Translations under genes and position numbers: made by a program
From: a phage
Strand: one strand, 5' to 3'
DNA: 49,773 bases
Sequence record: PZ715804.1
Shown: positions 1 through 49,773 of the stretch, one piece after another
Layout of the letters: each line of letters begins with the position of its first letter
How positions within the stretch are numbered: the stretch's first letter is position 1
Notes under the pieces: model-generated
Told to the model about the DNA's origin: nothing
The model's database searches: none
Seen by the model: the letters and a program-made list of their open reading frames with translations, nothing else

Positions 1-275
1 ATGGCGTTTATAATAACTATGGAATTAAGCCTATCACGGTTGTTGGTTGGAACTTTTTGTCAGCAGGACAGAATTCAGCATCGTTCAGCTATCAAGTTCC
101 TCCTGGTATGCATGTGAATTACGTTATAAGCCTTGACGATGGCGCCATTAGTGGGCCTGGCAGGAAAATTATTGCTAGTGGTAATACGATAACAGTAACG
201 CCAACAAACTCACCCGAGCCAAACGTGTATCCATCATCAAACTGTTACTTAATAGCATATCTGGAGAATGATTAA
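1..275 (+). CDS. hypothetical protein, 3' portion truncated by window start (codon phase starts at nt 3); likely the continuation of the ORF that starts at 49743 if the genome is circular
   Basis: Open frame from window edge to TAA at 273-275; junction with the window end is in frame. Confidence 0.4.
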   Translation, partial: GVYNNYGIKPITVVGWNFLSAGQNSASFSYQVPPGMHVNYVISLDDGAISGPGRKIIASGNTITVTPTNSPEPNVYPSSNCYLIAYLEND

Positions 276-964
276 TGTCATACGGTGCTTTTATAGATGT
301 AAACGGAAACCCATTCATAACCCCGTTATCCACGCCATTCGCCTTATATGCGAAAGGGGAAATTCAATCAGTAAATGTTAGTGGTTCACAGGTTGCGGAG
401 AGATATGTTCGGATACCTACAGGTGTTCCGGTTATAGCTTTTTGCAAAACAACAAACACGCAGCAGGGGACCGCGCTTTCAGCCTTTACTTTCAGAAGCG
501 GACCCAATGTTGGAACTGTTTATATAAGGGGGACAAATCCAGCAAACCAATCATACACGCTAACATATTACATATTTGCCATATTTGAGCAGTCACTACC
601 GAGCTGGGGTATGGCAATATGGGATGCGTCAGGAAAGCTAGTGCTGACAAATGAGACAAAAGTCCTTAGTGATTTGGTTACAATCGGCACTCCTGGGTAC
701 GCTGGCGGTGGGCTAAACATAGACGCAACACTCAGCGGAAGCTACGCAGTTGTCCCAACTATACTTGGCAACTATCAAATTGTTATCGGCAGATTGCCAA
801 CTGGGCAACCCATAATAGGAAACTCAACAGCAGGCAGTTCATGCAGATACAACGGGAGCACAACGAGAATAAATGCAGCAGCAACCACTGCGGCAGGTCG
901 GATATTGAACACCACGAATAATGGAAATATTATAACAGCAATAAAAACGGCAGCATACGACTAA
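275..964 (+). CDS. hypothetical protein (229 aa), possibly tail/fibre-associated given position downstream of J-like gene
   Basis: ORF track; GGAGA RBS before ATG 275; intrinsic terminator follows. Confidence 0.45.
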   Translation: MSYGAFIDVNGNPFITPLSTPFALYAKGEIQSVNVSGSQVAERYVRIPTGVPVIAFCKTTNTQQGTALSAFTFRSGPNVGTVYIRGTNPANQSYTLTYYIFAIFEQSLPSWGMAIWDASGKLVLTNETKVLSDLVTIGTPGYAGGGLNIDATLSGSYAVVPTILGNYQIVIGRLPTGQPIIGNSTAGSSCRYNGSTTRINAAATTAAGRILNTTNNGNIITAIKTAAYD

Positions 965-987
965 GCCCCTTTCGGGGCTTTTCTTTT
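965..987 (+). terminator. intrinsic terminator after the 275..964 gene
   Basis: GCCCC-TTTC-GGGGC hairpin then TTTTCTTTT. Confidence 0.7.
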
Positions 988-1213
988 ACATCGAGCAATC
1001 GTGAGACTTGAAGTTATTCTCTGATACGTAATGGAATGAGAATGGATACCCAGCACGCAACAGCATCTCATCACCGCGCATCTTTGATCCAAAAACGGAA
1101 ACCGAGTACTCTGCGTCACCTGATTCATAAATCGCAGTACAAGTGCGCTCAGGCATCGATGAGCAACCAGTCAGGATGAATGCCGCAGCAATAATGGTGA
1201 TTAATTTTTTCAT
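986..1213 (-). CDS. cor: Cor-like small lipoprotein (superinfection exclusion candidate)
   Basis: 75 aa from internal Met with GAGGA RBS; signal peptide MKKLITIIAAAFILTGC with lipobox LTGC; location after tail-tip genes as in T1/phi80-type phages. Confidence 0.5.
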   Translation of the reverse strand: MKKLITIIAAAFILTGCSSMPERTCTAIYESGDAEYSVSVFGSKMRGDEMLLRAGYPFSFHYVSENNFKSHDCSM

Positions 1214-1294
1214 TTGCATGTCCTCGTCGTTAGTGTGATTGCATTGTATGTCGCATTTACTTTTATTGCAATAGCGCAATTACAATTTTTTTTC

Positions 1295-1465
1295 GTGTAA
1301 CGGGTGTCTATTTTTGTAACTGGAGATGGTGTTACAAAATCTACCCAATCCGAACGCAGGTAGATATGATAAAAACTCTATATAATATATATAGATAGAT
1401 AATATTTAATTTTAGCTTTATATATATAATTATTGTTGTGTAACAGTTGTCTATCGTGTAACTGG
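1295..1465. repeat. two imperfect direct repeats (about 29 bp, at 1295-1323 and 1438-1465) flanking an extremely AT-rich core (1374-1436)
   Basis: GTGTAAC-nGn-TGTCTAT-n-TGTAACTGG in both units. Confidence 0.6.
1312..1339. promoter_or_regulatory. perfect 9 bp inverted repeat TTTTGTAAC-N10-GTTACAAAA (candidate operator)
   Basis: Arms at 1312-1320 and 1331-1339; related GTTACAAAA half-sites at 19918-19926 and 20168-20178. Confidence 0.45.
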
Positions 1466-1682
1466 TGATTTGATTGATTCGTCAAATTTCTATCATATAT
1501 GTTCAAAATTTAATCAATATGGATTCTACTTGTAGCTATCCCTGTATTTCTAAGAAAAAGCGGTTACAAGTATTACACAGTAGACATCACATAAAAATAG
1601 ACTTAAGCCATTGATTCCGTTAATGCTGGTTGTAACTTGAGCGATATAGACACGCTATTACACACCAATTACATGTATCCGA

Positions 1683-1710
1683 TTGACTAAACGCTGTTAA
1701 TGGCTATAAT
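1683..1710 (+). promoter_or_regulatory. near-consensus sigma70-type promoter upstream of exonuclease-erf-ssb genes
   Basis: TTGACT, 16 nt spacer, TATAAT about 30 nt before the exonuclease ATG. Confidence 0.5.
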
Positions 1711-1741
1711 GGATTCATCGTAAACGAGGGAGATAAACGCA

Positions 1742-2806
1742 ATGTTCCAGGTGTTCACATCAAGTCAGCTTTCTAATGACGAGTATCATAGCAACGAAGG
1801 TTGGGCGGCAGAGTATGTAAGCGGTTCTAGCCTTGCAGAAATTTATCAGACTTGCCCGGCTAACTGGAGATTCAAGAAGAATGAGACAACGAAGGCGCTG
1901 GAGTTTGGTACTCAGTCGCATACCAACTTTGAGAGCCGAGATCTGTTTACTGCAACGTATGCACGTTGTCCGGCTCCGTCAGAGTTCAAGGATCTGATTA
2001 CGTCACAAGCCGCACTGGCTGCAAAATTAAAATCTTTCGGCCTGAAAGGTACATCCGGTAAGCAGTACCCGGACCTCATCAAGATGATGGTTGATTGCGG
2101 TGAAGAGCTAAACGTCCAATATCTGATCGAGTTGATTGCGGAAGCAGAGGCGCGCTCTGAAGGAAAGAAATTGGTTGACGCTGACAAATACGACGCTTGC
2201 ATGAAGATGAGAGCAATCCTTGAACAAAATCCTGATCACGAAGCGTGCATCAACAGTGAAACGGCGCAGCGTGAGATTTCAATCTTCGGTGAGATATCCG
2301 GCGTCAAGGTTAAGGTTCGACTTGACCATCTGGACTACAAAGAGAATGTTCCAGGTCGTGTCCTGACTGGTTATGATGAGAATGGAGATCCGGTATTCGA
2401 AGATGTTATTTTCCCTGAAGCACTGATTATCACTGACTTCAAAACAACAATGAGCGCCAACCCGTTAGAGTTCCCGAGACTGGCATACAATCACGGGTAT
2501 TATCTGAAAATGGCCTTGCAGCATGATCTGCTACGACGCGCAATCCAGGCTGGCGCTTTTGAAGGCAACTTCCCGGAAGATATCCCGATCGTAGTTCGAT
2601 TGCTGGCTCAGGAGAAAAAAGAGCCTTACATCGCACTTGCTTACCGTATGACTATGGAGCAAATCAGGATCGGTCGTAGCCAGTATGTTAGCGTAGTCCA
2701 CACTTACAAGGCTTGCTCTGAAATGGATGTTTGGCCTGGGTACGCTGGCGACGCAAGCGAGATTGAACTTGAAACGCCATCATGGGTGCGTTACCAAAAT
2801 AAGTAA
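1742..2806 (+). CDS. PD-(D/E)XK family exonuclease (recombination exonuclease)
   Basis: 354 aa; motifs RLDHLD and IITDFKTT (D-x-K) plus YNHGYYLK; sits immediately upstream of ERF and SSB. Confidence 0.55.
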   Translation: MFQVFTSSQLSNDEYHSNEGWAAEYVSGSSLAEIYQTCPANWRFKKNETTKALEFGTQSHTNFESRDLFTATYARCPAPSEFKDLITSQAALAAKLKSFGLKGTSGKQYPDLIKMMVDCGEELNVQYLIELIAEAEARSEGKKLVDADKYDACMKMRAILEQNPDHEACINSETAQREISIFGEISGVKVKVRLDHLDYKENVPGRVLTGYDENGDPVFEDVIFPEALIITDFKTTMSANPLEFPRLAYNHGYYLKMALQHDLLRRAIQAGAFEGNFPEDIPIVVRLLAQEKKEPYIALAYRMTMEQIRIGRSQYVSVVHTYKACSEMDVWPGYAGDASEIELETPSWVRYQNK

Positions 2807-2813
2807 ACGGCAC

Positions 2814-2857
2814 AAATAGCTAAACAAATAATTAATGAGGTGTTATAATGCACCTCA
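2814..2857 (+). promoter_or_regulatory. variant motif-hairpin element upstream of erf (truncated motif AAATAGCTAAAC; TATAAT in hairpin loop)
   Basis: Hairpin TGAGGTG-TTATAATG-CACCTCA at 2836-2857 followed by CCAATCAGGAG RBS. Confidence 0.4.
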
Positions 2858-2880
2858 TACACCAATCAGGAGAAGTTAAG

Positions 2881-3528
2881 ATGCAATTATCACCAGAAAC
2901 AAACGAAATTCTTCCCGCACTGTTCAATGCTCGCAACAAATTTGCTAAAGCAAAGAAGGACGCAAAAAACAATCACCTGAAAAATTCATACGCAACCCTT
3001 GATGCAATGATGGCGGCCGTTAGCCCGGCGCTCACCGATAACGATATTATGATCCTGCAATCAATGCTGGACACCAGCACGGAAACAACCTTCCATCTTG
3101 AAACGATGCTGATTCACAAATCCGGGCAATGGGCCAAGTTCTTCATGATGATGCCTATTGCAAAGCGCGATCCTCAAGGTGTAGGCTCAGCGATGACGTA
3201 TGCGCGGCGTTACTCATTAGCCGCAGCGCTGGGGATTAGCCAGAGTGATGACGATGCTCAGCTTGCAGTGAAATCTGTCAAGGACTGGAAAAAAGAACTT
3301 GATGCGTGTGAAGATATCGAATCACTGAAAGAGGCATGGGCTAACGCTTACCGCCAGACGGACACGGCAAGCAAGTCAATCATTCAGGATCACTACAACG
3401 CACTTAAGGCTAAGTTTGAGATCGGTAAAGCTCGTGGTATTCGCCCGGCGCAACCGGAGCAGAAAAAACAGGTTGAAGCAACGAGCGCGAAGCCTGTACA
3501 ATCTCAATCAATCACCAACTTCGAATAA
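2881..3528 (+). CDS. erf: ERF-family single-strand annealing protein
   Basis: Start moved to ATG 2881 behind CCAATCAGGAG RBS; hallmark GSAMTYARRYSLAAALGI and YATLDAMMAAVSPAL segments. Confidence 0.7.
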   Translation: MQLSPETNEILPALFNARNKFAKAKKDAKNNHLKNSYATLDAMMAAVSPALTDNDIMILQSMLDTSTETTFHLETMLIHKSGQWAKFFMMMPIAKRDPQGVGSAMTYARRYSLAAALGISQSDDDAQLAVKSVKDWKKELDACEDIESLKEAWANAYRQTDTASKSIIQDHYNALKAKFEIGKARGIRPAQPEQKKQVEATSAKPVQSQSITNFE

Positions 3529-3573
3529 TCATCAGGGCGGCTTCGGTCGCCCATAAATTTTAGGAGAGAAATA

Positions 3574-3987
3574 ATGCATATTATCACTGGCGAGATCCGC
3601 AAAGAACCTAAGATTCTTGAACGTAACGGCGGCAATACTTATATCATCGAACTGGCAGAAAGCTATAAGCCTCGTGATGGCGATCGTGAATACACCAACT
3701 ACACATTCTTTTTTAGCGACGGTGGAAAGCCTGGCCTTGCTGATTGGTATCGTGAAGCGTTTCAGGTGGGTCGGGTAATTTCAGTATCTTGCGAATCTCT
3801 GAAGATTTATTCACGCGAGCATAACGGAACGGTTTATAACTCTCTGCAAGCGGCAGACTTCCCGAAGTTGGTATTTAGTCAACGAGGGCAAAGCAATCAA
3901 CAACGAGCACCGCAGCAACAACAGCGAACGCAATCACAGCCACAGCCAAATCCTCAATCAACTTTCGATGATGATATCCCGTTCTAA
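3574..3987 (+). CDS. ssb: single-stranded DNA-binding protein
   Basis: 137 aa; Gln/Pro-rich linker and C-terminal acidic tail ...TFDDDIPF identical in form to the E. coli SSB C-terminus. Confidence 0.85.
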   Translation: MHIITGEIRKEPKILERNGGNTYIIELAESYKPRDGDREYTNYTFFFSDGGKPGLADWYREAFQVGRVISVSCESLKIYSREHNGTVYNSLQAADFPKLVFSQRGQSNQQRAPQQQQRTQSQPQPNPQSTFDDDIPF

Positions 3988-3992
3988 CAAAA

Positions 3993-4014
3993 ATCCCCGC
4001 AATGCGGGGATTTT
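3993..4014. terminator. bidirectional intrinsic terminator between ssb and the tail fibre gene
   Basis: ATCCCCGC-AAT-GCGGGGAT hairpin flanked by A-run and T-run. Confidence 0.75.
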
Positions 4015-4015
4015 A

Positions 4016-5572
4016 TCATTTGGACTTCAACATTTTTATCTCTTCTTGTAACTCTTCAACTTTCTTTATTGTATCCTGTAAAGCTCTCATAGTGTCAAGC
4101 AATAAAGGAGTTGTATCAAGCTCAAGCCTTTCAACTTTTGGCCCGTTTAGCTCGTGGCTCTCATACACCCTTCTCTTAACATATAGATTGTCGATCTCTT
4201 CTATCTCCTGAGCTATAACACCTCTCCTTACCCTTTCTTGCTCATCATCGTTAAATATAAAGTTCCTAAATCTCATTGATTTTATGTTGTTGTATGCAAT
4301 GCTTGATTCATCATCCTTTATGCCGTGCTTTATATTTCTGTCAGATGCCGGAACCTGTTGGAAACTTCCAGCCCCTTGCGGTCCAGCGTAAGATATTTGC
4401 CCTGAAGCCATAAACCTGAAATGCATTTGCAGACCAATATTGCCTGCTCCATCCCTATTTTGAGTGCCTACTGATATTTGTGCCCTGGGCCATTCAGGAT
4501 TACCCGTAGTCATCATGCCAAATGCTACGCCGCCAACGTATCCCTGACCTCTGGTGTCACACGATCCAGCAATAAGTGATTGATAGTTTTCAGCACCACT
4601 ATCAGCGGTGTAAGCATTACCCTGGAAGCATGAAGCAGACCACATCTGGTTGTAACCCATAGATGTTTTCTGGCATAAAAACTGATTAGCTCTGAATCTA
4701 TTGTTAGTCTCGAAGTAGTTTGCCCCCTCATAAAATAATAAAGCCCCAGCATAACCATTATCGCTACGTTCTTTTCTGACGTAAATACCTGGCGTAGATA
4801 TTCCATCAGGTGACATAATCATCAATGATGACAATATGGACTGACTACCCCAGCTAGAACCGTCCCATGAATTCCTTCCTGCACCTATAGCGCCAGTGGT
4901 GTTAATAGTAAGAAAGTTAACAGCATCATTTTCACCTAACCCAATATTTTTTCTTGACTCTTTTTTATCCTCAAGACCAGCTAGATTGCCATCCTTAGTT
5001 AAAAGATTTTCAGCGTCAACGCTATTTGCTGCGTCCTTTGCTTCCTGCGCACTGACTGCTGCTGCATCTTTTGCGCTAACCGCTGCATCGCGTGCAGCGT
5101 TGGCTGCGTCACGCGCTAATTCAGCCTGATTTTGCGCAGCTTGAGAATCAGATTTCGCCTGATTCACATCAGCAACTATTTGCTCAAGTTTATTCATATC
5201 AGCAACTATTTGCTCAAGTTTATTCATATCAAGCTGATTTATCAGGTCTATAGCTGCCGCAATCTCAGTCTCTTTGCTTTGATAGTATCGAAGAGTCTCG
5301 GCGACGTTTTGAGCTAATCCGTTAACGGTTAGAGAGTCATTAAGTAGGATCACATACTTACCGTCATCGGCAGTCTGACCATCAGTAGAGATAGCCTTTA
5401 ATTCTGTATCACTAACGATATCGCTAATCACAGCTAGCTTAATTGGTTGCTCAAGGAACACGATAGTTGCACCTACGCGAATAAGAGCAAGCTGGTCTTT
5501 CCATTTTGTATCGGTTCCGTGAACCGTTCCGTCTGCATCCATTGATGCAGTGCCGCGTCGATATAAAGCCAT
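4016..5572 (-). CDS. tail fibre protein with C-terminal intramolecular chaperone (peptidase S74-like) domain
   Basis: 518 aa; coiled-coil region with duplicated MNKLEQIVAD; C-terminal segment RRGVIAQEIEEIDNLYV typical of S74 autoproteolytic chaperone domains; AAGGAG RBS. Confidence 0.75.
   Translation of the reverse strand: MALYRRGTASMDADGTVHGTDTKWKDQLALIRVGATIVFLEQPIKLAVISDIVSDTELKAISTDGQTADDGKYVILLNDSLTVNGLAQNVAETLRYYQSKETEIAAAIDLINQLDMNKLEQIVADMNKLEQIVADVNQAKSDSQAAQNQAELARDAANAARDAAVSAKDAAAVSAQEAKDAANSVDAENLLTKDGNLAGLEDKKESRKNIGLGENDAVNFLTINTTGAIGAGRNSWDGSSWGSQSILSSLMIMSPDGISTPGIYVRKERSDNGYAGALLFYEGANYFETNNRFRANQFLCQKTSMGYNQMWSASCFQGNAYTADSGAENYQSLIAGSCDTRGQGYVGGVAFGMMTTGNPEWPRAQISVGTQNRDGAGNIGLQMHFRFMASGQISYAGPQGAGSFQQVPASDRNIKHGIKDDESSIAYNNIKSMRFRNFIFNDDEQERVRRGVIAQEIEEIDNLYVKRRVYESHELNGPKVERLELDTTPLLLDTMRALQDTIKKVEELQEEIKMLKSK
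5162..5221. repeat. in-frame tandem repeat, two copies of 30 bp (one mismatch), inside the tail fibre coiled-coil
   Basis: ATTCA(C/T)ATCAGCAACTATTTGCTCAAGTTT twice, partial third copy follows; encodes MNKLEQIVAD twice on the minus strand. Confidence 0.85.
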
Positions 5573-5593
5573 AATATAAACTCCTTAAGTAAA

Positions 5594-5611
5594 TAGCACG
5601 AATTGCTAAAC
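5594..5611. promoter_or_regulatory. motif copy (TAGCACGAATTGCTAAAC) immediately upstream, on the opposite strand, of the tail fibre RBS
   Basis: Motif lies 8-25 nt from the AAGGAG RBS of the minus-strand tail fibre gene. Confidence 0.4.
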
Positions 5612-5652
5612 ACAGATTTTATCATCGCGCCATGAGTCTTGCAACGGGCAAC

Positions 5653-5672
5653 AAAAAACCGCCAGAAGGCGG
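5653..5672 (-). terminator. intrinsic terminator after the primase-like gene (minus strand)
   Basis: Plus-strand AAAAAACCGCCAGAAGGCGG; hairpin then T-run on minus strand. Confidence 0.65.
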
Positions 5673-6608
5673 TTAAAGTAGGTCGCTTGCTGAGAATAAT
5701 TTGGCTTGCATTCCTGAGCGGTATCCTCCCGGATTTGGGATGATTATCTTTAATTGTCGATCGTCAGCCATATATAGTGTTTCTTTGTCTGAAGGCTCGC
5801 ACGCCACCCGCATCTCCCGATCCCCATTGTATCTGTAAGCAACCATTTCGAGATTTTCAGGAGTGAAGCAGGCCCATACTTCTTGCTTTGTGTGAAATGC
5901 AATATGCTGAGCATCAATCCAGTTCAGGCATAAGTAGATCGCCTTTTCTGTTTTACCAGTCACGGCAACCGAGCAACTCGTGTATTTCTTCGCGTAAAAT
6001 GATTCTCTTCCTTCCTCATCAATAATCAAAATATTGCAAAACTCGTCATCAAGCCCGTCCTCGTGTACAAGTTGACACGGGATAGTGTGAAATAACGATT
6101 CCCCGCCATCCTCTCGGCGTTTTACGCCAACGTCGAATGATTCAGTAGGAAGAGACTCAAACACGCTTAGAGGAGTGTTTACGCGCTTCTCTGTGCGCTC
6201 CATGACTTTCATCACCGCTTCATGATCTGCCATCATGACATTGACACCCGATACCGGAGTCCGGCGCGCTTTCTTGTTTGCCTTGACGATGTATTCCTGC
6301 GGAACTTTTCCGAGAAATCTTCCCAGGATATTTATGCATTCGCTATACGGCATACCAGTTAATTTCATCAACCAACCTATCCCGGAGTCGTTACCGCATG
6401 AGTTGCAGATTGCACCGCCGTCTCCTGGGGTATTCAGATTGTCTGTCCAGCGAAAACGGTCTTTACCTCCACAGTTAGGGCAAGGTTGATGCTTCTTGTT
6501 GAATACCTCGTTAGGTAATCCGCATAATGACTGGAATGCATCTCGCCATAACCCCTTCATATACGGCAAGACGTCCTCTTTCTGAAACATCATAAACTCT
6601 TCGTTCAC
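5673..6608 (-). CDS. putative DNA primase (zinc-ribbon primase-like)
   Basis: 311 aa; GTG start with GGAG RBS; CPNCGGKDRFRW...CNSCG zinc-ribbon typical of phage/plasmid primases. Confidence 0.5.
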   Translation of the reverse strand: MNEEFMMFQKEDVLPYMKGLWRDAFQSLCGLPNEVFNKKHQPCPNCGGKDRFRWTDNLNTPGDGGAICNSCGNDSGIGWLMKLTGMPYSECINILGRFLGKVPQEYIVKANKKARRTPVSGVNVMMADHEAVMKVMERTEKRVNTPLSVFESLPTESFDVGVKRREDGGESLFHTIPCQLVHEDGLDDEFCNILIIDEEGRESFYAKKYTSCSVAVTGKTEKAIYLCLNWIDAQHIAFHTKQEVWACFTPENLEMVAYRYNGDREMRVACEPSDKETLYMADDRQLKIIIPNPGGYRSGMQAKLFSASDLL

Positions 6609-6621
6609 TTCCAGATCTCCA

Positions 6622-6660
6622 AATAAAAAACGCGTAGAAGGATGTTAACCCGCTACGCGT
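6622..6660 (-). terminator. hairpin plus T-run (minus strand) after the HTH gene, fused to the primase RBS
   Basis: 8 bp stem ACGCGTAG/CTACGCGT; on minus strand followed by T-run, GGAG and GTG start. Confidence 0.55.
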
Positions 6661-6664
6661 CGTT

Positions 6665-6686
6665 TGTTTTAACTAAAAATGCTATT
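6665..6686 (-). promoter_or_regulatory. motif copy (minus orientation) encoding the last codons and stop of the HTH gene
   Basis: Minus-strand reading AATAGCATTTTTAGTTAAAAC; followed by terminator then primase RBS. Confidence 0.4.
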
Positions 6687-7121
6687 TGTCGTTCCAATAT
6701 CTTCCTTCTTCACGACCCGCATAAACTTCTTGTTTTTGCAGCGCTTCTCAAGGCACTTTCCGTTCCCATCAAACTTCAGATCGAATCGCAGCCATGCGGC
6801 CCGAAATCCTTTGCAACCCTGTCGGCGATAAGCACGATGCGCCGCTTCAGCGCCTTGCCAGGAAATCATATTTCGATCCTTCCAACCTTGAACCGTCTGA
6901 TTGCTAACTTTCAGAGCCTTTGCACAAGCCGCCGGACCACCATAATATTCAATAAGAGCATCCAATCGCGCTCTCAGTCCTGCGCGCGTTTCTTCTTTAT
7001 GGATATAAAATCCGCAGCGCTGGCGAGGCTTTTTATCTTTACCGCGTCGCGTTCCGTTGTTACCATTGATGTGACGTTTATCGATTTCACCAGTAGACTC
7101 TGCGATACGTTTCATATTCAT
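6669..7121 (-). CDS. putative DNA-binding protein (Cro/YdaS-like HTH)
   Basis: Start at internal Met (MNMKRIAE) with GGAGAA RBS; HTH-like AACAKALKVSNQTVQGWKDRNMIS; basic; C-terminus ...TNSIFS* is encoded by the repeated motif. Confidence 0.4.
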   Translation of the reverse strand: MNMKRIAESTGEIDKRHINGNNGTRRGKDKKPRQRCGFYIHKEETRAGLRARLDALIEYYGGPAACAKALKVSNQTVQGWKDRNMISWQGAEAAHRAYRRQGCKGFRAAWLRFDLKFDGNGKCLEKRCKNKKFMRVVKKEDIGTTNSIFS

Positions 7122-7134
7122 ATTAATTCTCCTG

Positions 7135-7177
7135 TAGCACTTTTTGCTAAAAACGTTTACTGTATGCCGTGTATTAT
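7135..7177 (+). promoter_or_regulatory. motif-spacer-(-10) cassette upstream of helicase
   Basis: TAGCACTTTTTGCTAAAAAC, 22 nt spacer, TATTAT. Confidence 0.5.
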
Positions 7178-7215
7178 ATCGTAAACGATACAACGATTCA
7201 AAGGATTAAATAGCC

Positions 7216-9234
7216 GTGACAATGAACATTAAAAAGCAGATTGCATTACTTGGCGAGGACTATATAAAGCGAACTCAGGAGCGATTCACTGTCGGTGAGG
7301 TTGTTCCTTATCCGTACCAGGTTGTTGCTTATGCTGAGATCGCGAAACGCCTATCAAATTACGAGCATCCATTCTTTGTTAAAGCGTCAGTATCTGCGGG
7401 TAAGACCATCATTTTGGCTATGGTTGCAAAGCAGTGTCAGAAAATGGGCTTAAAAATGCTCGTTCTGGCTCGCCAGGGTGAGATTGTCGATCAGGATAGC
7501 GAGGAGATTGACAACTTTGGGGTAACTAACTCCATATTCTCAGCCTCATTAGGTATTAAGTCCTGCTATTTTCCTATCGTGGTAGGCTCAGAGGGTACTG
7601 TTGCAAATGGCCTCGACAATGAGCTTGCTGATTTCGTCCCGCAGGTAATTGGGATCGACGAGTGTCACCAGGTGGATTGGGAAGACCTTGCGCAAGCCAT
7701 TGAGGGCAAGGAAACAATGGAACAAATGAGGGGCGAGAAGGGAAAAATCATCATGGATGGAGATATTCCCCTGATTGGTAATGATGGAAAACCTTTGCTT
7801 GGGACTAAGCGCAGTCAGTACACGATCGTAATCATGGAAATGATGCGGCGCTGTAAAAAGGTTCACGGTCACGATCTCAGAATATTTGGTATGACTGGAT
7901 CTGAATTTCGTGGCGTAGTTCCTATTCTGGTAGAGAATCCGAAAGCATTGGGATTCTGGCGTGAGCGAGTAACTGATATCGACACAAACTATCTGATTGA
8001 GTTCGGTTCTGTTGTGCCGACAATATTCGGTTCAACAGACGGAGTTCATTACGATCTGGATAAGTTCAAGGCGTCGAGCGAGGACGGAGTGCAGGACTTT
8101 ACAGAGAAAGACATGAAGGCTATGGAAGATGAGATCCTTCATGATAAATCACTGACTCAGCGAATCATGCAAATGGTCGCCAAAAAGGCCGAAGAGCGTA
8201 ACGCTGTTCTCATTACATGTGCTGGGGTGCGTCACTGCAAAGAGGCGGCGGCGGCGCTTCCGCCAGGAAGCACCTATGCAATCATCACTGGCGATACTGA
8301 CACCAAAACGCGCAAGAAGATTCTTGATGATGTAAGGGCAGGAAAGATTAAATATACCTTTCAGGTCATGGCGCTCACGACTGGCGTTAACGTTCCAAAT
8401 TGGGATTTCAGCGTAATACTTCGCAAGATAGGGTCGCTCACGCTGTTGATTCAACTTTTGGGTAGGGGTATGCGTCTGCTTAAACCCTGGCAGGTTGCTG
8501 ATGGAATGGTTAAGCAGGACCATCTGGTATGGGATTTCGCAGGTACGATGGATGAGTTGGGTCAGCTTTATTTCGATCCGATACTTGAGCAAGCACAATT
8601 CCAAAAGCGCCTTGAAAACGGCAAAGATCCGAAAACATGTCCGAAATGCGGTTGCGTAAATAGCTTCTATGCTCGACGATGCGTTAATGTCATTGATGGT
8701 GAACGTTGCGATCATTTCTGGACTTCTCAGATTTGTGAGGACCAGGTTGACGAGCGCACCGGAAAAATCCTTGTTAAAGGATGCGGTGCAGAGAATGACG
8801 TTGTGGCCCGAGTCTGTCGTTGTTGTGATGTTTCGCTTGTCGATCCTAACCTGAAGTTATCCGGTAAGGCGTACACTAAGAATGACTGGTATGAAGTAAA
8901 GAATTTTGAGGTTACGCTAACCAAAAACCAGAAAGGCATAATATACAAATACACTCTTATTAACGATGATGGTGATGAGTTCAAGGCGTATGAAAAATTC
9001 TTCCCCGAGTCTGACTCTAAGATTTGCGGTACGATATGGAAAACTAAAGGTGTATTGCCACACGTATCGGATCCTAAAATGCGCCGATACTTTATCGGAA
9101 TGAAGAACGCCATCAAGATTTTGCAATACTCACATCATATTGCTCACCCGGTGCGCGTAACTCATCGTCGCAACCAGAAGAAAGAAGATATTATCTCACG
9201 AAAAGACTTTGGTATGGAGGATATCCCGGAATGA
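7216..9234 (+). CDS. DExH-box (SF2) DNA helicase with C-terminal Cys-rich zinc-binding region
   Basis: 672 aa; Walker A-like SAGKT; DECH box (IGIDECHQV); CPKCG...CRCC cluster; GTG start. Confidence 0.7.
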   Translation: MTMNIKKQIALLGEDYIKRTQERFTVGEVVPYPYQVVAYAEIAKRLSNYEHPFFVKASVSAGKTIILAMVAKQCQKMGLKMLVLARQGEIVDQDSEEIDNFGVTNSIFSASLGIKSCYFPIVVGSEGTVANGLDNELADFVPQVIGIDECHQVDWEDLAQAIEGKETMEQMRGEKGKIIMDGDIPLIGNDGKPLLGTKRSQYTIVIMEMMRRCKKVHGHDLRIFGMTGSEFRGVVPILVENPKALGFWRERVTDIDTNYLIEFGSVVPTIFGSTDGVHYDLDKFKASSEDGVQDFTEKDMKAMEDEILHDKSLTQRIMQMVAKKAEERNAVLITCAGVRHCKEAAAALPPGSTYAIITGDTDTKTRKKILDDVRAGKIKYTFQVMALTTGVNVPNWDFSVILRKIGSLTLLIQLLGRGMRLLKPWQVADGMVKQDHLVWDFAGTMDELGQLYFDPILEQAQFQKRLENGKDPKTCPKCGCVNSFYARRCVNVIDGERCDHFWTSQICEDQVDERTGKILVKGCGAENDVVARVCRCCDVSLVDPNLKLSGKAYTKNDWYEVKNFEVTLTKNQKGIIYKYTLINDDGDEFKAYEKFFPESDSKICGTIWKTKGVLPHVSDPKMRRYFIGMKNAIKILQYSHHIAHPVRVTHRRNQKKEDIISRKDFGMEDIPE

Positions 9235-9647
9235 TTACAGACAAAGGTGGTTATTTAGAATTTTACGAGAGAGATCCAAGCGACACTCGAAAGGAGGACG
9301 CTCATCAGGTGGATTGTGTATCCTGGCTGAAATACAATTTTCCTCACCTTCTATTTTGGCACACTGTCAATGAAGGTGAAAAAACAATCACATCGGCGCT
9401 CAGGGATGAGCAGGCCGGATTACTTAAAGGCGTGTCAGACTTCGTTATCCTGATTGGTGTTAACTCACGATACCCGTTTGCAGCAATCGAACTTAAGCGG
9501 GTTAATAAGTCAGGCAAAGGAAAGGCGTCACCAGTCAGCGACAAGCAAAGGGAATTTCTCCAAAAGGTCCGGGAGCGTGGCGGCTTCTCTGCCGTCGCAT
9601 ACGGATTCGGGCAATTCAAGATCGCAATTTACGAAATGATGAAATAG
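9231..9647 (+). CDS. VRR-NUC domain nuclease
   Basis: 138 aa; PD-(D/E)XK-type motifs VSDFVILIG ... AIELKRVN ... KQREFL; start overlaps helicase stop (ATGA). Confidence 0.6.
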   Translation: MITDKGGYLEFYERDPSDTRKEDAHQVDCVSWLKYNFPHLLFWHTVNEGEKTITSALRDEQAGLLKGVSDFVILIGVNSRYPFAAIELKRVNKSGKGKASPVSDKQREFLQKVRERGGFSAVAYGFGQFKIAIYEMMK

Positions 9648-9687
9648 CACTTTTTGTTAAAACTGCCGGGATGGAATCTGGCATTAT
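9645..9687 (+). promoter_or_regulatory. motif-spacer-(-10) cassette upstream of dam
   Basis: TAGCACTTTTTGTTAAAAC (TAG is the stop of the VRR-NUC gene), 22 nt spacer, CATTAT. Confidence 0.5.
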
Positions 9688-9714
9688 TATCTCACCAAAA
9701 CGAGAGGAATAAAA

Positions 9715-10428
9715 ATGAAAGACTTTAATGATATCGAAACTATCGACTTTGCAGAAACTGGTTGCTCATTCACTCGCGAAGCAATAGCATCAGGCGGTTA
9801 TTATCAGGCATTGAAAACGCCAACCTGCAAAGAGATTTCAGGGCTTCGATACAAGGGGACAAATACCCCTGACGCTGTTCGTGATTTATGGTCAACCCCG
9901 CGCGAGGTTATCGCATACCTTGAGGGTCGTTACGGAAAATATGATCTAGACGCTGCGGCAAGCGAAGAAAATAAAGTTTGCGAGAAGTTTTATTCCCAGG
10001 AAACAAACTGCTTAAAAAGTTGGTGGGGTAAGAATAAGCACGTTTGGTTAAACCCTCCTTATAGCCGACCTGATATATTCGTCAAGAAGGCTATTGAGCA
10101 AATGGAGCACAACAACCAGATCGATATACTGTTACCAGCCGATAACTCTACGGCGTGGTTTACTGAGGTGCGACAGCACGCGGCTGAAATCATCTGGATT
10201 GAGGCTGACTTGACAGAAGATATTGACGGCAACGAGTATGCTCGATCCGGTCGTCTAGCTTTCATATCAGGTGAAACTGGAAAGGCCGTAGACGGCAATA
10301 ACAAAGGTTCGGTAATTTTTATTATGCGCGAACTTAAAGAAGGTGAGGTGCAACAGACTCACTACATCCCAATCACAAGCATTTGCCCTTCGGTGAAAAA
10401 CAAACGAGCAAAGGTGAGGAAAGTATGA
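9715..10428 (+). CDS. dam: DNA N6-adenine methyltransferase (phage Dam-like)
   Basis: 237 aa; catalytic NPPY motif (WLNPPYSRP); GAGGAA RBS. Confidence 0.7.
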   Translation: MKDFNDIETIDFAETGCSFTREAIASGGYYQALKTPTCKEISGLRYKGTNTPDAVRDLWSTPREVIAYLEGRYGKYDLDAAASEENKVCEKFYSQETNCLKSWWGKNKHVWLNPPYSRPDIFVKKAIEQMEHNNQIDILLPADNSTAWFTEVRQHAAEIIWIEADLTEDIDGNEYARSGRLAFISGETGKAVDGNNKGSVIFIMRELKEGEVQQTHYIPITSICPSVKNKRAKVRKV

Positions 10429-10676
10429 TGAGCGAAAAAATGGTTACTATTAAATTAACTGAGCAAGGTTTATGGCTTCTTTATCGCGCTACGTGCTGCG
10501 AGATTATGGAGCGAAACGGATTGACTAATGATGTTATTGGTTGCGATCTGTGGGAGTTCACTAGTTCTCTTGATATGTCTTTCGATGAGATAAAAAATGA
10601 ATACATAGAGAATTGGCCTTCAATCATACAGAGAGACGTAGAGGAACTTAAAGCTGATATGATCGTTCAGCACTAA
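10425..10676 (+). CDS. hypothetical protein
   Basis: 83 aa from ATG overlapping Dam stop (ATGATG) behind GAGGAAAG RBS; stop TAA lies inside a motif copy. Confidence 0.45.
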   Translation: MMSEKMVTIKLTEQGLWLLYRATCCEIMERNGLTNDVIGCDLWEFTSSLDMSFDEIKNEYIENWPSIIQRDVEELKADMIVQH

Positions 10677-10710
10677 TTGCTAAAACTACCCGGCGAAAGT
10701 CGGGTATAGT
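10669..10710 (+). promoter_or_regulatory. motif-spacer-(-10)-hairpin cassette
   Basis: AGCACTAATTGCTAAAAC, 22 nt spacer, TATAGT; imperfect hairpin CCCGGC...GTCGGG. Confidence 0.5.
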
Positions 10711-10742
10711 TATTTCATCGAGACGAAATGAGGAATCAAAAG

Positions 10743-10952
10743 ATGGCACGCATTAACGCAAACTTTTTCAATATCGCTCAACAGTCCGCAAAAATGGCTG
10801 TTCATATCACTGACAAGAAAGGTGGCAACTTTGATTGGGATATTGCTATGAACTTCCTTAAAATGGCTTATTACCTCTGCTCAGTCAAAGATGTTGAGTG
10901 TTTTATTGAAAGCGTGGAGAAACTAACCAATGCTGATAAAAAAACAAGGTAA
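10743..10952 (+). CDS. hypothetical protein
   Basis: 69 aa (MARINANFF...) from ATG behind GAGGAA RBS, downstream of promoter-like cassette 10669-10710. Confidence 0.45.
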   Translation: MARINANFFNIAQQSAKMAVHITDKKGGNFDWDIAMNFLKMAYYLCSVKDVECFIESVEKLTNADKKTR

Positions 10953-11202
10953 AAGAGAGGTTTGGGATCACGCGAAGGAGTGCGGAATCTCAGACGATAT
11001 AGCACTAATAGCAAAATATTTCGATATAAAGGATGTTAGCATCATCTCAAACGGAAAGATTTCATTTATGGAAGATATGCCGAGAAAAATGCATAGAGTG
11101 CCAGCCACCCCATCACTTGAATTTTATCGTGAAGAAGGAAAGAGAATTGAGCGAGAACGAAAAACAGCAAAGAACAACAAGTCTTCCAGGCTTAAACATT
11201 AA
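10930..11202 (+). CDS. hypothetical protein (frame A of a possibly frameshifted gene)
   Basis: 90 aa ORF; overlaps the next ORF in another frame. Confidence 0.35.
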   Translation: MLIKKQGKREVWDHAKECGISDDIALIAKYFDIKDVSIISNGKISFMEDMPRKMHRVPATPSLEFYREEGKRIERERKTAKNNKSSRLKH

Positions 11203-11434
11203 CGCAGAAGATTATCAGACTATCTGGATCGGAAAAAAGCAGGTTAAGAAAATCCCTTTCTCTGATTGGTTGCCTCCTGACTTCGTTAATGTGCTTTGCA
11301 CCATCGGTATGGAACAGGAGTTGCATATAGGTTATTACTCACCAGGTAGAAACAGCATAATGCTTGAGGTTGATGGGAAACTTGTTGAGTTTAAATCTTC
11401 AGATCTCGGATTCTGGTTAAAGGCTGTGGCATGA
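11033..11434 (+). CDS. hypothetical protein (frame B; no start codon near where frame A stops, so a frame discontinuity is suspected)
   Basis: 133 aa ORF in +1 frame relative to 10930..11202; protein-like C-terminal half. Confidence 0.3.
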   Translation: MLASSQTERFHLWKICREKCIECQPPHHLNFIVKKERELSENEKQQRTTSLPGLNINAEDYQTIWIGKKQVKKIPFSDWLPPDFVNVLCTIGMEQELHIGYYSPGRNSIMLEVDGKLVEFKSSDLGFWLKAVA

Positions 11435-11512
11435 ATCTTTATTTTGCTGTAGTATTAACACCGCTAATTTCATTTTTAGTAATGTATTTCATTATCATGT
11501 AAGGATTAAAAT

Positions 11513-12664
11513 ATGTCACAAGCTAAAATCACTACCGAACAACTTGTCGAAGAGCGCATGAACGGCCTAACACTTCGCGAGATCGCGGAAAAGTACGGTA
11601 TGCACATTCGAACTGTTGAAGCTCGCCACGCAAAGTTGGCAAAAGAAGGTCACTTCCACGGTAACGAGCATGTTGCTAAGAACGTACCGGAAGGATTCAT
11701 GGTAAAAGGCACATCAACGATGATTCGCGGCGATGGGACCGAGGTGGTGCGCTGGGTTAAGACCGATCAGGACCGTGAGAAGATTGCAGCAATGATGGAA
11801 GCGGCGCGTATTGCATTCTGTGAAGATCTGCCGCGAGCAAAGCCAACTGAGCTACTAACCTCACAAGGGCTTACGACAGCGATGGGTAAGCTGGCACTCT
11901 ATCCGGTATTCGATCTTCATATTGGCGCGCTTGCTCATAAGCATGAATGCGGAGAGAACTATTCTACCGATGTGGCGGAAAAAGTGCTGAGTGACTTCTT
12001 TAATTACGCGATCGATATTGCTCCGAACGCAGAGAAGGCTGTTCTGTTAATCGGCGGTGACTTCCTGCACTCTGACGGACTTGATGCAGTTACTCCGGCA
12101 AGCGGTCACGTTCTTGATCAGGATTCACGATATGCAAAATTGGTGCATGTAGCTATTCGATCTGTTCGTCGCGCTATCGACAAAATGCTGACTAAACACA
12201 AAGAGGTCGAAGTTCAGGTTGTCGAAGGAAACCACGACCAGGCCGGGATGATTTGGTTGCGCGCCGCAATGGCTGCATACTATGAAGACGAGCCGAGAGT
12301 ATTCGTTGACGTAAGCCCTATGGTTCTACATAAGACTCGCTGGGGAAATACTTTGCTTGGATATACTCACGGTCACACGATGAAAAAGGCAGAGACTCGA
12401 CTCGCAGCTATGGCAGCAGATTTCCGCGCAGATTTTGGTGAAAGCAAATACGTGTACACGCATAGCGGACACTGGCATCATCAGACAATCACTGAACACT
12501 CGTTAGGTATTGATGAGGTTCACGGGCAGTTAGGCGCGAAAGATGCATACGCCGCGCGAGGTGGGTGGCGCTCATATCGCCAGGCGGCGGTAATCGTTTA
12601 CGATAAACAGTTTGGTGAAATCGGTCGATTCATATATCGTCCAGAAATGACAGGATCGCACTAA
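11513..12664 (+). CDS. calcineurin-like metallophosphoesterase with N-terminal HTH-like region
   Basis: 383 aa; phosphoesterase motifs VFDLHIG, GGDFLHSDG, VEGNHDQ; N-terminal LTLREIAEKYGMHIRTV. Confidence 0.5.
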   Translation: MSQAKITTEQLVEERMNGLTLREIAEKYGMHIRTVEARHAKLAKEGHFHGNEHVAKNVPEGFMVKGTSTMIRGDGTEVVRWVKTDQDREKIAAMMEAARIAFCEDLPRAKPTELLTSQGLTTAMGKLALYPVFDLHIGALAHKHECGENYSTDVAEKVLSDFFNYAIDIAPNAEKAVLLIGGDFLHSDGLDAVTPASGHVLDQDSRYAKLVHVAIRSVRRAIDKMLTKHKEVEVQVVEGNHDQAGMIWLRAAMAAYYEDEPRVFVDVSPMVLHKTRWGNTLLGYTHGHTMKKAETRLAAMAADFRADFGESKYVYTHSGHWHHQTITEHSLGIDEVHGQLGAKDAYAARGGWRSYRQAAVIVYDKQFGEIGRFIYRPEMTGSH

Positions 12665-12698
12665 TCGCTAAAAACTCCCGAAGGGATTCGGGTATAGT
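12658..12698 (+). promoter_or_regulatory. motif-spacer-(-10)-hairpin cassette
   Basis: GCACTAATCGCTAAAAAC, 22 nt spacer, TATAGT; hairpin CCCGAA...TTCGGG. Confidence 0.5.
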
Positions 12699-12727
12699 GA
12701 CCACATAGAAAACAAAGAGGGTATTTC

Positions 12728-12904
12728 ATGAAACGAGTTAAATGCATCCGAAATGATTCCAAAACGCTTCCATTCCGCGTAAATCAGATCTATAGTGTTG
12801 GTTATGATTTCGGTGGTGGATTGTTTGAGGTTTACGATGGTAGAGGTTCAACAATCCAAGCTCCCCTGAACGGTCATTACCTGGAATTTATTGAGCTAGA
12901 TTAA
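12728..12904 (+). CDS. small hypothetical protein (MKxxKC small-domain family)
   Basis: 58 aa, not in track; ATG behind AGAGGG RBS and cassette 12658-12698; followed by terminator. Confidence 0.4.
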   Translation: MKRVKCIRNDSKTLPFRVNQIYSVGYDFGGGLFEVYDGRGSTIQAPLNGHYLEFIELD

Positions 12905-12926
12905 CAATATCATTCATAACCTTACG

Positions 12927-12956
12927 GGCTGGCATGGTTTACATGCTGGCCTTTTT
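12927..12956 (+). terminator. intrinsic terminator upstream of the lysis cassette
   Basis: Stem with G-U wobbles around CATG palindrome then TTTTT. Confidence 0.5.
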
Positions 12957-13021
12957 GCGTTGTATCAAGTAAATTTGAAGGTTAAAATCAACTCACTTGT
13001 TCAAAAATATATGGTGAGATT

Positions 13022-13237
13022 ATGAAAGAATTTTTAACAGCGGCTACGTCAAGCACGGGTGGTGCTTCGTTGGTGGGGGCGGCGACAGGGCAGCTTTATA
13101 TTGCTGGCGCTACATTCATTTGCTTTCTGCTTTTTGGTGCATGGGGCGCATACTGGAAGTATCGTGATAGTAAGGCAATTCAGGAAGCGTTAAACGATGG
13201 CGATCTAAATAAGGCGCTTAAGATTAGGGGGATATAA
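13022..13237 (+). CDS. putative holin
   Basis: 71 aa; hydrophobic segment [21 protein letters not shown] then charged tail; directly precedes endolysin. Confidence 0.55.
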
Positions 13238-13725
13238 TGAGTTTAAAAAATAACGTTATAGGCGCATCGATCGGGGCCGCTTTGACGTTGACGCCTACCC
13301 TACTGGAACGAATCGAAGGTATAGAGTACGAGGTGTATTACGATATCGCCGGAGTACCTACCGTATGCAGCGGAATAACCGGGCCTGACGTAATACCTGG
13401 TAAGAAATACACTAAGCGAGAATGCGATGCATTGCTGATAAAACATATCGGAGTCGCTCAGCGATACGTTGACAAAAAGGTAAATGTTGATATTCCTGTA
13501 ACGATGCGCGCGTCACTGTACAGCTTCACTTTCAACGTCGGTACTGGCGCGTTCGGATCTTCTACAATGCTTAAGCTAATAAATCAGAGTAAGCACAAGG
13601 AAGCGTGCAATCAGTTATGGCGATGGGTATACTACTACAACCCAAAAACCAAAAAGCGCGAAGTGTCTAGAGGACTAAAGAACCGACGCGCTGAAGAATA
13701 CGCGTATTGCGTTAAGGAATTATGA
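13237..13725 (+). CDS. SAR endolysin (GH24 lysozyme, R21-like)
   Basis: 162 aa; N-terminal signal-anchor-release segment [17 protein letters not shown]; catalytic E-x8-D-x5-T ([16 protein letters not shown]); [13 protein letters not shown]. Confidence 0.9.
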
Positions 13726-14126
13726 TGAAACTGAAGAAAACGTGCATTGCGATTGCAGTGGCTGTTGGCGTTATTTCCCTATCCGGTTGTTCGACGGCAT
13801 CTGCCCTGAGCGGTTTAATCGGATCTAAACCGGAAGTTACAGCACAAATCGGAGAGGAGAACACAAAGCAATTAGCAGGAGTAACCGCAAAATCCGAAGA
13901 TAAGCGAGATGTTAAAGTTGAGAAGTCCAATGTAGGAAAGATTGACTCTTCCTTGAAGAAGTCAATTGAAGTGTCAACCATTAAGGCTAACACGGTTAAC
14001 GCTGAAAGCATCACAGTAACAAAACCGGAAAACTGGTACGATGCTATCGTTGGCTGGATTCTCGTTTTTATCGGTCTATTGCTGGTTTATTTTTCACTCC
14101 GTAAGGACGAAAAAAAGGAGGCTTAG
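13722..14126 (+). CDS. unimolecular spanin (T1 gp11-type)
   Basis: 134 aa; N-terminal lipoprotein signal with lipobox LSGC and C-terminal transmembrane helix [15 protein letters not shown]. Confidence 0.75.
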
Positions 14127-14141
14127 CCTCCTTTGTTATTT
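14111..14141. terminator. bidirectional terminator between spanin gene and leftward genes
   Basis: Perfect palindrome AGGAGGC-TTA-GCCTCCT flanked by A-run and T-rich run. Confidence 0.7.
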
Positions 14142-14336
14142 GTACCTTTTTACGTTAAGTAGTAACTCCCCATCCTGGTCGCAAAGATTATGCTCGCTTT
14201 CGTTACTGGCCCTCATTGAAGTGAGCAACAGACTCAACAACCCTTGCTCAAATTCTTCTTTCGTAAGCTGGAGCCTTGCGCACAATTCGACGTTCCGATC
14301 TATCAATGTTTCTACGTTCTCCAAACAAATCCTCAT
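14136..14336 (-). CDS. hypothetical small protein
   Basis: ORF track; GGAGAG RBS before ATG; overlaps 3' end of next ORF in another frame. Confidence 0.3.
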   Translation of the reverse strand: MRICLENVETLIDRNVELCARLQLTKEEFEQGLLSLLLTSMRASNESEHNLCDQDGELLLNVKRYK

Positions 14337-14655
14337 CACTCATCTCTCCAATGTGCATCATTTCCCACGTATACCGATTGTTGTAGCCATCAATACACAT
14401 CAGCTTCATCATTACCGGGCGCTTAATCTTTCCCTTGCACCAGTAAAACCCATCCCTGCAATCAAGATAACCCTCAGTTACACAGCGTGAGCAAAACTCC
14501 TTAGATAGCGCGCTTGTAAATTCACGGCGAGTCATTCCTGCGGCCTTAGCAAATCGCTCACTTTCCTTGTGGGCGTATATAAATTTCGCTATGTGCTGTC
14601 GAGTGTATTTGTCGTAACCTTCGCAGAACCTGAACAGATCTAAAAGAAGAAGCAT
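14248..14655 (-). CDS. hypothetical Cys-rich protein
   Basis: 135 aa; FCSRCVTEGYLDCRDGFYWC cluster suggests metal binding. Confidence 0.45.
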   Translation of the reverse strand: MLLLLDLFRFCEGYDKYTRQHIAKFIYAHKESERFAKAAGMTRREFTSALSKEFCSRCVTEGYLDCRDGFYWCKGKIKRPVMMKLMCIDGYNNRYTWEMMHIGEMSDEDLFGERRNIDRSERRIVRKAPAYERRI

Positions 14656-14659
14656 ATTA

Positions 14660-16228
14660 TTAACCCATCAGTCGAGGGTTGATGAAAACAATATCATCAA
14701 TCCGGCAAGTGTAGTTCATCTCTTCGAGCGTGATCAGCAGGCTGTCGATTCGCTCAGATACTTTCTGTTGACCGTTGAACGGCGTAACGTTCCGGCACTT
14801 TGCAACGATGCTATGAATAGGTGCGCGGCCTTTGTTCTTCTTCGCGATCTCAGTGATAACATCAATCAGCTTACGAGATTCAGCCTCATCACCTGCATAC
14901 CCGGCAGCGCTGGCAGATGACAGATAAGTCCTGGAAAGCTCATTAAAAATCATGATTGCTTCCTGCATTGTTTCAAGATCTATCTCACGATTGGAACGGT
15001 TCGGTGATTCACCCTCCCAATTCTTGATCGTGTGGAGAACTGAAGCAATACGCAAGGCGTGCTTATCGAACTTGCCGAGATGACCGCGTAGCATTGAGTG
15101 AGAGTATTTCCCACCTGCGGAGAAATCCGGTTCCATCGCCTGACGCGCAAGGTTTAATTCACGCATAGCATTACGACTAACAGATAGAACAACGTTTTCC
15201 TCCTTCATAATGTTGTGCACGAGTCGATAATATTTACTCACCAATCCTCGATCGACTTCCTTATACAGCGCATCACCATTTTCATCGCAAAGGATACGAG
15301 TACCTAAAAGCGGCTCCTCACGAACTAAAAGGAAGCGCTCAGACACACCGATACCTCGCTGGCCTGCGTCCATGATACCCTTGATTGTTTCATCCTGCGC
15401 AATAACGCAGATTGAACCGACCGGGCAAAGGGACAAGTTGTTATCCTGGTTGGAACGCGCGACCTCCATATGGTTTTTATCCCACGCCTTAAGGATAAGC
15501 TCGCTGTTTGATTTCTTATCTGAACCGCCATACGTAAGCCCGAGCAATGTATTGATTGCCGTTGCCTCGTCAGATATTACGGAGAAGTGACCTTGCACTG
15601 CCGCCACCTTCGCTAGACCTTCAGGTGTAGGATCTGATACCGCGAAAACAATATCAGCCATCTTCTTGATCTTTTCTTCCAGTTTTTCCTTGTCTTCGTA
15701 CAGCGCCGCCGTCGTGTTACCCTTCGGATCGTTTTTGATTTCTTTCTCGACCTGACGTAGCTGACTGGTTAAACGGATGCGTTCCTTTTTGCGCTCTTCA
15801 TTCAGTCGCTGAATCTCTGCGCGCATAGGAGTTATCGCCGCTGAGTTAATAGCGGACTTACCTGTTGATGGTGGCTGGCTGATTACCATGTAAAGCGCGG
15901 TCGGCTGTTCTTCGCCGTGATATTGCACCCAAAACTTCCCGAGCATCGCGGCTGAGATGCACCCAATGAAATGAGCGTACGCAGACGAAACCGGAAACTG
16001 TACAGACTCAGCCTTTGCCTTTGCATATTCGAATACCAGGTTATCGCCACCTAACGAAATCAGCGGGAACTTATCGTTTCCACTGTTGATATCGATCGGA
16101 TCTTGCCAAAACGAAACTGAATCCCCATAGCTGTTTTCACGAATTGCGATCGCCACCGGATTAACTCCAGTGCTATTTGCGATCTCAATAATCTGTTGGT
16201 AATTCAATTTTGGCTTAATATTAAACAT
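14660..16228 (-). CDS. P-loop NTPase, DUF3987-like (primase/helicase-associated)
   Basis: About 522 aa from ATG (or GTG 16231) behind AAGGAG RBS; Walker A-like PPSTGKS; driven by minus-strand cassette 16258-16302. Confidence 0.45.
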   Translation of the reverse strand: MFNIKPKLNYQQIIEIANSTGVNPVAIAIRENSYGDSVSFWQDPIDINSGNDKFPLISLGGDNLVFEYAKAKAESVQFPVSSAYAHFIGCISAAMLGKFWVQYHGEEQPTALYMVISQPPSTGKSAINSAAITPMRAEIQRLNEERKKERIRLTSQLRQVEKEIKNDPKGNTTAALYEDKEKLEEKIKKMADIVFAVSDPTPEGLAKVAAVQGHFSVISDEATAINTLLGLTYGGSDKKSNSELILKAWDKNHMEVARSNQDNNLSLCPVGSICVIAQDETIKGIMDAGQRGIGVSERFLLVREEPLLGTRILCDENGDALYKEVDRGLVSKYYRLVHNIMKEENVVLSVSRNAMRELNLARQAMEPDFSAGGKYSHSMLRGHLGKFDKHALRIASVLHTIKNWEGESPNRSNREIDLETMQEAIMIFNELSRTYLSSASAAGYAGDEAESRKLIDVITEIAKKNKGRAPIHSIVAKCRNVTPFNGQQKVSERIDSLLITLEEMNYTCRIDDIVFINPRLMG

Positions 16229-16257
16229 CACAATAAACTCCTTAGTTGACGGCGTGA

Positions 16258-16302
16258 ATGATACACCGTCAATGGTACACGCGTTTTGCAAAAAGTGCTA
16301 TT
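16258..16302 (-). promoter_or_regulatory. motif-spacer-(-10)-hairpin cassette (minus strand) upstream of the DUF3987-like ATPase gene
   Basis: Minus-strand reading TAGCACTTTTTGCAAAAC, 22 nt spacer, TATCAT. Confidence 0.5.
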
Positions 16303-16304
16303 GG

Positions 16305-16721
16305 TTATAAGTATTTGGCCTCAAAGGTTGTGCCGTCTGCGATACTAAAACCCACCTCTTCGCGGAATAAGGTCCAGCGGCAACCGTCCTCATCAAAGAT
16401 GTAACCAGCTACGCCACCGAGAGCGCGACCGCTTTCAACCTGGTAACGCTTTCCAACCTTGAATGATTTTTTCATCGTGTTGCGATGGTCAAGCCCGGTG
16501 CATTTAAGCGTTTTTGTTTTTAACTCGGTGAACTTCGCGAAGAAGATTTCATCAGATCCGTGAATCTGTAATTCATCATGCTCTTCAAGTTTTAAATACT
16601 TCCCGCATTTTAACTTTACTTCGCGAGTGCCATCATAGCGCTCACGACCTTTATACAGATTGTTTACTTCGAATCCTGTGATTTTGTCTGCTGAAGTGCA
16701 TTTAAGTTTAATGGTTTTCAT
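16305..16721 (-). CDS. hypothetical protein with internal repeats of the MKxxKC small-domain type
   Basis: 138 aa; AGGAG RBS within CCAATCAGGAG context; repeats IKLKCTSADKITGFEVNNLYKG and LKCTGLDHR...VGKRYQV. Confidence 0.5.
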   Translation of the reverse strand: MKTIKLKCTSADKITGFEVNNLYKGRERYDGTREVKLKCGKYLKLEEHDELQIHGSDEIFFAKFTELKTKTLKCTGLDHRNTMKKSFKVGKRYQVESGRALGGVAGYIFDEDGCRWTLFREEVGFSIADGTTFEAKYL

Positions 16722-16801
16722 TGCGTTCGCTCCTGATTGGTTATCTTGAATAAGGTCACTTTATCAAATGACCTTACGGCAATATTAACAAATCGTGCTA
16801 T

Positions 16802-17011
16802 TTACCAGGGAATATAATCATCAATGTCCTCATTGATATCATCACCAGGTAACTTAAAGTTAGGATCATATTCGCTTTCAGCATCCATATCCATATCACC
16901 AATAGCCTCATCAAGTGTTATTTCTTTATATGCGACCTTGATGCACCACTCGGCACTAAGCCCGACATCAAGTGCTGCAAAATAACGAGTCCAGAAATTA
17001 TCTTGTTCCAT
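16802..17011 (-). CDS. small highly acidic protein with SSB-C-tail-like terminus
   Basis: 69 aa; about 28 percent Asp/Glu; ends DDINEDIDDYIPW; GGAG RBS. Confidence 0.5.
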   Translation of the reverse strand: MEQDNFWTRYFAALDVGLSAEWCIKVAYKEITLDEAIGDMDMDAESEYDPNFKLPGDDINEDIDDYIPW

Positions 17012-17014
17012 TAA

Positions 17015-17239
17015 TTAGCTCCACGAATTAATGTAAATCGAGTTAGCCTCAAGCGTTGCACGAACGTCCGCATCTGTTGCATTTATCAGTCGAGGGCCTG
17101 GCACGCTTCCGATAACACTATTTCCGTTACGTGTCTTAGTTACCGTCATTGAAATAAAGCCTGAAGACTTATCCATTTTCACAACTACACGGCCTTTTGC
17201 GTTCAAGTGCTTGATGATATTCTCAACTTTAATGCTCAT
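17015..17239 (-). CDS. hypothetical protein
   Basis: 74 aa; AAAGGA RBS. Confidence 0.5.
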   Translation of the reverse strand: MSIKVENIIKHLNAKGRVVVKMDKSSGFISMTVTKTRNGNSVIGSVPGPRLINATDADVRATLEANSIYINSWS

Positions 17240-17455
17240 TTTAATTCCTTTGTTTCGTTTGGTGTGGGAGTAATATACCTCACTCCCTGGTGTGTGTCTT
17301 TAGCAATTTGTGCTATCAGTACTCAGAAATTACTTTGCACTCTTTGATTGTTCCTCCTAGCACTGATTTCTGCATCATTGCTTTTTGGCGACTATCGTAA
17401 ACGCGAACATTTTTTACGCTATTAAACTTGCCTGTATAAAAGGTGTGAACATAAA

Positions 17456-17776
17456 TCATTTTTTACCGTCCCATGTTTGATATGCCGTAACCAGGTTAAT
17501 GCTATGGTCGAACTCGTCAACGCTAAGCGATCCAATTCGAACAAGCTCCTTGTTGTGCTTAATGTCAATCATCAGGCTGTATGGATGACCTGGCACGTAT
17601 TTAAATAGACGCTTGCTGTCGGCAATGTCTGCGTTGATTCCGTAGAATCGGCCTACTGCCGCCTTAACGCGCTCCATGATGTTTTTTTCGTGGATTGCCG
17701 CCGCGTTATTCAGTGCCGCAACCGTGCTTCCGTTAATCTTCGGTGACTTCGTTGTGATTTTGTAAGTGTGGTTCAT
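17456..17776 (-). CDS. hypothetical protein
   Basis: Start at internal Met (MNHTYK) behind AGGGGGA RBS. Confidence 0.5.
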   Translation of the reverse strand: MNHTYKITTKSPKINGSTVAALNNAAAIHEKNIMERVKAAVGRFYGINADIADSKRLFKYVPGHPYSLMIDIKHNKELVRIGSLSVDEFDHSINLVTAYQTWDGKK

Positions 17777-17792
17777 TATTCCCCCTAACCAG

Positions 17793-17993
17793 TCAGGATA
17801 GCTTTCGAGCTTCATCAATGATAACAGGCTCAAGGCGTTCAAGTCGAACGCGGAACGTGTTCATAAATCCATCGTTATTCTTCAATAACTCGAAAGCGTC
17901 CGTAGCTTCAATGGCGCTACTACCCATGTAAGAGATCACGCGCTTCTGTGTCTTTCGTGAGATCGCCACCACTCGGTAAATGTTATCGCTCAT
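17793..17993 (-). CDS. hypothetical protein
   Basis: Start at internal Met (MSDNIY) behind AAGGAGG RBS. Confidence 0.45.
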   Translation of the reverse strand: MSDNIYRVVAISRKTQKRVISYMGSSAIEATDAFELLKNNDGFMNTFRVRLERLEPVIIDEARKLS

Positions 17994-18357
17994 ACAATGC
18001 CTCCTTAACACGGTCCGCAATGCAGGAGTTGACGGTGATTGAATAGTTAGCCACGCCCCACAATGCGACGTTTCCAAGCTCTGTACGCATAGATGGGTTA
18101 TTTAGCTGGATGATTGTCTCGCCAGTATCGTTATCGACGAAACGAGATGCGCCAGAACGGTCCACCACGCGCGTTACGCGGTTAACACACTCCATTGCAT
18201 CACTTACACCGTAATAAGAGCTTAGAGCGGCTCTCACGGCTTTCTCTTGCTTGTTGTAAATCTTGCGCGCAATGTTCTCGATCGCTACGTTCTCTTTCTC
18301 GTCAGTCTGGATTGCTGTGCTTGCTGAGAAGTCCAGGTCTACGAATTGTTTAAACAT
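17983..18357 (-). CDS. hypothetical protein
   Basis: 124 aa; GAGGAAAG RBS; downstream of minus-strand cassette 18389-18433. Confidence 0.5.
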   Translation of the reverse strand: MFKQFVDLDFSASTAIQTDEKENVAIENIARKIYNKQEKAVRAALSSYYGVSDAMECVNRVTRVVDRSGASRFVDNDTGETIIQLNNPSMRTELGNVALWGVANYSITVNSCIADRVKEALYER

Positions 18358-18388
18358 GATTCTTTCCTCATTTGCTGTTGATGGGATG

Positions 18389-18433
18389 ACTATACCAGCC
18401 CTCCCGCATTTTCGTTTAGCAAAAAGTGCTATT
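18389..18433 (-). promoter_or_regulatory. motif-spacer-(-10) cassette (minus strand)
   Basis: Minus-strand reading TAGCACTTTTTGCTAAAC, 22 nt spacer, TATAGT; then GAGGAAAG RBS. Confidence 0.5.
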
Positions 18434-18618
18434 TAGAATTTTACATCTTCAACAAGCTCAACCATTTTGTAACCAAGTCGATAGGAGTCACCGAACAACA
18501 ACAGACCCATAAATTCATCGTTGGTTATTGACTCCTTGCCAACAGTTTTAAGCTCTCCGTTGTGAATCACAGTATCGCCGATCTTGATTTCTGATTTATG
18601 AACTAATTTTGTTTTCAT
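18433..18618 (-). CDS. hypothetical protein
   Basis: 61 aa; weak RBS; stop lies inside a motif copy. Confidence 0.4.
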   Translation of the reverse strand: MKTKLVHKSEIKIGDTVIHNGELKTVGKESITNDEFMGLLLFGDSYRLGYKMVELVEDVKF

Positions 18619-18633
18619 TTACTGGCCTGTTAA

Positions 18634-18819
18634 TTAGAAGAAAGATACGTAGTTTGCAATACCTTTAGCGTCGTCGTTAGGCATTGCTTTGACAGCAAGA
18701 TCATAACCAGCCTCGACCTTCTGCTTTGCTGACTCTTCGTTGTATCCCCAAATAACCAGGATCTTAACTACGTTTTCTTTGTTCAGAACTTTAAGGTCTT
18801 TAGTGATGCGACGTGCCAT
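18634..18819 (-). CDS. hypothetical protein
   Basis: Start at internal Met (MARRITK) behind GAGGAA RBS; downstream of cassette 18853-18898. Confidence 0.45.
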   Translation of the reverse strand: MARRITKDLKVLNKENVVKILVIWGYNEESAKQKVEAGYDLAVKAMPNDDAKGIANYVSFF

Positions 18820-18852
18820 TTTGTTTTTCCTCAATCTCGTTTCGATGAGGTA

Positions 18853-18898
18853 ATTATGCCAAATCACACCGATCGAGTTTTAACAAAAAGTGCTATTT
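18853..18898 (-). promoter_or_regulatory. motif-spacer-(-10) cassette (minus strand)
   Basis: Minus-strand reading TAGCACTTTTTGTTAAAAC, 22 nt spacer, CATAAT; motif also encodes the Dcm-like C-terminus. Confidence 0.5.
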
Positions 18899-19584
18899 GC
18901 GATTGCTTTAAAAAATCCCCTGGGCGACAGGGATCGTATCAGCTTAGTTTTGGCAGACTTGCCGCCTAGCTTACTGTGCTGTGCAGAGTACCCGTCAGGT
19001 AGGCTTACAGGTTTTCTCTCGGGCATGACAAAATCGTCAGAGGTCCAAAGGCAAGTTTTCTTCGGGTAAGCATCGCGCGGCGCAATATACATCGGGAACC
19101 AGGGGTGTGAGTCATTCTCAGGAAGATAGCCGCCATACTCCCAGGGATTGAAGGAGTGATTTGGTTTTCTCCAGGCAGATGACAGGACGCTAACCGGATT
19201 CTCAATGATGTAAGTCACGCCCAGGGCGTCGCCAATATTTGCAGCAATCCGGGCGGTGGCAACAGCCTTCTCCTGGAATAACGGATCGCGTTCACGCTTT
19301 CTTGCGAAGTGAGCGGCACCACTAACAGCCAGGTCAGTGCACGGAGGGAAAGCCATAATGAAATCCGGCTTGCCATACACGCCAGCGATAGCATCACGCT
19401 CAAACGCTGCGTCAATGAACACGTTCACATACTCAATGTTCTGATGCTCCACTCTGGCATTGCACTTTGCATAATCCCCGTGATCGGCTCCGTCAAAGTT
19501 GAAGCACATCACCTTGTGACCTTGCTTAGCCAGTTCATGACCTGCAAGGCCGGAACCGTCGAATAGCGACCAGATTAATTTCAT
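18880..19584 (-). CDS. dcm: DNA cytosine-5 methyltransferase-like protein (short, Dcm-like)
   Basis: 234 aa; motif I LFDGSGLAG, motif IV FPPCTDLAVSG, ENV-like IIENPV; C-terminus ...ANSTFC* is encoded by the repeated motif. Confidence 0.6.
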   Translation of the reverse strand: MKLIWSLFDGSGLAGHELAKQGHKVMCFNFDGADHGDYAKCNARVEHQNIEYVNVFIDAAFERDAIAGVYGKPDFIMAFPPCTDLAVSGAAHFARKRERDPLFQEKAVATARIAANIGDALGVTYIIENPVSVLSSAWRKPNHSFNPWEYGGYLPENDSHPWFPMYIAPRDAYPKKTCLWTSDDFVMPERKPVSLPDGYSAQHSKLGGKSAKTKLIRSLSPRGFFKAIANSTFC

Positions 19585-19616
19585 TGCAAATATCCTCTGA
19601 TTGGTTGATGTGATGA

Positions 19617-19662
19617 ATCATACCCTGCCAGCCTGACCAAATCGTTAGCAAAAAATGCTATT
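19617..19662 (-). promoter_or_regulatory. motif-spacer-(-10) cassette (minus strand) upstream of the Dcm-like gene
   Basis: Minus-strand reading TAGCATTTTTTGCTAAC, 22-23 nt spacer, TATGAT; then CCAATCAGAGGA RBS. Confidence 0.45.
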
Positions 19663-20276
19663 CCAATAGTTGCTCATTATTCCATCATCAATGGAATATC
19701 TGGAATAATTACGATCCCGATTGATCTCGAATGATGAAATGTGATTGTTGCATGGCGTGCAACTGTTGATGTGATTATTGCTTAGAATGCAATGATTGTG
19801 AGAGGGAGAATTTAGTGTTACCCGGTTCGCCTGGTGGTCATCTCCATTTTTAGCAAAACGTGCTATTCGTCTATGCGGTAGTTGTAATTGTCGTAATAGT
19901 TGTATACCATCAGGGGTGTTACAAAATGGCCCGAGAATCGATAGGCCTATAGATAATAAAATATCTATATATAATAATAAGATAGATAATATATATTTAT
20001 TTATTTATTATATTATATATTGGTATGTAATCGGCGTAATAGGTGCAACCGCATTTTTTGAGGGTGGCATATATTTCGTGATGCATAGTATAAAAAACAT
20101 ACTATTCCGCGCGCATAAATAGATGTGCTTGCTTTTATAGAAAAAGTCGGTTGCATCGGTTGCACTGGTTACAAAAATAAAAAATGCAGCTATAGACATT
20201 GACGCGCCTGACGTTGTAGCTGTAACATGTTTTTCGAAGTTGAAAGTTACACCCATAGACAACGAGGTATAGACAA
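19663..20276. promoter_or_regulatory. repeat-rich intergenic control region between divergent early blocks, with AT-rich core (about 19938-20018) and three ATAGACA words (20192, 20255, 20269)
   Basis: No convincing ORF; short palindromes (TTCCAT-N5-ATGGAA, GTTGCATGGCGTGCAAC), repeated TGATGTGATT words, about 80 bp of almost pure A/T. Confidence 0.5.
19847..19869 (-). promoter_or_regulatory. motif copy (minus orientation) with no downstream gene, at the edge of the AT-rich control region
   Basis: Plus-strand TTTTTAGCAAAACGTGCTATTCG. Confidence 0.35.
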
Positions 20277-20852
20277 GTGAAAACTCAGCTTAAAGAAGTG
20301 ACAGGATTTGAACTCAACCTGCCGGACTATATTCGAAAGGCGATTGAAATCCACCAATCAGGGAATGAGTTCTCAATCACTGGAAAGCAAATGGTTGAAG
20401 TGTACGTCAATGAGCAGGCCGAGATTGTAAAGGCTACTCAGGGCGTGGAGCTTAACGATGACCAGATCGATGAGGCTGTCGTTAACGAGTACACATCTCG
20501 ATCAGCCTGGTTGATCGAACGACTCACCGCGTCGTATGTGTCCAATATCATCAAGCGCCATATGCTCAAGGTTCACAGTAAGGCCGTATCCGTGCGAATC
20601 AATCGCGATCAGGTGGATGGCGTTACGATATTCATCGCCAAACTCGAAGGCGAGGAGGCAGAGAAGGCCATAGGCGAAGCGAAGCAGGGTAAGAGAGGCC
20701 GGAAGCGAAAGAGCATATCCGACGTGTTCAATGCGAAGGTTGAAGCGTTCAGGATCGACCTGAGAGATTTTGAAGGTAGCAATATCTCAGTGTCGGATCT
20801 CAATAAGCTGGTTGAGCAGCTCCGATCACATTTACTTGATGAGGAGAAGTAA
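20277..20852 (+). CDS. hypothetical protein (191 aa), first gene of rightward early block
   Basis: ORF track; GTG start after GAGG; basic stretch KQGKRGRKRK. Confidence 0.5.
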   Translation: MKTQLKEVTGFELNLPDYIRKAIEIHQSGNEFSITGKQMVEVYVNEQAEIVKATQGVELNDDQIDEAVVNEYTSRSAWLIERLTASYVSNIIKRHMLKVHSKAVSVRINRDQVDGVTIFIAKLEGEEAEKAIGEAKQGKRGRKRKSISDVFNAKVEAFRIDLRDFEGSNISVSDLNKLVEQLRSHLLDEEK

Positions 20853-20854
20853 TC

Positions 20855-21013
20855 ATGAGCAAGATTAAAAGTGAAAGCAAAAATAGCATTAGCAGTCACA
20901 TGGACGCGTTCAAGCTGGATGCTAAAAAACTGAGCACGAACCGCATTCGACTTAGTGACGTAAACGAGATCGTTCGCCAGATGAAAGAGCATATTGAAAA
21001 GTGTGGACTGTGA
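20855..21013 (+). CDS. small hypothetical protein
   Basis: 52 aa (MSKIKSESKN...), not in track; ATG 3 nt after previous stop. Confidence 0.35.
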   Translation: MSKIKSESKNSISSHMDAFKLDAKKLSTNRIRLSDVNEIVRQMKEHIEKCGL

Positions 21014-21028
21014 TCGCTGAGCGGTAAA

Positions 21029-21071
21029 TAGCACTTTTTGTTAAAGCCCGGTCGAGAGGATCGGGTATTAT
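21029..21071 (+). promoter_or_regulatory. motif-spacer-(-10)-hairpin cassette
   Basis: TAGCACTTTTTGTTAAAG, 22 nt spacer, TATTAT. Confidence 0.5.
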
Positions 21072-21103
21072 CTTTTCATCGACACGATACAGAGGAAACG
21101 AAG

Positions 21104-21298
21104 ATGGAAACGCAAATTGACGTAGTGGTTGTTCAGCGCGATTCAACTCACGAAAATGGTCTGTTCAAGAAAGGAACCGAAATCACGATCGACATTGAGG
21201 ATATGGTGGCGTATCACTCAGGTCTTACCTGGAACGTGGTGCGCGTTGGCAGCGACTACAAACTCAAAGGCTTTAACACTTACTTTGCGGAGGCTTAA
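21104..21298 (+). CDS. hypothetical protein
   Basis: 64 aa from ATG behind GAGGAAACG RBS, downstream of cassette 21029-21071. Confidence 0.5.
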   Translation: METQIDVVVVQRDSTHENGLFKKGTEITIDIEDMVAYHSGLTWNVVRVGSDYKLKGFNTYFAEA

Positions 21299-21300
21299 TT

Positions 21301-21771
21301 ATGGCGACCATTACCGTATTCCTGGCTAAAGATGAGCTTGATGGCGAAATGTCATTCTTCGCGTTTGAGCACAAGACAGGATCGCACTGGCATACGTACA
21401 CTCACTACACGGTCATATCAATTGAGGCGTACGATGACGAACTGCTCACTGACAAACTGAGTAATTTCATTGAAGCCGTTAAAGCTAGCGGCGGCTGCGA
21501 GTGGAAGGAAGATCACGAAGTTATGCGAATGTTTGAGATGGTCAATCCGGTTCGCCTTGAGTCGTTCGAACTTGATGCTGATGTGACTATCAAGGTGAGA
21601 AAGTCGGGTGAGCTATTGCCAGGGATGCGTGTGCTGACTGGTTACTCGGGCCGTAAGGTGTGGCGCACTGTATCTAAGATTCGCCAGCGTTCGGCAACAT
21701 GCTATAGCGTATTCTTTGATGATGGTTGGAATATGATGTCAGGCAGTGAGGTAAAGTATCTCACCAAATAG
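21301..21771 (+). CDS. hypothetical protein
   Basis: 156 aa; stop TAG is the first triplet of a motif copy. Confidence 0.55.
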   Translation: MATITVFLAKDELDGEMSFFAFEHKTGSHWHTYTHYTVISIEAYDDELLTDKLSNFIEAVKASGGCEWKEDHEVMRMFEMVNPVRLESFELDADVTIKVRKSGELLPGMRVLTGYSGRKVWRTVSKIRQRSATCYSVFFDDGWNMMSGSEVKYLTK

Positions 21772-21817
21772 CACTAATTGTTAAAACAGGATCGGGGTAT
21801 CTTGCTATAGTTACCCC
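21769..21817 (+). promoter_or_regulatory. motif-spacer-(-10)-hairpin cassette
   Basis: TAGCACTAATTGTTAAAAC, 22 nt spacer, TATAGT in hairpin GGGGTA...TACCCC. Confidence 0.55.
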
Positions 21818-21849
21818 ATCAAAACGAGATACCAATCAGAGGATTCACC

Positions 21850-22080
21850 ATGTCAATCATCAAGAACCAACAAGCCATCGACTCAACCAGCCACAACCGC
21901 TTTGCTATTTTCATCACTCGCGACAACAAGCGATTTGCTGTCAGGGCCGTACCGGGTGGGTACAAAACATACATGGAAAATAACGGAAAGTGGGTGCGCT
22001 GCGAAAACCTTGCAAACTTCTTGGTATGGAATGGCGAGTTTCAAGGTCGTGATGATATCAGCACTTTAATTGAGGAATAA
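21850..22080 (+). CDS. hypothetical protein
   Basis: 76 aa; ACCAATCAGAGGA RBS context. Confidence 0.5.
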   Translation: MSIIKNQQAIDSTSHNRFAIFITRDNKRFAVRAVPGGYKTYMENNGKWVRCENLANFLVWNGEFQGRDDISTLIEE

Positions 22081-22086
22081 ATAATC

Positions 22087-22314
22087 ATGCCGAGTTACAG
22101 TAACCTAACCAAACTAATCCGCGTAAACGGGCACATGATCCCGGCCAAATCTACTCACTGCGCGAAAGGCGCAAAACACGGATTATATTTCAAGTGGCGC
22201 GGTCAGTGGAACTTCACAGCGGTGAGTAATTTTTACATGCGAGTGCCTGGAGACGATCCGCAATCGGTAGTAGAAAACTCAATCGGTGAAAACAAGATCG
22301 AGGTACTAAAATGA
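22087..22314 (+). CDS. hypothetical protein
   Basis: 75 aa; ORF track. Confidence 0.5.
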   Translation: MPSYSNLTKLIRVNGHMIPAKSTHCAKGAKHGLYFKWRGQWNFTAVSNFYMRVPGDDPQSVVENSIGENKIEVLK

Positions 22315-22421
22315 ACTTCAATACAATAGCGCTATGGTCTGCCGTCTGGTTCTTCTGCATGGGTCACGTCATGGTCGGCATCGCGGTAATGCTTCTCCTG
22401 TGTGCGGGGGCGTTCGAATGA
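22311..22421 (+). CDS. small hydrophobic membrane peptide
   Basis: 36 aa (MNFNTIALWSAVWFFCMGHVMVGIAVMLLLCAGAFE), not in track; GAGG RBS; start overlaps previous stop. Confidence 0.35.
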   Translation: MNFNTIALWSAVWFFCMGHVMVGIAVMLLLCAGAFE

Positions 22422-22591
22422 TGCGGATTCTGATTTGCATGATGGCAGCGGTAGCTCTTGCTATCCTGTTAGTGTCAGGCTGCGTAGAGGTAAAAGATAG
22501 ATGCCACAAGACCGGAGGCCAGGTTACTACGTTTGTGATGGTTGGCAACGTTTTGCTACCAATCACATCAAATGAGATCACTTGCGAATAG
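22418..22591 (+). CDS. small lipoprotein
   Basis: 57 aa from internal Met; signal MMRILICMMAAVALAILLVSGC with lipobox LVSGC. Confidence 0.45.
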   Translation: MMRILICMMAAVALAILLVSGCVEVKDRCHKTGGQVTTFVMVGNVLLPITSNEITCE

Positions 22592-22600
22592 GATGTTAAA

Positions 22601-22792
22601 ATGGCTGATTTTATGCACCAAATGATTGCAGTATTCAAAGGTAGTGATGACCAGGAAGTGAAAGAGTGCTTTACCGTTGACAAGCCTTATAACGCGTCAC
22701 TAACCAGCTTCGGGAATATCTCATTGCTTGATGATAATGGCGATCCCTGGATATTCGATGAAGATACGGATTGCTTCGAAATTAAAGAATAG
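22601..22792 (+). CDS. small acidic hypothetical protein
   Basis: 63 aa; stop TAG is the first triplet of a motif copy. Confidence 0.45.
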   Translation: MADFMHQMIAVFKGSDDQEVKECFTVDKPYNASLTSFGNISLLDDNGDPWIFDEDTDCFEIKE

Positions 22793-22838
22793 CACTTTTT
22801 GTTAAAACGCGTTCATGGGGTTGCGATATAGTAACCCC
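22790..22838 (+). promoter_or_regulatory. motif-spacer-(-10)-hairpin cassette
   Basis: TAGCACTTTTTGTTAAAAC, 22 nt spacer, TATAGT in hairpin GGGGTT...AACCCC. Confidence 0.55.
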
Positions 22839-22863
22839 ATCAACAACGAAACGAGGATTTACC

Positions 22864-23070
22864 ATGAAGCTGCGATGCATTGAATCAAATCAGATTAACT
22901 ATCATGAAGGATTTGAATACATGGCTCAAATCGATAGCTTTGTCAACAAAAACGGAGAGGTTATTGATGTGGTTCATGGAGTGTATACGTGGTTCTACTT
23001 TGACAAGAAAGCGCTAACGGCCACTAAGCGTAATGGTGATGTAGTTGCTAAATTTAAACGTGAACAGTGA
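22864..23070 (+). CDS. small hypothetical protein (MKxxKC small-domain family)
   Basis: 68 aa (MKLRCIESNQINYHEGFEY...). Confidence 0.5.
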   Translation: MKLRCIESNQINYHEGFEYMAQIDSFVNKNGEVIDVVHGVYTWFYFDKKALTATKRNGDVVAKFKREQ

Positions 23071-23081
23071 GGATTGAAATC

Positions 23082-23570
23082 ATGAAAATTAAATTACTTT
23101 GCACTGGCGGTTACAAAGGATTTACTCGCGACCTGGAAGCCGACCCAATTATCGTTGACGCGGTGAAGTGCGATGATAGCCTGGGAGGCTACCGCGTCAA
23201 GGTCGATGACCTGGTTAAAGCTGGCGTGTACGATCTGGATTACGGCTTGCGAGTTATCCCTGAAGTTGGCCCGGCAGACTTTAACGAGAAAGACGGAACG
23301 ATGTTCTTTTTTGATTGGGAAGTTCAAGAGAACGTCAAGCCTCGTAAGGTTCGACTTCTCAACAATGGCGGCTACCCGATGAGACCAGGTTATGAGAATC
23401 GCACGTTCCCAGTTATTGTGGACTTCACCGAAATCACTAACAACCTTGTCTACGTTAGCCATGAGCAACTTAAGGCTGTTGGATTTGTTGGTGGCATGCA
23501 TAAAGAAGCGCTTTGCTTCGTTCGAGAAGAAATGCACGGTTACTATTCTGAGTGTGAGCTAGTCTACTAA
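23082..23570 (+). CDS. hypothetical protein (N-terminal MKxxKC-type domain)
   Basis: Start at internal Met (MKIKLLCTGGYKGF) behind GAGGA RBS. Confidence 0.5.
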   Translation: MKIKLLCTGGYKGFTRDLEADPIIVDAVKCDDSLGGYRVKVDDLVKAGVYDLDYGLRVIPEVGPADFNEKDGTMFFFDWEVQENVKPRKVRLLNNGGYPMRPGYENRTFPVIVDFTEITNNLVYVSHEQLKAVGFVGGMHKEALCFVREEMHGYYSECELVY

Positions 23571-23615
23571 GCACGAATTGTTAAAAGGGGATTTGGCCTG
23601 ACTGGTATAATCCCC
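23570..23615 (+). promoter_or_regulatory. motif-spacer-(-10)-hairpin cassette
   Basis: AGCACGAATTGTTAAAAG, 22 nt spacer, TATAAT in hairpin GGGGATT...AATCCCC. Confidence 0.55.
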
Positions 23616-23641
23616 ACATAAACCACTAAGAGGAAGTCATT

Positions 23642-24127
23642 ATGTTGAAATTAAACGAGATTAAATTCCCTGTAGTTTTTAACACTATTAGCTGTGGAAA
23701 AATAACCTGCCATAGCAAAGACCGTGCAACAGATTCGTCATTCAATGAGTGCCATCCGTCTATCGTTGGTAATCTCATTGAGCTTCATAACAATCACAAC
23801 CCTGATAACATCCCATCCCTTCCATATTATGTTGAGTATGTTGGTCCTGGCTGGAAAGCTGGCCGAGCAATCTTTCATAGCGCAAAGCCAGAAATCAAGC
23901 CAATACTACAATGTACTCAGATCGAGAACATGCCAGTTAGCGCGACGCTAAAGGGAGTCCAGCTTGATGATAAATCCTGGCTTGAAATCACCGCCACACC
24001 GAAGACGATCGAGGTGCATGACGATATTATTACGTTGTTATTGCATTACGGTGGATTTAAGCACAAGACTGTATCAGGTGAAATCAGCATCAAGCGCGGA
24101 ACGCTTGTACGCTATGAGGTGAAATAA
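23642..24127 (+). CDS. hypothetical protein
   Basis: 161 aa; AAGAGGAAG RBS. Confidence 0.5.
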   Translation: MLKLNEIKFPVVFNTISCGKITCHSKDRATDSSFNECHPSIVGNLIELHNNHNPDNIPSLPYYVEYVGPGWKAGRAIFHSAKPEIKPILQCTQIENMPVSATLKGVQLDDKSWLEITATPKTIEVHDDIITLLLHYGGFKHKTVSGEISIKRGTLVRYEVK

Positions 24128-24276
24128 TGGCTGCATGGGTTTTGATTATCTTGATGAGTACCGGGCCGGATCACGTATACATGGAAAGCCAACAATCATG
24201 CAATAAGGCACGGGAAGTTATCGCAGAGAATAAGCCGTTCGGGTACGAAGTAAAAACAATGTGCGTTAAACGATAG
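24127..24276 (+). CDS. small hypothetical protein
   Basis: 49 aa, not in track; start overlaps previous stop; stop TAG begins a motif copy. Confidence 0.3.
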   Translation: MAAWVLIILMSTGPDHVYMESQQSCNKAREVIAENKPFGYEVKTMCVKR

Positions 24277-24320
24277 CACGAATTGCTAAACCTTCCGAAA
24301 GGCCATTTGTTATAATGGCC
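24274..24320 (+). promoter_or_regulatory. motif-spacer-(-10)-hairpin cassette
   Basis: TAGCACGAATTGCTAAAC, 22 nt spacer, TATAAT in hairpin GGCCAT...ATGGCC. Confidence 0.55.
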
Positions 24321-24356
24321 TTATTGAAGCAAGGCAACCAATCAGAGGAATAGGAT

Positions 24357-24560
24357 ATGGCTACACGACTCACTCAATGGCAGATTTACGACAAGGCATC
24401 GCGCCTACGTTAATCACTTCGTGGACTGACGCCGAATGACCGAATGGAGATTATCGGGCACGCATTGCACGAACTCACGCCGCCGGACGTAACCTATCAC
24501 TCATGCGGAAACAAGTTTTGGAACGTGACATTCGAGGTAAAGAAAGATGAGCAAAACTCA
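24357..24560 (+). pseudogene. ORF interrupted by a single in-frame TAA (18 codons, stop at 24411-24413, then 49 further sense codons in the same frame)
   Basis: ATG behind cassette 24274-24320 and ACCAATCAGAGGA RBS; reading frame continues open after the TAA to 24560. Confidence 0.3.
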
Positions 24561-24834
24561 TAAGTTAAAAATCGCCCCGGTACATTTCATCGGAGTAATG
24601 AACGGAACCAAAACGGCAGAGTTCCGCATCAATGACCGCAACTTCCAGCCTGGCGATATCCTGGAGCTATGCGAGTTCGATCGTGACGAGTTTACCGGGT
24701 GGGAAGTACACGCCAGGGTATCAGATGTTACCGATGTGACTCCGTACATCAATCGCTGGTATGACGACAAAGAATGTGACTTCACGCAATACGTGATGTT
24801 ATCAATCAAGCCTTACAGGAAGATTAGACCATGA
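24547..24834 (+). CDS. ASCH-like / DUF3850-like small protein
   Basis: 95 aa; pattern HKLKIAPVHFIGVMNGTKTAEFRINDRNFQPGDIL recalled as DUF3850-type. Confidence 0.5.
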   Translation: MSKTHKLKIAPVHFIGVMNGTKTAEFRINDRNFQPGDILELCEFDRDEFTGWEVHARVSDVTDVTPYINRWYDDKECDFTQYVMLSIKPYRKIRP

Positions 24835-25469
24835 AATTTGAATGCGTATCGAGTAGTGGATCGGGCTTTAAGTGGGGCAGGGTGTACGAAGGCGCTAGAG
24901 TGAATGATGACAGCTTCGTTATTGTTGATGAGCACGGTTGCAACGTGAATGTTGTCCGGCTCCACGAATATCAGGAAATTTTTCTGCCGTATTGCAATAG
25001 TTCAAAATACATCGTCCATCGAATCGTGTATGGTGTTAAATTTAACGACGTAATCGAAGCAATCAACCAACTGCATAATAAAGAGGTAAAATTTATGAAA
25101 TTCGAATGTATCAGCGATAACACCAAAAAATTCACTGTTGGCAAAATCTACGATGTGCCTACTGAGCACGCAAAGCACACTGTAGCGCTTACTGACGACA
25201 CGGGCCGTCACCGCATTGCAACCGTAACTCACAATGGTGAAGGTCTTCGCTGGAATAGCGGCGGCACTAAGTTTGCAACGTTCGGCAAGAAGCGTAAGCG
25301 CACTTTTTGCGTAAATGGCAAGGTTGCAGCAAACAAGATCCACAACGTCAAGCCGTCGGAAGTTGACCGTAAGCCAGCAATGAAGTTTGAAGAGAAAGCA
25401 GATTTGTCTGGTCTGGCTATCGCTCTTGTTCTCCTGGTCGCTTCTATTTCGCTGATGTTCATCATGTAA
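24831..25469 (+). CDS. membrane-anchored protein with two tandem MKFEC-type small domains and C-terminal transmembrane helix
   Basis: 212 aa; internal repeat MKFECVSSSGSGFKWGRVYEG / MKFECISDNTKKFTVGKIYDV; C-terminal LAIALVLLVASISLMFIM. Confidence 0.5.
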   Translation: MKFECVSSSGSGFKWGRVYEGARVNDDSFVIVDEHGCNVNVVRLHEYQEIFLPYCNSSKYIVHRIVYGVKFNDVIEAINQLHNKEVKFMKFECISDNTKKFTVGKIYDVPTEHAKHTVALTDDTGRHRIATVTHNGEGLRWNSGGTKFATFGKKRKRTFCVNGKVAANKIHNVKPSEVDRKPAMKFEEKADLSGLAIALVLLVASISLMFIM

Positions 25470-25476
25470 TGTTAAC

Positions 25477-25510
25477 GGGGAATCGGCTCTGAACGGTTCC
25501 CCTTTCTTTT
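25477..25510 (+). terminator. terminator-like hairpin plus T-run fused to the following RBS
   Basis: GGGGAA...TTCCCC then TTTCTTTT then GGAG. Confidence 0.45.
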
Positions 25511-25522
25511 GGAGAAAATTCT

Positions 25523-25633
25523 ATGCCAGACTTTTCTAACTGGAATAACGAGCCGCCATCATTTCAGGAGTTGCTATTCTGCCTCCTGGTTCTGACAATA
25601 TCTCTTAAGGGTGTTTTATGGCTACTATCATGA
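25523..25633 (+). CDS. small hydrophobic peptide
   Basis: 36 aa, not in track; ATG behind terminator-like hairpin plus GGAG RBS. Confidence 0.3.
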   Translation: MPDFSNWNNEPPSFQELLFCLLVLTISLKGVLWLLS

Positions 25634-25836
25634 CAACGGAAGATGCAGCGCGTGACGCAGTGGAAGGGATGCGCCCAAATACCTCCAGAATCGCACACTA
25701 CTACAATTTTGACGTGTCGGCAGTGCAACTGGTCCATGAAATTTTAAGGCTTCCACAAGTCGATTCAGCGCGCGTGGTGACGTGCTTAAAAAATTATTTT
25801 TGCATCACTATTAAAACGAATAGCACGAATTGCTAA
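25618..25836 (+). CDS. hypothetical protein
   Basis: 72 aa; C-terminus ...TNSTNC* read through the repeated motif. Confidence 0.4.
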   Translation: MATIMTTEDAARDAVEGMRPNTSRIAHYYNFDVSAVQLVHEILRLPQVDSARVVTCLKNYFCITIKTNSTNC

Positions 25837-25868
25837 AACCTATCAAGGGGAATGCGCTATGATTCCCC
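25821..25868 (+). promoter_or_regulatory. motif-spacer-(-10)-hairpin cassette
   Basis: TAGCACGAATTGCTAAAAC, 22 nt spacer, TATGAT in hairpin GGGGAAT...ATTCCCC. Confidence 0.55.
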
Positions 25869-25893
25869 TACACCAAAAAACGAGGGAACACTC

Positions 25894-26340
25894 ATGAAAC
25901 ATTTGATTTGCATTGAAACGCCTAACGATGAATACACCCTGCACGGCATCGGAATGTTCAAAGGTCACTACATGACAGCAAGCATTTATGATGCGCGTCG
26001 CGGCGATGGCGATCTGATGATTAACTCAAAAGAGGTTAATCCGTACATCATGCAGAATCTTGGAAATAACGAATATATGGCCTACGGCTGCAATGCGGTG
26101 TACAAGAATATCAAGATCCGCAAGCGCGTCGTGCGAGCATTCAAGAAGATTGCAATGAAATACTGGAAAATGAGCAAGAAAGATGCCGGACGTTGGGCGC
26201 GCAACGTTGCAGATTCATACTTCTATCGTAACGGCGAATCCTGCTACTTTCTGATCGATGAGCTTATGGAAAACTACGGTGGCGACTTCAGTCAGGGTAG
26301 CTTTGACGCCTGGGCTGACTACGAGGTCGATTACTGGTAA
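25894..26340 (+). CDS. hypothetical protein
   Basis: Start at internal Met (MKHLICIET) behind GAGGGAA RBS, downstream of cassette 25821-25868. Confidence 0.5.
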   Translation: MKHLICIETPNDEYTLHGIGMFKGHYMTASIYDARRGDGDLMINSKEVNPYIMQNLGNNEYMAYGCNAVYKNIKIRKRVVRAFKKIAMKYWKMSKKDAGRWARNVADSYFYRNGESCYFLIDELMENYGGDFSQGSFDAWADYEVDYW

Positions 26341-26387
26341 TAGCACGAATTGCTAAAACTTGCTCAAGGGCATTTGATAGAATGCCC
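26341..26387 (+). promoter_or_regulatory. motif-spacer-(-10)-hairpin cassette
   Basis: TAGCACGAATTGCTAAAAC, 22 nt spacer, TAGAAT in hairpin GGGCAT...ATGCCC. Confidence 0.55.
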
Positions 26388-26423
26388 TTCGTTGAGTTAA
26401 GCAACCAATCAGAGGAATAAATC

Positions 26424-27035
26424 ATGGATAAAATTACCATTTGGGGCCAGACAATCAACCTGTTTCTCGGCACGCGCCGCGTAGCAATCTTTGACTTTGA
26501 TGGAACACTTAGCGATGGATCTGGTCGACTTCACCTGCTACCTACAAAGGATTTGCACTTAACTGAAAGCTGGTCCGAGTTTAACCGCGCGGCAATATTT
26601 GACAACCCTATCCAAAGCACGATCGATGTGATGAACTCTATGTATGCCGCTGGTCATCATGTGATCATTTTAACCGGGCGAAGTGATGAGGTGCGTTACG
26701 CATCTGAGTTGTGGCTTAAGCATCACGGCGCTCGATATGATTACCTGATTATGCGACCATACACCGATAACCGGAAAGACACAGTAATGAAAGAAGAGGC
26801 GGTGCGCGCGATCGGCATTGATAACATTCTGGCGGCCTGGGATGACTCACCGCAAATTATTCCATTATTCCGCTCACTTGGAATAACCACTTACGCTGTA
26901 GTTGACTATGGCGATAAAGTTCACGATCATTTAAAATCTCACGGGGTAGATGAGGTTTGCAATCATGAACCATCTGAGCCGCTACCGCCATTTGGTGAGA
27001 AAATTTGCATTAAGTGCAAGGAGTTATTGAAGTGA
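26424..27035 (+). CDS. HAD-superfamily phosphatase
   Basis: 203 aa; motif I DFDGTLSDG; ACCAATCAGAGGA RBS context. Confidence 0.65.
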   Translation: MDKITIWGQTINLFLGTRRVAIFDFDGTLSDGSGRLHLLPTKDLHLTESWSEFNRAAIFDNPIQSTIDVMNSMYAAGHHVIILTGRSDEVRYASELWLKHHGARYDYLIMRPYTDNRKDTVMKEEAVRAIGIDNILAAWDDSPQIIPLFRSLGITTYAVVDYGDKVHDHLKSHGVDEVCNHEPSEPLPPFGEKICIKCKELLK

Positions 27036-27143
27036 ACCTATACGAATTTATTGCAGCACATCCGGTACTAACAGTTATCATTCTGTTAATCATAAACTCC
27101 ACCATCATCAATGTGGCGAAATTATTTTTAGGGAGATACTGAC

Positions 27144-27716
27144 ATGAAAACAGCTATCATTTTAAACGGTGCGCCTGGCGCGGGAAAAGACACTATAGGG
27201 TGCATCCTGGCTGACACTTACGATCATGTAGCGCTACGCAGCTTTAAAGCTCCAATGTTTGAGATTGCCCGAGCAATCCTGGGTGAGACTAATTTTGAGT
27301 ATTTCATGTTCTTGTATGAGGACCGTCGCTATAAAGAAGAGCCAGCATCAATCCTGAACGGTAAAAGCCCGCGCCAGTTTATGATCTGGATTAGCGAGGA
27401 GGTTATCAAGCCGCAGTTCGGAAATCGCTTCTTCGGTATGCGAGCGGAAAGCAAGGTGAAAGAGTCTCACTCCCTTTCGGTATTTACTGACGGTGGATTC
27501 AAAGACGAAATCTTGCAGATGATTGAAGGTGAAATCCAGGTCAAGCTATGTCGAATCCATCGCAACGGTTGCAACTTTGACAACGACAGTCGCGACTACA
27601 TCTATCTTGACGATATGATCGGGGTCAACGGTTATCAGGAATGTGACTTCTTCTCTGTCGAAGGTCATCCAGAAATTACCGCTCAGCACATAGCCGCCAC
27701 GTTCATCAACAAATAG
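27144..27716 (+). CDS. P-loop kinase (nucleotide or polynucleotide kinase-like)
   Basis: 190 aa; Walker A GAPGAGKDT at N-terminus; stop TAG begins a motif copy. Confidence 0.6.
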   Translation: MKTAIILNGAPGAGKDTIGCILADTYDHVALRSFKAPMFEIARAILGETNFEYFMFLYEDRRYKEEPASILNGKSPRQFMIWISEEVIKPQFGNRFFGMRAESKVKESHSLSVFTDGGFKDEILQMIEGEIQVKLCRIHRNGCNFDNDSRDYIYLDDMIGVNGYQECDFFSVEGHPEITAQHIAATFINK

Positions 27717-27762
27717 CACGAATTGCTAAAACGTCGGTGGGGTGACTTGATATAGTTACCTC
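27714..27762 (+). promoter_or_regulatory. motif-spacer-(-10)-hairpin cassette
   Basis: TAGCACGAATTGCTAAAAC, 22 nt spacer, TATAGT in imperfect hairpin. Confidence 0.55.
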
Positions 27763-27788
27763 ATCGACAACGAAGAGAGAAAATCGAA

Positions 27789-27998
27789 ATGATGGTATCA
27801 ACTGACAAGTTTTTCACTTGCACTAAAACTTCTGAAGTATTCGAACTGGTTCATACTGATAATGGTGACTTCATGCATGACGGTTGCGACGTTTTCATTG
27901 AAGTGAAAGAAAGCGACTATGACTATGGGGTTTATTATAACCCGGCAGTGAACACTCAGTTTTTTACACCGATCGAAGAGGAAGGAGAAGAAGCATGA
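27789..27998 (+). CDS. hypothetical protein
   Basis: 69 aa; downstream of cassette 27714-27762. Confidence 0.45.
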   Translation: MMVSTDKFFTCTKTSEVFELVHTDNGDFMHDGCDVFIEVKESDYDYGVYYNPAVNTQFFTPIEEEGEEA

Positions 27999-28339
27999 TC
28001 ACGATTAACCTGTCAGATAAACAAGCGCGTGAAATCCTCGATACTATCGGCGAACAGCTTCACGTAAAAGGCGCTACCGCTGAGATTCTTAACCAGATCG
28101 AAAGACAGCTAACCCCGGTGTCGACGAATCAGGCTGAGTTCTCAATCTGGAAAAGCGAGCGAATCCTGCCAAATATCATCAAGGCATGGAAGCGCAAGAA
28201 TAAAAAAGAAATCAATGTTGATGACTTATTTTCTGATGAATTAAGTCCTTCAAAGGTTGCTCAATATCAGTTGCGATACATGGAATCAGTTTGCAATCAG
28301 GTTTTAAATGTCAACTTTTCATTCGGGAGTGGTAAATAA
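27995..28339 (+). CDS. hypothetical protein
   Basis: 114 aa; start overlaps previous stop. Confidence 0.5.
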   Translation: MITINLSDKQAREILDTIGEQLHVKGATAEILNQIERQLTPVSTNQAEFSIWKSERILPNIIKAWKRKNKKEINVDDLFSDELSPSKVAQYQLRYMESVCNQVLNVNFSFGSGK

Positions 28340-28569
28340 TGTTTGGTTTAAGTGAAGCGGAATGGAACGTGGTAAAGCGCGCGGCGAAGGAATTGAATAA
28401 ATTCGTTAGCGGAATGAAGAAAGAAGATCGCAAAAACGAAAAGATTATGATTGATGTGATCTCAACTCATCACAAAAAGGTTGAGCTACTCATCGACCGC
28501 TACAAGTTTGTATGGGCCGCCGGATATATTGCAGGGCGCGTAGGTAACAAAGAGGGTGATTACGAATAA
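28339..28569 (+). CDS. hypothetical protein
   Basis: 76 aa; start overlaps previous stop. Confidence 0.45.
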   Translation: MFGLSEAEWNVVKRAAKELNKFVSGMKKEDRKNEKIMIDVISTHHKKVELLIDRYKFVWAAGYIAGRVGNKEGDYE

Positions 28570-28772
28570 TGGCTAACTTACCGAAGAAAGGCGATCAGGT
28601 TCGATGTGTTACATCACGCAATGGTGATGCTTTCTCAGCGGGATGCTTGTATGACGTTGAAAAAGTAAGTAAAGCAAAGAGACTCGTATTTGTATACGGA
28701 GACGATGGAAATATTCATGAGATTGACTACCCGCAGGATATTACTAAGGGCCAATTTGAAATTAATGATTGA
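28569..28772 (+). CDS. small hypothetical protein (MKxxKC-like small domain)
   Basis: 67 aa; segment QVRCVTSRNGDAFSAGCLYDV. Confidence 0.45.
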   Translation: MANLPKKGDQVRCVTSRNGDAFSAGCLYDVEKVSKAKRLVFVYGDDGNIHEIDYPQDITKGQFEIND

Positions 28773-28936
28773 CCTGAATCTCTGAGCGGTGATAGTATTA
28801 ATCCCGTAGACAGACGAGGCGCAAATAAGCGCAACGCGTGAGACGATTCTCACACTTCCAGCTAACAAGCTCGGTTGCATAGTGGTTAAGCAACGCCGCA
28901 GACCCGTAAGCGGCAACAATTCAAGAGGATTGCATA

Positions 28937-29098
28937 ATGCAAAAAACTAAAGACGAATCAGTCAAAATTGAAATTAAAGTAACTCGCAACGGTGAAACCA
29001 CTAGTTATAAAAAACGATTAAATCCTGGCGAGGCTGTTATTGGTCGCATTGCTGGCGTTATGATTAAGGCGCAGGAAGATGAAGCGATTCAAAGTTAA
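28937..29098 (+). CDS. small hypothetical protein
   Basis: 53 aa, not in track; ATG after AAGAGGA RBS. Confidence 0.35.
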   Translation: MQKTKDESVKIEIKVTRNGETTSYKKRLNPGEAVIGRIAGVMIKAQEDEAIQS

Positions 29099-29264
29099 AT
29101 TAATTATTCGAAAGATGGGAATGTTTTGCCAGTCGTGCAAGCAATCTTTCGAAACTGAATTATCAGCAACCAGTCAGGATGAAGCCATCACGAAAGCAAA
29201 AAAACTTTCCGGCGCTAACCTTGACACTCACAAAATAAATATTGAATTAATCAAGGAGATTTAA
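29079..29264 (+). CDS. small hypothetical protein (start uncertain)
   Basis: ORF track; contains CQSC pair; overlaps previous ORF. Confidence 0.3.
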   Translation: MKRFKVKLIIRKMGMFCQSCKQSFETELSATSQDEAITKAKKLSGANLDTHKINIELIKEI

Positions 29265-29265
29265 C

Positions 29266-29493
29266 ATGACAATTTTTTTATTGATTATCGCTGGTGTCAT
29301 TATTTTTGGTGCTGGTTTGTTTGCTGGCTTCGCACTTGTGGCGGCAGCAATTGCGATGGACGCGAAGGATAAAACTGGTGTATGGCTGACCTACTCGCCT
29401 AAGAAGGATCAATGGGAAATGACTGGCGACCTTGCTCACTGCTACTCTAAAGCTCAGACCCACCCTAAAGGCATTAAACGACGATTATCGTGA
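29266..29493 (+). CDS. small membrane protein
   Basis: 75 aa; N-terminal hydrophobic stretch then charged tail; AAGGAG RBS; strong terminator follows. Confidence 0.45.
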   Translation: MTIFLLIIAGVIIFGAGLFAGFALVAAAIAMDAKDKTGVWLTYSPKKDQWEMTGDLAHCYSKAQTHPKGIKRRLS

Positions 29494-29502
29494 TAAATAC
29501 TA

Positions 29503-29524
29503 ACCCGCTTCGGCGGGTTTTTTT
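29503..29524 (+). terminator. intrinsic terminator ending the early rightward block
   Basis: ACCCGC-TTCG-GCGGGT then TTTTTTT. Confidence 0.8.
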
Positions 29525-29544
29525 ATGCCTGCAATATGGTAAAA

Positions 29545-29563
29545 TAGCACTAAATGTTAAACA
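29545..29563 (+). promoter_or_regulatory. motif copy directly upstream of the small terminase RBS (start of late operon)
   Basis: TAGCACTAAATGTTAAACA then AAAGAGGA RBS; follows strong terminator. Confidence 0.4.
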
Positions 29564-29577
29564 AAGAGGATGGATTT

Positions 29578-30102
29578 ATGAGTGAACCTAAGAACGCCCC
29601 CGTAGTCCAGGGAGGTAATTTCAAAGAGCTATACAAGAAAAAGTTCGGCACTGTTCTTGCTAAAAACCGGGCAATGACGCCTGAGCAACTATTCGATCTG
29701 TCAGTTAAGTATTTCGAATGGGCTGAGGACAACGCAATCAAGGCGTCAGAATCAGCCAGCTTTCAGGGTGGCGTTTATGAATCGCTAGTTCATAAGCCGC
29801 GAGTCTTCACCTGGACCGGATACCGACTATTCATCGGTGCAAGCGAGGCAGCAATCATTAAGTGGAAGCGAGAGGAAGAATACAGTGAGGTTATGGAGTT
29901 TGTGGAATCGGTAATCAACGAGCAAAAATTCCAGCTTGCCGCCAACGGTGTTATTAATGCCTCCTTTATCGGTAAGGATCTCGGAATCGATAAGCCAGCC
30001 TCAATCAATATCGAAAACTCGTCAGCTTCCGCATCGACAGTAGTCGCCACCACTGAGGATGCAATGAAAGAGGCAGTAAATAGCATTCTTGACATGCTTT
30101 AA
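29578..30102 (+). CDS. terminase small subunit (putative)
   Basis: Start at internal Met (MSEPKN) behind AAAGAGGA RBS; position immediately upstream of large terminase. Confidence 0.6.
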   Translation: MSEPKNAPVVQGGNFKELYKKKFGTVLAKNRAMTPEQLFDLSVKYFEWAEDNAIKASESASFQGGVYESLVHKPRVFTWTGYRLFIGASEAAIIKWKREEEYSEVMEFVESVINEQKFQLAANGVINASFIGKDLGIDKPASINIENSSASASTVVATTEDAMKEAVNSILDML

Positions 30103-30108
30103 CGTTAC

Positions 30109-30124
30109 GGGCGCGCGAGCGCCC
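30109..30124. repeat. GC-only perfect palindrome GGGCGC-GCGA-GCGCCC between the two terminase genes
   Basis: 6 bp arms; no T-run follows. Confidence 0.5.
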
Positions 30125-30141
30125 ACATGGGAGACTTAATC

Positions 30142-31710
30142 ATGATTCAATGGGAAGACCTTAACGCAACGCAGAAGTTAGCGATCAAGAAAATGAGCGA
30201 GGCCAATTTCGAAAAAATGATTCGGATCTGGTTCCAGCTTATGCAGGCGCAGCAGTTCCAGCCTAACTGGCATCACCTTTACCTATGTCACGAAGTGGAG
30301 GAAATAATTGCAGGCCGACGCGGCAACACTATCTTTAACGTCACGCCTGGTTCCGGTAAAACTGAAGTGTTCTCAATTCACCTTCCGGTATACGCAATGC
30401 TCAAGTGTAAAAAGGTGCGAAACCTTAACGTGTCGTTTGCCGACAGCTTGGTTAAGCGTAACAGTAAGCGTGTCCGTGAGATTATCAGCAGCAACGAATT
30501 TCAAGAGCTATGGCCTTGCAAGTTCGGCACATCGAAAGACGAGGAGATGCAGGTTCTTAACGAAGATGGAAAGGTTTGGTTTGAGTTGATATCCGCAGCG
30601 GCTGGAGGTCGTATTACAGGTTCGCGTGGTGGCTACATGACGCCGGGATTCTCCGGTATGGTAATGCTCGACGATATCGACAAGCCTGATGATATGTTCT
30701 CAAAGGTTAAGCGTGAGCGTACGCATATGCTACTGAAGAACACCATTCGCTCGCGCCGTATGCACAACGAAACGCCAATCATCGCAATTCAGCAGCGACT
30801 ACACGCACAGGATTCAACATGGTTCATGATGAATGGCGGGATGGGGATCGAGTTTGATCAAATCTCAATTCCGGCACTGGTGACTGAAGAATACGGAAAG
30901 ACGCTTCCTGACTGGTTACAACCATACTTCGAGCGCGACGTTTTGTCGTCTGAGTATGTAGAATTGGATGGAGTTAAGCATTACTCATTCTGGCCCAGCA
31001 AGGAAAGCGTTCACGACCTGTTAGCTCTTCGAGAAGCGGACCAGTATACCTTTGACTCTCAGTATCAGCAGAAGCCGATCGCGCTTGGTGGCTCCGTGTT
31101 CAATTCGGAGTGGTGGACTTATTACGGCAGCAGCCTTGACGCTGATGAGCCGGATCCTGGTAAATATGATTACCGTTTTATCACCGCTGATACCGCTCAG
31201 AAGACAGGTGAGCTAAACGACTACACAGTCTTTTGTTTATGGGGTAAGAAAAACGATAAGGTTTACTTTATCGACGGCATTCGCGGAAAGTGGGAAGCGC
31301 CGGATATGGAGAAGCAATTTACCGCTTTCGTCAACCAAGCATGGAGGCACAATAAATCAATGGGGGTGCTTCGTAAAATCTATGTGGAAGATAAGGCGAG
31401 TGGTACGGGCTTAATCCAGAATCTAAGGAAAAAGACTCCGATATCCATCACTCCATTGCAGCGTAACAAAGACAAAGTTACCCGAGCTATGGATGCCCAG
31501 CCAGTTATTAAAGCCGGGCGCGTGGTTCTGCCAGAAGAGCACCCCATGCTTGCGGAAATTATCGCGGAACATAGCGCGTTCACTTACGATGACACGCATC
31601 CGCACGACGATATTGTCGATAACTTCATGGACGCTGCAAACATTGAACTACTGACAATTGACGATCCTATCGAGAGAATGAAGCGACTCGCCGGGATGGT
31701 TAAGCGGTAA
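30142..31710 (+). CDS. terminase large subunit
   Basis: About 522 aa; Walker A-like VTPGSGKTEV, Walker B-like MVMLDDIDKPDD; start at second ATG behind GGGAGA RBS. Confidence 0.85.
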   Translation: MIQWEDLNATQKLAIKKMSEANFEKMIRIWFQLMQAQQFQPNWHHLYLCHEVEEIIAGRRGNTIFNVTPGSGKTEVFSIHLPVYAMLKCKKVRNLNVSFADSLVKRNSKRVREIISSNEFQELWPCKFGTSKDEEMQVLNEDGKVWFELISAAAGGRITGSRGGYMTPGFSGMVMLDDIDKPDDMFSKVKRERTHMLLKNTIRSRRMHNETPIIAIQQRLHAQDSTWFMMNGGMGIEFDQISIPALVTEEYGKTLPDWLQPYFERDVLSSEYVELDGVKHYSFWPSKESVHDLLALREADQYTFDSQYQQKPIALGGSVFNSEWWTYYGSSLDADEPDPGKYDYRFITADTAQKTGELNDYTVFCLWGKKNDKVYFIDGIRGKWEAPDMEKQFTAFVNQAWRHNKSMGVLRKIYVEDKASGTGLIQNLRKKTPISITPLQRNKDKVTRAMDAQPVIKAGRVVLPEEHPMLAEIIAEHSAFTYDDTHPHDDIVDNFMDAANIELLTIDDPIERMKRLAGMVKR

Positions 31711-31727
31711 TAAATGAGATATAATCA

Positions 31728-31752
31728 GGGCTGTCAATTGACGGCCCTTTTT
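31728..31752 (+). terminator. terminator-RBS junction between terminase and portal genes
   Basis: GGGCTGTC-AATT-GACGGCCC then TTTTT then ATTGGAGGA. Confidence 0.6.
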
Positions 31753-31764
31753 ATTGGAGGAAAC

Positions 31765-33048
31765 ATGAAAATTGTTAAGCATGATGGATATAACGATATT
31801 TTTAACGGCGGTGCAGACGGATCGCCTAAGCCATTCTTTATGTCTGATGCATCATATCACGTCGGTTCTTTCTACAACGACAACGCAACCGCGAAGCGAA
31901 TTGTGGATGTTATCCCGGAAGAGATGGTGACGGCTGGTTTTAAAATGTCAGGCGTTAAGGATGAAAAAGAGTTCAAGTCTTTATGGGATAGCTACAAACT
32001 TGATTCAAGTCTGGTGGATCTTCTTTGTTGGGCGCGACTTTACGGTGGCGCGGCGATGGTGGCAATCATCAACGACAACCGGATGTTAACCAGTCAGGCA
32101 AAGCCTGGAGCCAAACTTGAAGGCGTCCGAGTTTACGATCGATTTGCTATCACTGTTGAAAAGCGAGTCACCAATGCAAGATCCCCTCGCTATGGTGAGC
32201 CTGAAATCTACAAGGTATCCCCTGGCGACAATATGCAGCCGTATCTGATTCATCACTCAAGAGTCTTTATTGCTGATGGTGAGCGAGTAACGCAACAGGC
32301 AAGAAAACAGAATCAAGGATGGGGAGCATCGGTATTGAACAAGTCACTGATTGATGCAATCTGTGACTATGATTACTGTGAATCTCTGGCTACTCAGATC
32401 TTGAGACGTAAGCAACAGGCTGTATGGAAGGTCAAAGGTCTTGCCGAAATGTGTGATGATGATGATGCTCAGTACGCCGCGCGCCTGCGACTTGCTCAGG
32501 TTGATGATAACTCCGGCGTGGGCCGTGCGATCGGTATCGATGCTGAGACTGAGGAATATGACGTTCTCAACTCTGATATCAGCGGAGTTCCTGAGTTCTT
32601 ATCAAGCAAGATGGACCGCATCGTCTCCCTATCCGGGATCCATGAGATTATCATCAAGAATAAGAACGTAGGCGGCGTATCAGCGAGCCAAAACACAGCG
32701 CTTGAGACTTTCTATAAGCTAGTCGATCGCAAGCGCGAGGAAGATTACAGGCCGCTTCTTGAGTTCTTGTTGCCGTTCATTGTTGATGAGGAAGAGTGGT
32801 CGATCGAGTTTGAGCCTTTGTCTGTTCCGAGTAAGAAAGAGGAATCAGAGATCACGAAGAATAACGTTGAGTCAGTCACGAAGGCTATCACTGAGCAAAT
32901 CATCGATCTGGAAGAAGCTCGCGACACGTTGCGATCCATTGCCCCTGAGTTCAAACTCAAGGATGGTAATAACATCAACATTCGCGAACCGGAAGAAACA
33001 ACCGAACCGGAGCCGGGATTAGGGGAGAAGTTAGAAGATGAAAATTAA
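31765..33048 (+). CDS. portal protein (putative)
   Basis: About 427 aa; start behind terminator plus GGAGGA RBS; acidic C-terminus; position after terminase. Confidence 0.6.
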   Translation: MKIVKHDGYNDIFNGGADGSPKPFFMSDASYHVGSFYNDNATAKRIVDVIPEEMVTAGFKMSGVKDEKEFKSLWDSYKLDSSLVDLLCWARLYGGAAMVAIINDNRMLTSQAKPGAKLEGVRVYDRFAITVEKRVTNARSPRYGEPEIYKVSPGDNMQPYLIHHSRVFIADGERVTQQARKQNQGWGASVLNKSLIDAICDYDYCESLATQILRRKQQAVWKVKGLAEMCDDDDAQYAARLRLAQVDDNSGVGRAIGIDAETEEYDVLNSDISGVPEFLSSKMDRIVSLSGIHEIIIKNKNVGGVSASQNTALETFYKLVDRKREEDYRPLLEFLLPFIVDEEEWSIEFEPLSVPSKKEESEITKNNVESVTKAITEQIIDLEEARDTLRSIAPEFKLKDGNNINIREPEETTEPEPGLGEKLEDEN

Positions 33049-33799
33049 TGGCGTTGCAACACAGTGGCGCTATCCTGAAATGAGCGAGCGCGCAATGTCG
33101 CGCTCCCTACAGGATGTTGCAGCCAAACTAACTGAAAAAATGCGTGACGAATTAAAGCCGATGAAATTTGACGCTACTGACGAAGAGATAGATCAGACAG
33201 AAAGGTCATTGCTTGATTACGTCGAATCACTCATCGCTCCGATTATTGGTTCTCTATCATCCGTTGCGCTCGCGATCTATAAATTCAACTCTAAGCAGTG
33301 GCTGCGCATCGCTCGCAATGCTGGAGGTAAGAAGAATCAAGCCGTGATGCTACTAGCCCTGATTGGTCCTACCGCTGCCGAAAGCTGGTACTCAGGACAA
33401 TATAATCTGTGGCGATCGCAGGTGACTACTTCTATCAGGAAATTTGCCGCCAACATGGTTACTGATTTCACTGATAAACTTCGTGCGGCATCCGGTCAGG
33501 GTAAAAGCAAGGATTTTGTTGTTGAACTTGCTAAGGAGCGATTTGGTATTTACCGTAGCTGGGCCAAAAATAGAGCGTCGGGAATTGTCGGAACCTGGAA
33601 CAGTAGACTGATGCGGCAGCGCATAAAAGACGCTGGTGTATCTTACTATTTCTGGCGCGGGGTGATGGATTTACGCGAACGTGAAAAACATGTAAGATGG
33701 GAAGGTAAGCGCATAGCGGTAGATTCCGATCACGTATTCCCGGGTGAAGAATACAACTGCCGCTGTTGGGCTGTTCCAGACTTTTCTACAGGAGATTAA
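33038..33799 (+). CDS. head morphogenesis / minor capsid protein (putative)
   Basis: 253 aa; position after portal; overlaps portal stop. Confidence 0.5.
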   Translation: MKINGVATQWRYPEMSERAMSRSLQDVAAKLTEKMRDELKPMKFDATDEEIDQTERSLLDYVESLIAPIIGSLSSVALAIYKFNSKQWLRIARNAGGKKNQAVMLLALIGPTAAESWYSGQYNLWRSQVTTSIRKFAANMVTDFTDKLRAASGQGKSKDFVVELAKERFGIYRSWAKNRASGIVGTWNSRLMRQRIKDAGVSYYFWRGVMDLREREKHVRWEGKRIAVDSDHVFPGEEYNCRCWAVPDFSTGD

Positions 33800-33801
33800 A
33801 A

Positions 33802-34914
33802 ATGAAGGCAAAGCAAAGATTCGATTCAGTAAAAATCAAGGCTCACTTTGATGATAACGGTTTTTTAGTTGACCGCCCAATCGTGGCGCGAATCGGCGCT
33901 CAGGTTTACAAAACGCCGCACGGCGATCGAGTTGAGTTCCGTCCGGCGTCCGAAGTTTTCAAGCAAGATTCCTTGCAAAGTTTTGCAGGCAAGCCGATAA
34001 CAGTCGGTCACGTAACGGTGACACCCCAAAATGCTAAGGACGTTGTTGTCGGATCGTGTGCTGGCGCTGGTATTGCTTCAGGGGTTGGCGTTGAAGTTCC
34101 TTTGAGTATTTACAGCGACTACGCGATCAGCAAAGCTAAAGCGAAGGAGGCCGGGGAATTATCTGTAGGGTATACGTCGGTAGATATTGATAAGCCCGGC
34201 TGGGGTTCAAATGAGACTGGAGAATATATCTTCGAAGAGGATATGAAACAGGACGAAGCGCCGCCTGAAGGTTGGGTGAAATTCGACGCGGTACAAACTA
34301 ATATCAAGGTCAACCATATTGCCCTAGTTTTTAAAGGTCGTGCGGGAATTGCTAAATTAAATCTTGATGCCGAACAGGAGTTCCCGTATGATAATAACGT
34401 TCAATTAACTAACGAGGACAAGCAAATGAAAAAAATTAAGATCGACTCAGTTGATGTGGAAGTAACCGAAGACGTTGCGAACCATATCGAAAAATTAACC
34501 GCGCAGATTGCCACCATTCAGGGGAAAGCTGATGGCTTCGAAGCTGAGCGCGATGCGCTGAAGGTTAAGGTTGACTCTCTGCCGGAACTTGTGAAGGCCG
34601 AGGTAGAGAAGCAAAAAGCCGATGCCGCCGCACGCGCAGAAGTTACCGCAGTAGCAGAAACCGCAGGCGTCAAACATGATGGTCTTGATATCAAAGACGT
34701 CAAGATTGCCGTAGTTAAAGCCATGCTTGATAAAGATGTTAGTGAAAAATCAGACGCATATATCGACGCTATGTTTGATGTTGCTAAAGATTCTGATATC
34801 ATGGCTATTCAGCGTAAAGCAGTAAAAGGCGACTCTATCGAAGGCGGTAAGCCGGAAGAGAAAAACGACGCCGCGCCTGTTACGCCAAATTCACGTTTAA
34901 GCAAAGTAATGTAA
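33802..34914 (+). CDS. capsid scaffolding-like protein (putative)
   Basis: Start at internal Met (MKAKQRF) behind GGAG RBS; C-terminal half coiled-coil-like and Ala/Lys/Glu rich. Confidence 0.4.
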   Translation: MKAKQRFDSVKIKAHFDDNGFLVDRPIVARIGAQVYKTPHGDRVEFRPASEVFKQDSLQSFAGKPITVGHVTVTPQNAKDVVVGSCAGAGIASGVGVEVPLSIYSDYAISKAKAKEAGELSVGYTSVDIDKPGWGSNETGEYIFEEDMKQDEAPPEGWVKFDAVQTNIKVNHIALVFKGRAGIAKLNLDAEQEFPYDNNVQLTNEDKQMKKIKIDSVDVEVTEDVANHIEKLTAQIATIQGKADGFEAERDALKVKVDSLPELVKAEVEKQKADAAARAEVTAVAETAGVKHDGLDIKDVKIAVVKAMLDKDVSEKSDAYIDAMFDVAKDSDIMAIQRKAVKGDSIEGGKPEEKNDAAPVTPNSRLSKVM

Positions 34915-34925
34915 GGGGAAATATC

Positions 34926-35402
34926 ATGGCACAAATTAATGCATCTTATCAGCGAGATATGGCGATTGCGCTTCCGGGTATGGTTGCGGATACTTCAAAG
35001 TACAATATTGACGGCGCTTGTGTCGTTAATGAAGGTGATGTTCTTGTTGGCGCTGCCGTACAAGTTGTTCAAGCTCAGGCGGTTGATGGTCATAAGTTGG
35101 TTAAGGCTCTTACTACCGGAACCACTCCTTACGGCGTGGCAATCCGATCTCACTGGCAGACTGTTAACGCTCAAAATCAGATGATTTACGAAGATGGCGG
35201 CGCTATCAACGTGATGACTTCAGGCCGAGTATGGATGCTTTCCAAATCCACCGAAGCACCAACTTTCGGCTCTGCCGTTAAACTTGATGTTGATGGTCAG
35301 GAAAAATCTGATGGCACGATCGAAACAACCTGGACCTACGCTGGCGGTTGGACTAAATACAAAGATATTCAGCTTGTTGAGGTTCAGTTGCATCAACTGT
35401 AA
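34926..35402 (+). CDS. capsid accessory/decoration-like protein (paralog 1)
   Basis: 158 aa; shares DTSKYNIDGACV...GAAVQVV...TPYGVAIRS core with the next gene. Confidence 0.4.
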   Translation: MAQINASYQRDMAIALPGMVADTSKYNIDGACVVNEGDVLVGAAVQVVQAQAVDGHKLVKALTTGTTPYGVAIRSHWQTVNAQNQMIYEDGGAINVMTSGRVWMLSKSTEAPTFGSAVKLDVDGQEKSDGTIETTWTYAGGWTKYKDIQLVEVQLHQL

Positions 35403-35418
35403 TTAGCGTTTAATATGG

Positions 35419-35450
35419 GGACTATCTTTTTTTTGGATAGTCCTTTTTTT
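35419..35450 (+). terminator. terminator-RBS junction before decoration paralog 2
   Basis: GGACTATC / GATAGTCC stem then TTTTTTT then ATGGAGAAA. Confidence 0.6.
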
Positions 35451-35560
35451 ATGGAGAAATCATTATGGCTTACGAAAATTTGTTCTTGCGCCCCGCGTGT
35501 CCGGGATGGAGAAATCATTATGGCTTACGAAAATTTGTTCTTGCGCCCCGCGTGTCCGGG
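35451..35560. repeat. exact 55 bp tandem duplication spanning RBS and start codon of decoration paralog 2
   Basis: ATGGAGAAATCATTATGGCTTACGAAAATTTGTTCTTGCGCCCCGCGTGTCCGGG twice, 55/55 identical. Confidence 0.85.
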
Positions 35561-36287
35561 AAATATTTCTGATACTTCAACCTACAATATTGATGGAGCT
35601 TGTGTGGCTCAAGGTGACATTGGGTTCGGCTCAGCGGTTCAGGTTGTAGGCATCGTTGACGGTGTAAAAGTTGTGGCGGCGCTTCCTGATGGTGGAACTC
35701 CTTACGGTATCGCTTTCCGTTCCCAATATGAACACCTGAGCGGTAAAATCCTTGACGGTGAAGTGTGCAACGTCGTTTCTCACGGTCGCGTATGGACTCT
35801 TACTTCTCTTGGTGAGGCTCCCAGCTTGTTCTCAAAGTTACAGTTTGGGTCTGGTGGAGTTGTTACTGGTGGATCTGGTTCCGCAGGTTGGACATTTGCG
35901 GGTGGCTTTGTTAAGCATGAAGATGGCTACATCATTGAGGTTCAGGTGAAACAAAATGCTTTCATCGCTCCACCGCCACCGCCCCCTGTCGTTCTTGTTG
36001 AATCTGCTACAATCGCCACTGACAAGGAAAGCCCTCAACCAAACAATGTTACGATCCAGTGTGTAGCTAATGCTCTTCCGGATAATGCAACCGATAAGAC
36101 TGGTAAATGGTCAATCGACGCTACCAATATCGCCACTGTCGATCCGGACTCAGGTCTTGTAACTCCTGTTGGTGGAGAGGTAGTCGGTGATTTCAATATT
36201 ACCTGGACGGCTAACGATGCCAGCAAGACGACGGCAACTATTGCTTATCGCGTAGAAGCAGTGCCAACGCCAGAGGTTGATGCATAA
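35520..36287 (+). CDS. capsid accessory/decoration-like protein (paralog 2) with C-terminal Ig-like domain
   Basis: Start at ATG in second copy of a 55 bp tandem duplication; paralogous N-terminal core; PPPPPP linker then Ig-like segment. Confidence 0.45.
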   Translation: MAYENLFLRPACPGNISDTSTYNIDGACVAQGDIGFGSAVQVVGIVDGVKVVAALPDGGTPYGIAFRSQYEHLSGKILDGEVCNVVSHGRVWTLTSLGEAPSLFSKLQFGSGGVVTGGSGSAGWTFAGGFVKHEDGYIIEVQVKQNAFIAPPPPPPVVLVESATIATDKESPQPNNVTIQCVANALPDNATDKTGKWSIDATNIATVDPDSGLVTPVGGEVVGDFNITWTANDASKTTATIAYRVEAVPTPEVDA

Positions 36288-36307
36288 CATAAAAACACTT
36301 TGACGCT

Positions 36308-36327
36308 TTAACAAAAAGTGCTATTAT
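36308..36327 (-). promoter_or_regulatory. motif copy in inverted orientation upstream of the major capsid gene
   Basis: Plus-strand TTTAACAAAAAGTGCTATTA, the reverse complement of the motif; a hairpin with CATAAT loop follows. Confidence 0.4.
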
Positions 36328-36330
36328 TGA

Positions 36331-36358
36331 AGCCGTGAACATAATCACGGCTTTTTTA
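36331..36358 (+). terminator. terminator before the major capsid gene
   Basis: AGCCGTGA-ACATAA-TCACGGCT then TTTTTT. Confidence 0.65.
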
Positions 36359-36378
36359 TTAACTACGGAGAAGTAATC

Positions 36379-37338
36379 ATGACTACTAAAAAATTTGATG
36401 AAGCAGATAAAAGCAATGTTGAAATGTATCTGATCCAGGCTGGCGTAAAACAGGATGCAGCCGCAACGATGGGTATCTGGACCGCTCAGGAACTACACCG
36501 CATCAAGAGTCAGTCCTATGAAGAAGACTACCCGGTCGGCTCCGCTCTACGAGTATTCCCGGTTACAACCGAACTCTCTCCGACCGACAAGACGTTTGAG
36601 TACATGACCTTTGATAAGGTTGGTACTGCTCAGATTATCGCTGACTATACCGATGACCTGCCTCTGGTTGATGCACTTGGTACTTCTGAATTTGGTAAGG
36701 TGTTCCGTTTGGGTAACGCGTATCTGATCTCAATCGACGAAATCAAAGCAGGTCAGGCAACTGGTCGCCCACTGTCAACCCGTAAGGCGAGCGCGTGCCA
36801 GTTGGCGCATGATCAGCTTGTTAACCGCCTGGTGTTCAAAGGTTCCGCACCGCACAAGATTGTGTCCGTGTTTAACCATCCGAACATCACTAAAATTACC
36901 TCCGGTAAGTGGATTGATGCATCTACTATGAAGCCGGAAACTGCGGAAGCTGAGCTAACTCAAGCGATCGAAACCATCGAGACGATTACTCGGGGTCAGC
37001 ACCGCGCAACCAACATCCTGATCCCGCCTTCCGTTCGTAAGGTTTTGGCGATTCGTATGCCTGAGACAACCATGTCTTATCTGGACTATTTTAAGTCTCA
37101 GAACTCCGGTATCGAAATCGACTCTATCGCAGAGCTTGAGGATATTGACGGCGCAGGCACCAAAGGCGTACTGGTGTACGAAAAGAATCCGATGAACATG
37201 TCCATCGAGATCCCGGAAGCATTTAATATGCTGCCAGCACAACCGAAAGACTTGCACTTTAAAGTGCCTTGCACTTCTAAGTGTACTGGTCTTACAATTT
37301 ATCGCCCGATGACTATTGTCTTAATCACTGGCGTGTAA
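36379..37338 (+). CDS. major capsid protein (putative)
   Basis: 319 aa; position and size; strong RBS; flanked by terminators. Confidence 0.6.
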   Translation: MTTKKFDEADKSNVEMYLIQAGVKQDAAATMGIWTAQELHRIKSQSYEEDYPVGSALRVFPVTTELSPTDKTFEYMTFDKVGTAQIIADYTDDLPLVDALGTSEFGKVFRLGNAYLISIDEIKAGQATGRPLSTRKASACQLAHDQLVNRLVFKGSAPHKIVSVFNHPNITKITSGKWIDASTMKPETAEAELTQAIETIETITRGQHRATNILIPPSVRKVLAIRMPETTMSYLDYFKSQNSGIEIDSIAELEDIDGAGTKGVLVYEKNPMNMSIEIPEAFNMLPAQPKDLHFKVPCTSKCTGLTIYRPMTIVLITGV

Positions 37339-37345
37339 TATTATA

Positions 37346-37372
37346 GGGGCTAACTTAGTTAGTCCCTTTTTT
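37346..37372 (+). terminator. terminator-RBS junction after the major capsid gene
   Basis: 9 bp stem with one G-U then TTTTTT then ATTGGAGAAA. Confidence 0.65.
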
Positions 37373-37387
37373 ATTGGAGAAATCAAA

Positions 37388-37675
37388 ATGGCTAAAGAAA
37401 AAACTGTTGTTATCGTAAACGTTGGTGTAGCTCTTCAGATGTTCCGTCTTGAAGATGGTTCCTTTGCTAAAGTTCTTCCAGATGAAGAGGTCACGCTTCC
37501 GGCGTCCGTTCTTGATTTGCCTGGCCTGCGTTGCTTAATTGCTCGCGAAGAAATCGAAGTTAAAGACGACAGTGCAACCAACCGCAAAATCCGCGCTGAA
37601 ATGGCAAAGATCACTAAGCCAGATCCGTGGGATAGCAAAAGCGTTAAAGAGCTTGAGGACGGCGGCGAATATTAA
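37388..37675 (+). CDS. hypothetical head-associated protein
   Basis: 95 aa between two terminator-RBS junctions. Confidence 0.5.
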   Translation: MAKEKTVVIVNVGVALQMFRLEDGSFAKVLPDEEVTLPASVLDLPGLRCLIAREEIEVKDDSATNRKIRAEMAKITKPDPWDSKSVKELEDGGEY

Positions 37676-37681
37676 TCATCA

Positions 37682-37706
37682 AGGCGCTCATGTAGCGCCT
37701 TTTTTT
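37682..37706 (+). terminator. terminator-RBS junction
   Basis: AGGCGCT-CATGT-AGCGCCT then TTTTTT. Confidence 0.7.
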
Positions 37707-37719
37707 ATGGGGGGTAATT

Positions 37720-38130
37720 ATGAATCAAGAAACTTTAATTGCAGCTGTTGAGCAAATGCGAAAGCTGGTTCCGGCACTTCGTAAGGTTCCAGACGAAACG
37801 CTTTATGCGTGGGTAGAAATGGCTGAGCTTTTTGTATGCCAGAAGACCTTTAAAGACGCATACGTCAAAGCGATCGCTCTTTATGCATTACACCTTGCTT
37901 TCCTTGATGGGGCGCTAAAAGGTGAAGATGAGGATCTGGAATCGTACTCACGCCGCGTTACGTCATTCTCACTGAGCGGTGAATTTAGCCAGACTTTCGG
38001 AGAGGTTACGAAGAACCAGTCAGGGAACATGATGCTTTCTACGCCGTGGGGTAAGATGTTCGAACAGCTTAAAGCGAGACGCCGTGGTAGATTCGCATTA
38101 ATGACAGGACTCCGTGGAGGATGCCACTAA
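37720..38130 (+). CDS. head-tail connector protein (gp6-like, putative)
   Basis: 136 aa; position; N-terminal pattern LIAAVEQMRKLVPALRKVPDE. Confidence 0.45.
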   Translation: MNQETLIAAVEQMRKLVPALRKVPDETLYAWVEMAELFVCQKTFKDAYVKAIALYALHLAFLDGALKGEDEDLESYSRRVTSFSLSGEFSQTFGEVTKNQSGNMMLSTPWGKMFEQLKARRRGRFALMTGLRGGCH

Positions 38131-38501
38131 TGAACTACTCACAGATTGAAAGAATGGCTCGCAAAGGCGTGGCTTTCTTCACCGATCCGTCAAGACCTAT
38201 GAACCTGATAAAACAAGGTGAATACGGATATGATGAAAACGGATTCGAGATCCCACCGATGGAACAGGTTATTCCAATATCCGGCGCGACGAGAAGACCG
38301 AACGCGCGTGAGATTGACGGGGAAACTATCCGCACCTCAGATATTTTGGGGATCTTCAATAATGATCATGAAATAAACGAAGGTGACTATATAGAGATTG
38401 ATGGCATTCGTCATGTTGTCGTTGATGCTCGCCCGGTTCAGGCGTCACTGGAACCAGTTGCCTATCGTCCAGTGTTGCGGAGGGTATCAGTCGGTGGCTA
38501 A
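38121..38501 (+). CDS. head-tail adaptor / head closure protein (putative)
   Basis: 126 aa; position. Confidence 0.4.
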   Translation: MPLMNYSQIERMARKGVAFFTDPSRPMNLIKQGEYGYDENGFEIPPMEQVIPISGATRRPNAREIDGETIRTSDILGIFNNDHEINEGDYIEIDGIRHVVVDARPVQASLEPVAYRPVLRRVSVGG

Positions 38502-38937
38502 TTATCAGATTCGTAGATTTCAAGGCGAGATTGATGCGTGGATTAAGGCAGCTGAAAGCACGTTAGAACATGCCATTGAGATATTCGTAAGGGATGTTCA
38601 CGACGCTCTTGTTAGCCGCTCCCCTGTTGATACAGGTCGATTCAAGGGTAACTGGCAGATAACTTTTAACGAAATCCCTAACCACGCATTAAACCGATAC
38701 GATAAAACTGGCAGTGTCGTAAGAGGTGAGGAGCAGGCCAAAACTTATGGCATGTTCAGCCGTGGCGGCGCGATAACATCAGTTCACTTTTCAAACATGT
38801 TGATTTATGCAAACGCTCTTGAGTACGGTCATTCACAGCAAGCACCGAGCGGAGTTGTCGGTCTTGTGGCATTAAGGCTGAGATCATATATGGCTGACGC
38901 AATCAAGCAGGCAAGGAGACAGCAAAATGCACTATGA
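38494..38937 (+). CDS. HK97 gp10-like tail completion protein (putative)
   Basis: GTG start overlapping previous stop (GTGGCTAA); motif SRSPVDTGRFKGNW. Confidence 0.55.
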   Translation: MANYQIRRFQGEIDAWIKAAESTLEHAIEIFVRDVHDALVSRSPVDTGRFKGNWQITFNEIPNHALNRYDKTGSVVRGEEQAKTYGMFSRGGAITSVHFSNMLIYANALEYGHSQQAPSGVVGLVALRLRSYMADAIKQARRQQNAL

Positions 38938-39325
38938 GTTATCAGCGGCGGCGCGAGCCGCTTTTCTATCAAAGTACAGAAACTTTCCTCACTACATGGA
39001 AAACAGAAATTTCACACCTCCTAAGGATGGCGGCATGTGGCTGAGGTTCAACTACATTGAGGGGGATACGCTTTATCTATCCATTGACAGAAAGTGTAAA
39101 TCTTACATCGCAATCGTTCAGATCGGCGTAGTGTTCCCTCCAGGCTCCGGCGTTGACGAAGCAAGATTGAAGGCAAAAGAGATTGCTGATTTTTTCAAAG
39201 ATGGTAAAATGCTTAACGTTGGTTATATTTTCGAGGGTGCAATCGTGCATCAAATTGTTAAACATGAAAGCGGGTGGATGATTCCGGTTCGCTTTACAGT
39301 ACGAGTAGACACAAAGGAGACTTAA
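38927..39325 (+). CDS. tail terminator-like protein (putative)
   Basis: 132 aa; position before major tail protein. Confidence 0.35.
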   Translation: MHYELSAAARAAFLSKYRNFPHYMENRNFTPPKDGGMWLRFNYIEGDTLYLSIDRKCKSYIAIVQIGVVFPPGSGVDEARLKAKEIADFFKDGKMLNVGYIFEGAIVHQIVKHESGWMIPVRFTVRVDTKET

Positions 39326-39326
39326 T

Positions 39327-39995
39327 ATGCACTTACCAAATGGCGCGCAAATTTTCGTGGAAACCTCTCGCGGAGAAGAGATAGAGGCGACCGCTGTCAC
39401 TAACGAAAAAAATCCTGTTGCTACAGTTGCATCTAAAGGTGACTTAGTAAAAGGTGATTACGTTATTGTAACTCAGTCAACTTGGGCTAAGATGGTTAGT
39501 CGAGTACTAATTGTTACTGACGCTCAGGAAACAAGTATTACTCTTGCTGGAATTGACACTACTGATACTCTTGTTTTCCCGGCTGGCGGTACAATGAGCT
39601 TTGCAAAAGTTACTGGTTGGACTGAGATCCCTTGCGTACAGGAGATTGGTCAGGACGGCGGCGAGCAGCAGTATTACACTTATCAGTGTTTGTCCGACGA
39701 TAAAGAACAGCAGATCCCTACGTTTAAATCTGCAATCTCGCTAACGTACACCTTCGCGCACGAATTTGATAACCCTATCTATCCTATTCTGCGTAAGCTG
39801 GATTCTTCTGGTCAGGTAACTGCGGTTCGGATGTATGTTCCAAAAGCGAACGAGATGCGCATGTGGGCTGGTATCTTGTCTTTTAACGACATTCCGTCTA
39901 CGCAAGTAAACGAAATGGAAACGGTACAACTAGCTGTATCCCTGAAAGGTGACTTTACTTTCATCTCATCCACTCTGGCATCGCCTGGTGCTTAA
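39327..39995 (+). CDS. major tail protein (putative)
   Basis: 222 aa; AAGGAG RBS; position immediately before chaperone pair and tape measure. Confidence 0.55.
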   Translation: MHLPNGAQIFVETSRGEEIEATAVTNEKNPVATVASKGDLVKGDYVIVTQSTWAKMVSRVLIVTDAQETSITLAGIDTTDTLVFPAGGTMSFAKVTGWTEIPCVQEIGQDGGEQQYYTYQCLSDDKEQQIPTFKSAISLTYTFAHEFDNPIYPILRKLDSSGQVTAVRMYVPKANEMRMWAGILSFNDIPSTQVNEMETVQLAVSLKGDFTFISSTLASPGA

Positions 39996-40007
39996 ATACC
40001 ATCCATA

Positions 40008-40034
40008 GGGGGCTTGCGTCCCCTTATTCATTTC
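40008..40034 (+). terminator. terminator after the major tail protein gene
   Basis: GGGGGC-TTGC-GTCCCC (one G-U) then U-rich tract. Confidence 0.5.
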
Positions 40035-40069
40035 TGTAAAATCATCCTATCAACTCTATTCACTTAACT

Positions 40070-40089
40070 TTTAACAAAAAGTGCTATCA
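40070..40089 (-). promoter_or_regulatory. motif copy in inverted orientation abutting the tail chaperone RBS
   Basis: Plus-strand TTTTAACAAAAAGTGCTATC then CCAATCAGGAG RBS. Confidence 0.4.
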
Positions 40090-40108
40090 ACCAATCAGGA
40101 GAAACATC

Positions 40109-40426
40109 ATGGCTAAATTCAATTTCGTGTTGGGCCAGCTTCCAGACTTCAAACTTCCGGTGACGTTCACCATGCCAAACGGCGAGGATGCAACTATTAT
40201 TTTTACAGTGCGCCACCTTTCCAGTAAAGAAGTGCAAGATATGTATGCGAAGCAGGGCGAAATGAATGATAGCGATTTCATCACTAAGATCGCGTCAGGC
40301 TGGAATCTGGAAGAAGAATTTAACGAAGAGAATACGCGTAAACTGGTACAGTATTATCCTTCCGCAGCGTACAACCTGACGGCAACTTACATCAAGGCGC
40401 TCGCCGGACACCGCGCAAAAAACTAA
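40109..40426 (+). CDS. tail assembly chaperone (lambda G-like, zero-frame product)
   Basis: 105 aa; ends at TAA 40424-40426 directly after slippery A_AAA_AAC. Confidence 0.7.
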   Translation: MAKFNFVLGQLPDFKLPVTFTMPNGEDATIIFTVRHLSSKEVQDMYAKQGEMNDSDFITKIASGWNLEEEFNEENTRKLVQYYPSAAYNLTATYIKALAGHRAKN

Positions 40427-40743
40427 AAAGGGCGGTTTATCTGTTATATCAGAAACCGCCGACAGAAGAGCAATTACGATCGGTTGGCCTCAGTCTTTCT
40501 GACTATGAAGACGAGGAACCGGAAACGATAATCGGCGATACTGAAATGGTGAAGGCGTGGAATGTTTTTACGTCAATGCTCACTCAGTGGAGAAGTTCAG
40601 GCGCTGGAGCTTATGGTCTTGACTATAATGTTTTGCCTATGTTGTTCAAAATCTATAAAATAGAAGATGAAGAACTGGCATTGCAGGACGTTAGAATCAT
40701 GGAAGCGAAAGCGCTTGAAATGGTTGCTAAGCAAAACAACTAA
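40109..40743 (+). CDS. tail assembly chaperone frameshift fusion (lambda GT-like), made by -1 shift at 40417-40423
   Basis: -1 frame is open from the slippery site to TAA 40741-40743 with no start codon of its own until 40546; stem-loop 7 nt downstream of the heptamer. Confidence 0.6.
40417..40460 (+). other. programmed -1 ribosomal frameshift site: slippery heptamer A_AAA_AAC (40417-40423) plus downstream stem-loop (40431-40460)
   Basis: Heptamer is in zero-frame phase at the last two codons of the chaperone ORF; stem GGCGGTTT/AAACCGCC starts 7 nt downstream. Confidence 0.6.
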
Positions 40744-40765
40744 GCCGCCGTTTGGCGGTTTTTTC
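40744..40765 (+). terminator. terminator-RBS junction between chaperone and tape measure genes
   Basis: CCGCC-GTTT-GGCGG then TTTTTT. Confidence 0.65.
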
Positions 40766-40781
40766 GTATATAGGGGGTTAT

Positions 40782-43655
40782 ATGGTTGATAAGGTAGCAG
40801 GTCTGTCGCTTGACGTTGATGTGTCAACAGTGCAGCGCGCCGTCAAGTCACTGAAAGAGTTTTCAAAGGCCAACGACCAGGCCGCTGATTCTATGGGTTC
40901 TTTAATCAATGAGTCAGAGGTTGCAAAACAGAAGGCCAAAGAACACGCTGAACAACTAAGGCGCCAGAGAAAAGAGTATGAGGCCGTGGAGAAGGCAATC
41001 GATCCTACAGTATCAAAAATGGAAAGGTTGAAGATTGCATCTCAGCAGCTTGATAAACTCTGGCAGCAGGGAGTCGTTCCAGATGAGACGTTTTTCCGTT
41101 TGGGTGAAATGCTGGATCTGCAAAACGCAAAACTTGCTCGCAGCCGGGCTATGCTTACGGAAGAAGGTCAGGCGGCATTGCAGGAAGCGAAAGCAAAAGA
41201 GCAGGCGGCAGCACGAAGCAAGGCGTTCATGGATGCCCTGAATGGTCAAGTTAACGCGATCGGCAAGACTCATGCTGAATTGATGGAACTGAAAGCGGCT
41301 GAGCTTGGTTTATCGAAAGAAGCAGCACCACTAATCGCAAAACTTAAAGATCAAGGCCGAGCTATGAATGCAGCAGGTATTAGCGCCGGGGAATACAGGC
41401 AAGCAATGCGAATGCTTCCTGCACAGATTACCGACGTCGTTACATCTCTTGCGTCCGGCATGCCAGTTTGGATGGTTGCCATCCAGCAAGGCGGTCAAAT
41501 CAAGGACTCGTTCGGCGGGATTGGTAATACGTTTAAAGTGTTGCTGAGTTATATTAATCCAGTCACAGCAGGTATTGGCGTTCTTGTTGGTTCGTTAGGT
41601 CTTCTGGCGAAAGCTGGTTATGACTCTTACAAGTCAATAACTGATATTCAGAATGCGCTTATTGAGACTGGCGGTTATGCAGGTGTTACGGCTGAAGATC
41701 TTGATTCAGTGTCTAAAAAGATCGCGCAGACAAGTAACTCAACCATTGGGAGTATTCGCGAGATTGTAACGGAGTTGGCAAGTTCTGGTAAGTACACCCG
41801 CGAGCAGATCCAGAACATCACTAAGGCTACCGCAGAGTGGTCAGCGTCAACAGGAAAATCAGCAAGTCAAATTATTTCTGAGTTCGACAAAATCGCAAGC
41901 GATCCGGTAAAAGGTCTGAAGAAGTTAAATGAGCAATATAATTTCCTTGAAAAAGGGCAGCTTACCTATATCGATACATTAAGCCGGACGAAAGGAGAAA
42001 CTGAGGCAGTATCTGAAGCAACGAAATTATTCGCCGACGTAATGGAAAAGCGAATGAAGTCAATAGCGGATAATGCTACCCCTCTGGAAAAAATGTGGAA
42101 CGATATTAAACAATGGGCTTCGGACGCGTGGGGATGGGTGGGTGATCATACACTTGGGGCGCTAAACCTGATTATTGATGTGGTTCAGGGTACAGTGATT
42201 CAGGTAAAAATGATTCTTGCGAAAGGTGACGAATACATCTCAAACTTTATTGCCTCTGCGATTAAGGCTACACAGTCTCTTCCTGGTATGAGTGATTTCG
42301 GCGCTGATGTACTGAAGGAGCAGGAGAATATTGTAAAAAGTTCTCGCGACAACTACGATCAGTTATCTTCAGAGCTTGACGCTATTAACGCTCGTGTAGA
42401 AAAAGGAGAGATGGGATACATTGAAGCAATGAGGCAGCGTCGCACTCTTGAAAAGCAGTACAGCGAGGAAACTAAGGAGGCAATAAGGAAAGAAGCAGAA
42501 GAGATCGAGAAGCGAAACCGAGAACGAAATAAGCAGTCGAAAATTGTACGCTCACCGACAGAGCAATTCGACAAGGAGTTAATTTCACTCAAGGCTCAAC
42601 TTAAGGTATTGCAGGAGCACAAGGAGATCGGGCAAAAACTTTCCGCACAGAGAAAGGCGTTGTTTACAACTGAGGCTACGATCGCTGTTCTTCGCGAAGC
42701 CAGCTCTAAGCGTCAGTTGTCTGCGGAAGAAAAAGCGTTGCTGGCAAGTCAGGAGAGAGTTATTGAGCTTGCAAAACAGAAGGCCGAGATTGGCGATCAG
42801 ATTGTTAAGCAACAACAGTTGAATGATCTTACCGATAAATCTCTGAAGTTTGTCAATGAGATGACGGCGGCGACAGAACAGCTTAACGCGTCACGCGGTC
42901 TTAGCACGCGCGAAATGGAACGACAAGCGGAACTGGCTAAAATAACCACTGATTACATCAACTCTGGAGGTAGTGAGGGAGACGAAAAACTCCAGAACAT
43001 GATTAAGGCGCAAAATGATTACTACGCTGCGGAAGATGCCAAGCGTGCTGACTGGTTAGCTGGTGCTGAAAGTGCTTTTGCTGATTACGGTGATGCAGCA
43101 ATGGATATGTACGGCAATGTTAACGATATCGCGTCAAGTGCACTTAACGGAATGTCAGATATGATGGTTCAATTTCTGACCACAGGAAAAGCGAACTTTG
43201 GGGACTTTGCGAAAAATATCATCGGCATGATTATAAAGATGATTGCTCAGATGGTAATCTTCAATACGATCTCAGGCATGATGGGCGGTAAGACGTGGAG
43301 CTTTGCTGGAGGGGCGTCGTCTGGTGCTTCTGCGGCATCACAGGCAACCCCTACACCTGCCGCTTCTGTTTTTAGATCTGCATCATCCGGCGGGGCCGCT
43401 GTATCACTTGCTGCCGCAGCGGGTAGCGTGGCAACCTCTGGATTCAACGCATCAAACTCGGCGCCAAAGGCGATAAACCATTCAGGAGGTGGGACGGTCG
43501 TTGATGTTAGGGGTATGGAGGTTAAAGTTGACAACGGTTCAGATCCGAGAGGAATTTCTCAGGGCGTAGAAATGATGTTCAAAAAAATGATTCGAGAGTC
43601 TTGTTCACAGGGCGGTGAGGTTTACAATTACATTCAGGAAAAAACAGGAGGCTAA
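40782..43655 (+). CDS. tail tape measure protein
   Basis: About 957 aa; coiled-coil-rich; Gly/Ala/Ser-rich C-terminal region; start behind terminator plus AGGGGG RBS. Confidence 0.85.
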
Positions 43656-43657
43656 TA

Positions 43658-44011
43658 ATGGCGACACTTGACACTTTCAGTTGGTGTACGCAGGTTCAAG
43701 GGGGCGGCGGCTCCCTTACCACTACCAACAATGACAGATCCATACAGTTTGGAAACGGCCACATGCAGCTTGCATCTTCTGGATTTAACACCACGCGACG
43801 CGAGTATTCAGTTGTCTATGCTGGGGAAGATTTCATGGCTGTTTACGACTTCTGTGATTCTCACCGCATTAAACCTTTCGCATGGACGCCGCCGGACGGG
43901 AAGATCGGAATATGGGTTGTTAAGCCTAACAGCCTGGGCGCGAAGCCAGTATCACGCGACGTGATGGAAATTAATGTCACGTTTATGGAGCAGTTTACAT
44001 CTATGGAATAG
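43658..44011 (+). CDS. distal tail protein (lambda gpM homolog)
   Basis: 117 aa; FGNGHMQ ... YSVVY ... KPFAWTPP pattern matches lambda M. Confidence 0.8.
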   Translation: MATLDTFSWCTQVQGGGGSLTTTNNDRSIQFGNGHMQLASSGFNTTRREYSVVYAGEDFMAVYDFCDSHRIKPFAWTPPDGKIGIWVVKPNSLGAKPVSRDVMEINVTFMEQFTSME

Positions 44012-44027
44012 CACTTCATGACAAAAG

Positions 44028-44049
44028 CCCGCCTTGCGCGGGTTTTTTT
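44028..44049 (+). terminator. terminator after the gpM-like gene
   Basis: CCCGC-CTTGC-GCGGG then TTTTTTT; same hairpin as at 46207. Confidence 0.7.
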
Positions 44050-44090
44050 GTAGCTGTAGAATGGTTGCAACTAAACAAGAGGAAAAGATA

Positions 44091-44873
44091 ATGAGCGAAA
44101 ACAAAAAACTTTATGATGAAGAAAGCGGGAAGAGCCTGTTTCACAACTGCCTTCAATCACTATACCCTGGAGAGATAATCACTCTGATTGAAGTTGATGG
44201 CAGCAAGTTCGGCGCTCAGGTGTACCGTTTCCACGGGGAAAATATCCAGTACACTCCAGAAGAAATCATGCAGGCACAGCAAACCGGAACGCTACCGCCG
44301 AAAGAAATCACCTTCCGTGGCGAGCAATACGGCGCGCGACCTTTCGGTATATCCGGGATCTCGTTCGACAGTTCCGGCAAGGCCACAAAGCCACAATTAA
44401 CGGTGGCAAACATCGATAGTCGCGTATCTGCGATGATTCGTGCATATAACGGACTAATGCAAGCTAAGGTGACTATCTGGATCACTCAAAAGGACTTAAT
44501 TCAACCTAACGGCTCAATCGCTGACGGAGCTTACCGAAAACTGGTATACTATATCGAACGCCCGAGCTATGTCGATAAGAGTGTCGCCAGGTTCGATCTA
44601 ACGTCTCCTTATGATATGGATGGAATCATGATACCGTCACGACTAACTCAAAGCGTTTGCTATTGGGCGCAGAGGGGATGGTATAAAACCGGGAAGGGGT
44701 GCGGATACAACGGGCAAAATGGTTACTTCGATAAAGACAATAATCCGGTAGACGATCCTTCGCTGGATTTTTGCCCAGGAACGGTAACGGCCTGCCGCCT
44801 GAGATTCGGCGCAAACAATGAATTGGATTTTGGCGGTTGCGCAGTCGCTTCACTACAGAGGAAAAATCAATGA
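44091..44873 (+). CDS. minor tail protein (lambda gpL homolog)
   Basis: Start at ATG behind AAGAGGAAAAG RBS (track start is an upstream TTG inside the terminator); GKATKPQLTVANIDSRV and Cys-rich C-terminus as in lambda L. Confidence 0.8.
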   Translation: MSENKKLYDEESGKSLFHNCLQSLYPGEIITLIEVDGSKFGAQVYRFHGENIQYTPEEIMQAQQTGTLPPKEITFRGEQYGARPFGISGISFDSSGKATKPQLTVANIDSRVSAMIRAYNGLMQAKVTIWITQKDLIQPNGSIADGAYRKLVYYIERPSYVDKSVARFDLTSPYDMDGIMIPSRLTQSVCYWAQRGWYKTGKGCGYNGQNGYFDKDNNPVDDPSLDFCPGTVTACRLRFGANNELDFGGCAVASLQRKNQ

Positions 44874-45604
44874 TTAGTGCAAAAATTAAACTTGAAATTA
44901 TGACTCACGCTCAAGAAGAATATCCTCGCGAATGCTGTGGGGTAGTCACCCAAAAGGGCCGCGTACAAAAATACCATCGCGTTGATAATGTACACCGCGA
45001 TCCCGAGAATCATTTCATGATGGATGCTGTACAATACGCTTGCATTGAGGACGATGCGGAATCAACAACAATAGCAATTGTTCACAGCCACACAGGAGAC
45101 GGGGCTACAACTCTACCAAGCGCTCACGATACGTGCATGTGCAACGAGATGGAAGTTACCTGGATTATTGTTAGCGTGCCGGAAGGGGATATGCGATTTG
45201 TGAAGCCGGAGAAATTGCCTCTGATTGGTCGTCCGTGGTCATTAGGATCATTCGACTGTTACGGTCTTGTTATGGCGTGGCACAAAGAGCACGGCGTAGA
45301 ATTGCGCGATCGCCGATTGAATTTTGAATGGTGGAAACCTGAGTACGGAATTAATCTCTATCAGGATTATTACAAGCAGGATGGCTTCGTTGAGATTCCA
45401 GATCAGAATAATCCGTCATTCGGTGATATGGTAATCATGCAGATAGGGCAAAACGTTCCGGTATGGAACCATGCAGGGATTTACCTGGGAGATAATCAGA
45501 TCTTGCATCATGCCTTCGGCAAGCTATCTCGTCGTGATATTTATTCCGGATGGTATCAGGATCATACTGTTTTAATCGTTCGCCATAAGGATCTTAAATT
45601 ATGA
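44870..45604 (+). CDS. tail assembly protein (lambda gpK homolog; MPN/JAMM plus NlpC/P60 domains)
   Basis: JAMM motif HSHTGDGATTLPSAHD with upstream ECCGVV; NlpC/P60 Cys in SFDCYGLV and His pair in NHAGIYLGDNQILHH; ATG overlaps L stop. Confidence 0.85.
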   Translation: MISAKIKLEIMTHAQEEYPRECCGVVTQKGRVQKYHRVDNVHRDPENHFMMDAVQYACIEDDAESTTIAIVHSHTGDGATTLPSAHDTCMCNEMEVTWIIVSVPEGDMRFVKPEKLPLIGRPWSLGSFDCYGLVMAWHKEHGVELRDRRLNFEWWKPEYGINLYQDYYKQDGFVEIPDQNNPSFGDMVIMQIGQNVPVWNHAGIYLGDNQILHHAFGKLSRRDIYSGWYQDHTVLIVRHKDLKL

Positions 45605-46200
45605 ATGATGTAAAAGTAATTAAATTGTCAGGTTCACTTGGGAGACGCTTCGGCGTCTTTCACCGTTACGCTGTTGACTCTTACCCGGAAGCCATACGGG
45701 CGCTATCCAGTCAGGTGGACGGATTTAAAGAATACATGCAAAGCGAGGTAGGATCTCGTAGCAAGTTTGCAATATTTGTGGATGGCGTTAACGTGGGACA
45801 CCATGAAGAGGAAAAATTCAAGTGCGCGAAAGAGATAAGAATCGTACCGATCCCTACTGGCTCTAAGACAGGAGGTCTATTTCAGGTTGTATTGGGCGCG
45901 GCAATAATGGTTGCAGCATTCTATACTGGCGGCGCGTCTCTGGCTTTAATGGGCACAATGTCCTCTTCTCTGTTTATGATGGGCGGCGCTATGGTGCTGG
46001 GCGGCGTGATGCAGATGATTTCACCGCAGCCGGGTGGCGCAAACTTTGAAGTTCAATCAAGCAAGAATAAACCTTCGTACGCGTTCGGCGGTGCTGTCAA
46101 TACGACGGCGGCGGGATACCCTCTCCCGGTCCCGTATGGATATCGCGCCGGAGGTGGCGCAACTTTCTCAGCAGGTTCTTATGCCGAGGATATGAGTTAA
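45601..46200 (+). CDS. tail assembly protein (lambda gpI homolog)
   Basis: 199 aa; GGLFQVVLGAAIMVAAFYTGG ... MVLGGVMQM hydrophobic Gly-rich core as in lambda I. Confidence 0.8.
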   Translation: MNDVKVIKLSGSLGRRFGVFHRYAVDSYPEAIRALSSQVDGFKEYMQSEVGSRSKFAIFVDGVNVGHHEEEKFKCAKEIRIVPIPTGSKTGGLFQVVLGAAIMVAAFYTGGASLALMGTMSSSLFMMGGAMVLGGVMQMISPQPGGANFEVQSSKNKPSYAFGGAVNTTAAGYPLPVPYGYRAGGGATFSAGSYAEDMS

Positions 46201-46206
46201 AATTAA

Positions 46207-46229
46207 CCCGCCTTGCGCGGGTTTTTTTT
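46207..46229 (+). terminator. terminator before the J-like gene
   Basis: CCCGC-CTTGC-GCGGG then TTTTTTTT. Confidence 0.7.
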
Positions 46230-46277
46230 CGCCTGTATAATGAGTCCACTGATAAATAGCACAAAAAGGTAAACATC

Positions 46278-49200
46278 ATGATTCAAAAAGTGATAAGCGG
46301 ATCTAAAGGTGGGTCACAGAAGCCTCATAACCCAGTTGAGATGGAGGACAATCTAATCTCAATCAACAAAATCAAGATCCTGTTAGCTGTATCTGATGGT
46401 GAAATTGACGAAACATTCAGCCTAAAGCAGTTGATGTTTAACTCAGTTCCGGTGCAAAACGAGGATGGATCATTCAACTTCGAAGGGGTAAGGGCTGAGT
46501 TCAGGCCGGGAACTCAGACGCAGGAATACATCAAGGGCATGGAAGATAGCTCAAGTGAGGTAACTGTAAATCGTGAGGTTACTACCGATAACCCATACAC
46601 GATCTCAGTAACCAATAAAACACTATCGGCAATACGCATCAAAATGTTTATGCCTCGAGGTGTACGAATTGAAAGCAATGGTGATAAAAACGGCGTTCGA
46701 GTTGAGTACGAGGTGCAACAAGCGGTTGATGGCGGTTCGTTTGAGACTGTTCTTACTGACGTAATCGAAGGTAAAACAATGTCAGGTTATGATCGAAGCC
46801 GTCGCGTAAACCTGCCTAACTTCAACAATCAGGTAATATTCAGAGTTGTTCGAAAGACGCCTGATTCCAATGACTCGAATGTCGTTGATGCAATCCAGGT
46901 AAGAAGCTATGCCGAGGTCATTGATGCCAAATTCCGATATCCTCTGACTGGTCTTCTTTTCGTAGAGTTCGATTCGAAGATGTTCCCAAACCAGTTACCT
47001 ACGATCTCAATTCGTAAGCGCTGGAAGATTGTAAGCGTTCCGTCGAACTACGACCCAGAATCGCGAACATACAACGGCAATTGGGATGGCACTTTCAAAA
47101 AAGCATGGACGAACAATCCGGCGTGGGTTCTTTATGACCTGATGATTAATCAGCGTTACGGCTTGGATCAGAAAGAGCTTGGTATCGCTGTCGATAAATG
47201 GGCGCTCTACGAGGCTGCGCAATATTGCGATCAGATGGTTCCTGATGGGAAGGGCGGGACGGAACCTCGATACCTTTGCGACGTGATAATCCAGTCTCAG
47301 ACTGACGCTTACAAGGTTATTCGAGATATTTGCTCAATCTTTCGAGGTATGAGCTTTTGGAATGGCGAAAGCATTTCGGTAATCATCGATAGGCCGCGTG
47401 AGCCTGCGTACATCTTCACTAACGACAACGTGGTTAATGGTGACTTCTCCTACACGTTTGCAAGCGAAAAGAGCATGTACACGACGTGTAATGTGATGTT
47501 TGACGACGAGCAAAACATGTATCAGCAGGACGTTGAGCCAGTATTCGATCGTGAGGCTACTCTACGGTTCGGGAACAACGTAACGAGCATTACAGCGATC
47601 GGCTGCACACGTCGAAGCGAGGCCAACCGACGCGGGAGATGGATTCTGAAAACTAACCTCCGCAGCACTACGGTAAACTTCGCTACCGGACTTGAGGGTA
47701 TGATTCCGACAATCGGAGATGTTGTGGCAATAGCTGATAACTTCTGGTCAAGTAACTTGACGATGAACCTATCAGGGCGCTTGCTCGAAGTATCCGGTAG
47801 TCAGATTTTCTTGCCGCTCCGGGTGGATGCACGCGCGGGTGACTTTATTATCGTAAATAAGCCAGATGGCAAGCCCGTGAAGCGCACAATATCAAGTGTT
47901 AGTGCGGATGGTAAGACTATAGAGGTTAACATTGGCTTTGGCTTTCCTGTGAAGCCTAACACGGTATTCGCTATCGACCGCACCGACATTGCGTTACAGC
48001 AGTACGTCGTGACAAAAATCGATAAGGGCGATGATGATGAGGAATTTACCTACAAAATAACGGCGGTGGAGTACGATCCTAACAAGTACGATGAGATTGA
48101 TTACGGAGTTAATATCGACGACCGACCGACGAGCATCGTTGAACCAGATCAGATCCCTAGACCGGAAAACGTGCAAGTGTCCTCAGAGTCACGAATCGTC
48201 CAGGGGATGAGCGTAGAAACGATGATTGTTAGCTGGGATAAAGTGCCGTACGCAGTTTTCTATGACGTCCAGTGGCGAAAGGATAACGGCAACTGGCAAA
48301 ATGTACCGCAGACAGCAAACAAAGAGGTATACGTTGAAGGTATTTACGCTGGCAACTATCAGGTTCGCGTTCGCTCCGTCGCTGGTTCTGGTACAACTTC
48401 CGGCTGGTCAAATATCGTCGCAGCGACGTTGACAGGCAAGCAAGGAGAGCCAGGGAGGCCGATTAACCTTACAGCTACAGATGATGTTGTTTTTGGTATC
48501 CGTACAAAATGGGGGTTCTCTGATGGTTCTGGAGATACGGCCTATACAGAGTTGCAACAGTCACCAGATGGAACAGTGGATAACGCAAGTTTGCTTTCTT
48601 TGATTCCGTACCCGCAGCATGAGTATTATCACTCACCGATGCCTGGAGGGAATATTGTGTGGTATCGGGTAAGGACGGTTGATAGGATCGGTAACGTGTC
48701 TCAGTGGACTGATTTTGTCAGAGGTATGGCATCAACAAACGTTGACGATATCATTGGGGGGATTTCTGTCGATATCGAAAACTCGCCGGGTTACGAGTGG
48801 CTTGTTGATAACGCAACCGACAACGCGGCGCAGAACGCAGCGAACGCAGAGGCAGCAATTGAGAACGCTCTAGCTAATGACAAAGACGCGATCTACATGA
48901 AGAAGGAGAACGGAAAACGAAAAGCAGAGTACACCAAATCACTGCAACTTATTGCTGATGAGACTCAGGCGCGAGTAACAGCAGTTGAGCAGTTAAGGGC
49001 AAGTTTTGGTGATCAGATTAGTGCAAGCAATAGCGAATTGCGTGAAGTTATCGCAACTGAGACTGGAGCGCTATCGCGTGAAATTGACCAACTCAGGGCA
49101 GAGATTGGTGATGATATTCAGGCAAGTTTGACTGATATCAGAGAGGCTATAGCAAACGAGACTGAGGCGAGAACGCAAGCTGACTTAACACTTAGCGCGC

Positions 49201-49697
49201 GGCTTGGGGATAACGAGGCGGCACTTGCTCAAAAATTAGACTCTTGGAGCAATGCCAGTTCTACCGGGGCAATGTACGGCGTCAAGCTGGGTCTGAAATA
49301 CAACGGACAGGAATATAGCGCAGGCATGGCTATGTCTCTGATTGGTTCCGGCGCAGCTGTTAAGGCGCAAATTCTATTCGAGGCGTCGCGATTTGCAATC
49401 ATGACAGGGATGAACGGTCAGACTCAGTATCCTTTCGTTGTTGAAGGTAATCAGGTGATTCTTAATAGCGCCATTATTAAGAACGGATTTATCACGAATG
49501 CGATGATTGGTAATGTTATTCAATCGAATAACTATGTCGTTAACAAGGCTGGCTGGAGACTTGACAAGGGTGGAACATTAGAAAACTACGGAAGTGACGT
49601 TGAGGGTGCAATGAAGCAAACTAATACCACAATATCTGTTAGGGATGCGAGTGGTCGCCTGAGGGTTCAGATTGGCAGGTTGACTGGTTCATGGTAA
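46278..49697 (+). CDS. central tail fibre / host specificity protein (lambda gpJ homolog)
   Basis: 1139 aa; size and position after M-L-K-I homologs; fibronectin-III-like middle and coiled-coil C-terminal region. Confidence 0.85.
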   Translation: MIQKVISGSKGGSQKPHNPVEMEDNLISINKIKILLAVSDGEIDETFSLKQLMFNSVPVQNEDGSFNFEGVRAEFRPGTQTQEYIKGMEDSSSEVTVNREVTTDNPYTISVTNKTLSAIRIKMFMPRGVRIESNGDKNGVRVEYEVQQAVDGGSFETVLTDVIEGKTMSGYDRSRRVNLPNFNNQVIFRVVRKTPDSNDSNVVDAIQVRSYAEVIDAKFRYPLTGLLFVEFDSKMFPNQLPTISIRKRWKIVSVPSNYDPESRTYNGNWDGTFKKAWTNNPAWVLYDLMINQRYGLDQKELGIAVDKWALYEAAQYCDQMVPDGKGGTEPRYLCDVIIQSQTDAYKVIRDICSIFRGMSFWNGESISVIIDRPREPAYIFTNDNVVNGDFSYTFASEKSMYTTCNVMFDDEQNMYQQDVEPVFDREATLRFGNNVTSITAIGCTRRSEANRRGRWILKTNLRSTTVNFATGLEGMIPTIGDVVAIADNFWSSNLTMNLSGRLLEVSGSQIFLPLRVDARAGDFIIVNKPDGKPVKRTISSVSADGKTIEVNIGFGFPVKPNTVFAIDRTDIALQQYVVTKIDKGDDDEEFTYKITAVEYDPNKYDEIDYGVNIDDRPTSIVEPDQIPRPENVQVSSESRIVQGMSVETMIVSWDKVPYAVFYDVQWRKDNGNWQNVPQTANKEVYVEGIYAGNYQVRVRSVAGSGTTSGWSNIVAATLTGKQGEPGRPINLTATDDVVFGIRTKWGFSDGSGDTAYTELQQSPDGTVDNASLLSLIPYPQHEYYHSPMPGGNIVWYRVRTVDRIGNVSQWTDFVRGMASTNVDDIIGGISVDIENSPGYEWLVDNATDNAAQNAANAEAAIENALANDKDAIYMKKENGKRKAEYTKSLQLIADETQARVTAVEQLRASFGDQISASNSELREVIATETGALSREIDQLRAEIGDDIQASLTDIREAIANETEARTQADLTLSARLGDNEAALAQKLDSWSNASSTGAMYGVKLGLKYNGQEYSAGMAMSLIGSGAAVKAQILFEASRFAIMTGMNGQTQYPFVVEGNQVILNSAIIKNGFITNAMIGNVIQSNNYVVNKAGWRLDKGGTLENYGSDVEGAMKQTNTTISVRDASGRLRVQIGRLTGSW

Positions 49698-49703
49698 TAT
49701 CAA

Positions 49704-49730
49704 GGGCATCGAGAGATGCCCTTTTCTTTT
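49704..49730 (+). terminator. terminator-RBS junction after the J-like gene
   Basis: GGGCATC-GAGA-GATGCCC then TTTTCTTTT then GGAGG. Confidence 0.7.
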
Positions 49731-49742
49731 GGAGGATTTATT

Positions 49743-49773
49743 ATGGCGTACGGTATATCAACTTGGGACGCAA
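49743..49773 (+). CDS. 5' end of a gene truncated by window end (MAYGISTWDA...); in frame with window start if circular
   Basis: ATG behind terminator plus GGAGG RBS; 31 nt to window end. Confidence 0.35.
   Translation, partial: MAYGISTWDA

What the first reader, a model, noticed from the sequence alone, without database searches (positions are those of the whole stretch)
31728..49735. Late operon built from terminator-RBS fused junctions, including two identical terminators
Between many late genes a G/C-rich hairpin plus T-run is followed directly by (a)TTGGAG(G/A) and a start codon (31728-31767, 35419-35467, 37346-37390, 37682-37722, 40744-40784, 49704-49745; also 25477-25525 in the early block). 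The terminators at 44028-44049 and 46207-46229 share the same CCCGC-CTTGC-GCGGG stem-loop. The T-run of the terminator doubles as the A/U-rich region upstream of the Shine-Dalgarno, which suggests partial read-through attenuation setting the stoichiometry of capsid and tail proteins.
Basis: partly seen in the sequence, partly recalled or inferred. Interest (0 to 1): 0.5.

Follow-up and report, generated by a model that had tools for sequence, protein, structure and literature searches.

The report
Conserved terminators punctuating T1 late genes
The hairpins are real, evolutionarily conserved transcription terminators between the head and tail genes of a T1-like coliphage, but most have been annotated in phage T1 records and described as 'transcriptons' since 2004, so the finding is correct yet ordinary; the one extra is that the two 'identical' terminators also carry a conserved promoter.

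Summary
The window is a T1-like coliphage (Tunavirus; 99.9% identical to JMPW1, about 96% to T1). It is a perfect 7-11 bp G/C-rich stem plus T-run, followed 16-24 nt later by a start codon with GGAG or GGGGG in between. The late region holds 12 such sites against 0.8 expected, and 10 of them lie in the 3.7% of the DNA that is intergenic. Across about 90 Drexlerviridae loci a hairpin plus T-run occupies the same junctions in 58-100% of distinct sequences, against 0.2% of control windows. Stem sequences differ and show compensatory changes.

Most of these sites are already annotated as rho-independent terminators in T1 and KpV522 records, and the T1 late region was published as 'transcriptons'. 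The read-through idea is partly supported. Fused junctions leave no room for a promoter, so downstream genes need read-through. But this is not one attenuated operon. The two 'identical' terminators are terminator-promoter cassettes, with TTGCGC in the loop and an invariant TAnAAT exactly 17 nt downstream. The capsid gene also has its own conserved promoter. No transcript data exist. Interest is low.

The parts
29502..29537 (+). Hairpin AACCCGCTTCGGCGGGTT, T7, then GCCTG-CAATAT.
   Evidence: It aligns with the M|L and I|J cassettes. T1 annotates a terminator at the homologous 8322-8344. The -10 is weak (3 of 6).
31727..31767 (+). terL|portal junction: hairpin 31727-31748, T-run, SD GGAGG 31756-31760, ATG 31765. 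It is preceded by TATAAT at 31720-31725.
   Evidence: -16.7 kcal/mol, z -4.6. Conserved with TATAAT abutting the hairpin in Tunavirus, Warwickvirus, Hanrivervirus and Nouzillyvirus; Webervirus has a hairpin without a T-run. Not annotated in AY216660.1.
35417..35467 (+). Decoration | Ig-like decoration gene junction: hairpin 35417-35445, T-run, SD GGAG 35453-35456, ATG 35465. In this window the true gene start is the second copy at 35520, because of a 55-bp duplication.
   Evidence: T1 annotates terminator 14237-14269 abutting RBS 14270-14273.
36300..36381 (+). Capsid-gene promoter followed by a hairpin: -35 TTGACG 36300-36305, a 16-nt spacer holding the reversed DR 36308-36324, TGc-TATTAT -10 at 36322-36327, hairpin 36329-36354, T-run, SD 36367-36370, ATG 36379.
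   Evidence: a 10/12 match, tied with two minus-strand sites as best in the region, with TG; promoter and terminator are annotated in T1 and KpV522.: -35 and -10 are conserved in five genera. The predicted transcript start falls inside the 5' arm of the hairpin (inference).
37345..37390 (+). Terminator directly after the major capsid gene, 6 nt after its stop codon, fused to the SD (37376-37379) and ATG (37388) of orf46.
   Evidence: Present in 61 of 63 distinct relatives, with 38 different hairpin sequences. Annotated in T1 as 16107-16137 and in KpV522.
37681..37722 (+). orf46|connector junction: hairpin 37681-37701, T-run, GGGGGG, ATG 37720.
   Evidence: Found in 50 of 62 distinct relatives, and the others keep the hairpin with a poorer T-run. 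T1 annotates 16445-16470.
40005..40111 (+). Major tail | chaperone G junction: hairpin 40005-40027 with a weak T-run, reversed DR 40071-40087, SD, ATG 40109.
   Evidence: Found in 53 of 58 distinct relatives. Annotated in NC_005833.1 as 18770-18796 and in KpV522.
40742..40784 (+). G-T chaperone | tape-measure junction: hairpin 40742-40761 overlapping the TAA stop codon, T-run, GGGGG 40773-40777, ATG 40782.
   Evidence: Found in 44 of 45 distinct relatives, all of them fused. Covariation: 97.7% of cells paired, 4 of 7 pairs with compensatory changes, 0 of 500 shuffles reach the observed score.
44023..44093 (+). tipM|tipL terminator-promoter cassette: hairpin 44023-44047 (core 44028-44042), loop TTGCGC 44034-44039 as -35, T7 inside the 17-nt spacer, -10 TAGAAT 44057-44062, SD, ATG 44091.
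   Evidence: The hairpin is present in 60 of 60 distinct relatives. Of 48 long forms, 46 have a -10 matching at 5 of 6 or better and 31 have TnG 16-18 nt upstream (30 at exactly 17). The 12 short forms are fused directly to the RBS.
46205..46280 (+). tipI|tipJ terminator-promoter cassette: hairpin 46205-46223, loop TTGCGC 46213-46218, T8, -10 TATAAT 46236-46241, DR-like ATAGCAC 46256-46262, ATG 46278.
   Evidence: in 55 distinct sequences with 54% mean identity, the only invariant columns are the loop G (46215) and T, A, A, A, T of the -10; 52 of 53 have a -10, and 50 of 53 have TnG at exactly 17 nt.
49702..49745 (+). tipJ|orf32 junction: hairpin 49702-49723, interrupted T-run, GGAGG 49731-49735, ATG 49743.
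   Evidence: -16.0 kcal/mol, z -3.4. T1 annotates terminator 28568-28594 abutting RBS 28595. Found in 52 of 74 distinct relatives.
963..988 (.). Terminator at the end of the late block, after orf31 and convergent with the cor gene on the minus strand: AAGCCCCTTTCGGGGCTT plus a T-run.
   Evidence: T1 annotates a terminator at 29602-29624.
25477..25525 (+). Fused terminator-RBS junction in the early block: hairpin 25477-25502, TTTCTTTTGGAG, ATG 25523.
   Evidence: -19.1 kcal/mol. T1 annotates terminator 4001-4034 abutting RBS 4035-4038.

Best explanation
The structural-gene block of this T1-like phage is transcribed by host RNA polymerase. It is punctuated by about a dozen canonical intrinsic (Rho-independent) terminators, placed at module boundaries that are conserved across the family Drexlerviridae. 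They come in two architectures.

(A) Terminator fused to the ribosome-binding site. These sit at terL|portal, decoration|Ig-decoration, capsid|orf46, orf46|connector, GT|tape measure and J|orf32. The stem ends 16-24 nt before the start codon, so no promoter fits between them. These terminators must therefore be leaky, and each one steps down the mRNA level of the genes behind it while leaving a stabilising 3' hairpin on the upstream message. Their stems begin 0-16 nt after the upstream stop codon, inside the reach of a terminating ribosome. Leakiness is therefore probably set partly by translation of the upstream gene.

(B) Terminator overlapping a sigma70-type promoter. At tipM|tipL and tipI|tipJ, and probably upstream of terS, the hairpin loop supplies a -35-like TTGCGC, the T-run lies in the 17-nt spacer, and a conserved TAnAAT follows. 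Transcription is stopped and then re-started. Upstream of the capsid gene the order is reversed: the -10 abuts the hairpin, so transcripts from that promoter should lack the 5' arm and escape termination.

The result is the mosaic of 'transcriptons' already proposed for T1. It gives very high capsid-gene expression bracketed by terminators and lower expression of the tape-measure and tail-tip genes.

Shown here: the sequence anatomy, the non-randomness, and the conservation and covariation. Inferred: termination, read-through, promoter activity and ribosome gating.
For: - Identity of the phage.
- Hairpin anatomy and folding.
- Enrichment and intergenic placement: (12 sites against 0.83 expected; 10 of 12 in 3.7% of the DNA).
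- Positional conservation in about 90 loci. The fractions of distinct sequences with a hairpin plus T-run are post-capsid 61/63, pre-tape-measure 44/45, M|L 60/60 and I|J 53/58. The background is 2 of 1309 random coding windows.
- Compensatory changes in the pre-tape-measure hairpin.
- Two junction classes that do not overlap in length. Stem end to ATG is 15-26 nt at the fused junctions (pre-TMP, pre-connector) and 43-63 nt at I|J; M|L itself is bimodal, 17-19 nt or 37-47 nt. The long forms have a conserved -10 and 17-nt spacing to the loop TTG.
- Capsid promoter conserved in five genera and annotated in T1 and KpV522.
- Prior annotation of the terminators. Published 'transcripton' description. 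Terminator list for phage TLS.
- Stop-to-stem distances, median 3-6 nt. The experiment showing that lambda tR2 is almost fully repressed a few bp after a stop codon and reaches full efficiency only beyond about 30 bp: (PMC4824070).
- Slightly shorter T-runs at fused junctions than at promoter-linked ones (5.6 against 6.4).
Against: - No transcript 5' or 3' ends, RNA-seq or in vitro termination data for any T1-like phage were found. Termination, its efficiency and promoter activity are therefore all unmeasured.
- The -35-like hexamer matches the consensus in only 3 of 6 positions. The cassette promoters are not annotated in the T1, KpV522 or TLS records.
- Column-wise covariation was clear for one hairpin only. 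For the I|J and post-capsid hairpins it was inconclusive, because the stems vary in length and MAFFT misaligns them.
- The stems are stable with reasonable U-tracts and could be efficient terminators. In that case passive leakiness would not be enough to express the genes behind several of them.
- The sequences compared are phylogenetically related, so the counts overstate the number of independent observations.
Confidence: 0.7

Rival explanations
1. Pure transcripton model. Each hairpin is an efficient full stop, and every downstream gene block is transcribed from its own promoter, so no functionally relevant read-through occurs.
For: This is the published reading of the T1 late region. Conserved promoters do follow or precede four or five of the terminators.
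Against: At six or seven junctions the T-run abuts the SD and the stem ends only 16-24 nt before the ATG. No promoter can fit there. No sigma70-like site scoring better than 9/12 lies inside orf46, or inside the 3' ends of the capsid or GT genes. The TLS authors themselves found only three convincing promoters and would not assert transcriptons.
Confidence: 0.12
2. Active antitermination. A phage-encoded protein or RNA element makes host RNA polymerase terminator-resistant late in infection, in the manner of lambda Q/N or HK022 put. The hairpins then act as timing gates that block early read-through, rather than as stoichiometry setters.
For: About 12 stable terminators lie in 20 kb. Genes such as the major tail protein and tipJ lie behind several of them. 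Most early proteins have no known function, so a novel factor cannot be excluded.
Against: No Pfam antiterminator family is found among 30 early and middle proteins. There are no Rfam hits at gathering threshold anywhere in the window. The expert T1 re-annotation, which used HHpred, names no antiterminator. Conserved internal promoters would be unnecessary if polymerase were made terminator-proof.
Confidence: 0.12
3. The hairpins are mainly RNA-level elements, not transcription stops. They would act as processing or stability signals (3' protection after endonucleolytic cleavage) or as modulators of initiation at the adjacent RBS.
For: Terminator hairpins are known to stabilise upstream mRNA (PMC10204088 text). 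The hairpins sit right at the 5' edge of the ribosome-binding region. In two sites the U-run can weakly pair with the SD (sites 49698 and 25472).
Against: A T-run directly 3' of the stem is conserved in nearly all relatives. That is the signature of termination and is not needed for stability or processing. The stems are far shorter than RNase III substrates (own knowledge). The SD is unpaired in 9 of 11 MFE structures.
Confidence: 0.05

Closest known systems
Phage T1 'transcriptons' (Roberts, Martin & Kropinski 2004, PMID 14972552, as summarised in PMC11447400) and the terminator annotation in AY216660.1 and NC_005833.1
   Same: These are the same elements. The homologous T1 sites are annotated as rho-independent terminators, several of them abutting the annotated RBS. 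The late region is described as modules flanked by terminators and containing RpoD promoters.
   Different: The window is a JMPW1-like strain (99.9% identical). The terL|portal hairpin and the -10/-35 elements overlapping the M|L and I|J terminators are not annotated in the records I could read. The 2004 paper itself could not be read, so I cannot say whether it listed them.
Terminator lists of other Drexlerviridae: TLS (21 terminators, PMC11447400 Table S1), KpV522 (GenBank record), and the Rogunavirus phages AHP24 etc. (18-21 terminators, PMC4070988)
   Same: The junctions are the same: post-capsid, pre-connector, post-major-tail, pre-tape-measure, M|L, I|J and post-J.
   Different: Those were single-genome predictions. 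The family-wide positional conservation, the covariation and the split into fused and promoter-linked forms were computed here.
Partial terminator after the major capsid gene in T7-like phages (T-phi after gene 10). This comparison rests on my own knowledge.
   Same: A hairpin terminator lies immediately after the most highly expressed structural gene. Read-through is needed for the downstream tail genes, and the upstream mRNA is stabilised.
   Different: T7 uses its own RNA polymerase and has one main late terminator. Here host RNA polymerase meets about a dozen.
Lambda late operon with Q antitermination. This comparison rests on my own knowledge.
   Same: A long head-and-tail gene block is transcribed by host polymerase across terminators.
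   Different: No Q-like protein, qut or put element was detected. Conserved internal promoters are present here, whereas lambda relies on a single pR'.
Ribosome-proximal repression of intrinsic terminators (Li et al. 2016, PMC4824070)
   Same: The stop-codon-to-hairpin distances here (0-16 nt in the window, median 3-6 nt in relatives) fall in the range where tR2 was nearly fully or partly repressed.
   Different: That system was an engineered reporter with the lambda tR2 terminator. Nothing has been measured for these phage terminators.

Membership tests
Intrinsic (Rho-independent) terminator | G/C-rich perfect stem of about 5-11 bp with a 3-8 nt loop | tested here: met
   all 11 late sites, with MFE of the folded junction segments from -11.5 to -16.7 kcal/mol.
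Intrinsic (Rho-independent) terminator | Run of U directly 3' of the stem | tested here: met
   4-9 T at 10 of 11 sites. Site 40005-40027 has only a weak, interrupted run. The median run in relatives is 5-7.
Intrinsic (Rho-independent) terminator | Located downstream of a stop codon, on the coding strand, in intergenic DNA | tested here: met
   10 of 12 sites lie in the 3.7% of the region that is intergenic, and stems start 0-16 nt after the stop (41 nt at the pre-capsid site).
Intrinsic (Rho-independent) terminator | Structure maintained in evolution (compensatory changes, positional conservation) | tested here: met
   The column-wise test was inconclusive for two other hairpins because of misalignment.
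Intrinsic (Rho-independent) terminator | RNA 3' ends or transcript release at the U-tract, in vivo or in vitro | not testable with these tools
   No T1-family transcript-end data were found.
Sigma70-type promoter (M|L and I|J cassettes, and the pre-capsid promoter) | -10 hexamer TAnnnT conserved among relatives | tested here: met
   T, A, A, A, T are invariant in 55 distinct I|J sequences; a match of 5 of 6 or better in 52 of 53 I|J and 46 of 48 long M|L forms. One search agrees.
Sigma70-type promoter (M|L and I|J cassettes, and the pre-capsid promoter) | -35 hexamer TTGnnn at 17 +/- 1 nt | tested here: met
   TnG at exactly 17 nt in 50 of 53 I|J and 30 of 48 long M|L forms. The hexamer TTGCGC matches the consensus at only 3 of 6 positions. 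The pre-capsid promoter is TTGACG-16-TATTAT.
Sigma70-type promoter (M|L and I|J cassettes, and the pre-capsid promoter) | Mapped primary 5' end and RNA polymerase dependence | not testable with these tools
   No data were found.
Transcription attenuator with alternative (antiterminator) RNA structure | A competing upstream pairing that can replace the terminator hairpin | tested here: not met
   with about 100 nt of upstream context, the terminator hairpin is kept in both the MFE and the centroid at all six fused sites, and no competing helix uses its 5' arm.
Lambda-type antitermination system (Q, N, or put RNA) | A recognisable antiterminator protein or RNA | tested here: not met
   no antiterminator Pfam family in 30 early and middle proteins; no Rfam family. 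Most of these proteins are of unknown function, so a novel factor is not excluded.

The most novel reading that the evidence does not exclude
The family-wide terminator cassettes are dual-use DNA. The terminator's loop is at the same time the -35 element of a re-initiation promoter, at a fixed 17-nt spacing with the T-run as spacer. Three paralogous copies exist here: pre-terS, M|L and I|J. The promoter-less fused terminators would be gated by the ribosome finishing the upstream gene. Late-protein stoichiometry in Drexlerviridae would then be set by a hard-wired mix of stop-and-restart insulators and translation-coupled leaky terminators, with no phage-encoded transcription factor. This architecture is not annotated in the T1, TLS or KpV522 records I could read.
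Probability: 0.4. Interest if true: 0.4.

Novelty: already known. Interest (0 to 1): 0.2.

Why it matters
It matters little as a discovery. The terminators and the modular 'transcripton' layout of the T1 late region have been in the literature and in GenBank since 2004.

What this analysis adds is modest:
- Family-wide evidence, from about 90 loci, that the terminators are under selection at fixed junctions.
- A clean split of junctions into fused (promoter-less) and promoter-linked forms.
- Conservation evidence for unannotated promoters embedded in the two 'identical' terminators.

These give a concrete, testable map for anyone doing Term-seq or cappable-seq on T1-like phages. Such phages are common laboratory contaminants and therapy candidates, and their late transcription has never been mapped. 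The cassettes are also compact terminator-promoter parts that could be used in synthetic biology.

Tried and rejected
- Rfam at gathering threshold over the whole window found nothing.
- The 12-mer TTTTTATTGGAG is not enriched as a motif in its own right. The similarity between junctions is just T-run plus SD.
- The built-in lenient terminator scan gave only weak enrichment, 26 against 18.4. A stricter criterion (stem energy of -9 kcal/mol or lower) was needed to see the signal.
- Column-wise covariation on MAFFT alignments of the I|J and post-capsid junctions was inconclusive. The stems differ in length and register, so I relied on per-sequence hairpin detection with a coding-window control instead.
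- A classical attenuator with an alternative structure was rejected.
- RNase III-type processing sites were rejected: the stems are too short, and a conserved T-run is not needed for processing (own knowledge).
- A mobile or repeated element (REP- or MITE-like) was rejected. The stem sequences differ between junctions and lineages while the positions stay fixed. Only the three CCCGC/GCGGG cassettes are paralogous.
- A Pfam search for antiterminators found none.
- Literature searches for T1 or Drexlerviridae transcriptomics found none.
- The T1 genome paper itself is not held. What it says is taken second-hand from PMC11447400.

Full report
IDENTITY. The window is a circular permutation of a T1-like coliphage genome (Tunavirus, Drexlerviridae). 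Bases 31000-41000 are 99.9% identical to Escherichia phage JMPW1 and 96.7% to T1. Whole-genome BLAST against T1 record AY216660.1 is colinear, and every late T1 protein maps at 95-100% identity.

Reading the named coordinates, the terminator scan and RNA folding all show perfect 7-11 bp G/C-rich hairpins with 3-8 nt loops. The MFE of each 41-58-nt junction segment is -11.5 to -19.1 kcal/mol. Each hairpin is followed by a T-run, then GGAG or GGGGG, and a start codon 16-20 nt after the stem.
- With a strict criterion (stem energy of -9 kcal/mol or lower, and at least 5 T in 8) the late block has 12 plus-strand sites against 0.83 +/- 0.88 in 100 dinucleotide shuffles.
- Ten of the 12 lie in the 747 nt (3.7%) that are intergenic.
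- Every late intergenic gap of 38 nt or more contains one, and every gap without one is 24 nt or shorter.
- The 12-mer TTTTTATTGGAG alone is not enriched. The resemblance between junctions is simply T-run plus Shine-Dalgarno.
- The stem-loop CCCGCCTTGCGCGGG is indeed identical at 44028-44042 and 46207-46221. The similarity extends over 36 nt at 86% identity (family D9).

IT IS ALREADY KNOWN.
- The curated T1 record AY216660.1 annotates rho-independent terminators at the homologous positions, several directly abutting the annotated RBS: 14237-14269 with RBS 14270, 16107-16137 with 16138, 16445-16470 with 16471, 28568-28594 with 28595, and 4001-4034 with 4035.
- The RefSeq T1 record NC_005833.1, whose ST gene tags suggest it keeps the original annotation, carries the same 'rho-independent transcriptional termination site' features.
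- Klebsiella phage KpV522 (Webervirus, 57% capsid-protein identity) annotates terminators at the same junctions and a promoter upstream of the capsid gene.
[quoted passage not shown] It lists 21 terminators for TLS, including the M|L and I|J ones.
- Rogunaviruses were reported with 18-21 terminators.
- I could not read the 2004 T1 paper itself.

I compared 11 GenBank relatives from seven lineages and 80 IMG/VR loci retrieved with a tipL protein alignment. I located the junctions by tblastn. The table gives the fraction of distinct junction sequences that carry a hairpin (-7 kcal/mol or lower) plus a T-run.

| Junction | Distinct sequences with hairpin + T-run | Different hairpin sequences |
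|---|---|---|
| Post-capsid | 61/63 | 38 |
| Pre-tape-measure | 44/45 | 21 |
| M\|L | 60/60 | 29 |
| I\|J | 53/58 | 25 |
| Post-major-tail | 53/58 | 29 |
| Pre-connector | 50/62 | 27 |
| Post-J | 52/74 | 39 |
| Pre-capsid | 42/72 | 18 |

- The background in random 85-nt coding windows of the same loci is 2 of 1309.
- For the pre-tape-measure hairpin, 97.7% of alignment cells pair and 4 of 7 pairs show compensatory changes (for example G-C 29 and C-G 13). None of 500 shuffles reaches the covariation score, and slid controls pair at only 32-67%.
- The same column-wise test was inconclusive for the I|J and post-capsid hairpins, because stems of different length are misaligned.
- The myovirus outgroup phiEt88, which has a related head module, has tight junctions. 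Even so, it keeps a small hairpin plus T-run after its capsid gene.

TWO ARCHITECTURES. The distance from stem end to start codon falls into two classes that do not overlap.
- Pre-tape-measure and pre-connector junctions are always fused, at 15-26 nt.
- I|J junctions are always long, at 43-63 nt.
- M|L junctions are either fused (17-19 nt, 12 sequences) or long (37-47 nt, 47 of the 48 long forms).
- The long forms contain a -10-like hexamer. In the I|J alignment (55 distinct sequences, 54% mean identity) the only invariant columns are the G of the loop TTG (46215) and T, A, -, A, A, T at 46236-46241.
- In I|J, 52 of 53 have a match of 5 of 6 or better to TATAAT, and 50 of 53 have TnG exactly 17 nt upstream, inside the hairpin loop.
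- M|L behaves the same way: 46 of 48 have a -10, 30 have the 17-nt spacing, and the -10 columns are conserved.
- So the two 'identical terminators' are terminator-promoter cassettes in which the loop TTGCGC is the -35 and the T-run lies in the spacer.
- A third, weaker copy lies upstream of terS at 29502-29537.
- Upstream of the capsid gene the order is reversed. There is a strong sigma70 match (TTGACG-16-TGcTATTAT, 36300-36327), conserved in five genera and annotated in T1 and KpV522. It ends 1 nt before hairpin 36329-36354.
- The expected start site, about 7 nt after the -10, falls in the 5' arm of that hairpin. Transcripts from this promoter should therefore lack the hairpin, while transcripts arriving from upstream are terminated. 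This is inference.
- A TATAAT abutting the terL|portal hairpin is likewise conserved in four genera, but it has no good -35 in this window.

MECHANISM.
- At the fused junctions no promoter can fit between the T-run and the SD, so the genes behind them need read-through. These genes include the connector-to-major-tail block behind two such terminators, and the tape-measure gene.
- Simple attenuation cannot set the stoichiometry alone. The capsid protein is the most abundant virion protein (general knowledge), yet its gene lies behind three terminators and depends on its own promoter.
- The terminators are not classical attenuators. With 100 nt of upstream context the hairpin persists in the MFE and centroid, and nothing competes for its 5' arm.
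- A plausible source of leakiness is the stop codon. Stems start 0-16 nt after it in the window and a median of 3-6 nt after it in relatives. In E. coli reporters, lambda tR2 was almost completely repressed a few bp after a stop codon and reached about 0.9 efficiency only beyond 30 bp.
- Fused T-runs are slightly shorter than promoter-linked ones (5.6 against 6.4). The sequences are not phylogenetically independent, so this is weak support.
- Variable read-through at phage terminators, and stabilisation of upstream mRNA by terminators, are documented for other phages.

RIVALS.
- Full-stop transcriptons are contradicted by the promoter-less fused junctions.
- Active antitermination cannot be excluded, because most early proteins are of unknown function. 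However, no Pfam antiterminator and no Rfam element is present, and conserved internal promoters argue against it.
- Purely RNA-level roles do not explain the conserved T-run.

WHAT IS MISSING. No transcriptome, Term-seq or in vitro data for any T1-like phage were found. Termination efficiency, promoter activity and ribosome gating therefore all remain inferences.

VERDICT. The feature is already known. Interest is low (0.2). There is a modest, testable addition: terminator-embedded promoters, and the split between fused and promoter-linked junctions.

Noticed in passing
window 35451-35560: There is a perfect 55-bp tandem duplication (35451-35505 and 35506-35560). It duplicates the SD, the ATG and the first 13 codons of the Ig-like decoration gene. 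The real gene starts at the second copy (35520). The first-copy ATG (35465) opens a 35-codon out-of-frame ORF. None of the 50,697 phage records holds the duplication junction, not even the 99.9%-identical JMPW1. It could be a real variant or an assembly artefact.
   Followed up: partly
window, about 20 copies, e.g. 9644(-), 18880(+), 21028(-), 22789(-), 36308(+), 40071(+), 29544, 46256: The direct repeat ATAGCACnnnTTGnTAA(AA) occurs 15 times at up to 3 mismatches, against 0.33 expected. In the early regions it lies about 22 nt upstream of an extended -10 (tTGaTAtAgT) that sits inside a G/C-rich inverted repeat. It is in reversed orientation upstream of the capsid and chaperone genes. It lies between the -10 and the RBS upstream of terS and tipJ. 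The repeat is known from the TLS paper (18 intergenic copies), where its function is stated to be unknown.
   Followed up: partly
window 37250-37290: A strongly structured nested hairpin lies within the 3' end of the capsid gene (GCACUUUAAAGUGCCUUGCACUUCUAAGUGU). The 126-nt segment 37250-37375 folds with z = -5.65.
   Followed up: no
window versus T1 (L001 5465-5959, 42028-42510, 46085-46624): Three HNH endonuclease genes of T1 have no homologue in this window, or only a 25-residue remnant. This is insertion/deletion polymorphism of homing endonucleases.
   Followed up: no
window 4016-5572 (-): The homologue of T1 ORF26 (728 aa; its MikeNSara and NJS1 counterparts are annotated 'tail fiber protein') is 518 aa here. 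Only the N-terminal 142 residues match T1 (81% identity). This suggests a swapped distal (possibly receptor-binding) part.
   Followed up: no
window 38944-38962 and 35880-35902: Two terminator-like hairpins lie inside coding sequence, one in the orf43/tail-terminator overlap and one in the Ig-like decoration gene. They are probably chance or weak internal sites. Their conservation was not checked.
   Followed up: no
L003, L008, L010 (Webervirus) terL|portal and protease|decoration junctions: Weberviruses carry G/C-rich hairpins without a T-run at the terL|portal junction. They also have an extra hairpin at the protease|decoration junction, which is a tight 11-nt gap in T1-like phages.
   Followed up: no
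window 6617-6665 (-): The same fused layout occurs on the minus strand upstream of the primase gene: GCGTAG...CTACGC, then TTTTTTATTTGGAG. T1 annotates terminator 35930-35969 abutting the RBS there. The 15-nt loop kept it out of my scan.
   Followed up: partly

Follow-up and report, generated by a model that had tools for sequence, protein, structure and literature searches.

The window analyzed here, a 49,773-nt stretch of phage DNA (PZ715804.1), contains an exact 55-bp tandem duplication at positions 35451–35560, across the ribosome-binding site (RBS) and start codon of the gene for the decoration protein gp29. This duplication is most likely not a real biological feature. We consider it very likely that the extra copy is an assembly overlap, which was left untrimmed and was then made internal by rotation of the contig.

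The gp29 locus and its 55-bp repeat

The window represents the complete, circularly permuted genome of a T1-like siphophage (Tunavirus, Drexlerviridae). Its head/tail half is 97–98% identical to vB_Henu5_2, phi2013, IME167 and JMPW1, and the other half is a mosaic with about 92% identity. In phage SH2 the window end runs seamlessly into the window start (29060|29061), and no terminal redundancy or end overlap was found in the window; its size therefore corresponds to a unique genome of 49,718 bp plus 55 bp. The circle is opened at an arbitrary point in the Cor superinfection-exclusion locus, 31 nt into its 'outer membrane protein' gene, which is thus split across the window ends (49743–49773 joined to 1–275). 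A deliberate reorientation point was considered for the window start and rejected, as none of the relatives' records starts there. Position 1 is also not in the reading frame of the 'outer membrane protein' gene; the ATG located there gives an ORF of only 38 codons.

The duplicated segment is flanked by two paralogous genes on the plus strand. The upstream gene (34926–35402) encodes a 158-aa capsid cement/decoration protein similar to T1 gp28 (Pfam Phage_cement, 2.2e-30), annotated as 'capsid decoration protein' in T1 and FCWL1. It is followed by a rho-independent terminator on the same strand (35417–35450), which has an 11-bp stem, a 7-nt loop and a T7 tail and is supported by a terminator scan, MFE folds and the curated T1 annotation (14237–14269). 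The downstream gene, gp29, is intact at 35520–36287 (plus strand) and encodes an Ig-like decoration protein of 255 aa, with matches to Phage_cement and to a C-terminal Big_2 that are both above the Pfam gathering thresholds. Moreover, PDB entry 9kmh ('Decoration protein gp29', 255 aa) aligns with its residues 1–255 to residues 1–255 of this product (E=7.7e-171). With Phage_cement, Big_2 and a T1-like capsid structural homolog, gp29 belongs to the cement/decoration proteins with an Ig-like domain, and the product of 34926–35402 is 43% identical to its N-terminal part. Since the alignment to 9kmh is full length, the ATG at 35520 is the true start and the second copy of the repeat belongs to the intact gene. 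The curated T1 and FCWL1 annotations agree with this start, and the exact gp29 protein is present in many Tunavirus genomes.

The repeat consists of two copies of the unit ATGGAGAAATCATTATGGCTTACGAAAATTTGTTCTTGCGCCCCGCGTGTCCGGG, arranged head to tail. Copy 1, which is the extra one (35451–35505, plus strand), contains the Shine-Dalgarno (SD) sequence GGAGAAA, an ATG at 35465 and 41 nt of coding sequence, and it is absent from the relatives inspected directly. Copy 2 (35506–35560, plus strand) provides the functional SD and the true ATG of gp29, as seen in the alignment to FCWL1 and T1. Between the copies a novel junction, GTGTCCGGG|ATGGAGAAATC, is formed, in which GTGTCCGGG closes the unit and ATGGAGAAATC opens it. 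Tandem Repeats Finder reported 35451–35561 with a period of 55, 2.0 copies, 100% matches and 0 indels. A pattern search tolerating mismatches found exactly two copies, both with 0 mismatches, and gave 0 matches in 100 dinucleotide-preserving shuffles. No other exact tandem duplication with a period >30 is found within the window. The unit opens with the same base (A) that stands at 35561, which leaves a 1-nt ambiguity in the phase of the repeat and limits the junction microhomology to 1 nt. The left edge adjoins the end of the terminator T-tail and coincides exactly with the terminator/RBS boundary. The description given by a sequence-only reading of the window is largely confirmed: the duplication at 35451–35560 is exact (55/55 identity), the unit holds GGAGAAA, the ATG and the first 13 codons (more precisely, 13 codons and 2 nt), the gene starts at 35520, and the duplicated region is the RBS and start of an Ig-domain decoration paralog.

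Some further features of the window were observed around this gene and elsewhere. In the gp29 linker (35975–36035), just past its poly-proline part, two independent −1 homopolymer changes occur in relatives, namely C5 to C4 in IME167 and A3 to A2 in contigs of SRR3470639 and SRR3470631, and each leads to the same 181-aa product without Big_2. These truncations represent either recurrent loss of the Ig-like domain in laboratory-propagated T1-like phages or homopolymer sequencing errors; judging from the two frameshifts, the Ig-like part of gp29 appears to be dispensable in relatives. Another homopolymer difference lies at 37704–37709, where the window has a G6 run, the six G-run relatives inspected have G5 and UP30 has GGAGG. 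The run forms part of the SD region (ATGGGGGGTAATTATG) of a gene that begins at 37720, and a further terminator with its T7 tract lies immediately upstream of it; either a true polymorphism or an error in the homopolymer may account for the difference. The 37720 gene and the 55-bp repeat site share the same terminator-T7-ATGG(A/G)G-ATG layout. In addition, a conserved intergenic motif, AATAGCAC-N5-TTGCTAAA, is present in about 20 copies, 13 of them in 2805–29561 (plus strand) and seven in 16282–40088 (reverse orientation). It often precedes a small hairpin with a TATAAT-like box and then a gene start, and the spacing from motif to TATAAT looks longer than in a canonical sigma-70 promoter. The copies are probably members of one family of phage promoter/operator sites.

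Occurrence of the duplication among relatives

All 42 phage records covering the region have spans about 55 bp shorter than the query 35200–35800, and 11 phage records are 100% identical to this query apart from a span of 546 bp versus 601 bp. When FCWL1 and T1 are aligned to the window, a clean gap of 55 bp faces copy 1. We directly inspected 24 related sequences, comprising five Logan contigs encoding identical gp29 (of 24 read that carry it), eight complete related records, nine further Logan/ENA contigs, FCWL1 and T1, and each of them carries at most one copy. The junction sequence had 0 matches in IMG/VR, GTDB genome contigs and JGI metagenome contigs. The comparison with related genomes that had been proposed as a check thus shows a duplication private to the window, with one copy in the relatives inspected, which favours an assembly artefact over a biological reading.

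The nearest relative, 99.95% identical to the window, is represented by Logan contigs of SRR16039598/599/600, one of 34,899 bp covering window 20017 onward and one of 14,772 bp covering 5202–19973. An alignment of about 36 kb shows about 17 scattered SNPs and a single 1-nt indel between it and the window. The 34.9-kb contig (k=31) passes through the repeat locus with one copy, and in its first 21.7 kb the 55 bp is the sole indel versus the window over 21.6 kb. Its size fits a single copy as well, since the computed end lies at about window 5197 and abuts the start of the other contig (5202) inside a 30-bp repeat. Had this genome carried a real duplication of 55 bp, its k=31 graph would be expected to contain a loop at that site, and the contig should have been interrupted there. 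These runs do not derive from the window's own isolate, so the absence of the repeat from this near-identical, independently assembled genome bounds the age of a real event and does not disprove one.

The 30-bp repeat is an in-frame tandem repeat of 2.3 copies (97%) at 5162–5231, within the minus-strand tail-fibre gene 4016–5572. It is genuine, because it is conserved in Henu5_2 and SH2, and it is also the place where the Logan contigs (k=31) from the nearest relative end. Proteins from the window-private regions were found only in Logan assemblies of a few SRA runs. In fact, a phage 99.95% identical to the window is present in several unrelated-looking runs (SRR16039598/599/600 and SRR29844867), with alleles common to all. 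This recurrence is consistent with T1-like phages being recurrent laboratory contaminants. The window itself is a slightly diverged sibling of this phage.

Origin of the extra copy

When the final k is 55, the de Bruijn-graph assemblers SPAdes, metaSPAdes and metaviralSPAdes deliver a genome that is circular, or circularly permuted, as a linear contig whose first 55 nt equal its last 55 nt. Closing or rotating this contig with the 55-bp overlap left untrimmed would bring its ends together and create an internal, perfectly identical tandem duplication. The real phage would then carry one copy, in the arrangement of terminator, SD and ATG of gp29 that is seen in relatives. With short reads, SPAdes uses 55 as its last k by default, as do its meta modes, which accounts for circular contigs with 55-bp end overlaps; the standard final k values are 55, 77, 99 and 127.

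Such overlaps are documented in the literature. Default metaSPAdes graphs have 55-bp overlaps (PMC12133742), and the ends of a circular contig from the meta mode of SPAdes 3.15 overlapped by 55 bp (PMC8851603). In a phage genome announcement, small end overlaps of SPAdes contigs were cut manually before reorientation (PMC9583785), and the Phage Annotation Guide warns of circularization artefacts and of repeats landing inside contigs (PMC8785237). The genomes of T1-like phages, which use headful packaging, come out of assembly as circles, and a typical workflow for Tunavirus consists of metaviralSPAdes followed by reorientation (PMC13164509). The window resembles circular SPAdes contigs with k-mer end overlaps in having an exact repeat with completely identical copies, a period of 55 that equals a standard final k, a size of one genome plus k with no other redundancy, no counterpart elsewhere and a genome that assembles as a circle. 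However, its copies are adjacent and internal, at 35451–35560 of 49773, and not at the sequence ends or near the record end. The repeat lies 14 kb from the window end, so that a large extra rotation to an arbitrary position must be assumed, which may have been made by the depositor, by a circularization tool or by the pipeline that cut out the window.

A similar case exists in the same genus. For Escherichia phage CLB_P3, GenBank contains two mutually rotated records with 99.99% identity. The record OL770108.1 contains an exact 55-bp tandem duplication at 49602–49711, 10 nt from the record end, which frameshifts a conserved 135-aa ORF (the homolog of window 14248–14655, minus strand). In the independent record OL800706.1 a single copy is found at 5844–5898, within the intact 135-aa ORF. 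The artefactual nature of the duplication is evident in CLB_P3 because it is near the record end and frameshifts a CDS, and from a comparison of the two records it looks like an assembly error in GenBank; the assembly method of OL770108.1 is not given in the paper citing that record. Both cases share the genus, a period of 55, perfect identity, restriction to one record and a repeat-free site in relatives. They differ in that the window repeat is mid-sequence and leaves genes intact, whereas that of CLB_P3 is close to the end and disrupts a CDS. Among eight full related records and the window, these two are the only exact tandem duplications with a period >30, both are of 55 bp and they are at unrelated sites, a pattern that k=55 explains readily and for which a biological cause is difficult to conceive. 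The repeat, its 55-bp size, its privacy to the window, the length of one genome plus 55 bp and the same-genus case are observations, and from our side we infer the assembler used and the rotation step.

The most probable alternative is a genuine and very recent 55-bp tandem duplication, produced by polymerase template switching or illegitimate recombination beside the terminator hairpin and tolerated since copy 2 is intact, with a translated upstream ORF (uORF) of 35 codons that would probably lower gp29 initiation modestly, through ribosome occlusion and stronger pairing of the SD. We regard this as unlikely, and as slightly less likely still a real template-switch duplication beside the hairpin whose translated uORF retunes the amount of gp29 relative to gp28. 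The repeat is present in the sequence as head-to-tail direct copies, it lies away from the window ends, where a raw assembler overlap would be expected, and its left edge is next to a strong hairpin at which stalling is plausible. Small increases in length are tolerated by headful-packaging T1-like phages. The site leaves all genes intact, as by chance only 17% of positions would (Henu5_2 annotation). Viability selection on a real event would favour such an outcome, but this is worth at most about six-fold in likelihood and is weakened because the Ig-like part of gp29 seems dispensable in relatives. In RNA folding, the predicted P(unpaired) of the true SD drops from 0.51 with one copy to 0.29 with two, or from 0.81 to 0.28 when the terminator is omitted; this makes a phenotype conceivable, although the effect is modest and the same result is compatible with a real event or an artefact. 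Spontaneous tandem duplications of dsDNA phages are likewise head to tail, are expected to be identical if recent and are tolerated in headful packagers. However, they usually show several nucleotides of microhomology (typically ≥3 nt) and have no reason to be exactly 55 bp, and none is found in the relatives, including the 99.95% identical one. The single nucleotide (A) of microhomology here is atypical for slippage, which is weak evidence as microhomology is not obligatory. The size equals the SPAdes default k exactly, and in the genus sample only one other exact duplication exceeds a period of 30; it has the same length and is demonstrably assembly-dependent. Moreover, the phage encodes a RecE-like exonuclease VIII and an Erf-like annealing protein (window 1742–3528, relatives' annotation), and a perfect 55-bp direct repeat should be unstable in the presence of its own single-strand-annealing recombinase. 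No signs of selection on the repeat and no diverged copies of it were found among the sequences compared. By a rough estimate, the size coincidence favours an artefact tens-fold before the same-genus control is added, and we judge that the coincidence with k=55 outweighs the argument from the benign location. The sequence-only reading had taken the perfect identity to imply a very recent origin, and this part stands; the assembly artefact, which it offered in brackets, is now favoured over the biological reading on which it went on to build, with expression possibly altered by translational coupling or interference.

Explanations other than an artefact and a genuine duplication are very improbable even when taken jointly. 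One of them is a novel joint from illegitimate recombination of two parental T1-like phages at the terminator/RBS module boundary, each contributing one copy, to which we give hardly any credence. Tunavirus genomes are mosaic, and in more distant relatives query position 307, the left edge of the unit, is exactly where megablast homology starts, so this edge is a divergence boundary in the genus. However, the two copies are identical and the nearest-relative pattern does not switch at the junction. We rejected such a joint since 31000–40000 minus one copy is 99.9% identical to phi2013 and IME167 on either side. The nearest mismatches to phi2013 are at 34923 and 37033, with the 55-bp block as the sole difference in 34924–37032, and in the structural module this block is the sole insertion >3 nt versus Henu5_2 and SH2. 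The least probable of all is that the repeat stems from engineering or cloning, where recombineering or in-vitro assembly, for instance, could leave a homology arm as a scar at the N-terminus of the decoration protein. Homology arms can be about 55 bp long, and decoration proteins serve as display scaffolds in which the N-terminus is among the common sites; but the locus contains no foreign sequence, tag, restriction site or marker, and the rest of it is identical to wild relatives.

Reading frames created by copy 1 and their significance

From the copy 1 ATG, an out-of-frame ORF extends over 35465–35572 including the TGA (plus strand) and encodes the peptide MAYENLFLRPACPGWRNHYGLRKFVLAPRVSGKYF. 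It crosses the true SD and ATG, which bears out the earlier claim of an out-of-frame ORF overlapping the true start; its length had been put at 33 codons and is in fact 35 sense codons. The stop codon (35570–35572) is 50 nt downstream of 35520. Copy 1 also places an ATG at 35451 in frame with gp29, because 55+14=69, so that mechanical ORF calling yields N-terminally extended products of 278 or 290 aa. The product of the 35-codon ORF has no Pfam match, and the 35-aa peptide and the 278-aa and 290-aa extended ORFs have 0 exact occurrences in a collection of 15 billion proteins. If the extra copy is an untrimmed overlap, the 35-codon 'uORF' and both extended ORFs would be its by-products.

We also compared the short ORF with bacterial and phage control by uORFs or leader peptides. 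The similarity is that an SD-led short ORF lies upstream of, and overlaps, the initiation region of a structural gene. However, regulatory uORFs are conserved among relatives and have stops close to or overlapping the downstream start, whereas this ORF is absent from every relative inspected and its stop lies well inside gp29. On these grounds the 35-codon ORF does not belong to the conserved uORFs or leaders. In a real duplication, copy 1 would supply a full SD and ATG for an ORF crossing the gp29 initiation site, and a modest down-tuning of gp29 by occlusion and structure would be expected, not classical stop-start coupling.

With the extra copy as a probable assembly overlap, the significance is mainly one of data quality, and both the window sequence and OL770108.1 deserve a quality-control flag. 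If the copy is left in, gene callers may produce the spurious 35-aa ORF or a decoration protein extended to 278 or 290 aa, the genome size is inflated by 55 bp, and comparative work could be misled into calling a structural variant or a regulatory uORF that does not exist. In OL770108.1 the same signature falsely truncates a conserved gene. These two cases suggest that a search for exact internal tandem repeats of 55, 77, 99 and 127 bp would be a useful automated check of deposited phage genomes. For the biology of T1-like phages, a real duplication would illustrate, on a small scale but neatly, how an interfering uORF arises when an initiation region is duplicated, and, if this uORF did retune gp29, it would be a natural one-step experiment in adjusting the stoichiometry of capsid decoration.

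Follow-up and report, generated by a model that had tools for sequence, protein, structure and literature searches.

A marbox-like box in early promoters and late leaders of a Tunavirus phage

Why does a phage carry one short motif both in front of its early cassettes and in the leaders of several late genes, and which protein could read it there? This question was raised by copies close to the capsid, tail-chaperone and tail-fibre genes in the window, i.e. the whole analyzed stretch of 49,773 nucleotides (PZ715804.1), which is a Tunavirus with 99.8% identity to phage JMPW1 and 96% to T1.

Identity and shape of the repeated motif

The sequence-only reading had named beforehand a shuffled-sequence control as the refuting test for the enrichment of the 8-mer AATAGCAC. 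The enrichment survived this control: on both strands of the window the 8-mer occurs 18 times compared with 1.91 expected copies, and none of 100 dinucleotide shuffles contained 18 copies or more. The individual copies cited at that stage are present with small coordinate offsets, but most of them turned out to be full 20-nt boxes and not 8-mers as described. The consensus of the phage 20-mer is ATAGCAC-N3-TTGYTAAAAC. The published marbox consensus GCAnnWWnTGnnAAA has 20 perfect matches in the window (0.97 expected), a number reached in 0 of 100 shuffles, and a second published consensus, GCAHWWWWTGYYAAA, is matched perfectly 12 times against an expectation of 0.05. This density of about 20 perfect sites per 50 kb is extreme in comparison with the computed chance number of about 35 in the 4.6-Mb host genome (both strands). 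The phage sites, putative targets of MarA, SoxS or Rob, are also nearer to the consensus than the usual degenerate marboxes of the host.

The shape of the box was analyzed using 92 perfect boxes from five genomes (the window, T1, U136B, KP36 and ACG-M12) representing four lineages. Positions 7 and 11, with a conservation of about 90% each, are mutually complementary in none of the 92 unique modules; complementarity was found in 6 modules for positions 1 and 17 and in 52 for positions 4 and 14. In addition, the early boxes and their downstream -10 elements are strictly coupled in orientation. A partly palindromic site that serves a dimer in either orientation, as had been proposed, does not agree with this asymmetry and this coupling. 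Both fit a monomeric reader of an oriented site such as MarA, SoxS or Rob (PMC6900184), and the motif is a predicted oriented, asymmetric 20-bp protein-binding site. By sequence, orientation and spacing the phage box is indistinguishable from the E. coli marbox, the site of the stress regulators MarA, SoxS and Rob and, in Klebsiella, of RamA. One position counts against the marbox reading: number 19, for which the 20-mer marbox consensus has Y, is an A in most phage boxes.

Compared by sequence, the motif is the same element as the 21-nt intergenic direct repeat of Drexlerviridae described for phage TLS (consensus aaATAGCACnnnTTGnTAAAA, about 18-21 copies; Kropinski, Misra et al. 2024, PMC11447400). 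In that study intragenic copies were disregarded and the function was left open, with a stoperator, an enhancer and an UP element as suggestions. Our analysis adds that copies also occur in inverted form, that the -10 element follows at a fixed distance of 18 nt and that the element matches the marbox. The analogy to the stoperators of mycobacteriophage L5, which was proposed by the TLS authors (PMC11447400), holds insofar as a single asymmetric site is present in many places throughout a phage genome. However, the L5 stoperators lie in transcribed regions in one orientation to transcription, are bound by the prophage repressor and halt elongation, whereas most copies in the window are promoter elements at a fixed distance to a -10 element and both orientations are represented among the repressor-like copies.

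Forward boxes in early promoters

About 20 early and middle promoters contain a forward box at -51 to -32 (centre ~-41.5) in place of the -35 element. For marbox promoters class II denotes a forward box which overlaps -35 and has its centre between -36 and -55. In the five genomes, 69 of the 92 perfect boxes are followed by a -10-like hexamer exactly 18 nt downstream, compared with 1.8 expected, and in 74 of the 92 modules an A is located 7 nt past the -10 element.

On the plus strand, the module upstream of dam (9644..9687) consists of a box at 9644-9663, 18 nt and a -10 element at 9682-9687; the T1 P_dam reporter fragment, which includes this module, is active (PMC6737242). The same 18-nt distance separates the box from TATAGT in the plus-strand modules at 10667..10710, 12655..12698 (with one mismatch in the box), 21768..21811 (where the box contains the stop codon of the upstream gene), 22789..22832 and 27713..27756, from TATTAT at 21028..21071, from TATAAT at 23568..23611 and 24273..24316, from TATGAT upstream of the orf65 homologue (25820..25863) and from TAGAAT at 26340..26383. 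Minus-strand modules with 18 nt are located at 16258..16301 (box 16282-16301, TATCAT), 16758..16801 (one-mismatch box, TAAAGT), 18389..18432 (TATAGT) and 18853..18896 (CATAAT), and two further minus-strand modules have a distance of 19 nt (17272..17316 with TATATT, and 19617..19661 with a one-mismatch box and TATGAT). A perfect box on the minus strand at 19847..19866, in a divergent early control region, is an orphan with no -10 element at 17-19 nt.

In the micF promoter of E. coli K-12, ACAGCACTGAATGTCAAAAC is followed by 18 nt and TAGAAT, and the start site comes 7 nt later. The phage modules are the same in their 20-bp frame (compare ATAGCACGAATTGCTAAAAC), in the forward orientation, in the overlap with the -35 position and in the 18 bp to the -10 element; sodA, the second E. 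coli class II example, gave no clean match to the phage geometry. By analogy with micF, a factor bound at the early class II box would recruit the sigma70 RNA polymerase to a good, TATAGT-like -10 element 18 bp away, with a predicted A start site 7 nt further. The modules also share with the middle promoters of T4 a conserved box instead of the -35 element, presumed reading by an activator and a normal -10 element. In T4 this box has its centre at ~-30, compared with ~-41.5 in the window, and is read by the phage protein MotA together with AsiA (sigma appropriation).

The box could also work without any factor, as a UP-element-like sequence or a displaced -35 element which is read directly by RNA polymerase (alpha-CTD, sigma), and the UP element is among the ideas of the TLS paper (PMC11447400). 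The box, at -51 to -32, has an A/T-rich part with a T-tract and then AAAA and includes TTGYTA, and the extended -10 (TGn) in 39 of the 92 modules may need little help. Nevertheless, we regard direct reading by the polymerase as very improbable, because conservation is highest at G/C positions (GCAC and the G in TG), which a UP consensus of A/T only does not explain, and because the T-tract is freely swapped for GAATT or TAATT. Furthermore, TTGYTA is located 22 bp from the -10 element, too far for sigma region 4, and the backward copies inside late promoters would be left unexplained.

Copies in late and pir leaders

According to the TLS study the repeats always have the same direction as transcription and precede the start codons by about 76 nt (PMC11447400). 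The late copies of the window depart from this rule and are located backward or downstream of promoters. At the capsid gene, the backward perfect box ATAGCACTTTTTGTTAAAGC (minus strand, 36305..36324) occupies the 16-bp spacer of a predicted sigma70 promoter (plus strand, 36300..36327) with TTGACG at 36300-36305 and TATTAT at 36322-36327, and the ATA of the box supplies the TAT of the -10 element. This copy had been described as abutting the RBS, but it is actually located about 40 nt upstream of the SD. Directly 3' of the -10 element follows a plus-strand hairpin (36329..36356) with the predicted start site within its 5' arm; 5 of its 8 pairs show compensatory changes among genera, and due to the subsequent T-run the hairpin is terminator-like in Tunavirus. 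A homologous TTGNNN-N16-TATNAT was found in all Drexlerviridae examined, and in KP36 a promoter is annotated at this place. The backward box as spacer is kept in U136B, CF1, herni, JohannLBurckhardt, ESCO41, SG01 and AYM, an arrangement of seven genera with diverged flanks, and in Braunvirinae and Rogunavirinae the capsid promoter is present without the box.

The perfect box at the tail-fibre gene (plus strand, 5593..5612) is backward with respect to this minus-strand gene and lies 6 nt upstream of the SD, in agreement with the claim that it abuts the RBS. Its position is about -4 to +16, or about +5 to +25, relative to a predicted sigma70 promoter (minus strand, 5616..5644) with TTGCAA (5644-5639), a 17-bp spacer and TAAAAT (5621-5616). 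Equivalents of these hexamers are found in T1, U136B and ACG-M12, and the backward box is at the same place in these phages, with one mismatch in T1; it is conserved in three lineages (subfamilies). The sequence-only reading had overlooked a copy with a dual role (plus strand, 7134..7153). In the helicase promoter (-10 element TATTAT, 7172-7177) it represents the forward class II box, and it is at the same time located backward between the RBS of the regulator gene pir (7130-7133), which it adjoins, and the minus-strand pir promoter TTGAAT-17-TATAAT, whose -10 element overlaps 7172-7179. This layout is kept in U136B, KP36 and ACG-M12.

Abutment of the RBS holds as well for the tail-chaperone, small-terminase and J copies. 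The chaperone (gpG-like) box is backward and perfect (minus strand, 40068..40087) and lies 8 nt upstream of the SD; the forward perfect box of the small terminase (plus strand, 29544..29563) lies at about -4 to +16, flanked by a terminator-proximal -10-like TATGGT on one side and by the RBS on the other; and the forward one-mismatch box of the J-like tail gene (plus strand, 46256..46275) overlaps the RBS at about +7 to +26 from a TATAAT -10 element. The chaperone and terminase copies are shared by the window and T1 only, and the former is lacking in U136B, KP36 and ACG-M12. The J copy has a one-mismatch version in U136B (Tlsvirus) and is absent from KP36 and ACG-M12. A one-mismatch box at the gpM stop codon (plus strand, 44008..44027), which is followed by a terminator, has no counterpart at the homologous position of T1 and is therefore probably fortuitous or decayed. 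The supposed copy at 251-257 consists of AATAGCA only, without a second half and with three mismatches to the box, which is chance level; neither of these two truncated copies is convincing. As the chaperone and terminase copies are confined to Tunavirus, the J copy extends no further than Tlsvirus and even T1 lacks the gpM copy, a function of these four is putative.

The late copies could altogether be non-functional: they may match the box by chance or be left over from early-type modules that recombination has displaced. This reading is in line with the gpM and 251-257 copies and with the lineage-specific chaperone and terminase copies. Modules do move, as ACG-M12 shows, where moron and HNH genes that were inserted into the late region come with complete modules. 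We consider the reading improbable, because chance would give roughly one perfect 15-mer per genome, yet five are located in late or pir leaders, and because the capsid copy (in seven genera) and the fibre copy (in four) keep the same promoter position although the flanks have diverged.

Another conceivable role for the inverted copies is that of forward boxes of minus-strand promoters which produce early antisense RNAs against late messages. The chaperone copy has the -10-like hexamer TAGGAT (40044-40049) on the minus strand at exactly 18 nt, and T1 has TAAGAT. TAGGAT is, however, weak (4/6), and a single match of this kind is not surprising given several orphan boxes and a background rate of 0.02 per position. 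Since the chaperone copy is not kept outside Tunavirus, whereas the conserved capsid and tail-fibre copies have no -10 element at 17-19 nt in the forward direction, antisense transcription appears extremely improbable.

The proposal of one regulatory DNA signal common to early cassettes and several late leaders is supported by the fixed -10 position in about 20 early promoters and by capsid and tail-fibre placements kept across genera. A signal of the box at the RNA level, which had also been considered, does not agree with the data: the early boxes are located upstream of the predicted start site, and the late leaders hold both orientations and thus no consistent RNA form.

Marbox sites of any orientation from -35 to +25 are treated as repressive in E. 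coli. Direct repression by MarA, SoxS and Rob is known from pbpG, where the marbox overlaps the spacer of the promoter, and MarA-dependent repression of the rob promoter has been published. In the rob promoter the marbox lies between the hexamers, and rob, purA and hdeA are further cases of repression by a marbox inside the core promoter. The capsid promoter resembles pbpG, except that the box forms the entire spacer, and a bound box would there be in a repressor position; the same would apply to the tail-fibre, pir, small-terminase and J promoters with the box between ~-4 and +35. Placed within canonical sigma70 late promoters or a short distance downstream of them, the late copies should block RNA polymerase when occupied, and we infer that occupancy represses these promoters. 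With activating forward boxes in early promoters and blocking boxes in late ones, one factor would switch on the early genes and hold key late promoters off. Later the repression might be lifted, speculatively by titration as the phage genomes multiply. To this explanation as a whole, in which a host factor activates early and represses late promoters via marbox-type sites, we assign an about even chance.

Candidate readers of the box

The reader that we favour, with confidence near the midpoint, is a pre-existing Rob, MarA or SoxS of the host and not a phage protein. None of the five genomes (the window, T1, U136B, KP36 and ACG-M12) encodes a homologue of MarA, SoxS or Rob. Neither rob nor marA nor soxS was recovered in a Keio screen with the TLS-like phage LL5; this is weak evidence against a host reader, given the redundancy of the three factors and the noise that the authors ascribe to the screen.

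Alternatively, the box could be read by a phage-encoded regulator, namely Pir (Orf23), Orf65 of the T1 lineage or another conserved early protein, which would activate from ~-41.5 and repress within or downstream of core promoters; the likeness to the marbox would then be coincidence or mimicry. Pir, a protein with a Cro-type HTH (phrog_2856), is the only universally conserved phage regulator (52-55% identity in all lineages), and pir has its own strong sigma70 promoter with the box within the leader. Dimeric class II activators, too, are often located at ~-41.5. Pir activates P_dam (forward box) and represses P_pir (box downstream of the -10 element), and P_pir is likewise repressed by Orf65, which activates the class II box promoter of its own gene (PMC6737242). 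These effects on box promoters follow the pattern expected of a phage-encoded reader and count against a host reader.

We judge a phage-encoded reader to be rather unlikely, and further published data on Pir and Orf65 do not fit it. P_orf65 of T1 carries a perfect class II box and was reported to be Pir-independent, whereas P_hol, activated by Pir, and P_recE, repressed by Pir, are both without a box (PMC6737242). KP36 and ACG-M12 lack a homologue of Orf65, yet the box is invariant there; likewise, residues at the start of the putative recognition helix of Pir differ between subfamilies while the box is unchanged. The asymmetric box is unlike a dimer operator, and a fit by chance to a 15-nt consensus (~18-22 bits) in the right orientation and with micF spacing is very unlikely. 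Moreover, silencing of the strong capsid promoter at the onset of infection is presumably beyond a repressor that must first be made by the phage. In line with activity in the absence of phage proteins, a measurable signal of the box promoter P_dam was reported both in phage-free cells and in lysate (PMC6737242).

The repeated box and its published counterpart

The window represents a T1-like siphovirus of the genus Tunavirus, family Drexlerviridae; over positions 36000-40200 it shares 99.8% identity with Escherichia phage JMPW1 and 96.2% with T1. The gene names used here (major head, tape-measure chaperone, tail fibre, J-like, gpM-like and small terminase) were taken from the collinear T1 and U136B records. 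An earlier, sequence-only reading had described a short motif at early and late genes and proposed it as a shared signal. Its enrichment over a shuffled control was confirmed: AATAGCAC occurs 18 times on both strands, whereas 1.91 copies are expected from dinucleotide shuffling, with not one of 100 shuffled sequences reaching 18. In its context the unit is a block of about 20 nt, hereafter the box (ATAGCAC-N3-TTGYTAAAAC), and a position-weight scan located about 30 copies in the window. The main late copies cited in that reading were recovered as perfect full-length boxes, upstream of the capsid gene (36305-36324, minus strand), the tail-chaperone gene (40068-40087, minus strand) and the small-terminase gene (29544-29563, plus strand) and at the tail-fibre gene (5593-5612, plus strand, backward to this minus-strand gene); the copy at the J-like gene (46256-46275) carries one mismatch. 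Two further copies had to be given up: the one at the gpM stop (44008-44027) has one mismatch and is not present in T1, the one at 251-257 consists of the 7-mer AATAGCA only, and both are probably due to chance.

The element itself was already published in 2024 for phage TLS, which contains 21 copies of aaATAGCACnnnTTGnTAAAA, 18 of them intergenic, oriented with transcription and located about 76 nt 5' of start codons; the repeat was also found in T1, Rtp and Rogue1, and its function was described as unknown and listed among the open questions for T1-like phages (PMC11447400). The window motif shows the same consensus in many intergenic copies. Direction and the 76-nt distance fit the early modules of the window, but not the late copies: those at the capsid, chaperone and fibre genes are inverted and those at the terminase and J genes abut the ribosome binding site (RBS). 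A text search for the sequence of the repeat revealed no later functional study, and a literature search revealed no published link of marboxes, the Escherichia coli sites for MarA, SoxS and Rob, or of these proteins to T1-like phages. The interpretation of the element as a class II marbox, and that of the late copies as sites in operator position, appear to be new.

Marbox-like sequence and class II geometry of the early modules

Two marbox consensus sequences from the Grainger laboratory were used for comparison, GCAnnWWnTGnnAAA (PMC12052159) and GCAHWWWWTGYYAAA (PMC6900184). The window contains 20 perfect matches to the first (0.97 expected) and 12 to the second (0.05 expected). The box agrees with the E. 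coli marbox at all specified positions, and the phage boxes vary where the marbox consensus is degenerate (n, W, Y) and are invariant where it is fixed. MarA recognises its asymmetric, oriented site as a monomer (PMC6900184), and a dyad test demonstrated that the box is non-palindromic with a defined orientation, as a monomeric reader would need. Positions 7 and 11, each about 90% conserved, were complementary in none of 92 boxes, positions 1 and 17 in 6 and positions 4 and 14 in 52. The TAGCA/TGCTA half-palindrome, from which recognition by a dimeric protein had been proposed, is no longer than 4-5 bp and is broken at position 14 in 40 of the 92 boxes, which argues against this proposal. The suggestion of an RNA-level signal was likewise abandoned, since the early boxes are located upstream of the predicted start sites and the late leaders hold the box in either orientation; as a shared regulatory DNA signal the motif was upheld.

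About 20 window copies are followed by 18 nt, a TAnnnT hexamer (most often TATAGT), 5-6 nt, CA(T), about 20 nt, a Shine-Dalgarno (SD) sequence and the start codon, and these early modules contain no -35 hexamer at 16-18 bp. The comparison was extended to five genomes with capsid identities down to 51%, namely the window, T1, U136B (Tlsvirus), KP36 (Webervirus) and ACG-M12 (Braunvirinae), each of which contains 14-20 perfect boxes compared with about one expected. A -10-like hexamer is located at exactly 18 nt from 69 of 92 perfect boxes, with 1.8 expected per offset (binomial P ~1e-96, for genomes that are not phylogenetically independent, though four lineages agree). Of 92 unique modules, 80 have a spacer of 18 nt, 7 one of 19 nt and 5 one of 17 nt; in 74 an A follows 7 nt after the -10, and 39 contain TGn. 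Every module has its box forward relative to its -10.

Class II promoters of the mar/sox/rob regulon contain a forward marbox over the -35 region; its centre lies in the range -36 to -55, and in micF near -41. The box of the phage modules is also forward, covers the -35 position and is centred at about -41.5. The micF promoter of strain K-12, read directly, consists of ACAGCACTGAATGTCAAAAC, 18 nt, TAGAAT, 7 nt and the start site, and has the same frame, orientation and spacing as the phage modules. The sodA region of K-12, inspected for a second class II example, contains no clean box at class II distance. Judged by sequence and spacing, the early modules are best described as putative sigma70-type promoters in which the -35 element is replaced by a conserved box at -51 to -32. 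A generic sigma70 promoter scan of the window yielded as many matches as expected from shuffles, because promoters of this kind have no -35 element. The same replacement would account for the merely three sigma70 promoters found by the TLS authors, to whom T1/TLS phages appeared nearly devoid of recognisable promoters (PMC11447400). Class II marboxes followed by a -10 after 18 nt would provide the missing promoter class, with about 20 members per genome.

Several other identities of the box were considered. UP elements are A/T-rich, lie at -40 to -60, are bound by the alpha-CTD and have no conserved G or C; the box does not fit this description, as its G4, C5, C7 and G13 are invariant or nearly so. 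Stoperators are located within transcription units in one orientation and are bound by a phage repressor. The box does not conform to this type: most copies are promoter elements, because they lie at a fixed distance upstream of a -10, and the copies in repressor position occur in both orientations. Consensus sequences of IHF and Fis sites, compared by eye, fitted the box poorly. Its use as a -35 element was rejected because TTGYTA would be 22 bp from the -10, and as an extended -10 because TGYTAAAAC lacks the T at -7. A scan of IMG/VR for the extended box, aimed at unrelated phage families, was uninformative, with 16 isolated single matches and no contig with multiple copies.

Most box promoters of the window, T1, U136B, KP36 and ACG-M12 also contain a covarying hairpin of variable stem over the spacer, the -10 and the discriminator, in the window at 21788-21821, 22809-22842, 24293-24326, 26360-26393 and 27733-27766 on the plus strand and at 16748-16781 and 17263-17296 on the minus strand. 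In many cases the loop contains the -10, and the 3' arm extends as far as the predicted start site. For 97 modules the mean z-score was -2.5, with 69% below -1.5, and in 82 of the 97 the sense strand, owing to G-U pairs, folded more stably than the antisense strand. This suggests that the hairpin acts in read-through RNA and not in DNA, for example by stabilising a 3' end or by directing processing. Often the gene in front of a module has its stop codon within, or directly next to, the 5' end of the box (TAG in AATAGCAC; 21769-21771, 22790-22792, 27714-27716 and 26338-26340), so that stop, box, hairpin, start site and RBS follow each other in the early cassettes with no spare sequence. In ACG-M12 (L005), complete forward modules (5966-6010, 13125-13170, 17152-17197 and 18846-18891) precede small, HNH or moron-like genes inserted into the late structural region, which suggests that it is a portable promoter moving together with gene cassettes. 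The divergent early arms of the window have between them a very A/T-rich segment (19940-20030) that contains repeats of TAGATAATA and TATATA and could function as an origin or in immediate-early control; close to it are a promoter-like sequence independent of the box, TTGACG-18-TAACAT (20199-20228), and an orphan box (19847-19866).

Late copies and the pir leader

A side-by-side comparison of leaders revealed that the late copies are located not at random beside an RBS but inside or just 3' of canonical predicted sigma70 promoters that follow terminators. In the predicted capsid promoter (36300-36327) the backward box constitutes the 16-bp spacer between TTGACG and TATTAT and is followed by a hairpin. 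This layout, TTGNNN-N-TTTAACAAAAARTGC-TATNAT, is kept in Tlsvirus (U136B, CF1), Hanrivervirus, Henuseptimavirus and Nouzillyvirus and, with one mismatch each, in Kyungwonvirus and Webervirus AYM, and the sequence around it has diverged. The box in the capsid promoter of KP36 is degenerate; Braunvirinae and Rogunavirinae retain the promoter and have no box. The tail-fibre leader consists of a terminator, TTGCAA-17-TAAAAT, a backward box at about -4 to +16 and the SD sequence, and is kept in T1, U136B and ACG-M12. The leader of pir (T1 orf23), on the minus strand, contains a near-consensus TTGAAT-17-TATAAT, a backward box and the RBS, and its box also serves the divergent helicase promoter as a forward class II box. 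In the small-terminase leader (-10 TATGGT, Tunavirus only) and in the J-like leader (-10 TATAAT, also in Tlsvirus) the box is forward and follows the -10 after a few nucleotides, and the tail-chaperone leader has a backward box 8 nt from the SD sequence (Tunavirus only). The chaperone, terminase and J copies, with this narrow distribution, may be functional or remnants.

Marboxes of the repressing, pbpG type overlap the core promoter or the initially transcribed region, from -35 to +25. Relative to the predicted promoters, the capsid box occupies the spacer and the fibre, terminase, J and pir boxes about -4 to +35. These positions, from -35 to about +35 in either orientation, are those at which occupancy of a marbox represses host promoters. 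At pbpG, where the marbox overlaps the promoter spacer, repression by MarA, SoxS and Rob is direct; MarA reportedly also represses rob, purA and hdeA. From their positions, we infer that the late copies would repress the predicted late promoters, and the inverted copies would then be explained as marboxes in operator position.

The hairpin directly after the capsid -10 (36329-36356) is structurally conserved in homologous capsid leaders (L003, L006, L007, L009 and L013), and 5 of its 8 pairs show compensatory changes between genera; only the Tunavirus version has a T-run and hence resembles a terminator. The predicted start site is within its 5' arm, and therefore upstream transcripts could terminate there and those initiated at the promoter could not. 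The pir and helicase promoters (7122-7215) are divergent and overlap, with -10 hexamers sharing base pairs 7172-7179 on opposite strands; this switch-like layout with one box for both is conserved in all four lineages, U136B, KP36 and ACG-M12 included. A second repeat, ACCAATCAG, occurs 15 times in the window (0.39 expected; T1 11, U136B 17, KP36 10, ACG-M12 5), at 2861, 20353, 21831, 24337, 26404 and 40090 on the plus strand and at 3748, 7779, 9458, 11270, 16741, 19605, 33367, 45229 and 49346 on the minus strand. Seven window copies are located directly 5' of an SD sequence (ACCAATCAGAGGA-N7-ATG), including the one beside the inverted box of the tail-chaperone leader, and the remaining eight lie within genes, mostly on the antisense strand, and have the extended form ACCAATCAGRG.

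Candidate readers of the box and a possible temporal programme

A search of the six-frame ORFs of the five genomes with phmmer and a small HMM made from the N termini of MarA, SoxS and Rob detected no MarA/SoxS/Rob-like ORF; the hits were noise, with best E-values of 0.088 to 0.44. Pfam yielded a weak Cro/YdaS HTH only, in the Pir homologue (6669-7121, minus strand; phrog_2856, a single Cro-type HTH with 52-55% identity between subfamilies), which is the sole predicted regulator conserved in all five genomes. In reporter experiments Pir activated P_dam and P_hol and repressed P_pir and P_recE (Laganenka et al. 2019, PMC6737242), and P_orf65 was independent of Pir, with Orf65 repressing P_pir and activating its own promoter (PMC6737242). 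Mapping of the boxes on the exact T1 reporter fragments showed forward class II boxes in P_dam and P_orf65, a backward box 3' of the -10 in P_pir and no box in P_hol and P_recE. Thus the response to Pir does not track the box: P_orf65, a class II promoter with a perfect box, ignores Pir, and P_hol and P_recE respond without one, which excludes Pir as the sole reader.

Recognition by a phage protein, be it one not yet identified or one assisted by lineage-specific factors, is less likely than a host reader. In its favor, Orf65 acts as a reader of the box would; PHROGs assigns no known function to it, and as a general reader it is rejected by the lack of a homologue in KP36 and ACG-M12, where the box is invariant. 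For Pir, residues at the start of the putative recognition helix vary between subfamilies (NQTVQG, LKTVWG, IQVVQQ, HAVVSE), whereas the box does not. P_dam, a box promoter, was active in phage-free cells and in lysate (PMC6737242). A factor present before infection would also be plausible functionally, as it could activate early promoters and keep the strong capsid promoter silent as soon as infection begins. Because of this elimination and of the match in sequence and geometry, the most economical reader would be a conserved host factor of the MarA/SoxS/Rob family, to which we give an even chance; the remaining models share the rest of the probability. Against a host reader, no single knockout of rob, marA or soxS was listed in a Keio screen of the TLS-like phage LL5; the factors are redundant, the screen was called noisy by its authors and many of the promoters have a strong or extended -10.

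Rob is a constitutive, abundant protein. With a host reader, Rob already present in the cell would fire about 20 near-consensus class II marbox promoters at infection, reinforced by RamA in Klebsiella and, under stress, by MarA or SoxS, and the same factor, bound in the spacer or leader, would keep the strong sigma70 promoters of the capsid, tail-fibre and pir genes off. Replication to hundreds of genomes with about 25 sites each might then, as a speculation, titrate the factor, so that early promoters would be shut, late promoters released and the host mar/sox/rob response would collapse. The efficiency of infection would follow the antibiotic, bile or oxidative stress state of the host, which for TolC-using relatives would also raise receptor expression. 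As a whole, this temporal programme run on a host stress regulator, with early firing, late block, titration switch and dependence on host state, is doubtful, and we propose it at low confidence. Existing strains and proteins suffice for a test of the marbox hypothesis. If Rob, MarA or SoxS is the reader, a classic virulent coliphage would be wired into the multidrug-resistance and stress regulon of its host, with consequences for phage-antibiotic interactions, for therapeutic phages targeting TolC, such as U136B, and for the control of T1 contamination, and its replicating genome could be a decoy sink for these factors. If a phage protein is the reader, the exact mimicry of the marbox would itself be notable.

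A further motif, CGTAAACG, is mildly over-represented, with 7 copies in the window (1.5 expected; 1719, 7180, 12595 on the minus strand, 17396, 20959, 22122 and 37414) and 4 in T1 (1.4 expected), among them those at 30355 and 36490. It forms an inverted pair around the pir -10 and is also present at about +8 of the recE promoter. Because these are the two promoters repressed by Pir, CGTAAACG may be the Pir operator.

Follow-up and report, generated by a model that had tools for sequence, protein, structure and literature searches.

A probable ribosomal −1 frameshift between two tail assembly chaperone reading frames of a T1-like phage

Downstream of the major tail protein gene of the phage in sequence record PZ715804.1, a short open reading frame (ORF) for a tail assembly chaperone is overlapped by a second ORF in the −1 frame that reaches almost to the tape measure gene and has its first ATG only at 40546. 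This arrangement raises the question of whether the second frame is a small gene of its own or is read only by ribosomes that change frame at the end of the first. The window analyzed here is the whole stretch of 49,773 nucleotides, and all coordinates refer to it.

The region from 40050 to 40800 is 99.9% identical to the Escherichia phages JMPW1, IME167, and phi2013 and 97.7% identical to phage T1, and on account of these identities the source phage is assigned by sequence to the T1-like siphophages, Tunavirus (Drexlerviridae). The genes follow one another as major tail protein (39327-39995), chaperone (40109-40426), −1 ORF (to 40743), and tape measure (40782-43655), which is the same as the V-G-T-H order of phage lambda, where the chaperone pair also stands between the major tail protein and tape measure genes. 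The short ORF and its −1 extension are accordingly called G and T below. The features of the locus are listed in Table 1. A consensus scan placed terminator-like hairpins on both sides of the chaperone gene; the Klebsiella phage Sushi record annotates a terminator at the position equivalent to 40005..40027, and the T1 record has a "terminator, rho-independent" at the place equivalent to 40742..40767.

Table 1. Features of the chaperone locus, in window coordinates
Feature	Coordinates	Strand	Basis and remarks
Terminator-like hairpin	40005..40027	+	Consensus scan; predicted; 3' of the major tail protein gene, 5' of the chaperone gene
Shine-Dalgarno AGGAG, chaperone gene	40097..40101	+	Read from sequence; 7 nt before ATG 40109
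Short chaperone ORF, G analogue, 105 aa	40109..40426	+	Product of standard decoding
Slippery heptamer A_AAA_AAC, X_XXY_YYZ phase	40417..40423	+	Sequence; join site of the T1 frameshift product
−1 frame extension, T analogue, 106 codons + stop	40423..40743	+	Translation; read only after the shift
Frame-0 stop TAA directly 3' of the heptamer	40424..40426	+	Sequence; possible "shifty stop" context
RNA hairpin, 7 bp + 2-nt bulge + 4 bp, 6-nt loop	40431..40460	+	Folding; candidate frameshift stimulator, 7 nt 3' of the heptamer
65-aa ATG ORF	40546..40743	+	Separate gene in the closest GenBank records; judged non-independent
Rho-independent terminator-like hairpin + T-run	40742..40767	+	Consensus scan; between the T stop and tape measure ATG 40782

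The two reading frames and their products

The frameshift is not new: for T1 it has already been curated in GenBank record AY216660, where a two-piece coding sequence, 18872..19506, named "tape measure chaperone, frameshift product" (CPTT1_039, AAP50000.2, 211 aa), stands beside the 105-aa chaperone (CPTT1_038, AAP49960.1). Equivalent joins are annotated in phage TLS (tfmA/tfmS) and in Klebsiella phage Sushi, and the frameshift is mentioned in genome papers on T1-like phages, including that on U136B (PMC8104045). The searchable literature contained no experimental report of the fusion protein in T1 or its relatives. The records of JMPW1, IME167, and phi2013 list the 105-aa and 65-aa products as "hypothetical proteins" encoded by separate genes, with no join.

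The short ORF encodes 105 aa with the C-terminus AGHRAKN*, and its last codons are GCA (40415-17), AAA (40418-20), AAC (40421-23), and TAA (40424-26), the stretch 40412-40438 reading CGC GCA AAA AAC TAA AAA GGG CGG TTT. A preliminary description of this DNA had claimed an ORF ending in AKN* on an in-phase A_AAA_AAC, and the codons bear this out; it is the sole in-phase heptamer of the ORF overlap, and the stop follows it directly. The same description had held that the −1 frame is open to 40743 and lacks a start before 40546. The frame has no stop between 40342 and the TAA at 40741-40743, and a scan of 40342-40545 found no ATG, GTG, or TTG in that frame. The only near-cognate codons before 40546 are CTG 40441, ATA 40528, and ATC 40531. 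CTG 40441 was considered as an alternative start and rejected, as it lies 3' of the codons for the conserved LKRAVY and initiates very poorly.

The 105-aa protein is 100% identical to T1 AAP49960.1 and matches Pfam PF08748, Phage_TAC_4, along the full length (E = 2e-37), so that by fold or family the upstream product counts among the tail assembly chaperones. A protein search with G alone gave 23 matches, which were used for the structure model; the resulting AlphaFold2 model, built with 24 homologues, has a pLDDT of 77.7. A single-sequence model was poor (pLDDT 46) and was dropped, and the 211-aa fusion was of little use as a search query, with 2 partial matches only. Three tail assembly chaperones have solved structures (PMC9603447), and the G model compares with them at modest scores. 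A Foldseek search of the PDB with this model gave no significant match, and a phmmer search of PDB sequences with the fusion gave only chance-level matches to the proteasome. When predicted viral structures were searched with the G model, the best matches were annotated tape measure chaperones.

The −1 segment matches Pfam PF08809, DUF1799 (E = 5e-12), from about nucleotide 40492, 18 codons upstream of ATG 40546. Joined to the short ORF, it gives a fusion of 211 aa whether the coding sequence is written as join(40109..40423,40423..40743), with the junction K-N-L, or as join(40109..40420,40420..40743), with the junction K-K-L. A single PHROG profile, phrog_17368 (213 positions), spans both halves, the first matching positions 1-107 and the second positions 107-212; the databases therefore already contain such joined proteins. 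Comparison with T1-family chaperone pairs had been proposed as a check, and it shows both halves to be orthologous and the join site to be identical to that of T1. When the conceptual T1 fusion at the heptamer was looked up by exact sequence, the version with the AKK-LKRAV junction was found to be AAP50000.2. The fusion of the window differs from AAP50000.2 at 2 residues, both in the T part, and was itself absent from the protein collection under the same exact-sequence lookup. The heptamer, the stop, and the hairpin are alike in T1 and in the window, with no mechanistic difference.

For comparison among relatives, 92 loci gave 89 distinct G..T regions, and the counts below are on 88 of these, Shigella phage 2019SD1 being left out. 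That phage has A5 in place of A6, which is most likely a homopolymer sequencing error. Across the relatives, the −1 segment is conserved as a protein from its first codon, with the consensus LKRAVYL.YQ..PT...L.....G..R.DYE, and pairwise differences in its first 33 codons fall at codon positions 1, 2, and 3 in proportions of 24%, 20%, and 56%.

These data bear on the reading in which no recoding takes place and the second frame is an independent small gene, starting at ATG 40546 (65 aa) or at a non-canonical codon 5' of it. Gene-calling programs and a number of GenBank records do list a separate coding sequence, of 65 aa here and 89 aa in SH2 and LHE71, and TLS lists a 65-aa tfmB beside the joined tfmS. 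However, the strong protein conservation (LKRAVYL.YQ..PT...) begins at the shift site, 41 codons before ATG 40546, the frame offers no ATG, GTG, or TTG upstream, and a start at ATG 40546 would truncate the DUF1799 domain. No Shine-Dalgarno sequence precedes this ATG (upstream sequence CGATAATCGGCGATACTGAA); by contrast, G and the major tail protein both start behind AGGAG and the tape measure gene behind GGGGG. The Met of 40546 is also unconserved. The first in-frame ATG falls anywhere from codon 7 to codon 91 among the relatives, and Webervirus, Dhillonvirus, phiES15, and a Ralstonia phage lack the Met, their first in-frame ATG being codon 50, 74, 71, and 91, respectively, of about 105. Independent initiation is therefore not a general route to the DUF1799 domain, and for this phage we consider it the least credible of the explanations, with hardly any probability left to it. 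The earlier claim that 40546..40743 is not an independent gene agrees with the missing Shine-Dalgarno sequence, the upstream start of DUF1799, and the unconserved Met. Separately, a ribosome-binding site common to both chaperone coding sequences is annotated in T1 at the position equivalent to 40097..40101.

Conservation of the slippery site and of the adjacent stop

Heptamers of the X_XXY_YYZ type are frequent in the window, where 54 long ORFs (13,334 codons) hold 42 of them in phase. Only the one at 40417-40423 abuts the stop of its own ORF and opens a −1 extension of around 100 codons (106). Among the relatives, X_XXA_AAC with an adjacent stop is present in 68 of 88: A_AAA_AAC is followed directly by TAA or TGA in 67, and G_GGA_AAC by TGA in one, a Ralstonia phage. 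Tetramers standing in the same frame relation are found in 20 relatives, namely GCA AAA GTT TAA (A_AAA) in 15 that are Webervirus-like and GCA AAG GTC TAA (A_AAG) in 5. The heptamer is kept down to a G protein identity of 31-36%. The residue before the Lys is variable (V, A, E, T, or R) and the third base of its codon is always equal to X; since the residue varies while this base stays, the constancy points to selection on the nucleotide and not on the protein.

The stop codon is conserved in a similar manner. It abuts the heptamer in 68 of the 68 relatives that bear one and is no more than one codon away in the remaining 20. The Leu codon that overlaps the stop in the −1 frame is CTA, TTA, or CTG in 88/88 relatives, and with this restriction the frame-0 stop is always kept. 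In the window, CTA makes up 11% of the Leu codons.

One way to read the prominence of the stop is that only one peptidyl-tRNA slips, at a moment when the A site is vacant or occupied by the slowly decoded stop codon, so that the adjacent stop, and not the hairpin described below, would be the main stimulator. The slipping tRNA could be tRNA-Asn, paired with AAC while UAA occupies the A site (a "shifty stop"), or tRNA-Lys on AAA before AAC is decoded. The invariable proximity of the stop speaks for such a mechanism, as does the restriction of the overlapping Leu to CTA/TTA/CTG, which keeps the stop though CTA is rare. A single-tRNA slip would be obligatory for the relatives that have only an A_AAA or A_AAG tetramer, and the hairpin is dispensable in some lineages. 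Slow-to-decode A-site codons and stops beside shift sites are, moreover, known stimulators (PMC5009743). The position of the stop could nevertheless be kept in order to fix the C-terminus of the short chaperone, and the full X_XXY_YYZ motif is retained, including the third base of the variable codon and the switch to G_GGA_AAC in the Ralstonia phage. Since that base is kept and the switch occurs, two tRNAs appear to re-pair. We regard slippage of a single tRNA as a possibility that deserves attention but is on the unlikely side.

A further reading places the slip in transcription, with RNA polymerase adding one A on the A6 run 40417-40422 and some transcripts encoding the fusion in one frame. 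Transcriptional slippage on A/T runs is known in bacteria and IS elements (PMC5009743). An extra A would give the same frame and the K-K-L junction. Appreciable slippage by the Escherichia coli RNA polymerase needs about 8 to 9 or more A's, and the A6 run is shorter. A site of this kind should show a long homopolymer whose length, rather than phase, is conserved; the run here is only A6, and conservation tracks the X_XXY_YYZ phase and not the run length. Relatives shift frame with A4 (GCA AAA GTT), A3 (GCA AAG GTC), or GGGAAAC, and the A_AAA and A_AAG tetramers are able to support ribosomal slippage but are too short for transcriptional slippage. The hierarchy of such tetramers in ribosomal slippage is given in PMC4066793. 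A structured element at the spacing of a ribosomal stimulator, kept by codon choice, also speaks against a transcriptional origin, which we judge to be highly improbable.

The hairpin downstream of the shift site

An 8-bp stem at 40431-40460, 7 nt 3' of the heptamer, had been described earlier and is indeed present, with the arms GGCGGTTT (40431-38) and AAACCGCC (40453-60). The minimum-energy fold is slightly different and larger, consisting of 7 bp (40431-37/40454-60), a 2-nt bulge, 4 bp (40440-43/40450-53), and a 6-nt loop. The spacer of 7 nt is within the range of 5 to 9 nt that is typical of 3' stimulators (PMC5009743). The hairpin has a folding energy of −16.1 kcal/mol (z = −5.3), and 0 of 200 dinucleotide shuffles folded equally well. 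As an intrinsic terminator it was rejected, there being no T-run after it. An upstream Shine-Dalgarno-like stimulator was sought in the window as well, and only a weak GGA 8 nt upstream was found, none being clear.

The encoded peptide does not account for the hairpin. When the 15-residue peptide was recoded 5000 times with the window's own codon usage, only 1 of the 5000 versions folded as well as the native hairpin, which is therefore not a by-product of the peptide. The native structure rests on rare or minority codons: AGG (9% of Arg), GCG (25% of Ala), and CCG (38% of Pro).

The hairpin is lineage specific. It is kept in Tunavirinae and Tempevirinae (−13 to −20 kcal/mol), while Dhillonvirus has at the same place a stem of different sequence (GGCGGCG/CGCCGCC) and Webervirus a weaker one (CGGGCUG/CAGCCUG). 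Braunvirinae-like sequences with the same heptamer have no hairpin there (−0.4 to −8 kcal/mol, with z around 0 or positive). In a covariation count on 50 distinct relatives, the stem was paired in 70.8% of cells, against 37-48% in slid controls. Compensatory covariation among these 50 sequences is weak, with changes on both sides in 15 cells only, and the small number of true compensatory changes means that covariation alone is no proof of the hairpin. The stem may plausibly stimulate the shift, but not in every lineage, since Braunvirinae with the same heptamer lack it. Our reading is that the hairpin appears to be selected in this lineage and would act as a modulator rather than as a universal part of the signal.

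Proposed mechanism and comparison with other frameshift systems

Taken with the phase and conservation of the heptamer and the coding nature of the −1 segment, the locus very probably produces its long tail assembly chaperone by ribosomal −1 frameshifting on A_AAA_AAC. Most ribosomes on the short ORF would terminate at TAA 40424 and release the 105-aa chaperone, and a small fraction would slip back one nucleotide on the heptamer and read the −1 frame to 40743, giving the 211-aa fusion with DUF1799 as its C-terminal half. On the model of lambda gpG/gpGT, coating of the tape measure protein would fall to the N-terminal part common to both forms and recruitment of the major tail protein to the rare C-terminal extension, and the shift would hold the long form at a fixed, low ratio to the short one. 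The heptamer is intrinsically weak; the stop beside it and the hairpin 7 nt downstream probably make it more efficient by delaying the ribosome.

The weakness of this heptamer is documented. IS1 shifts frame on A_AAA_AAC, which makes the heptamer a proven −1 site in E. coli, though one of low efficiency (PMC4066793). In reporters with a background of about 0.05%, it gave 0.163% frameshifting without a stimulator, 0.189% with the IS911 stimulators, and 0.739% with the IS3 pseudoknot; G_GGA_AAC gave 0.164%, 0.222%, and 0.888%, and the lambda heptamer G_GGA_AAG gave 0.277%, 3.80%, and 43.0%, respectively (PMC4066793 Table S3). The lambda gpG/gpGT −1 frameshift (Levin et al. 1993; Xu et al. 2004, 2013, 2014), summarised in PMC5009743, has a reported long:short ratio of about 1:30 (PMC5009743). 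The long form may be much rarer here than in lambda because A_AAA_AAC is weak in the E. coli reporters, and its share probably lies well under the lambda ratio unless the stop and the hairpin raise the yield. Alternatively, context effects beyond this analysis may matter for efficiency.

The proposal that this is an analogue of the lambda G/GT frameshift before the tape measure gene holds up in the position of the pair, the startless −1 ORF, the heptamer, and the Phage_TAC_4 match. As in lambda, there are two overlapping ORFs, the second startless and in the −1 frame, with an X_XXY_YYZ heptamer near the end of the first, and a short product with a rarer fusion is expected. The protein families nevertheless differ, being Phage_TAC_4 and DUF1799 here, and no homology to the lambda proteins was detected when the G-family alignment was compared with lambda G by hhalign (probability 0.1%) and the T-family alignment with lambda T by profile comparison (probability 1%). 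The products are smaller, with 105 and 211 aa in contrast to 140 and about 279 aa. In place of G_GGA_AAG, in E. coli reporters a much stronger site, the heptamer here is A_AAA_AAC; it abuts the stop, while that of lambda lies 5 codons before it; and a stable hairpin follows the site here, unlike in lambda. Judged by position, architecture, and logic, the locus is a functional analogue of lambda G/GT with a TAC-like fold.

The identical A_AAA_AAC is used in E. coli by IS1 insA-insB', where it likewise has a low intrinsic efficiency and gives a rare fusion of overlapping ORFs (PMC4066793). IS1 differs in having no established stimulator, whereas the phage site has a conserved adjacent stop and a lineage-specific hairpin, and the proteins, a transposase and tail assembly chaperones, are unrelated. 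Signals of the dnaX/IS911 type share with the present one a heptamer followed by a stem-loop at a spacer of 5 to 9 nt. In that type the stem-loop occurs with or without an upstream Shine-Dalgarno-like element, of which there is no clear instance here, and the phage heptamer ends in C and not in G. In dnaX, moreover, the frameshift shortens the protein, while here it would extend it.

Peculiar to this family are a heptamer that is very weak in E. coli, its constant place beside a stop, and a hairpin found in some subfamilies only. It is conceivable, though we hold it to be doubtful, that the Drexlerviridae signal forms a distinct and tunable class of −1 sites, in which a weak X_XXA_AAC is joined to a frame-0 stop and to a lineage-specific hairpin built of rare codons. 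If so, the long:short ratio would be set by termination kinetics (release-factor activity) and not by heptamer strength alone, and it would differ strongly between subfamilies with and without the hairpin. Ribosomal frameshifting at this locus would in any event be one more confirmation of the near-universal G/GT strategy.

For annotation, the preferred reading means that 40546..40743 should be given as the 3' part of a 211-aa product and not as a stand-alone gene, both here and in the records of JMPW1, IME167, and phi2013. In addition, many RefSeq records wrongly name both chaperone ORFs "tail length tape measure protein."

Shift sites and hairpins among the relatives

The loci of relatives compared with the G to T region of the window did not all carry the slippery heptamer. 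It was missing from the Webervirus loci L024 and L095-L110, Klebsiella phage Sushi among them, and from L072-L076, where the chaperone gene ended instead in GCA AAA GTT TAA or GCA AAG GTC TAA, which hold the tetramers A_AAA and A_AAG, respectively. The −1 relation was unchanged in these relatives and the T sequence was homologous; the shift site of the family has thus changed between heptamer and tetramer forms.

In the Braunvirinae-like loci (L025, L026, L061, L072-L076, and L088-L099), A_AAA_AAC and the stop were kept, and no stable hairpin was found downstream of the shift site. Arg was encoded by CGC or CGA and Ala by GCA, in place of AGG or CGG and GCG. The subfamilies may differ in frameshift efficiency.

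Irregular loci and another heptamer

In Shigella phage 2019SD1 (L059, NC_049820.1), the A-run of the shift site (about 1105-1125; GTAAAAACTAAAAAGGG) has five A's in place of six. Because of this, the chaperone ORF reads on in the wrong frame to 122 aa, with the T frame at +1. The shorter run is probably a homopolymer sequencing error of the deposited genome, a natural variant being possible. The chaperone homologue of L018 (IMGVR_UViG_2974611450_000001, 1501-1814) is interrupted, with an ORF of 86 codons and altered frame relations, and is 82% identical across residues 4 to 105. Either an indel or an error of assembly may account for this.

Within the window, a minus-strand ORF of 306 aa (5673-6593) contains an in-phase C_CCA_AAT 19 codons ahead of its stop, and the −1 frame is open for 86 codons, continuing beyond that stop. 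This heptamer is probably there by chance.

Flanking terminator-like hairpins and public annotation

The chaperone gene of the window is flanked on both sides by terminator-like hairpins, which suggests that transcription is stepped down along the tail genes, in addition to translational control of the product ratio.

Terminator-like hairpins around the chaperone gene of the window
Coordinates	Location	Annotation in relatives
40005-40027	After major tail gene	Equivalent annotated in Sushi
40742-40767	T stop to tape measure start	Rho-independent in T1 annotation; also annotated in Sushi

In many RefSeq phage records, the two chaperone ORFs each carry the name "tail length tape measure protein," and several public records call the downstream ORF, of 89 or 65 aa, as a gene of its own. 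The lambda RefSeq record (L111, NC_001416) gives T as a separate CDS (10115..10549) and not as a joined G-T product.
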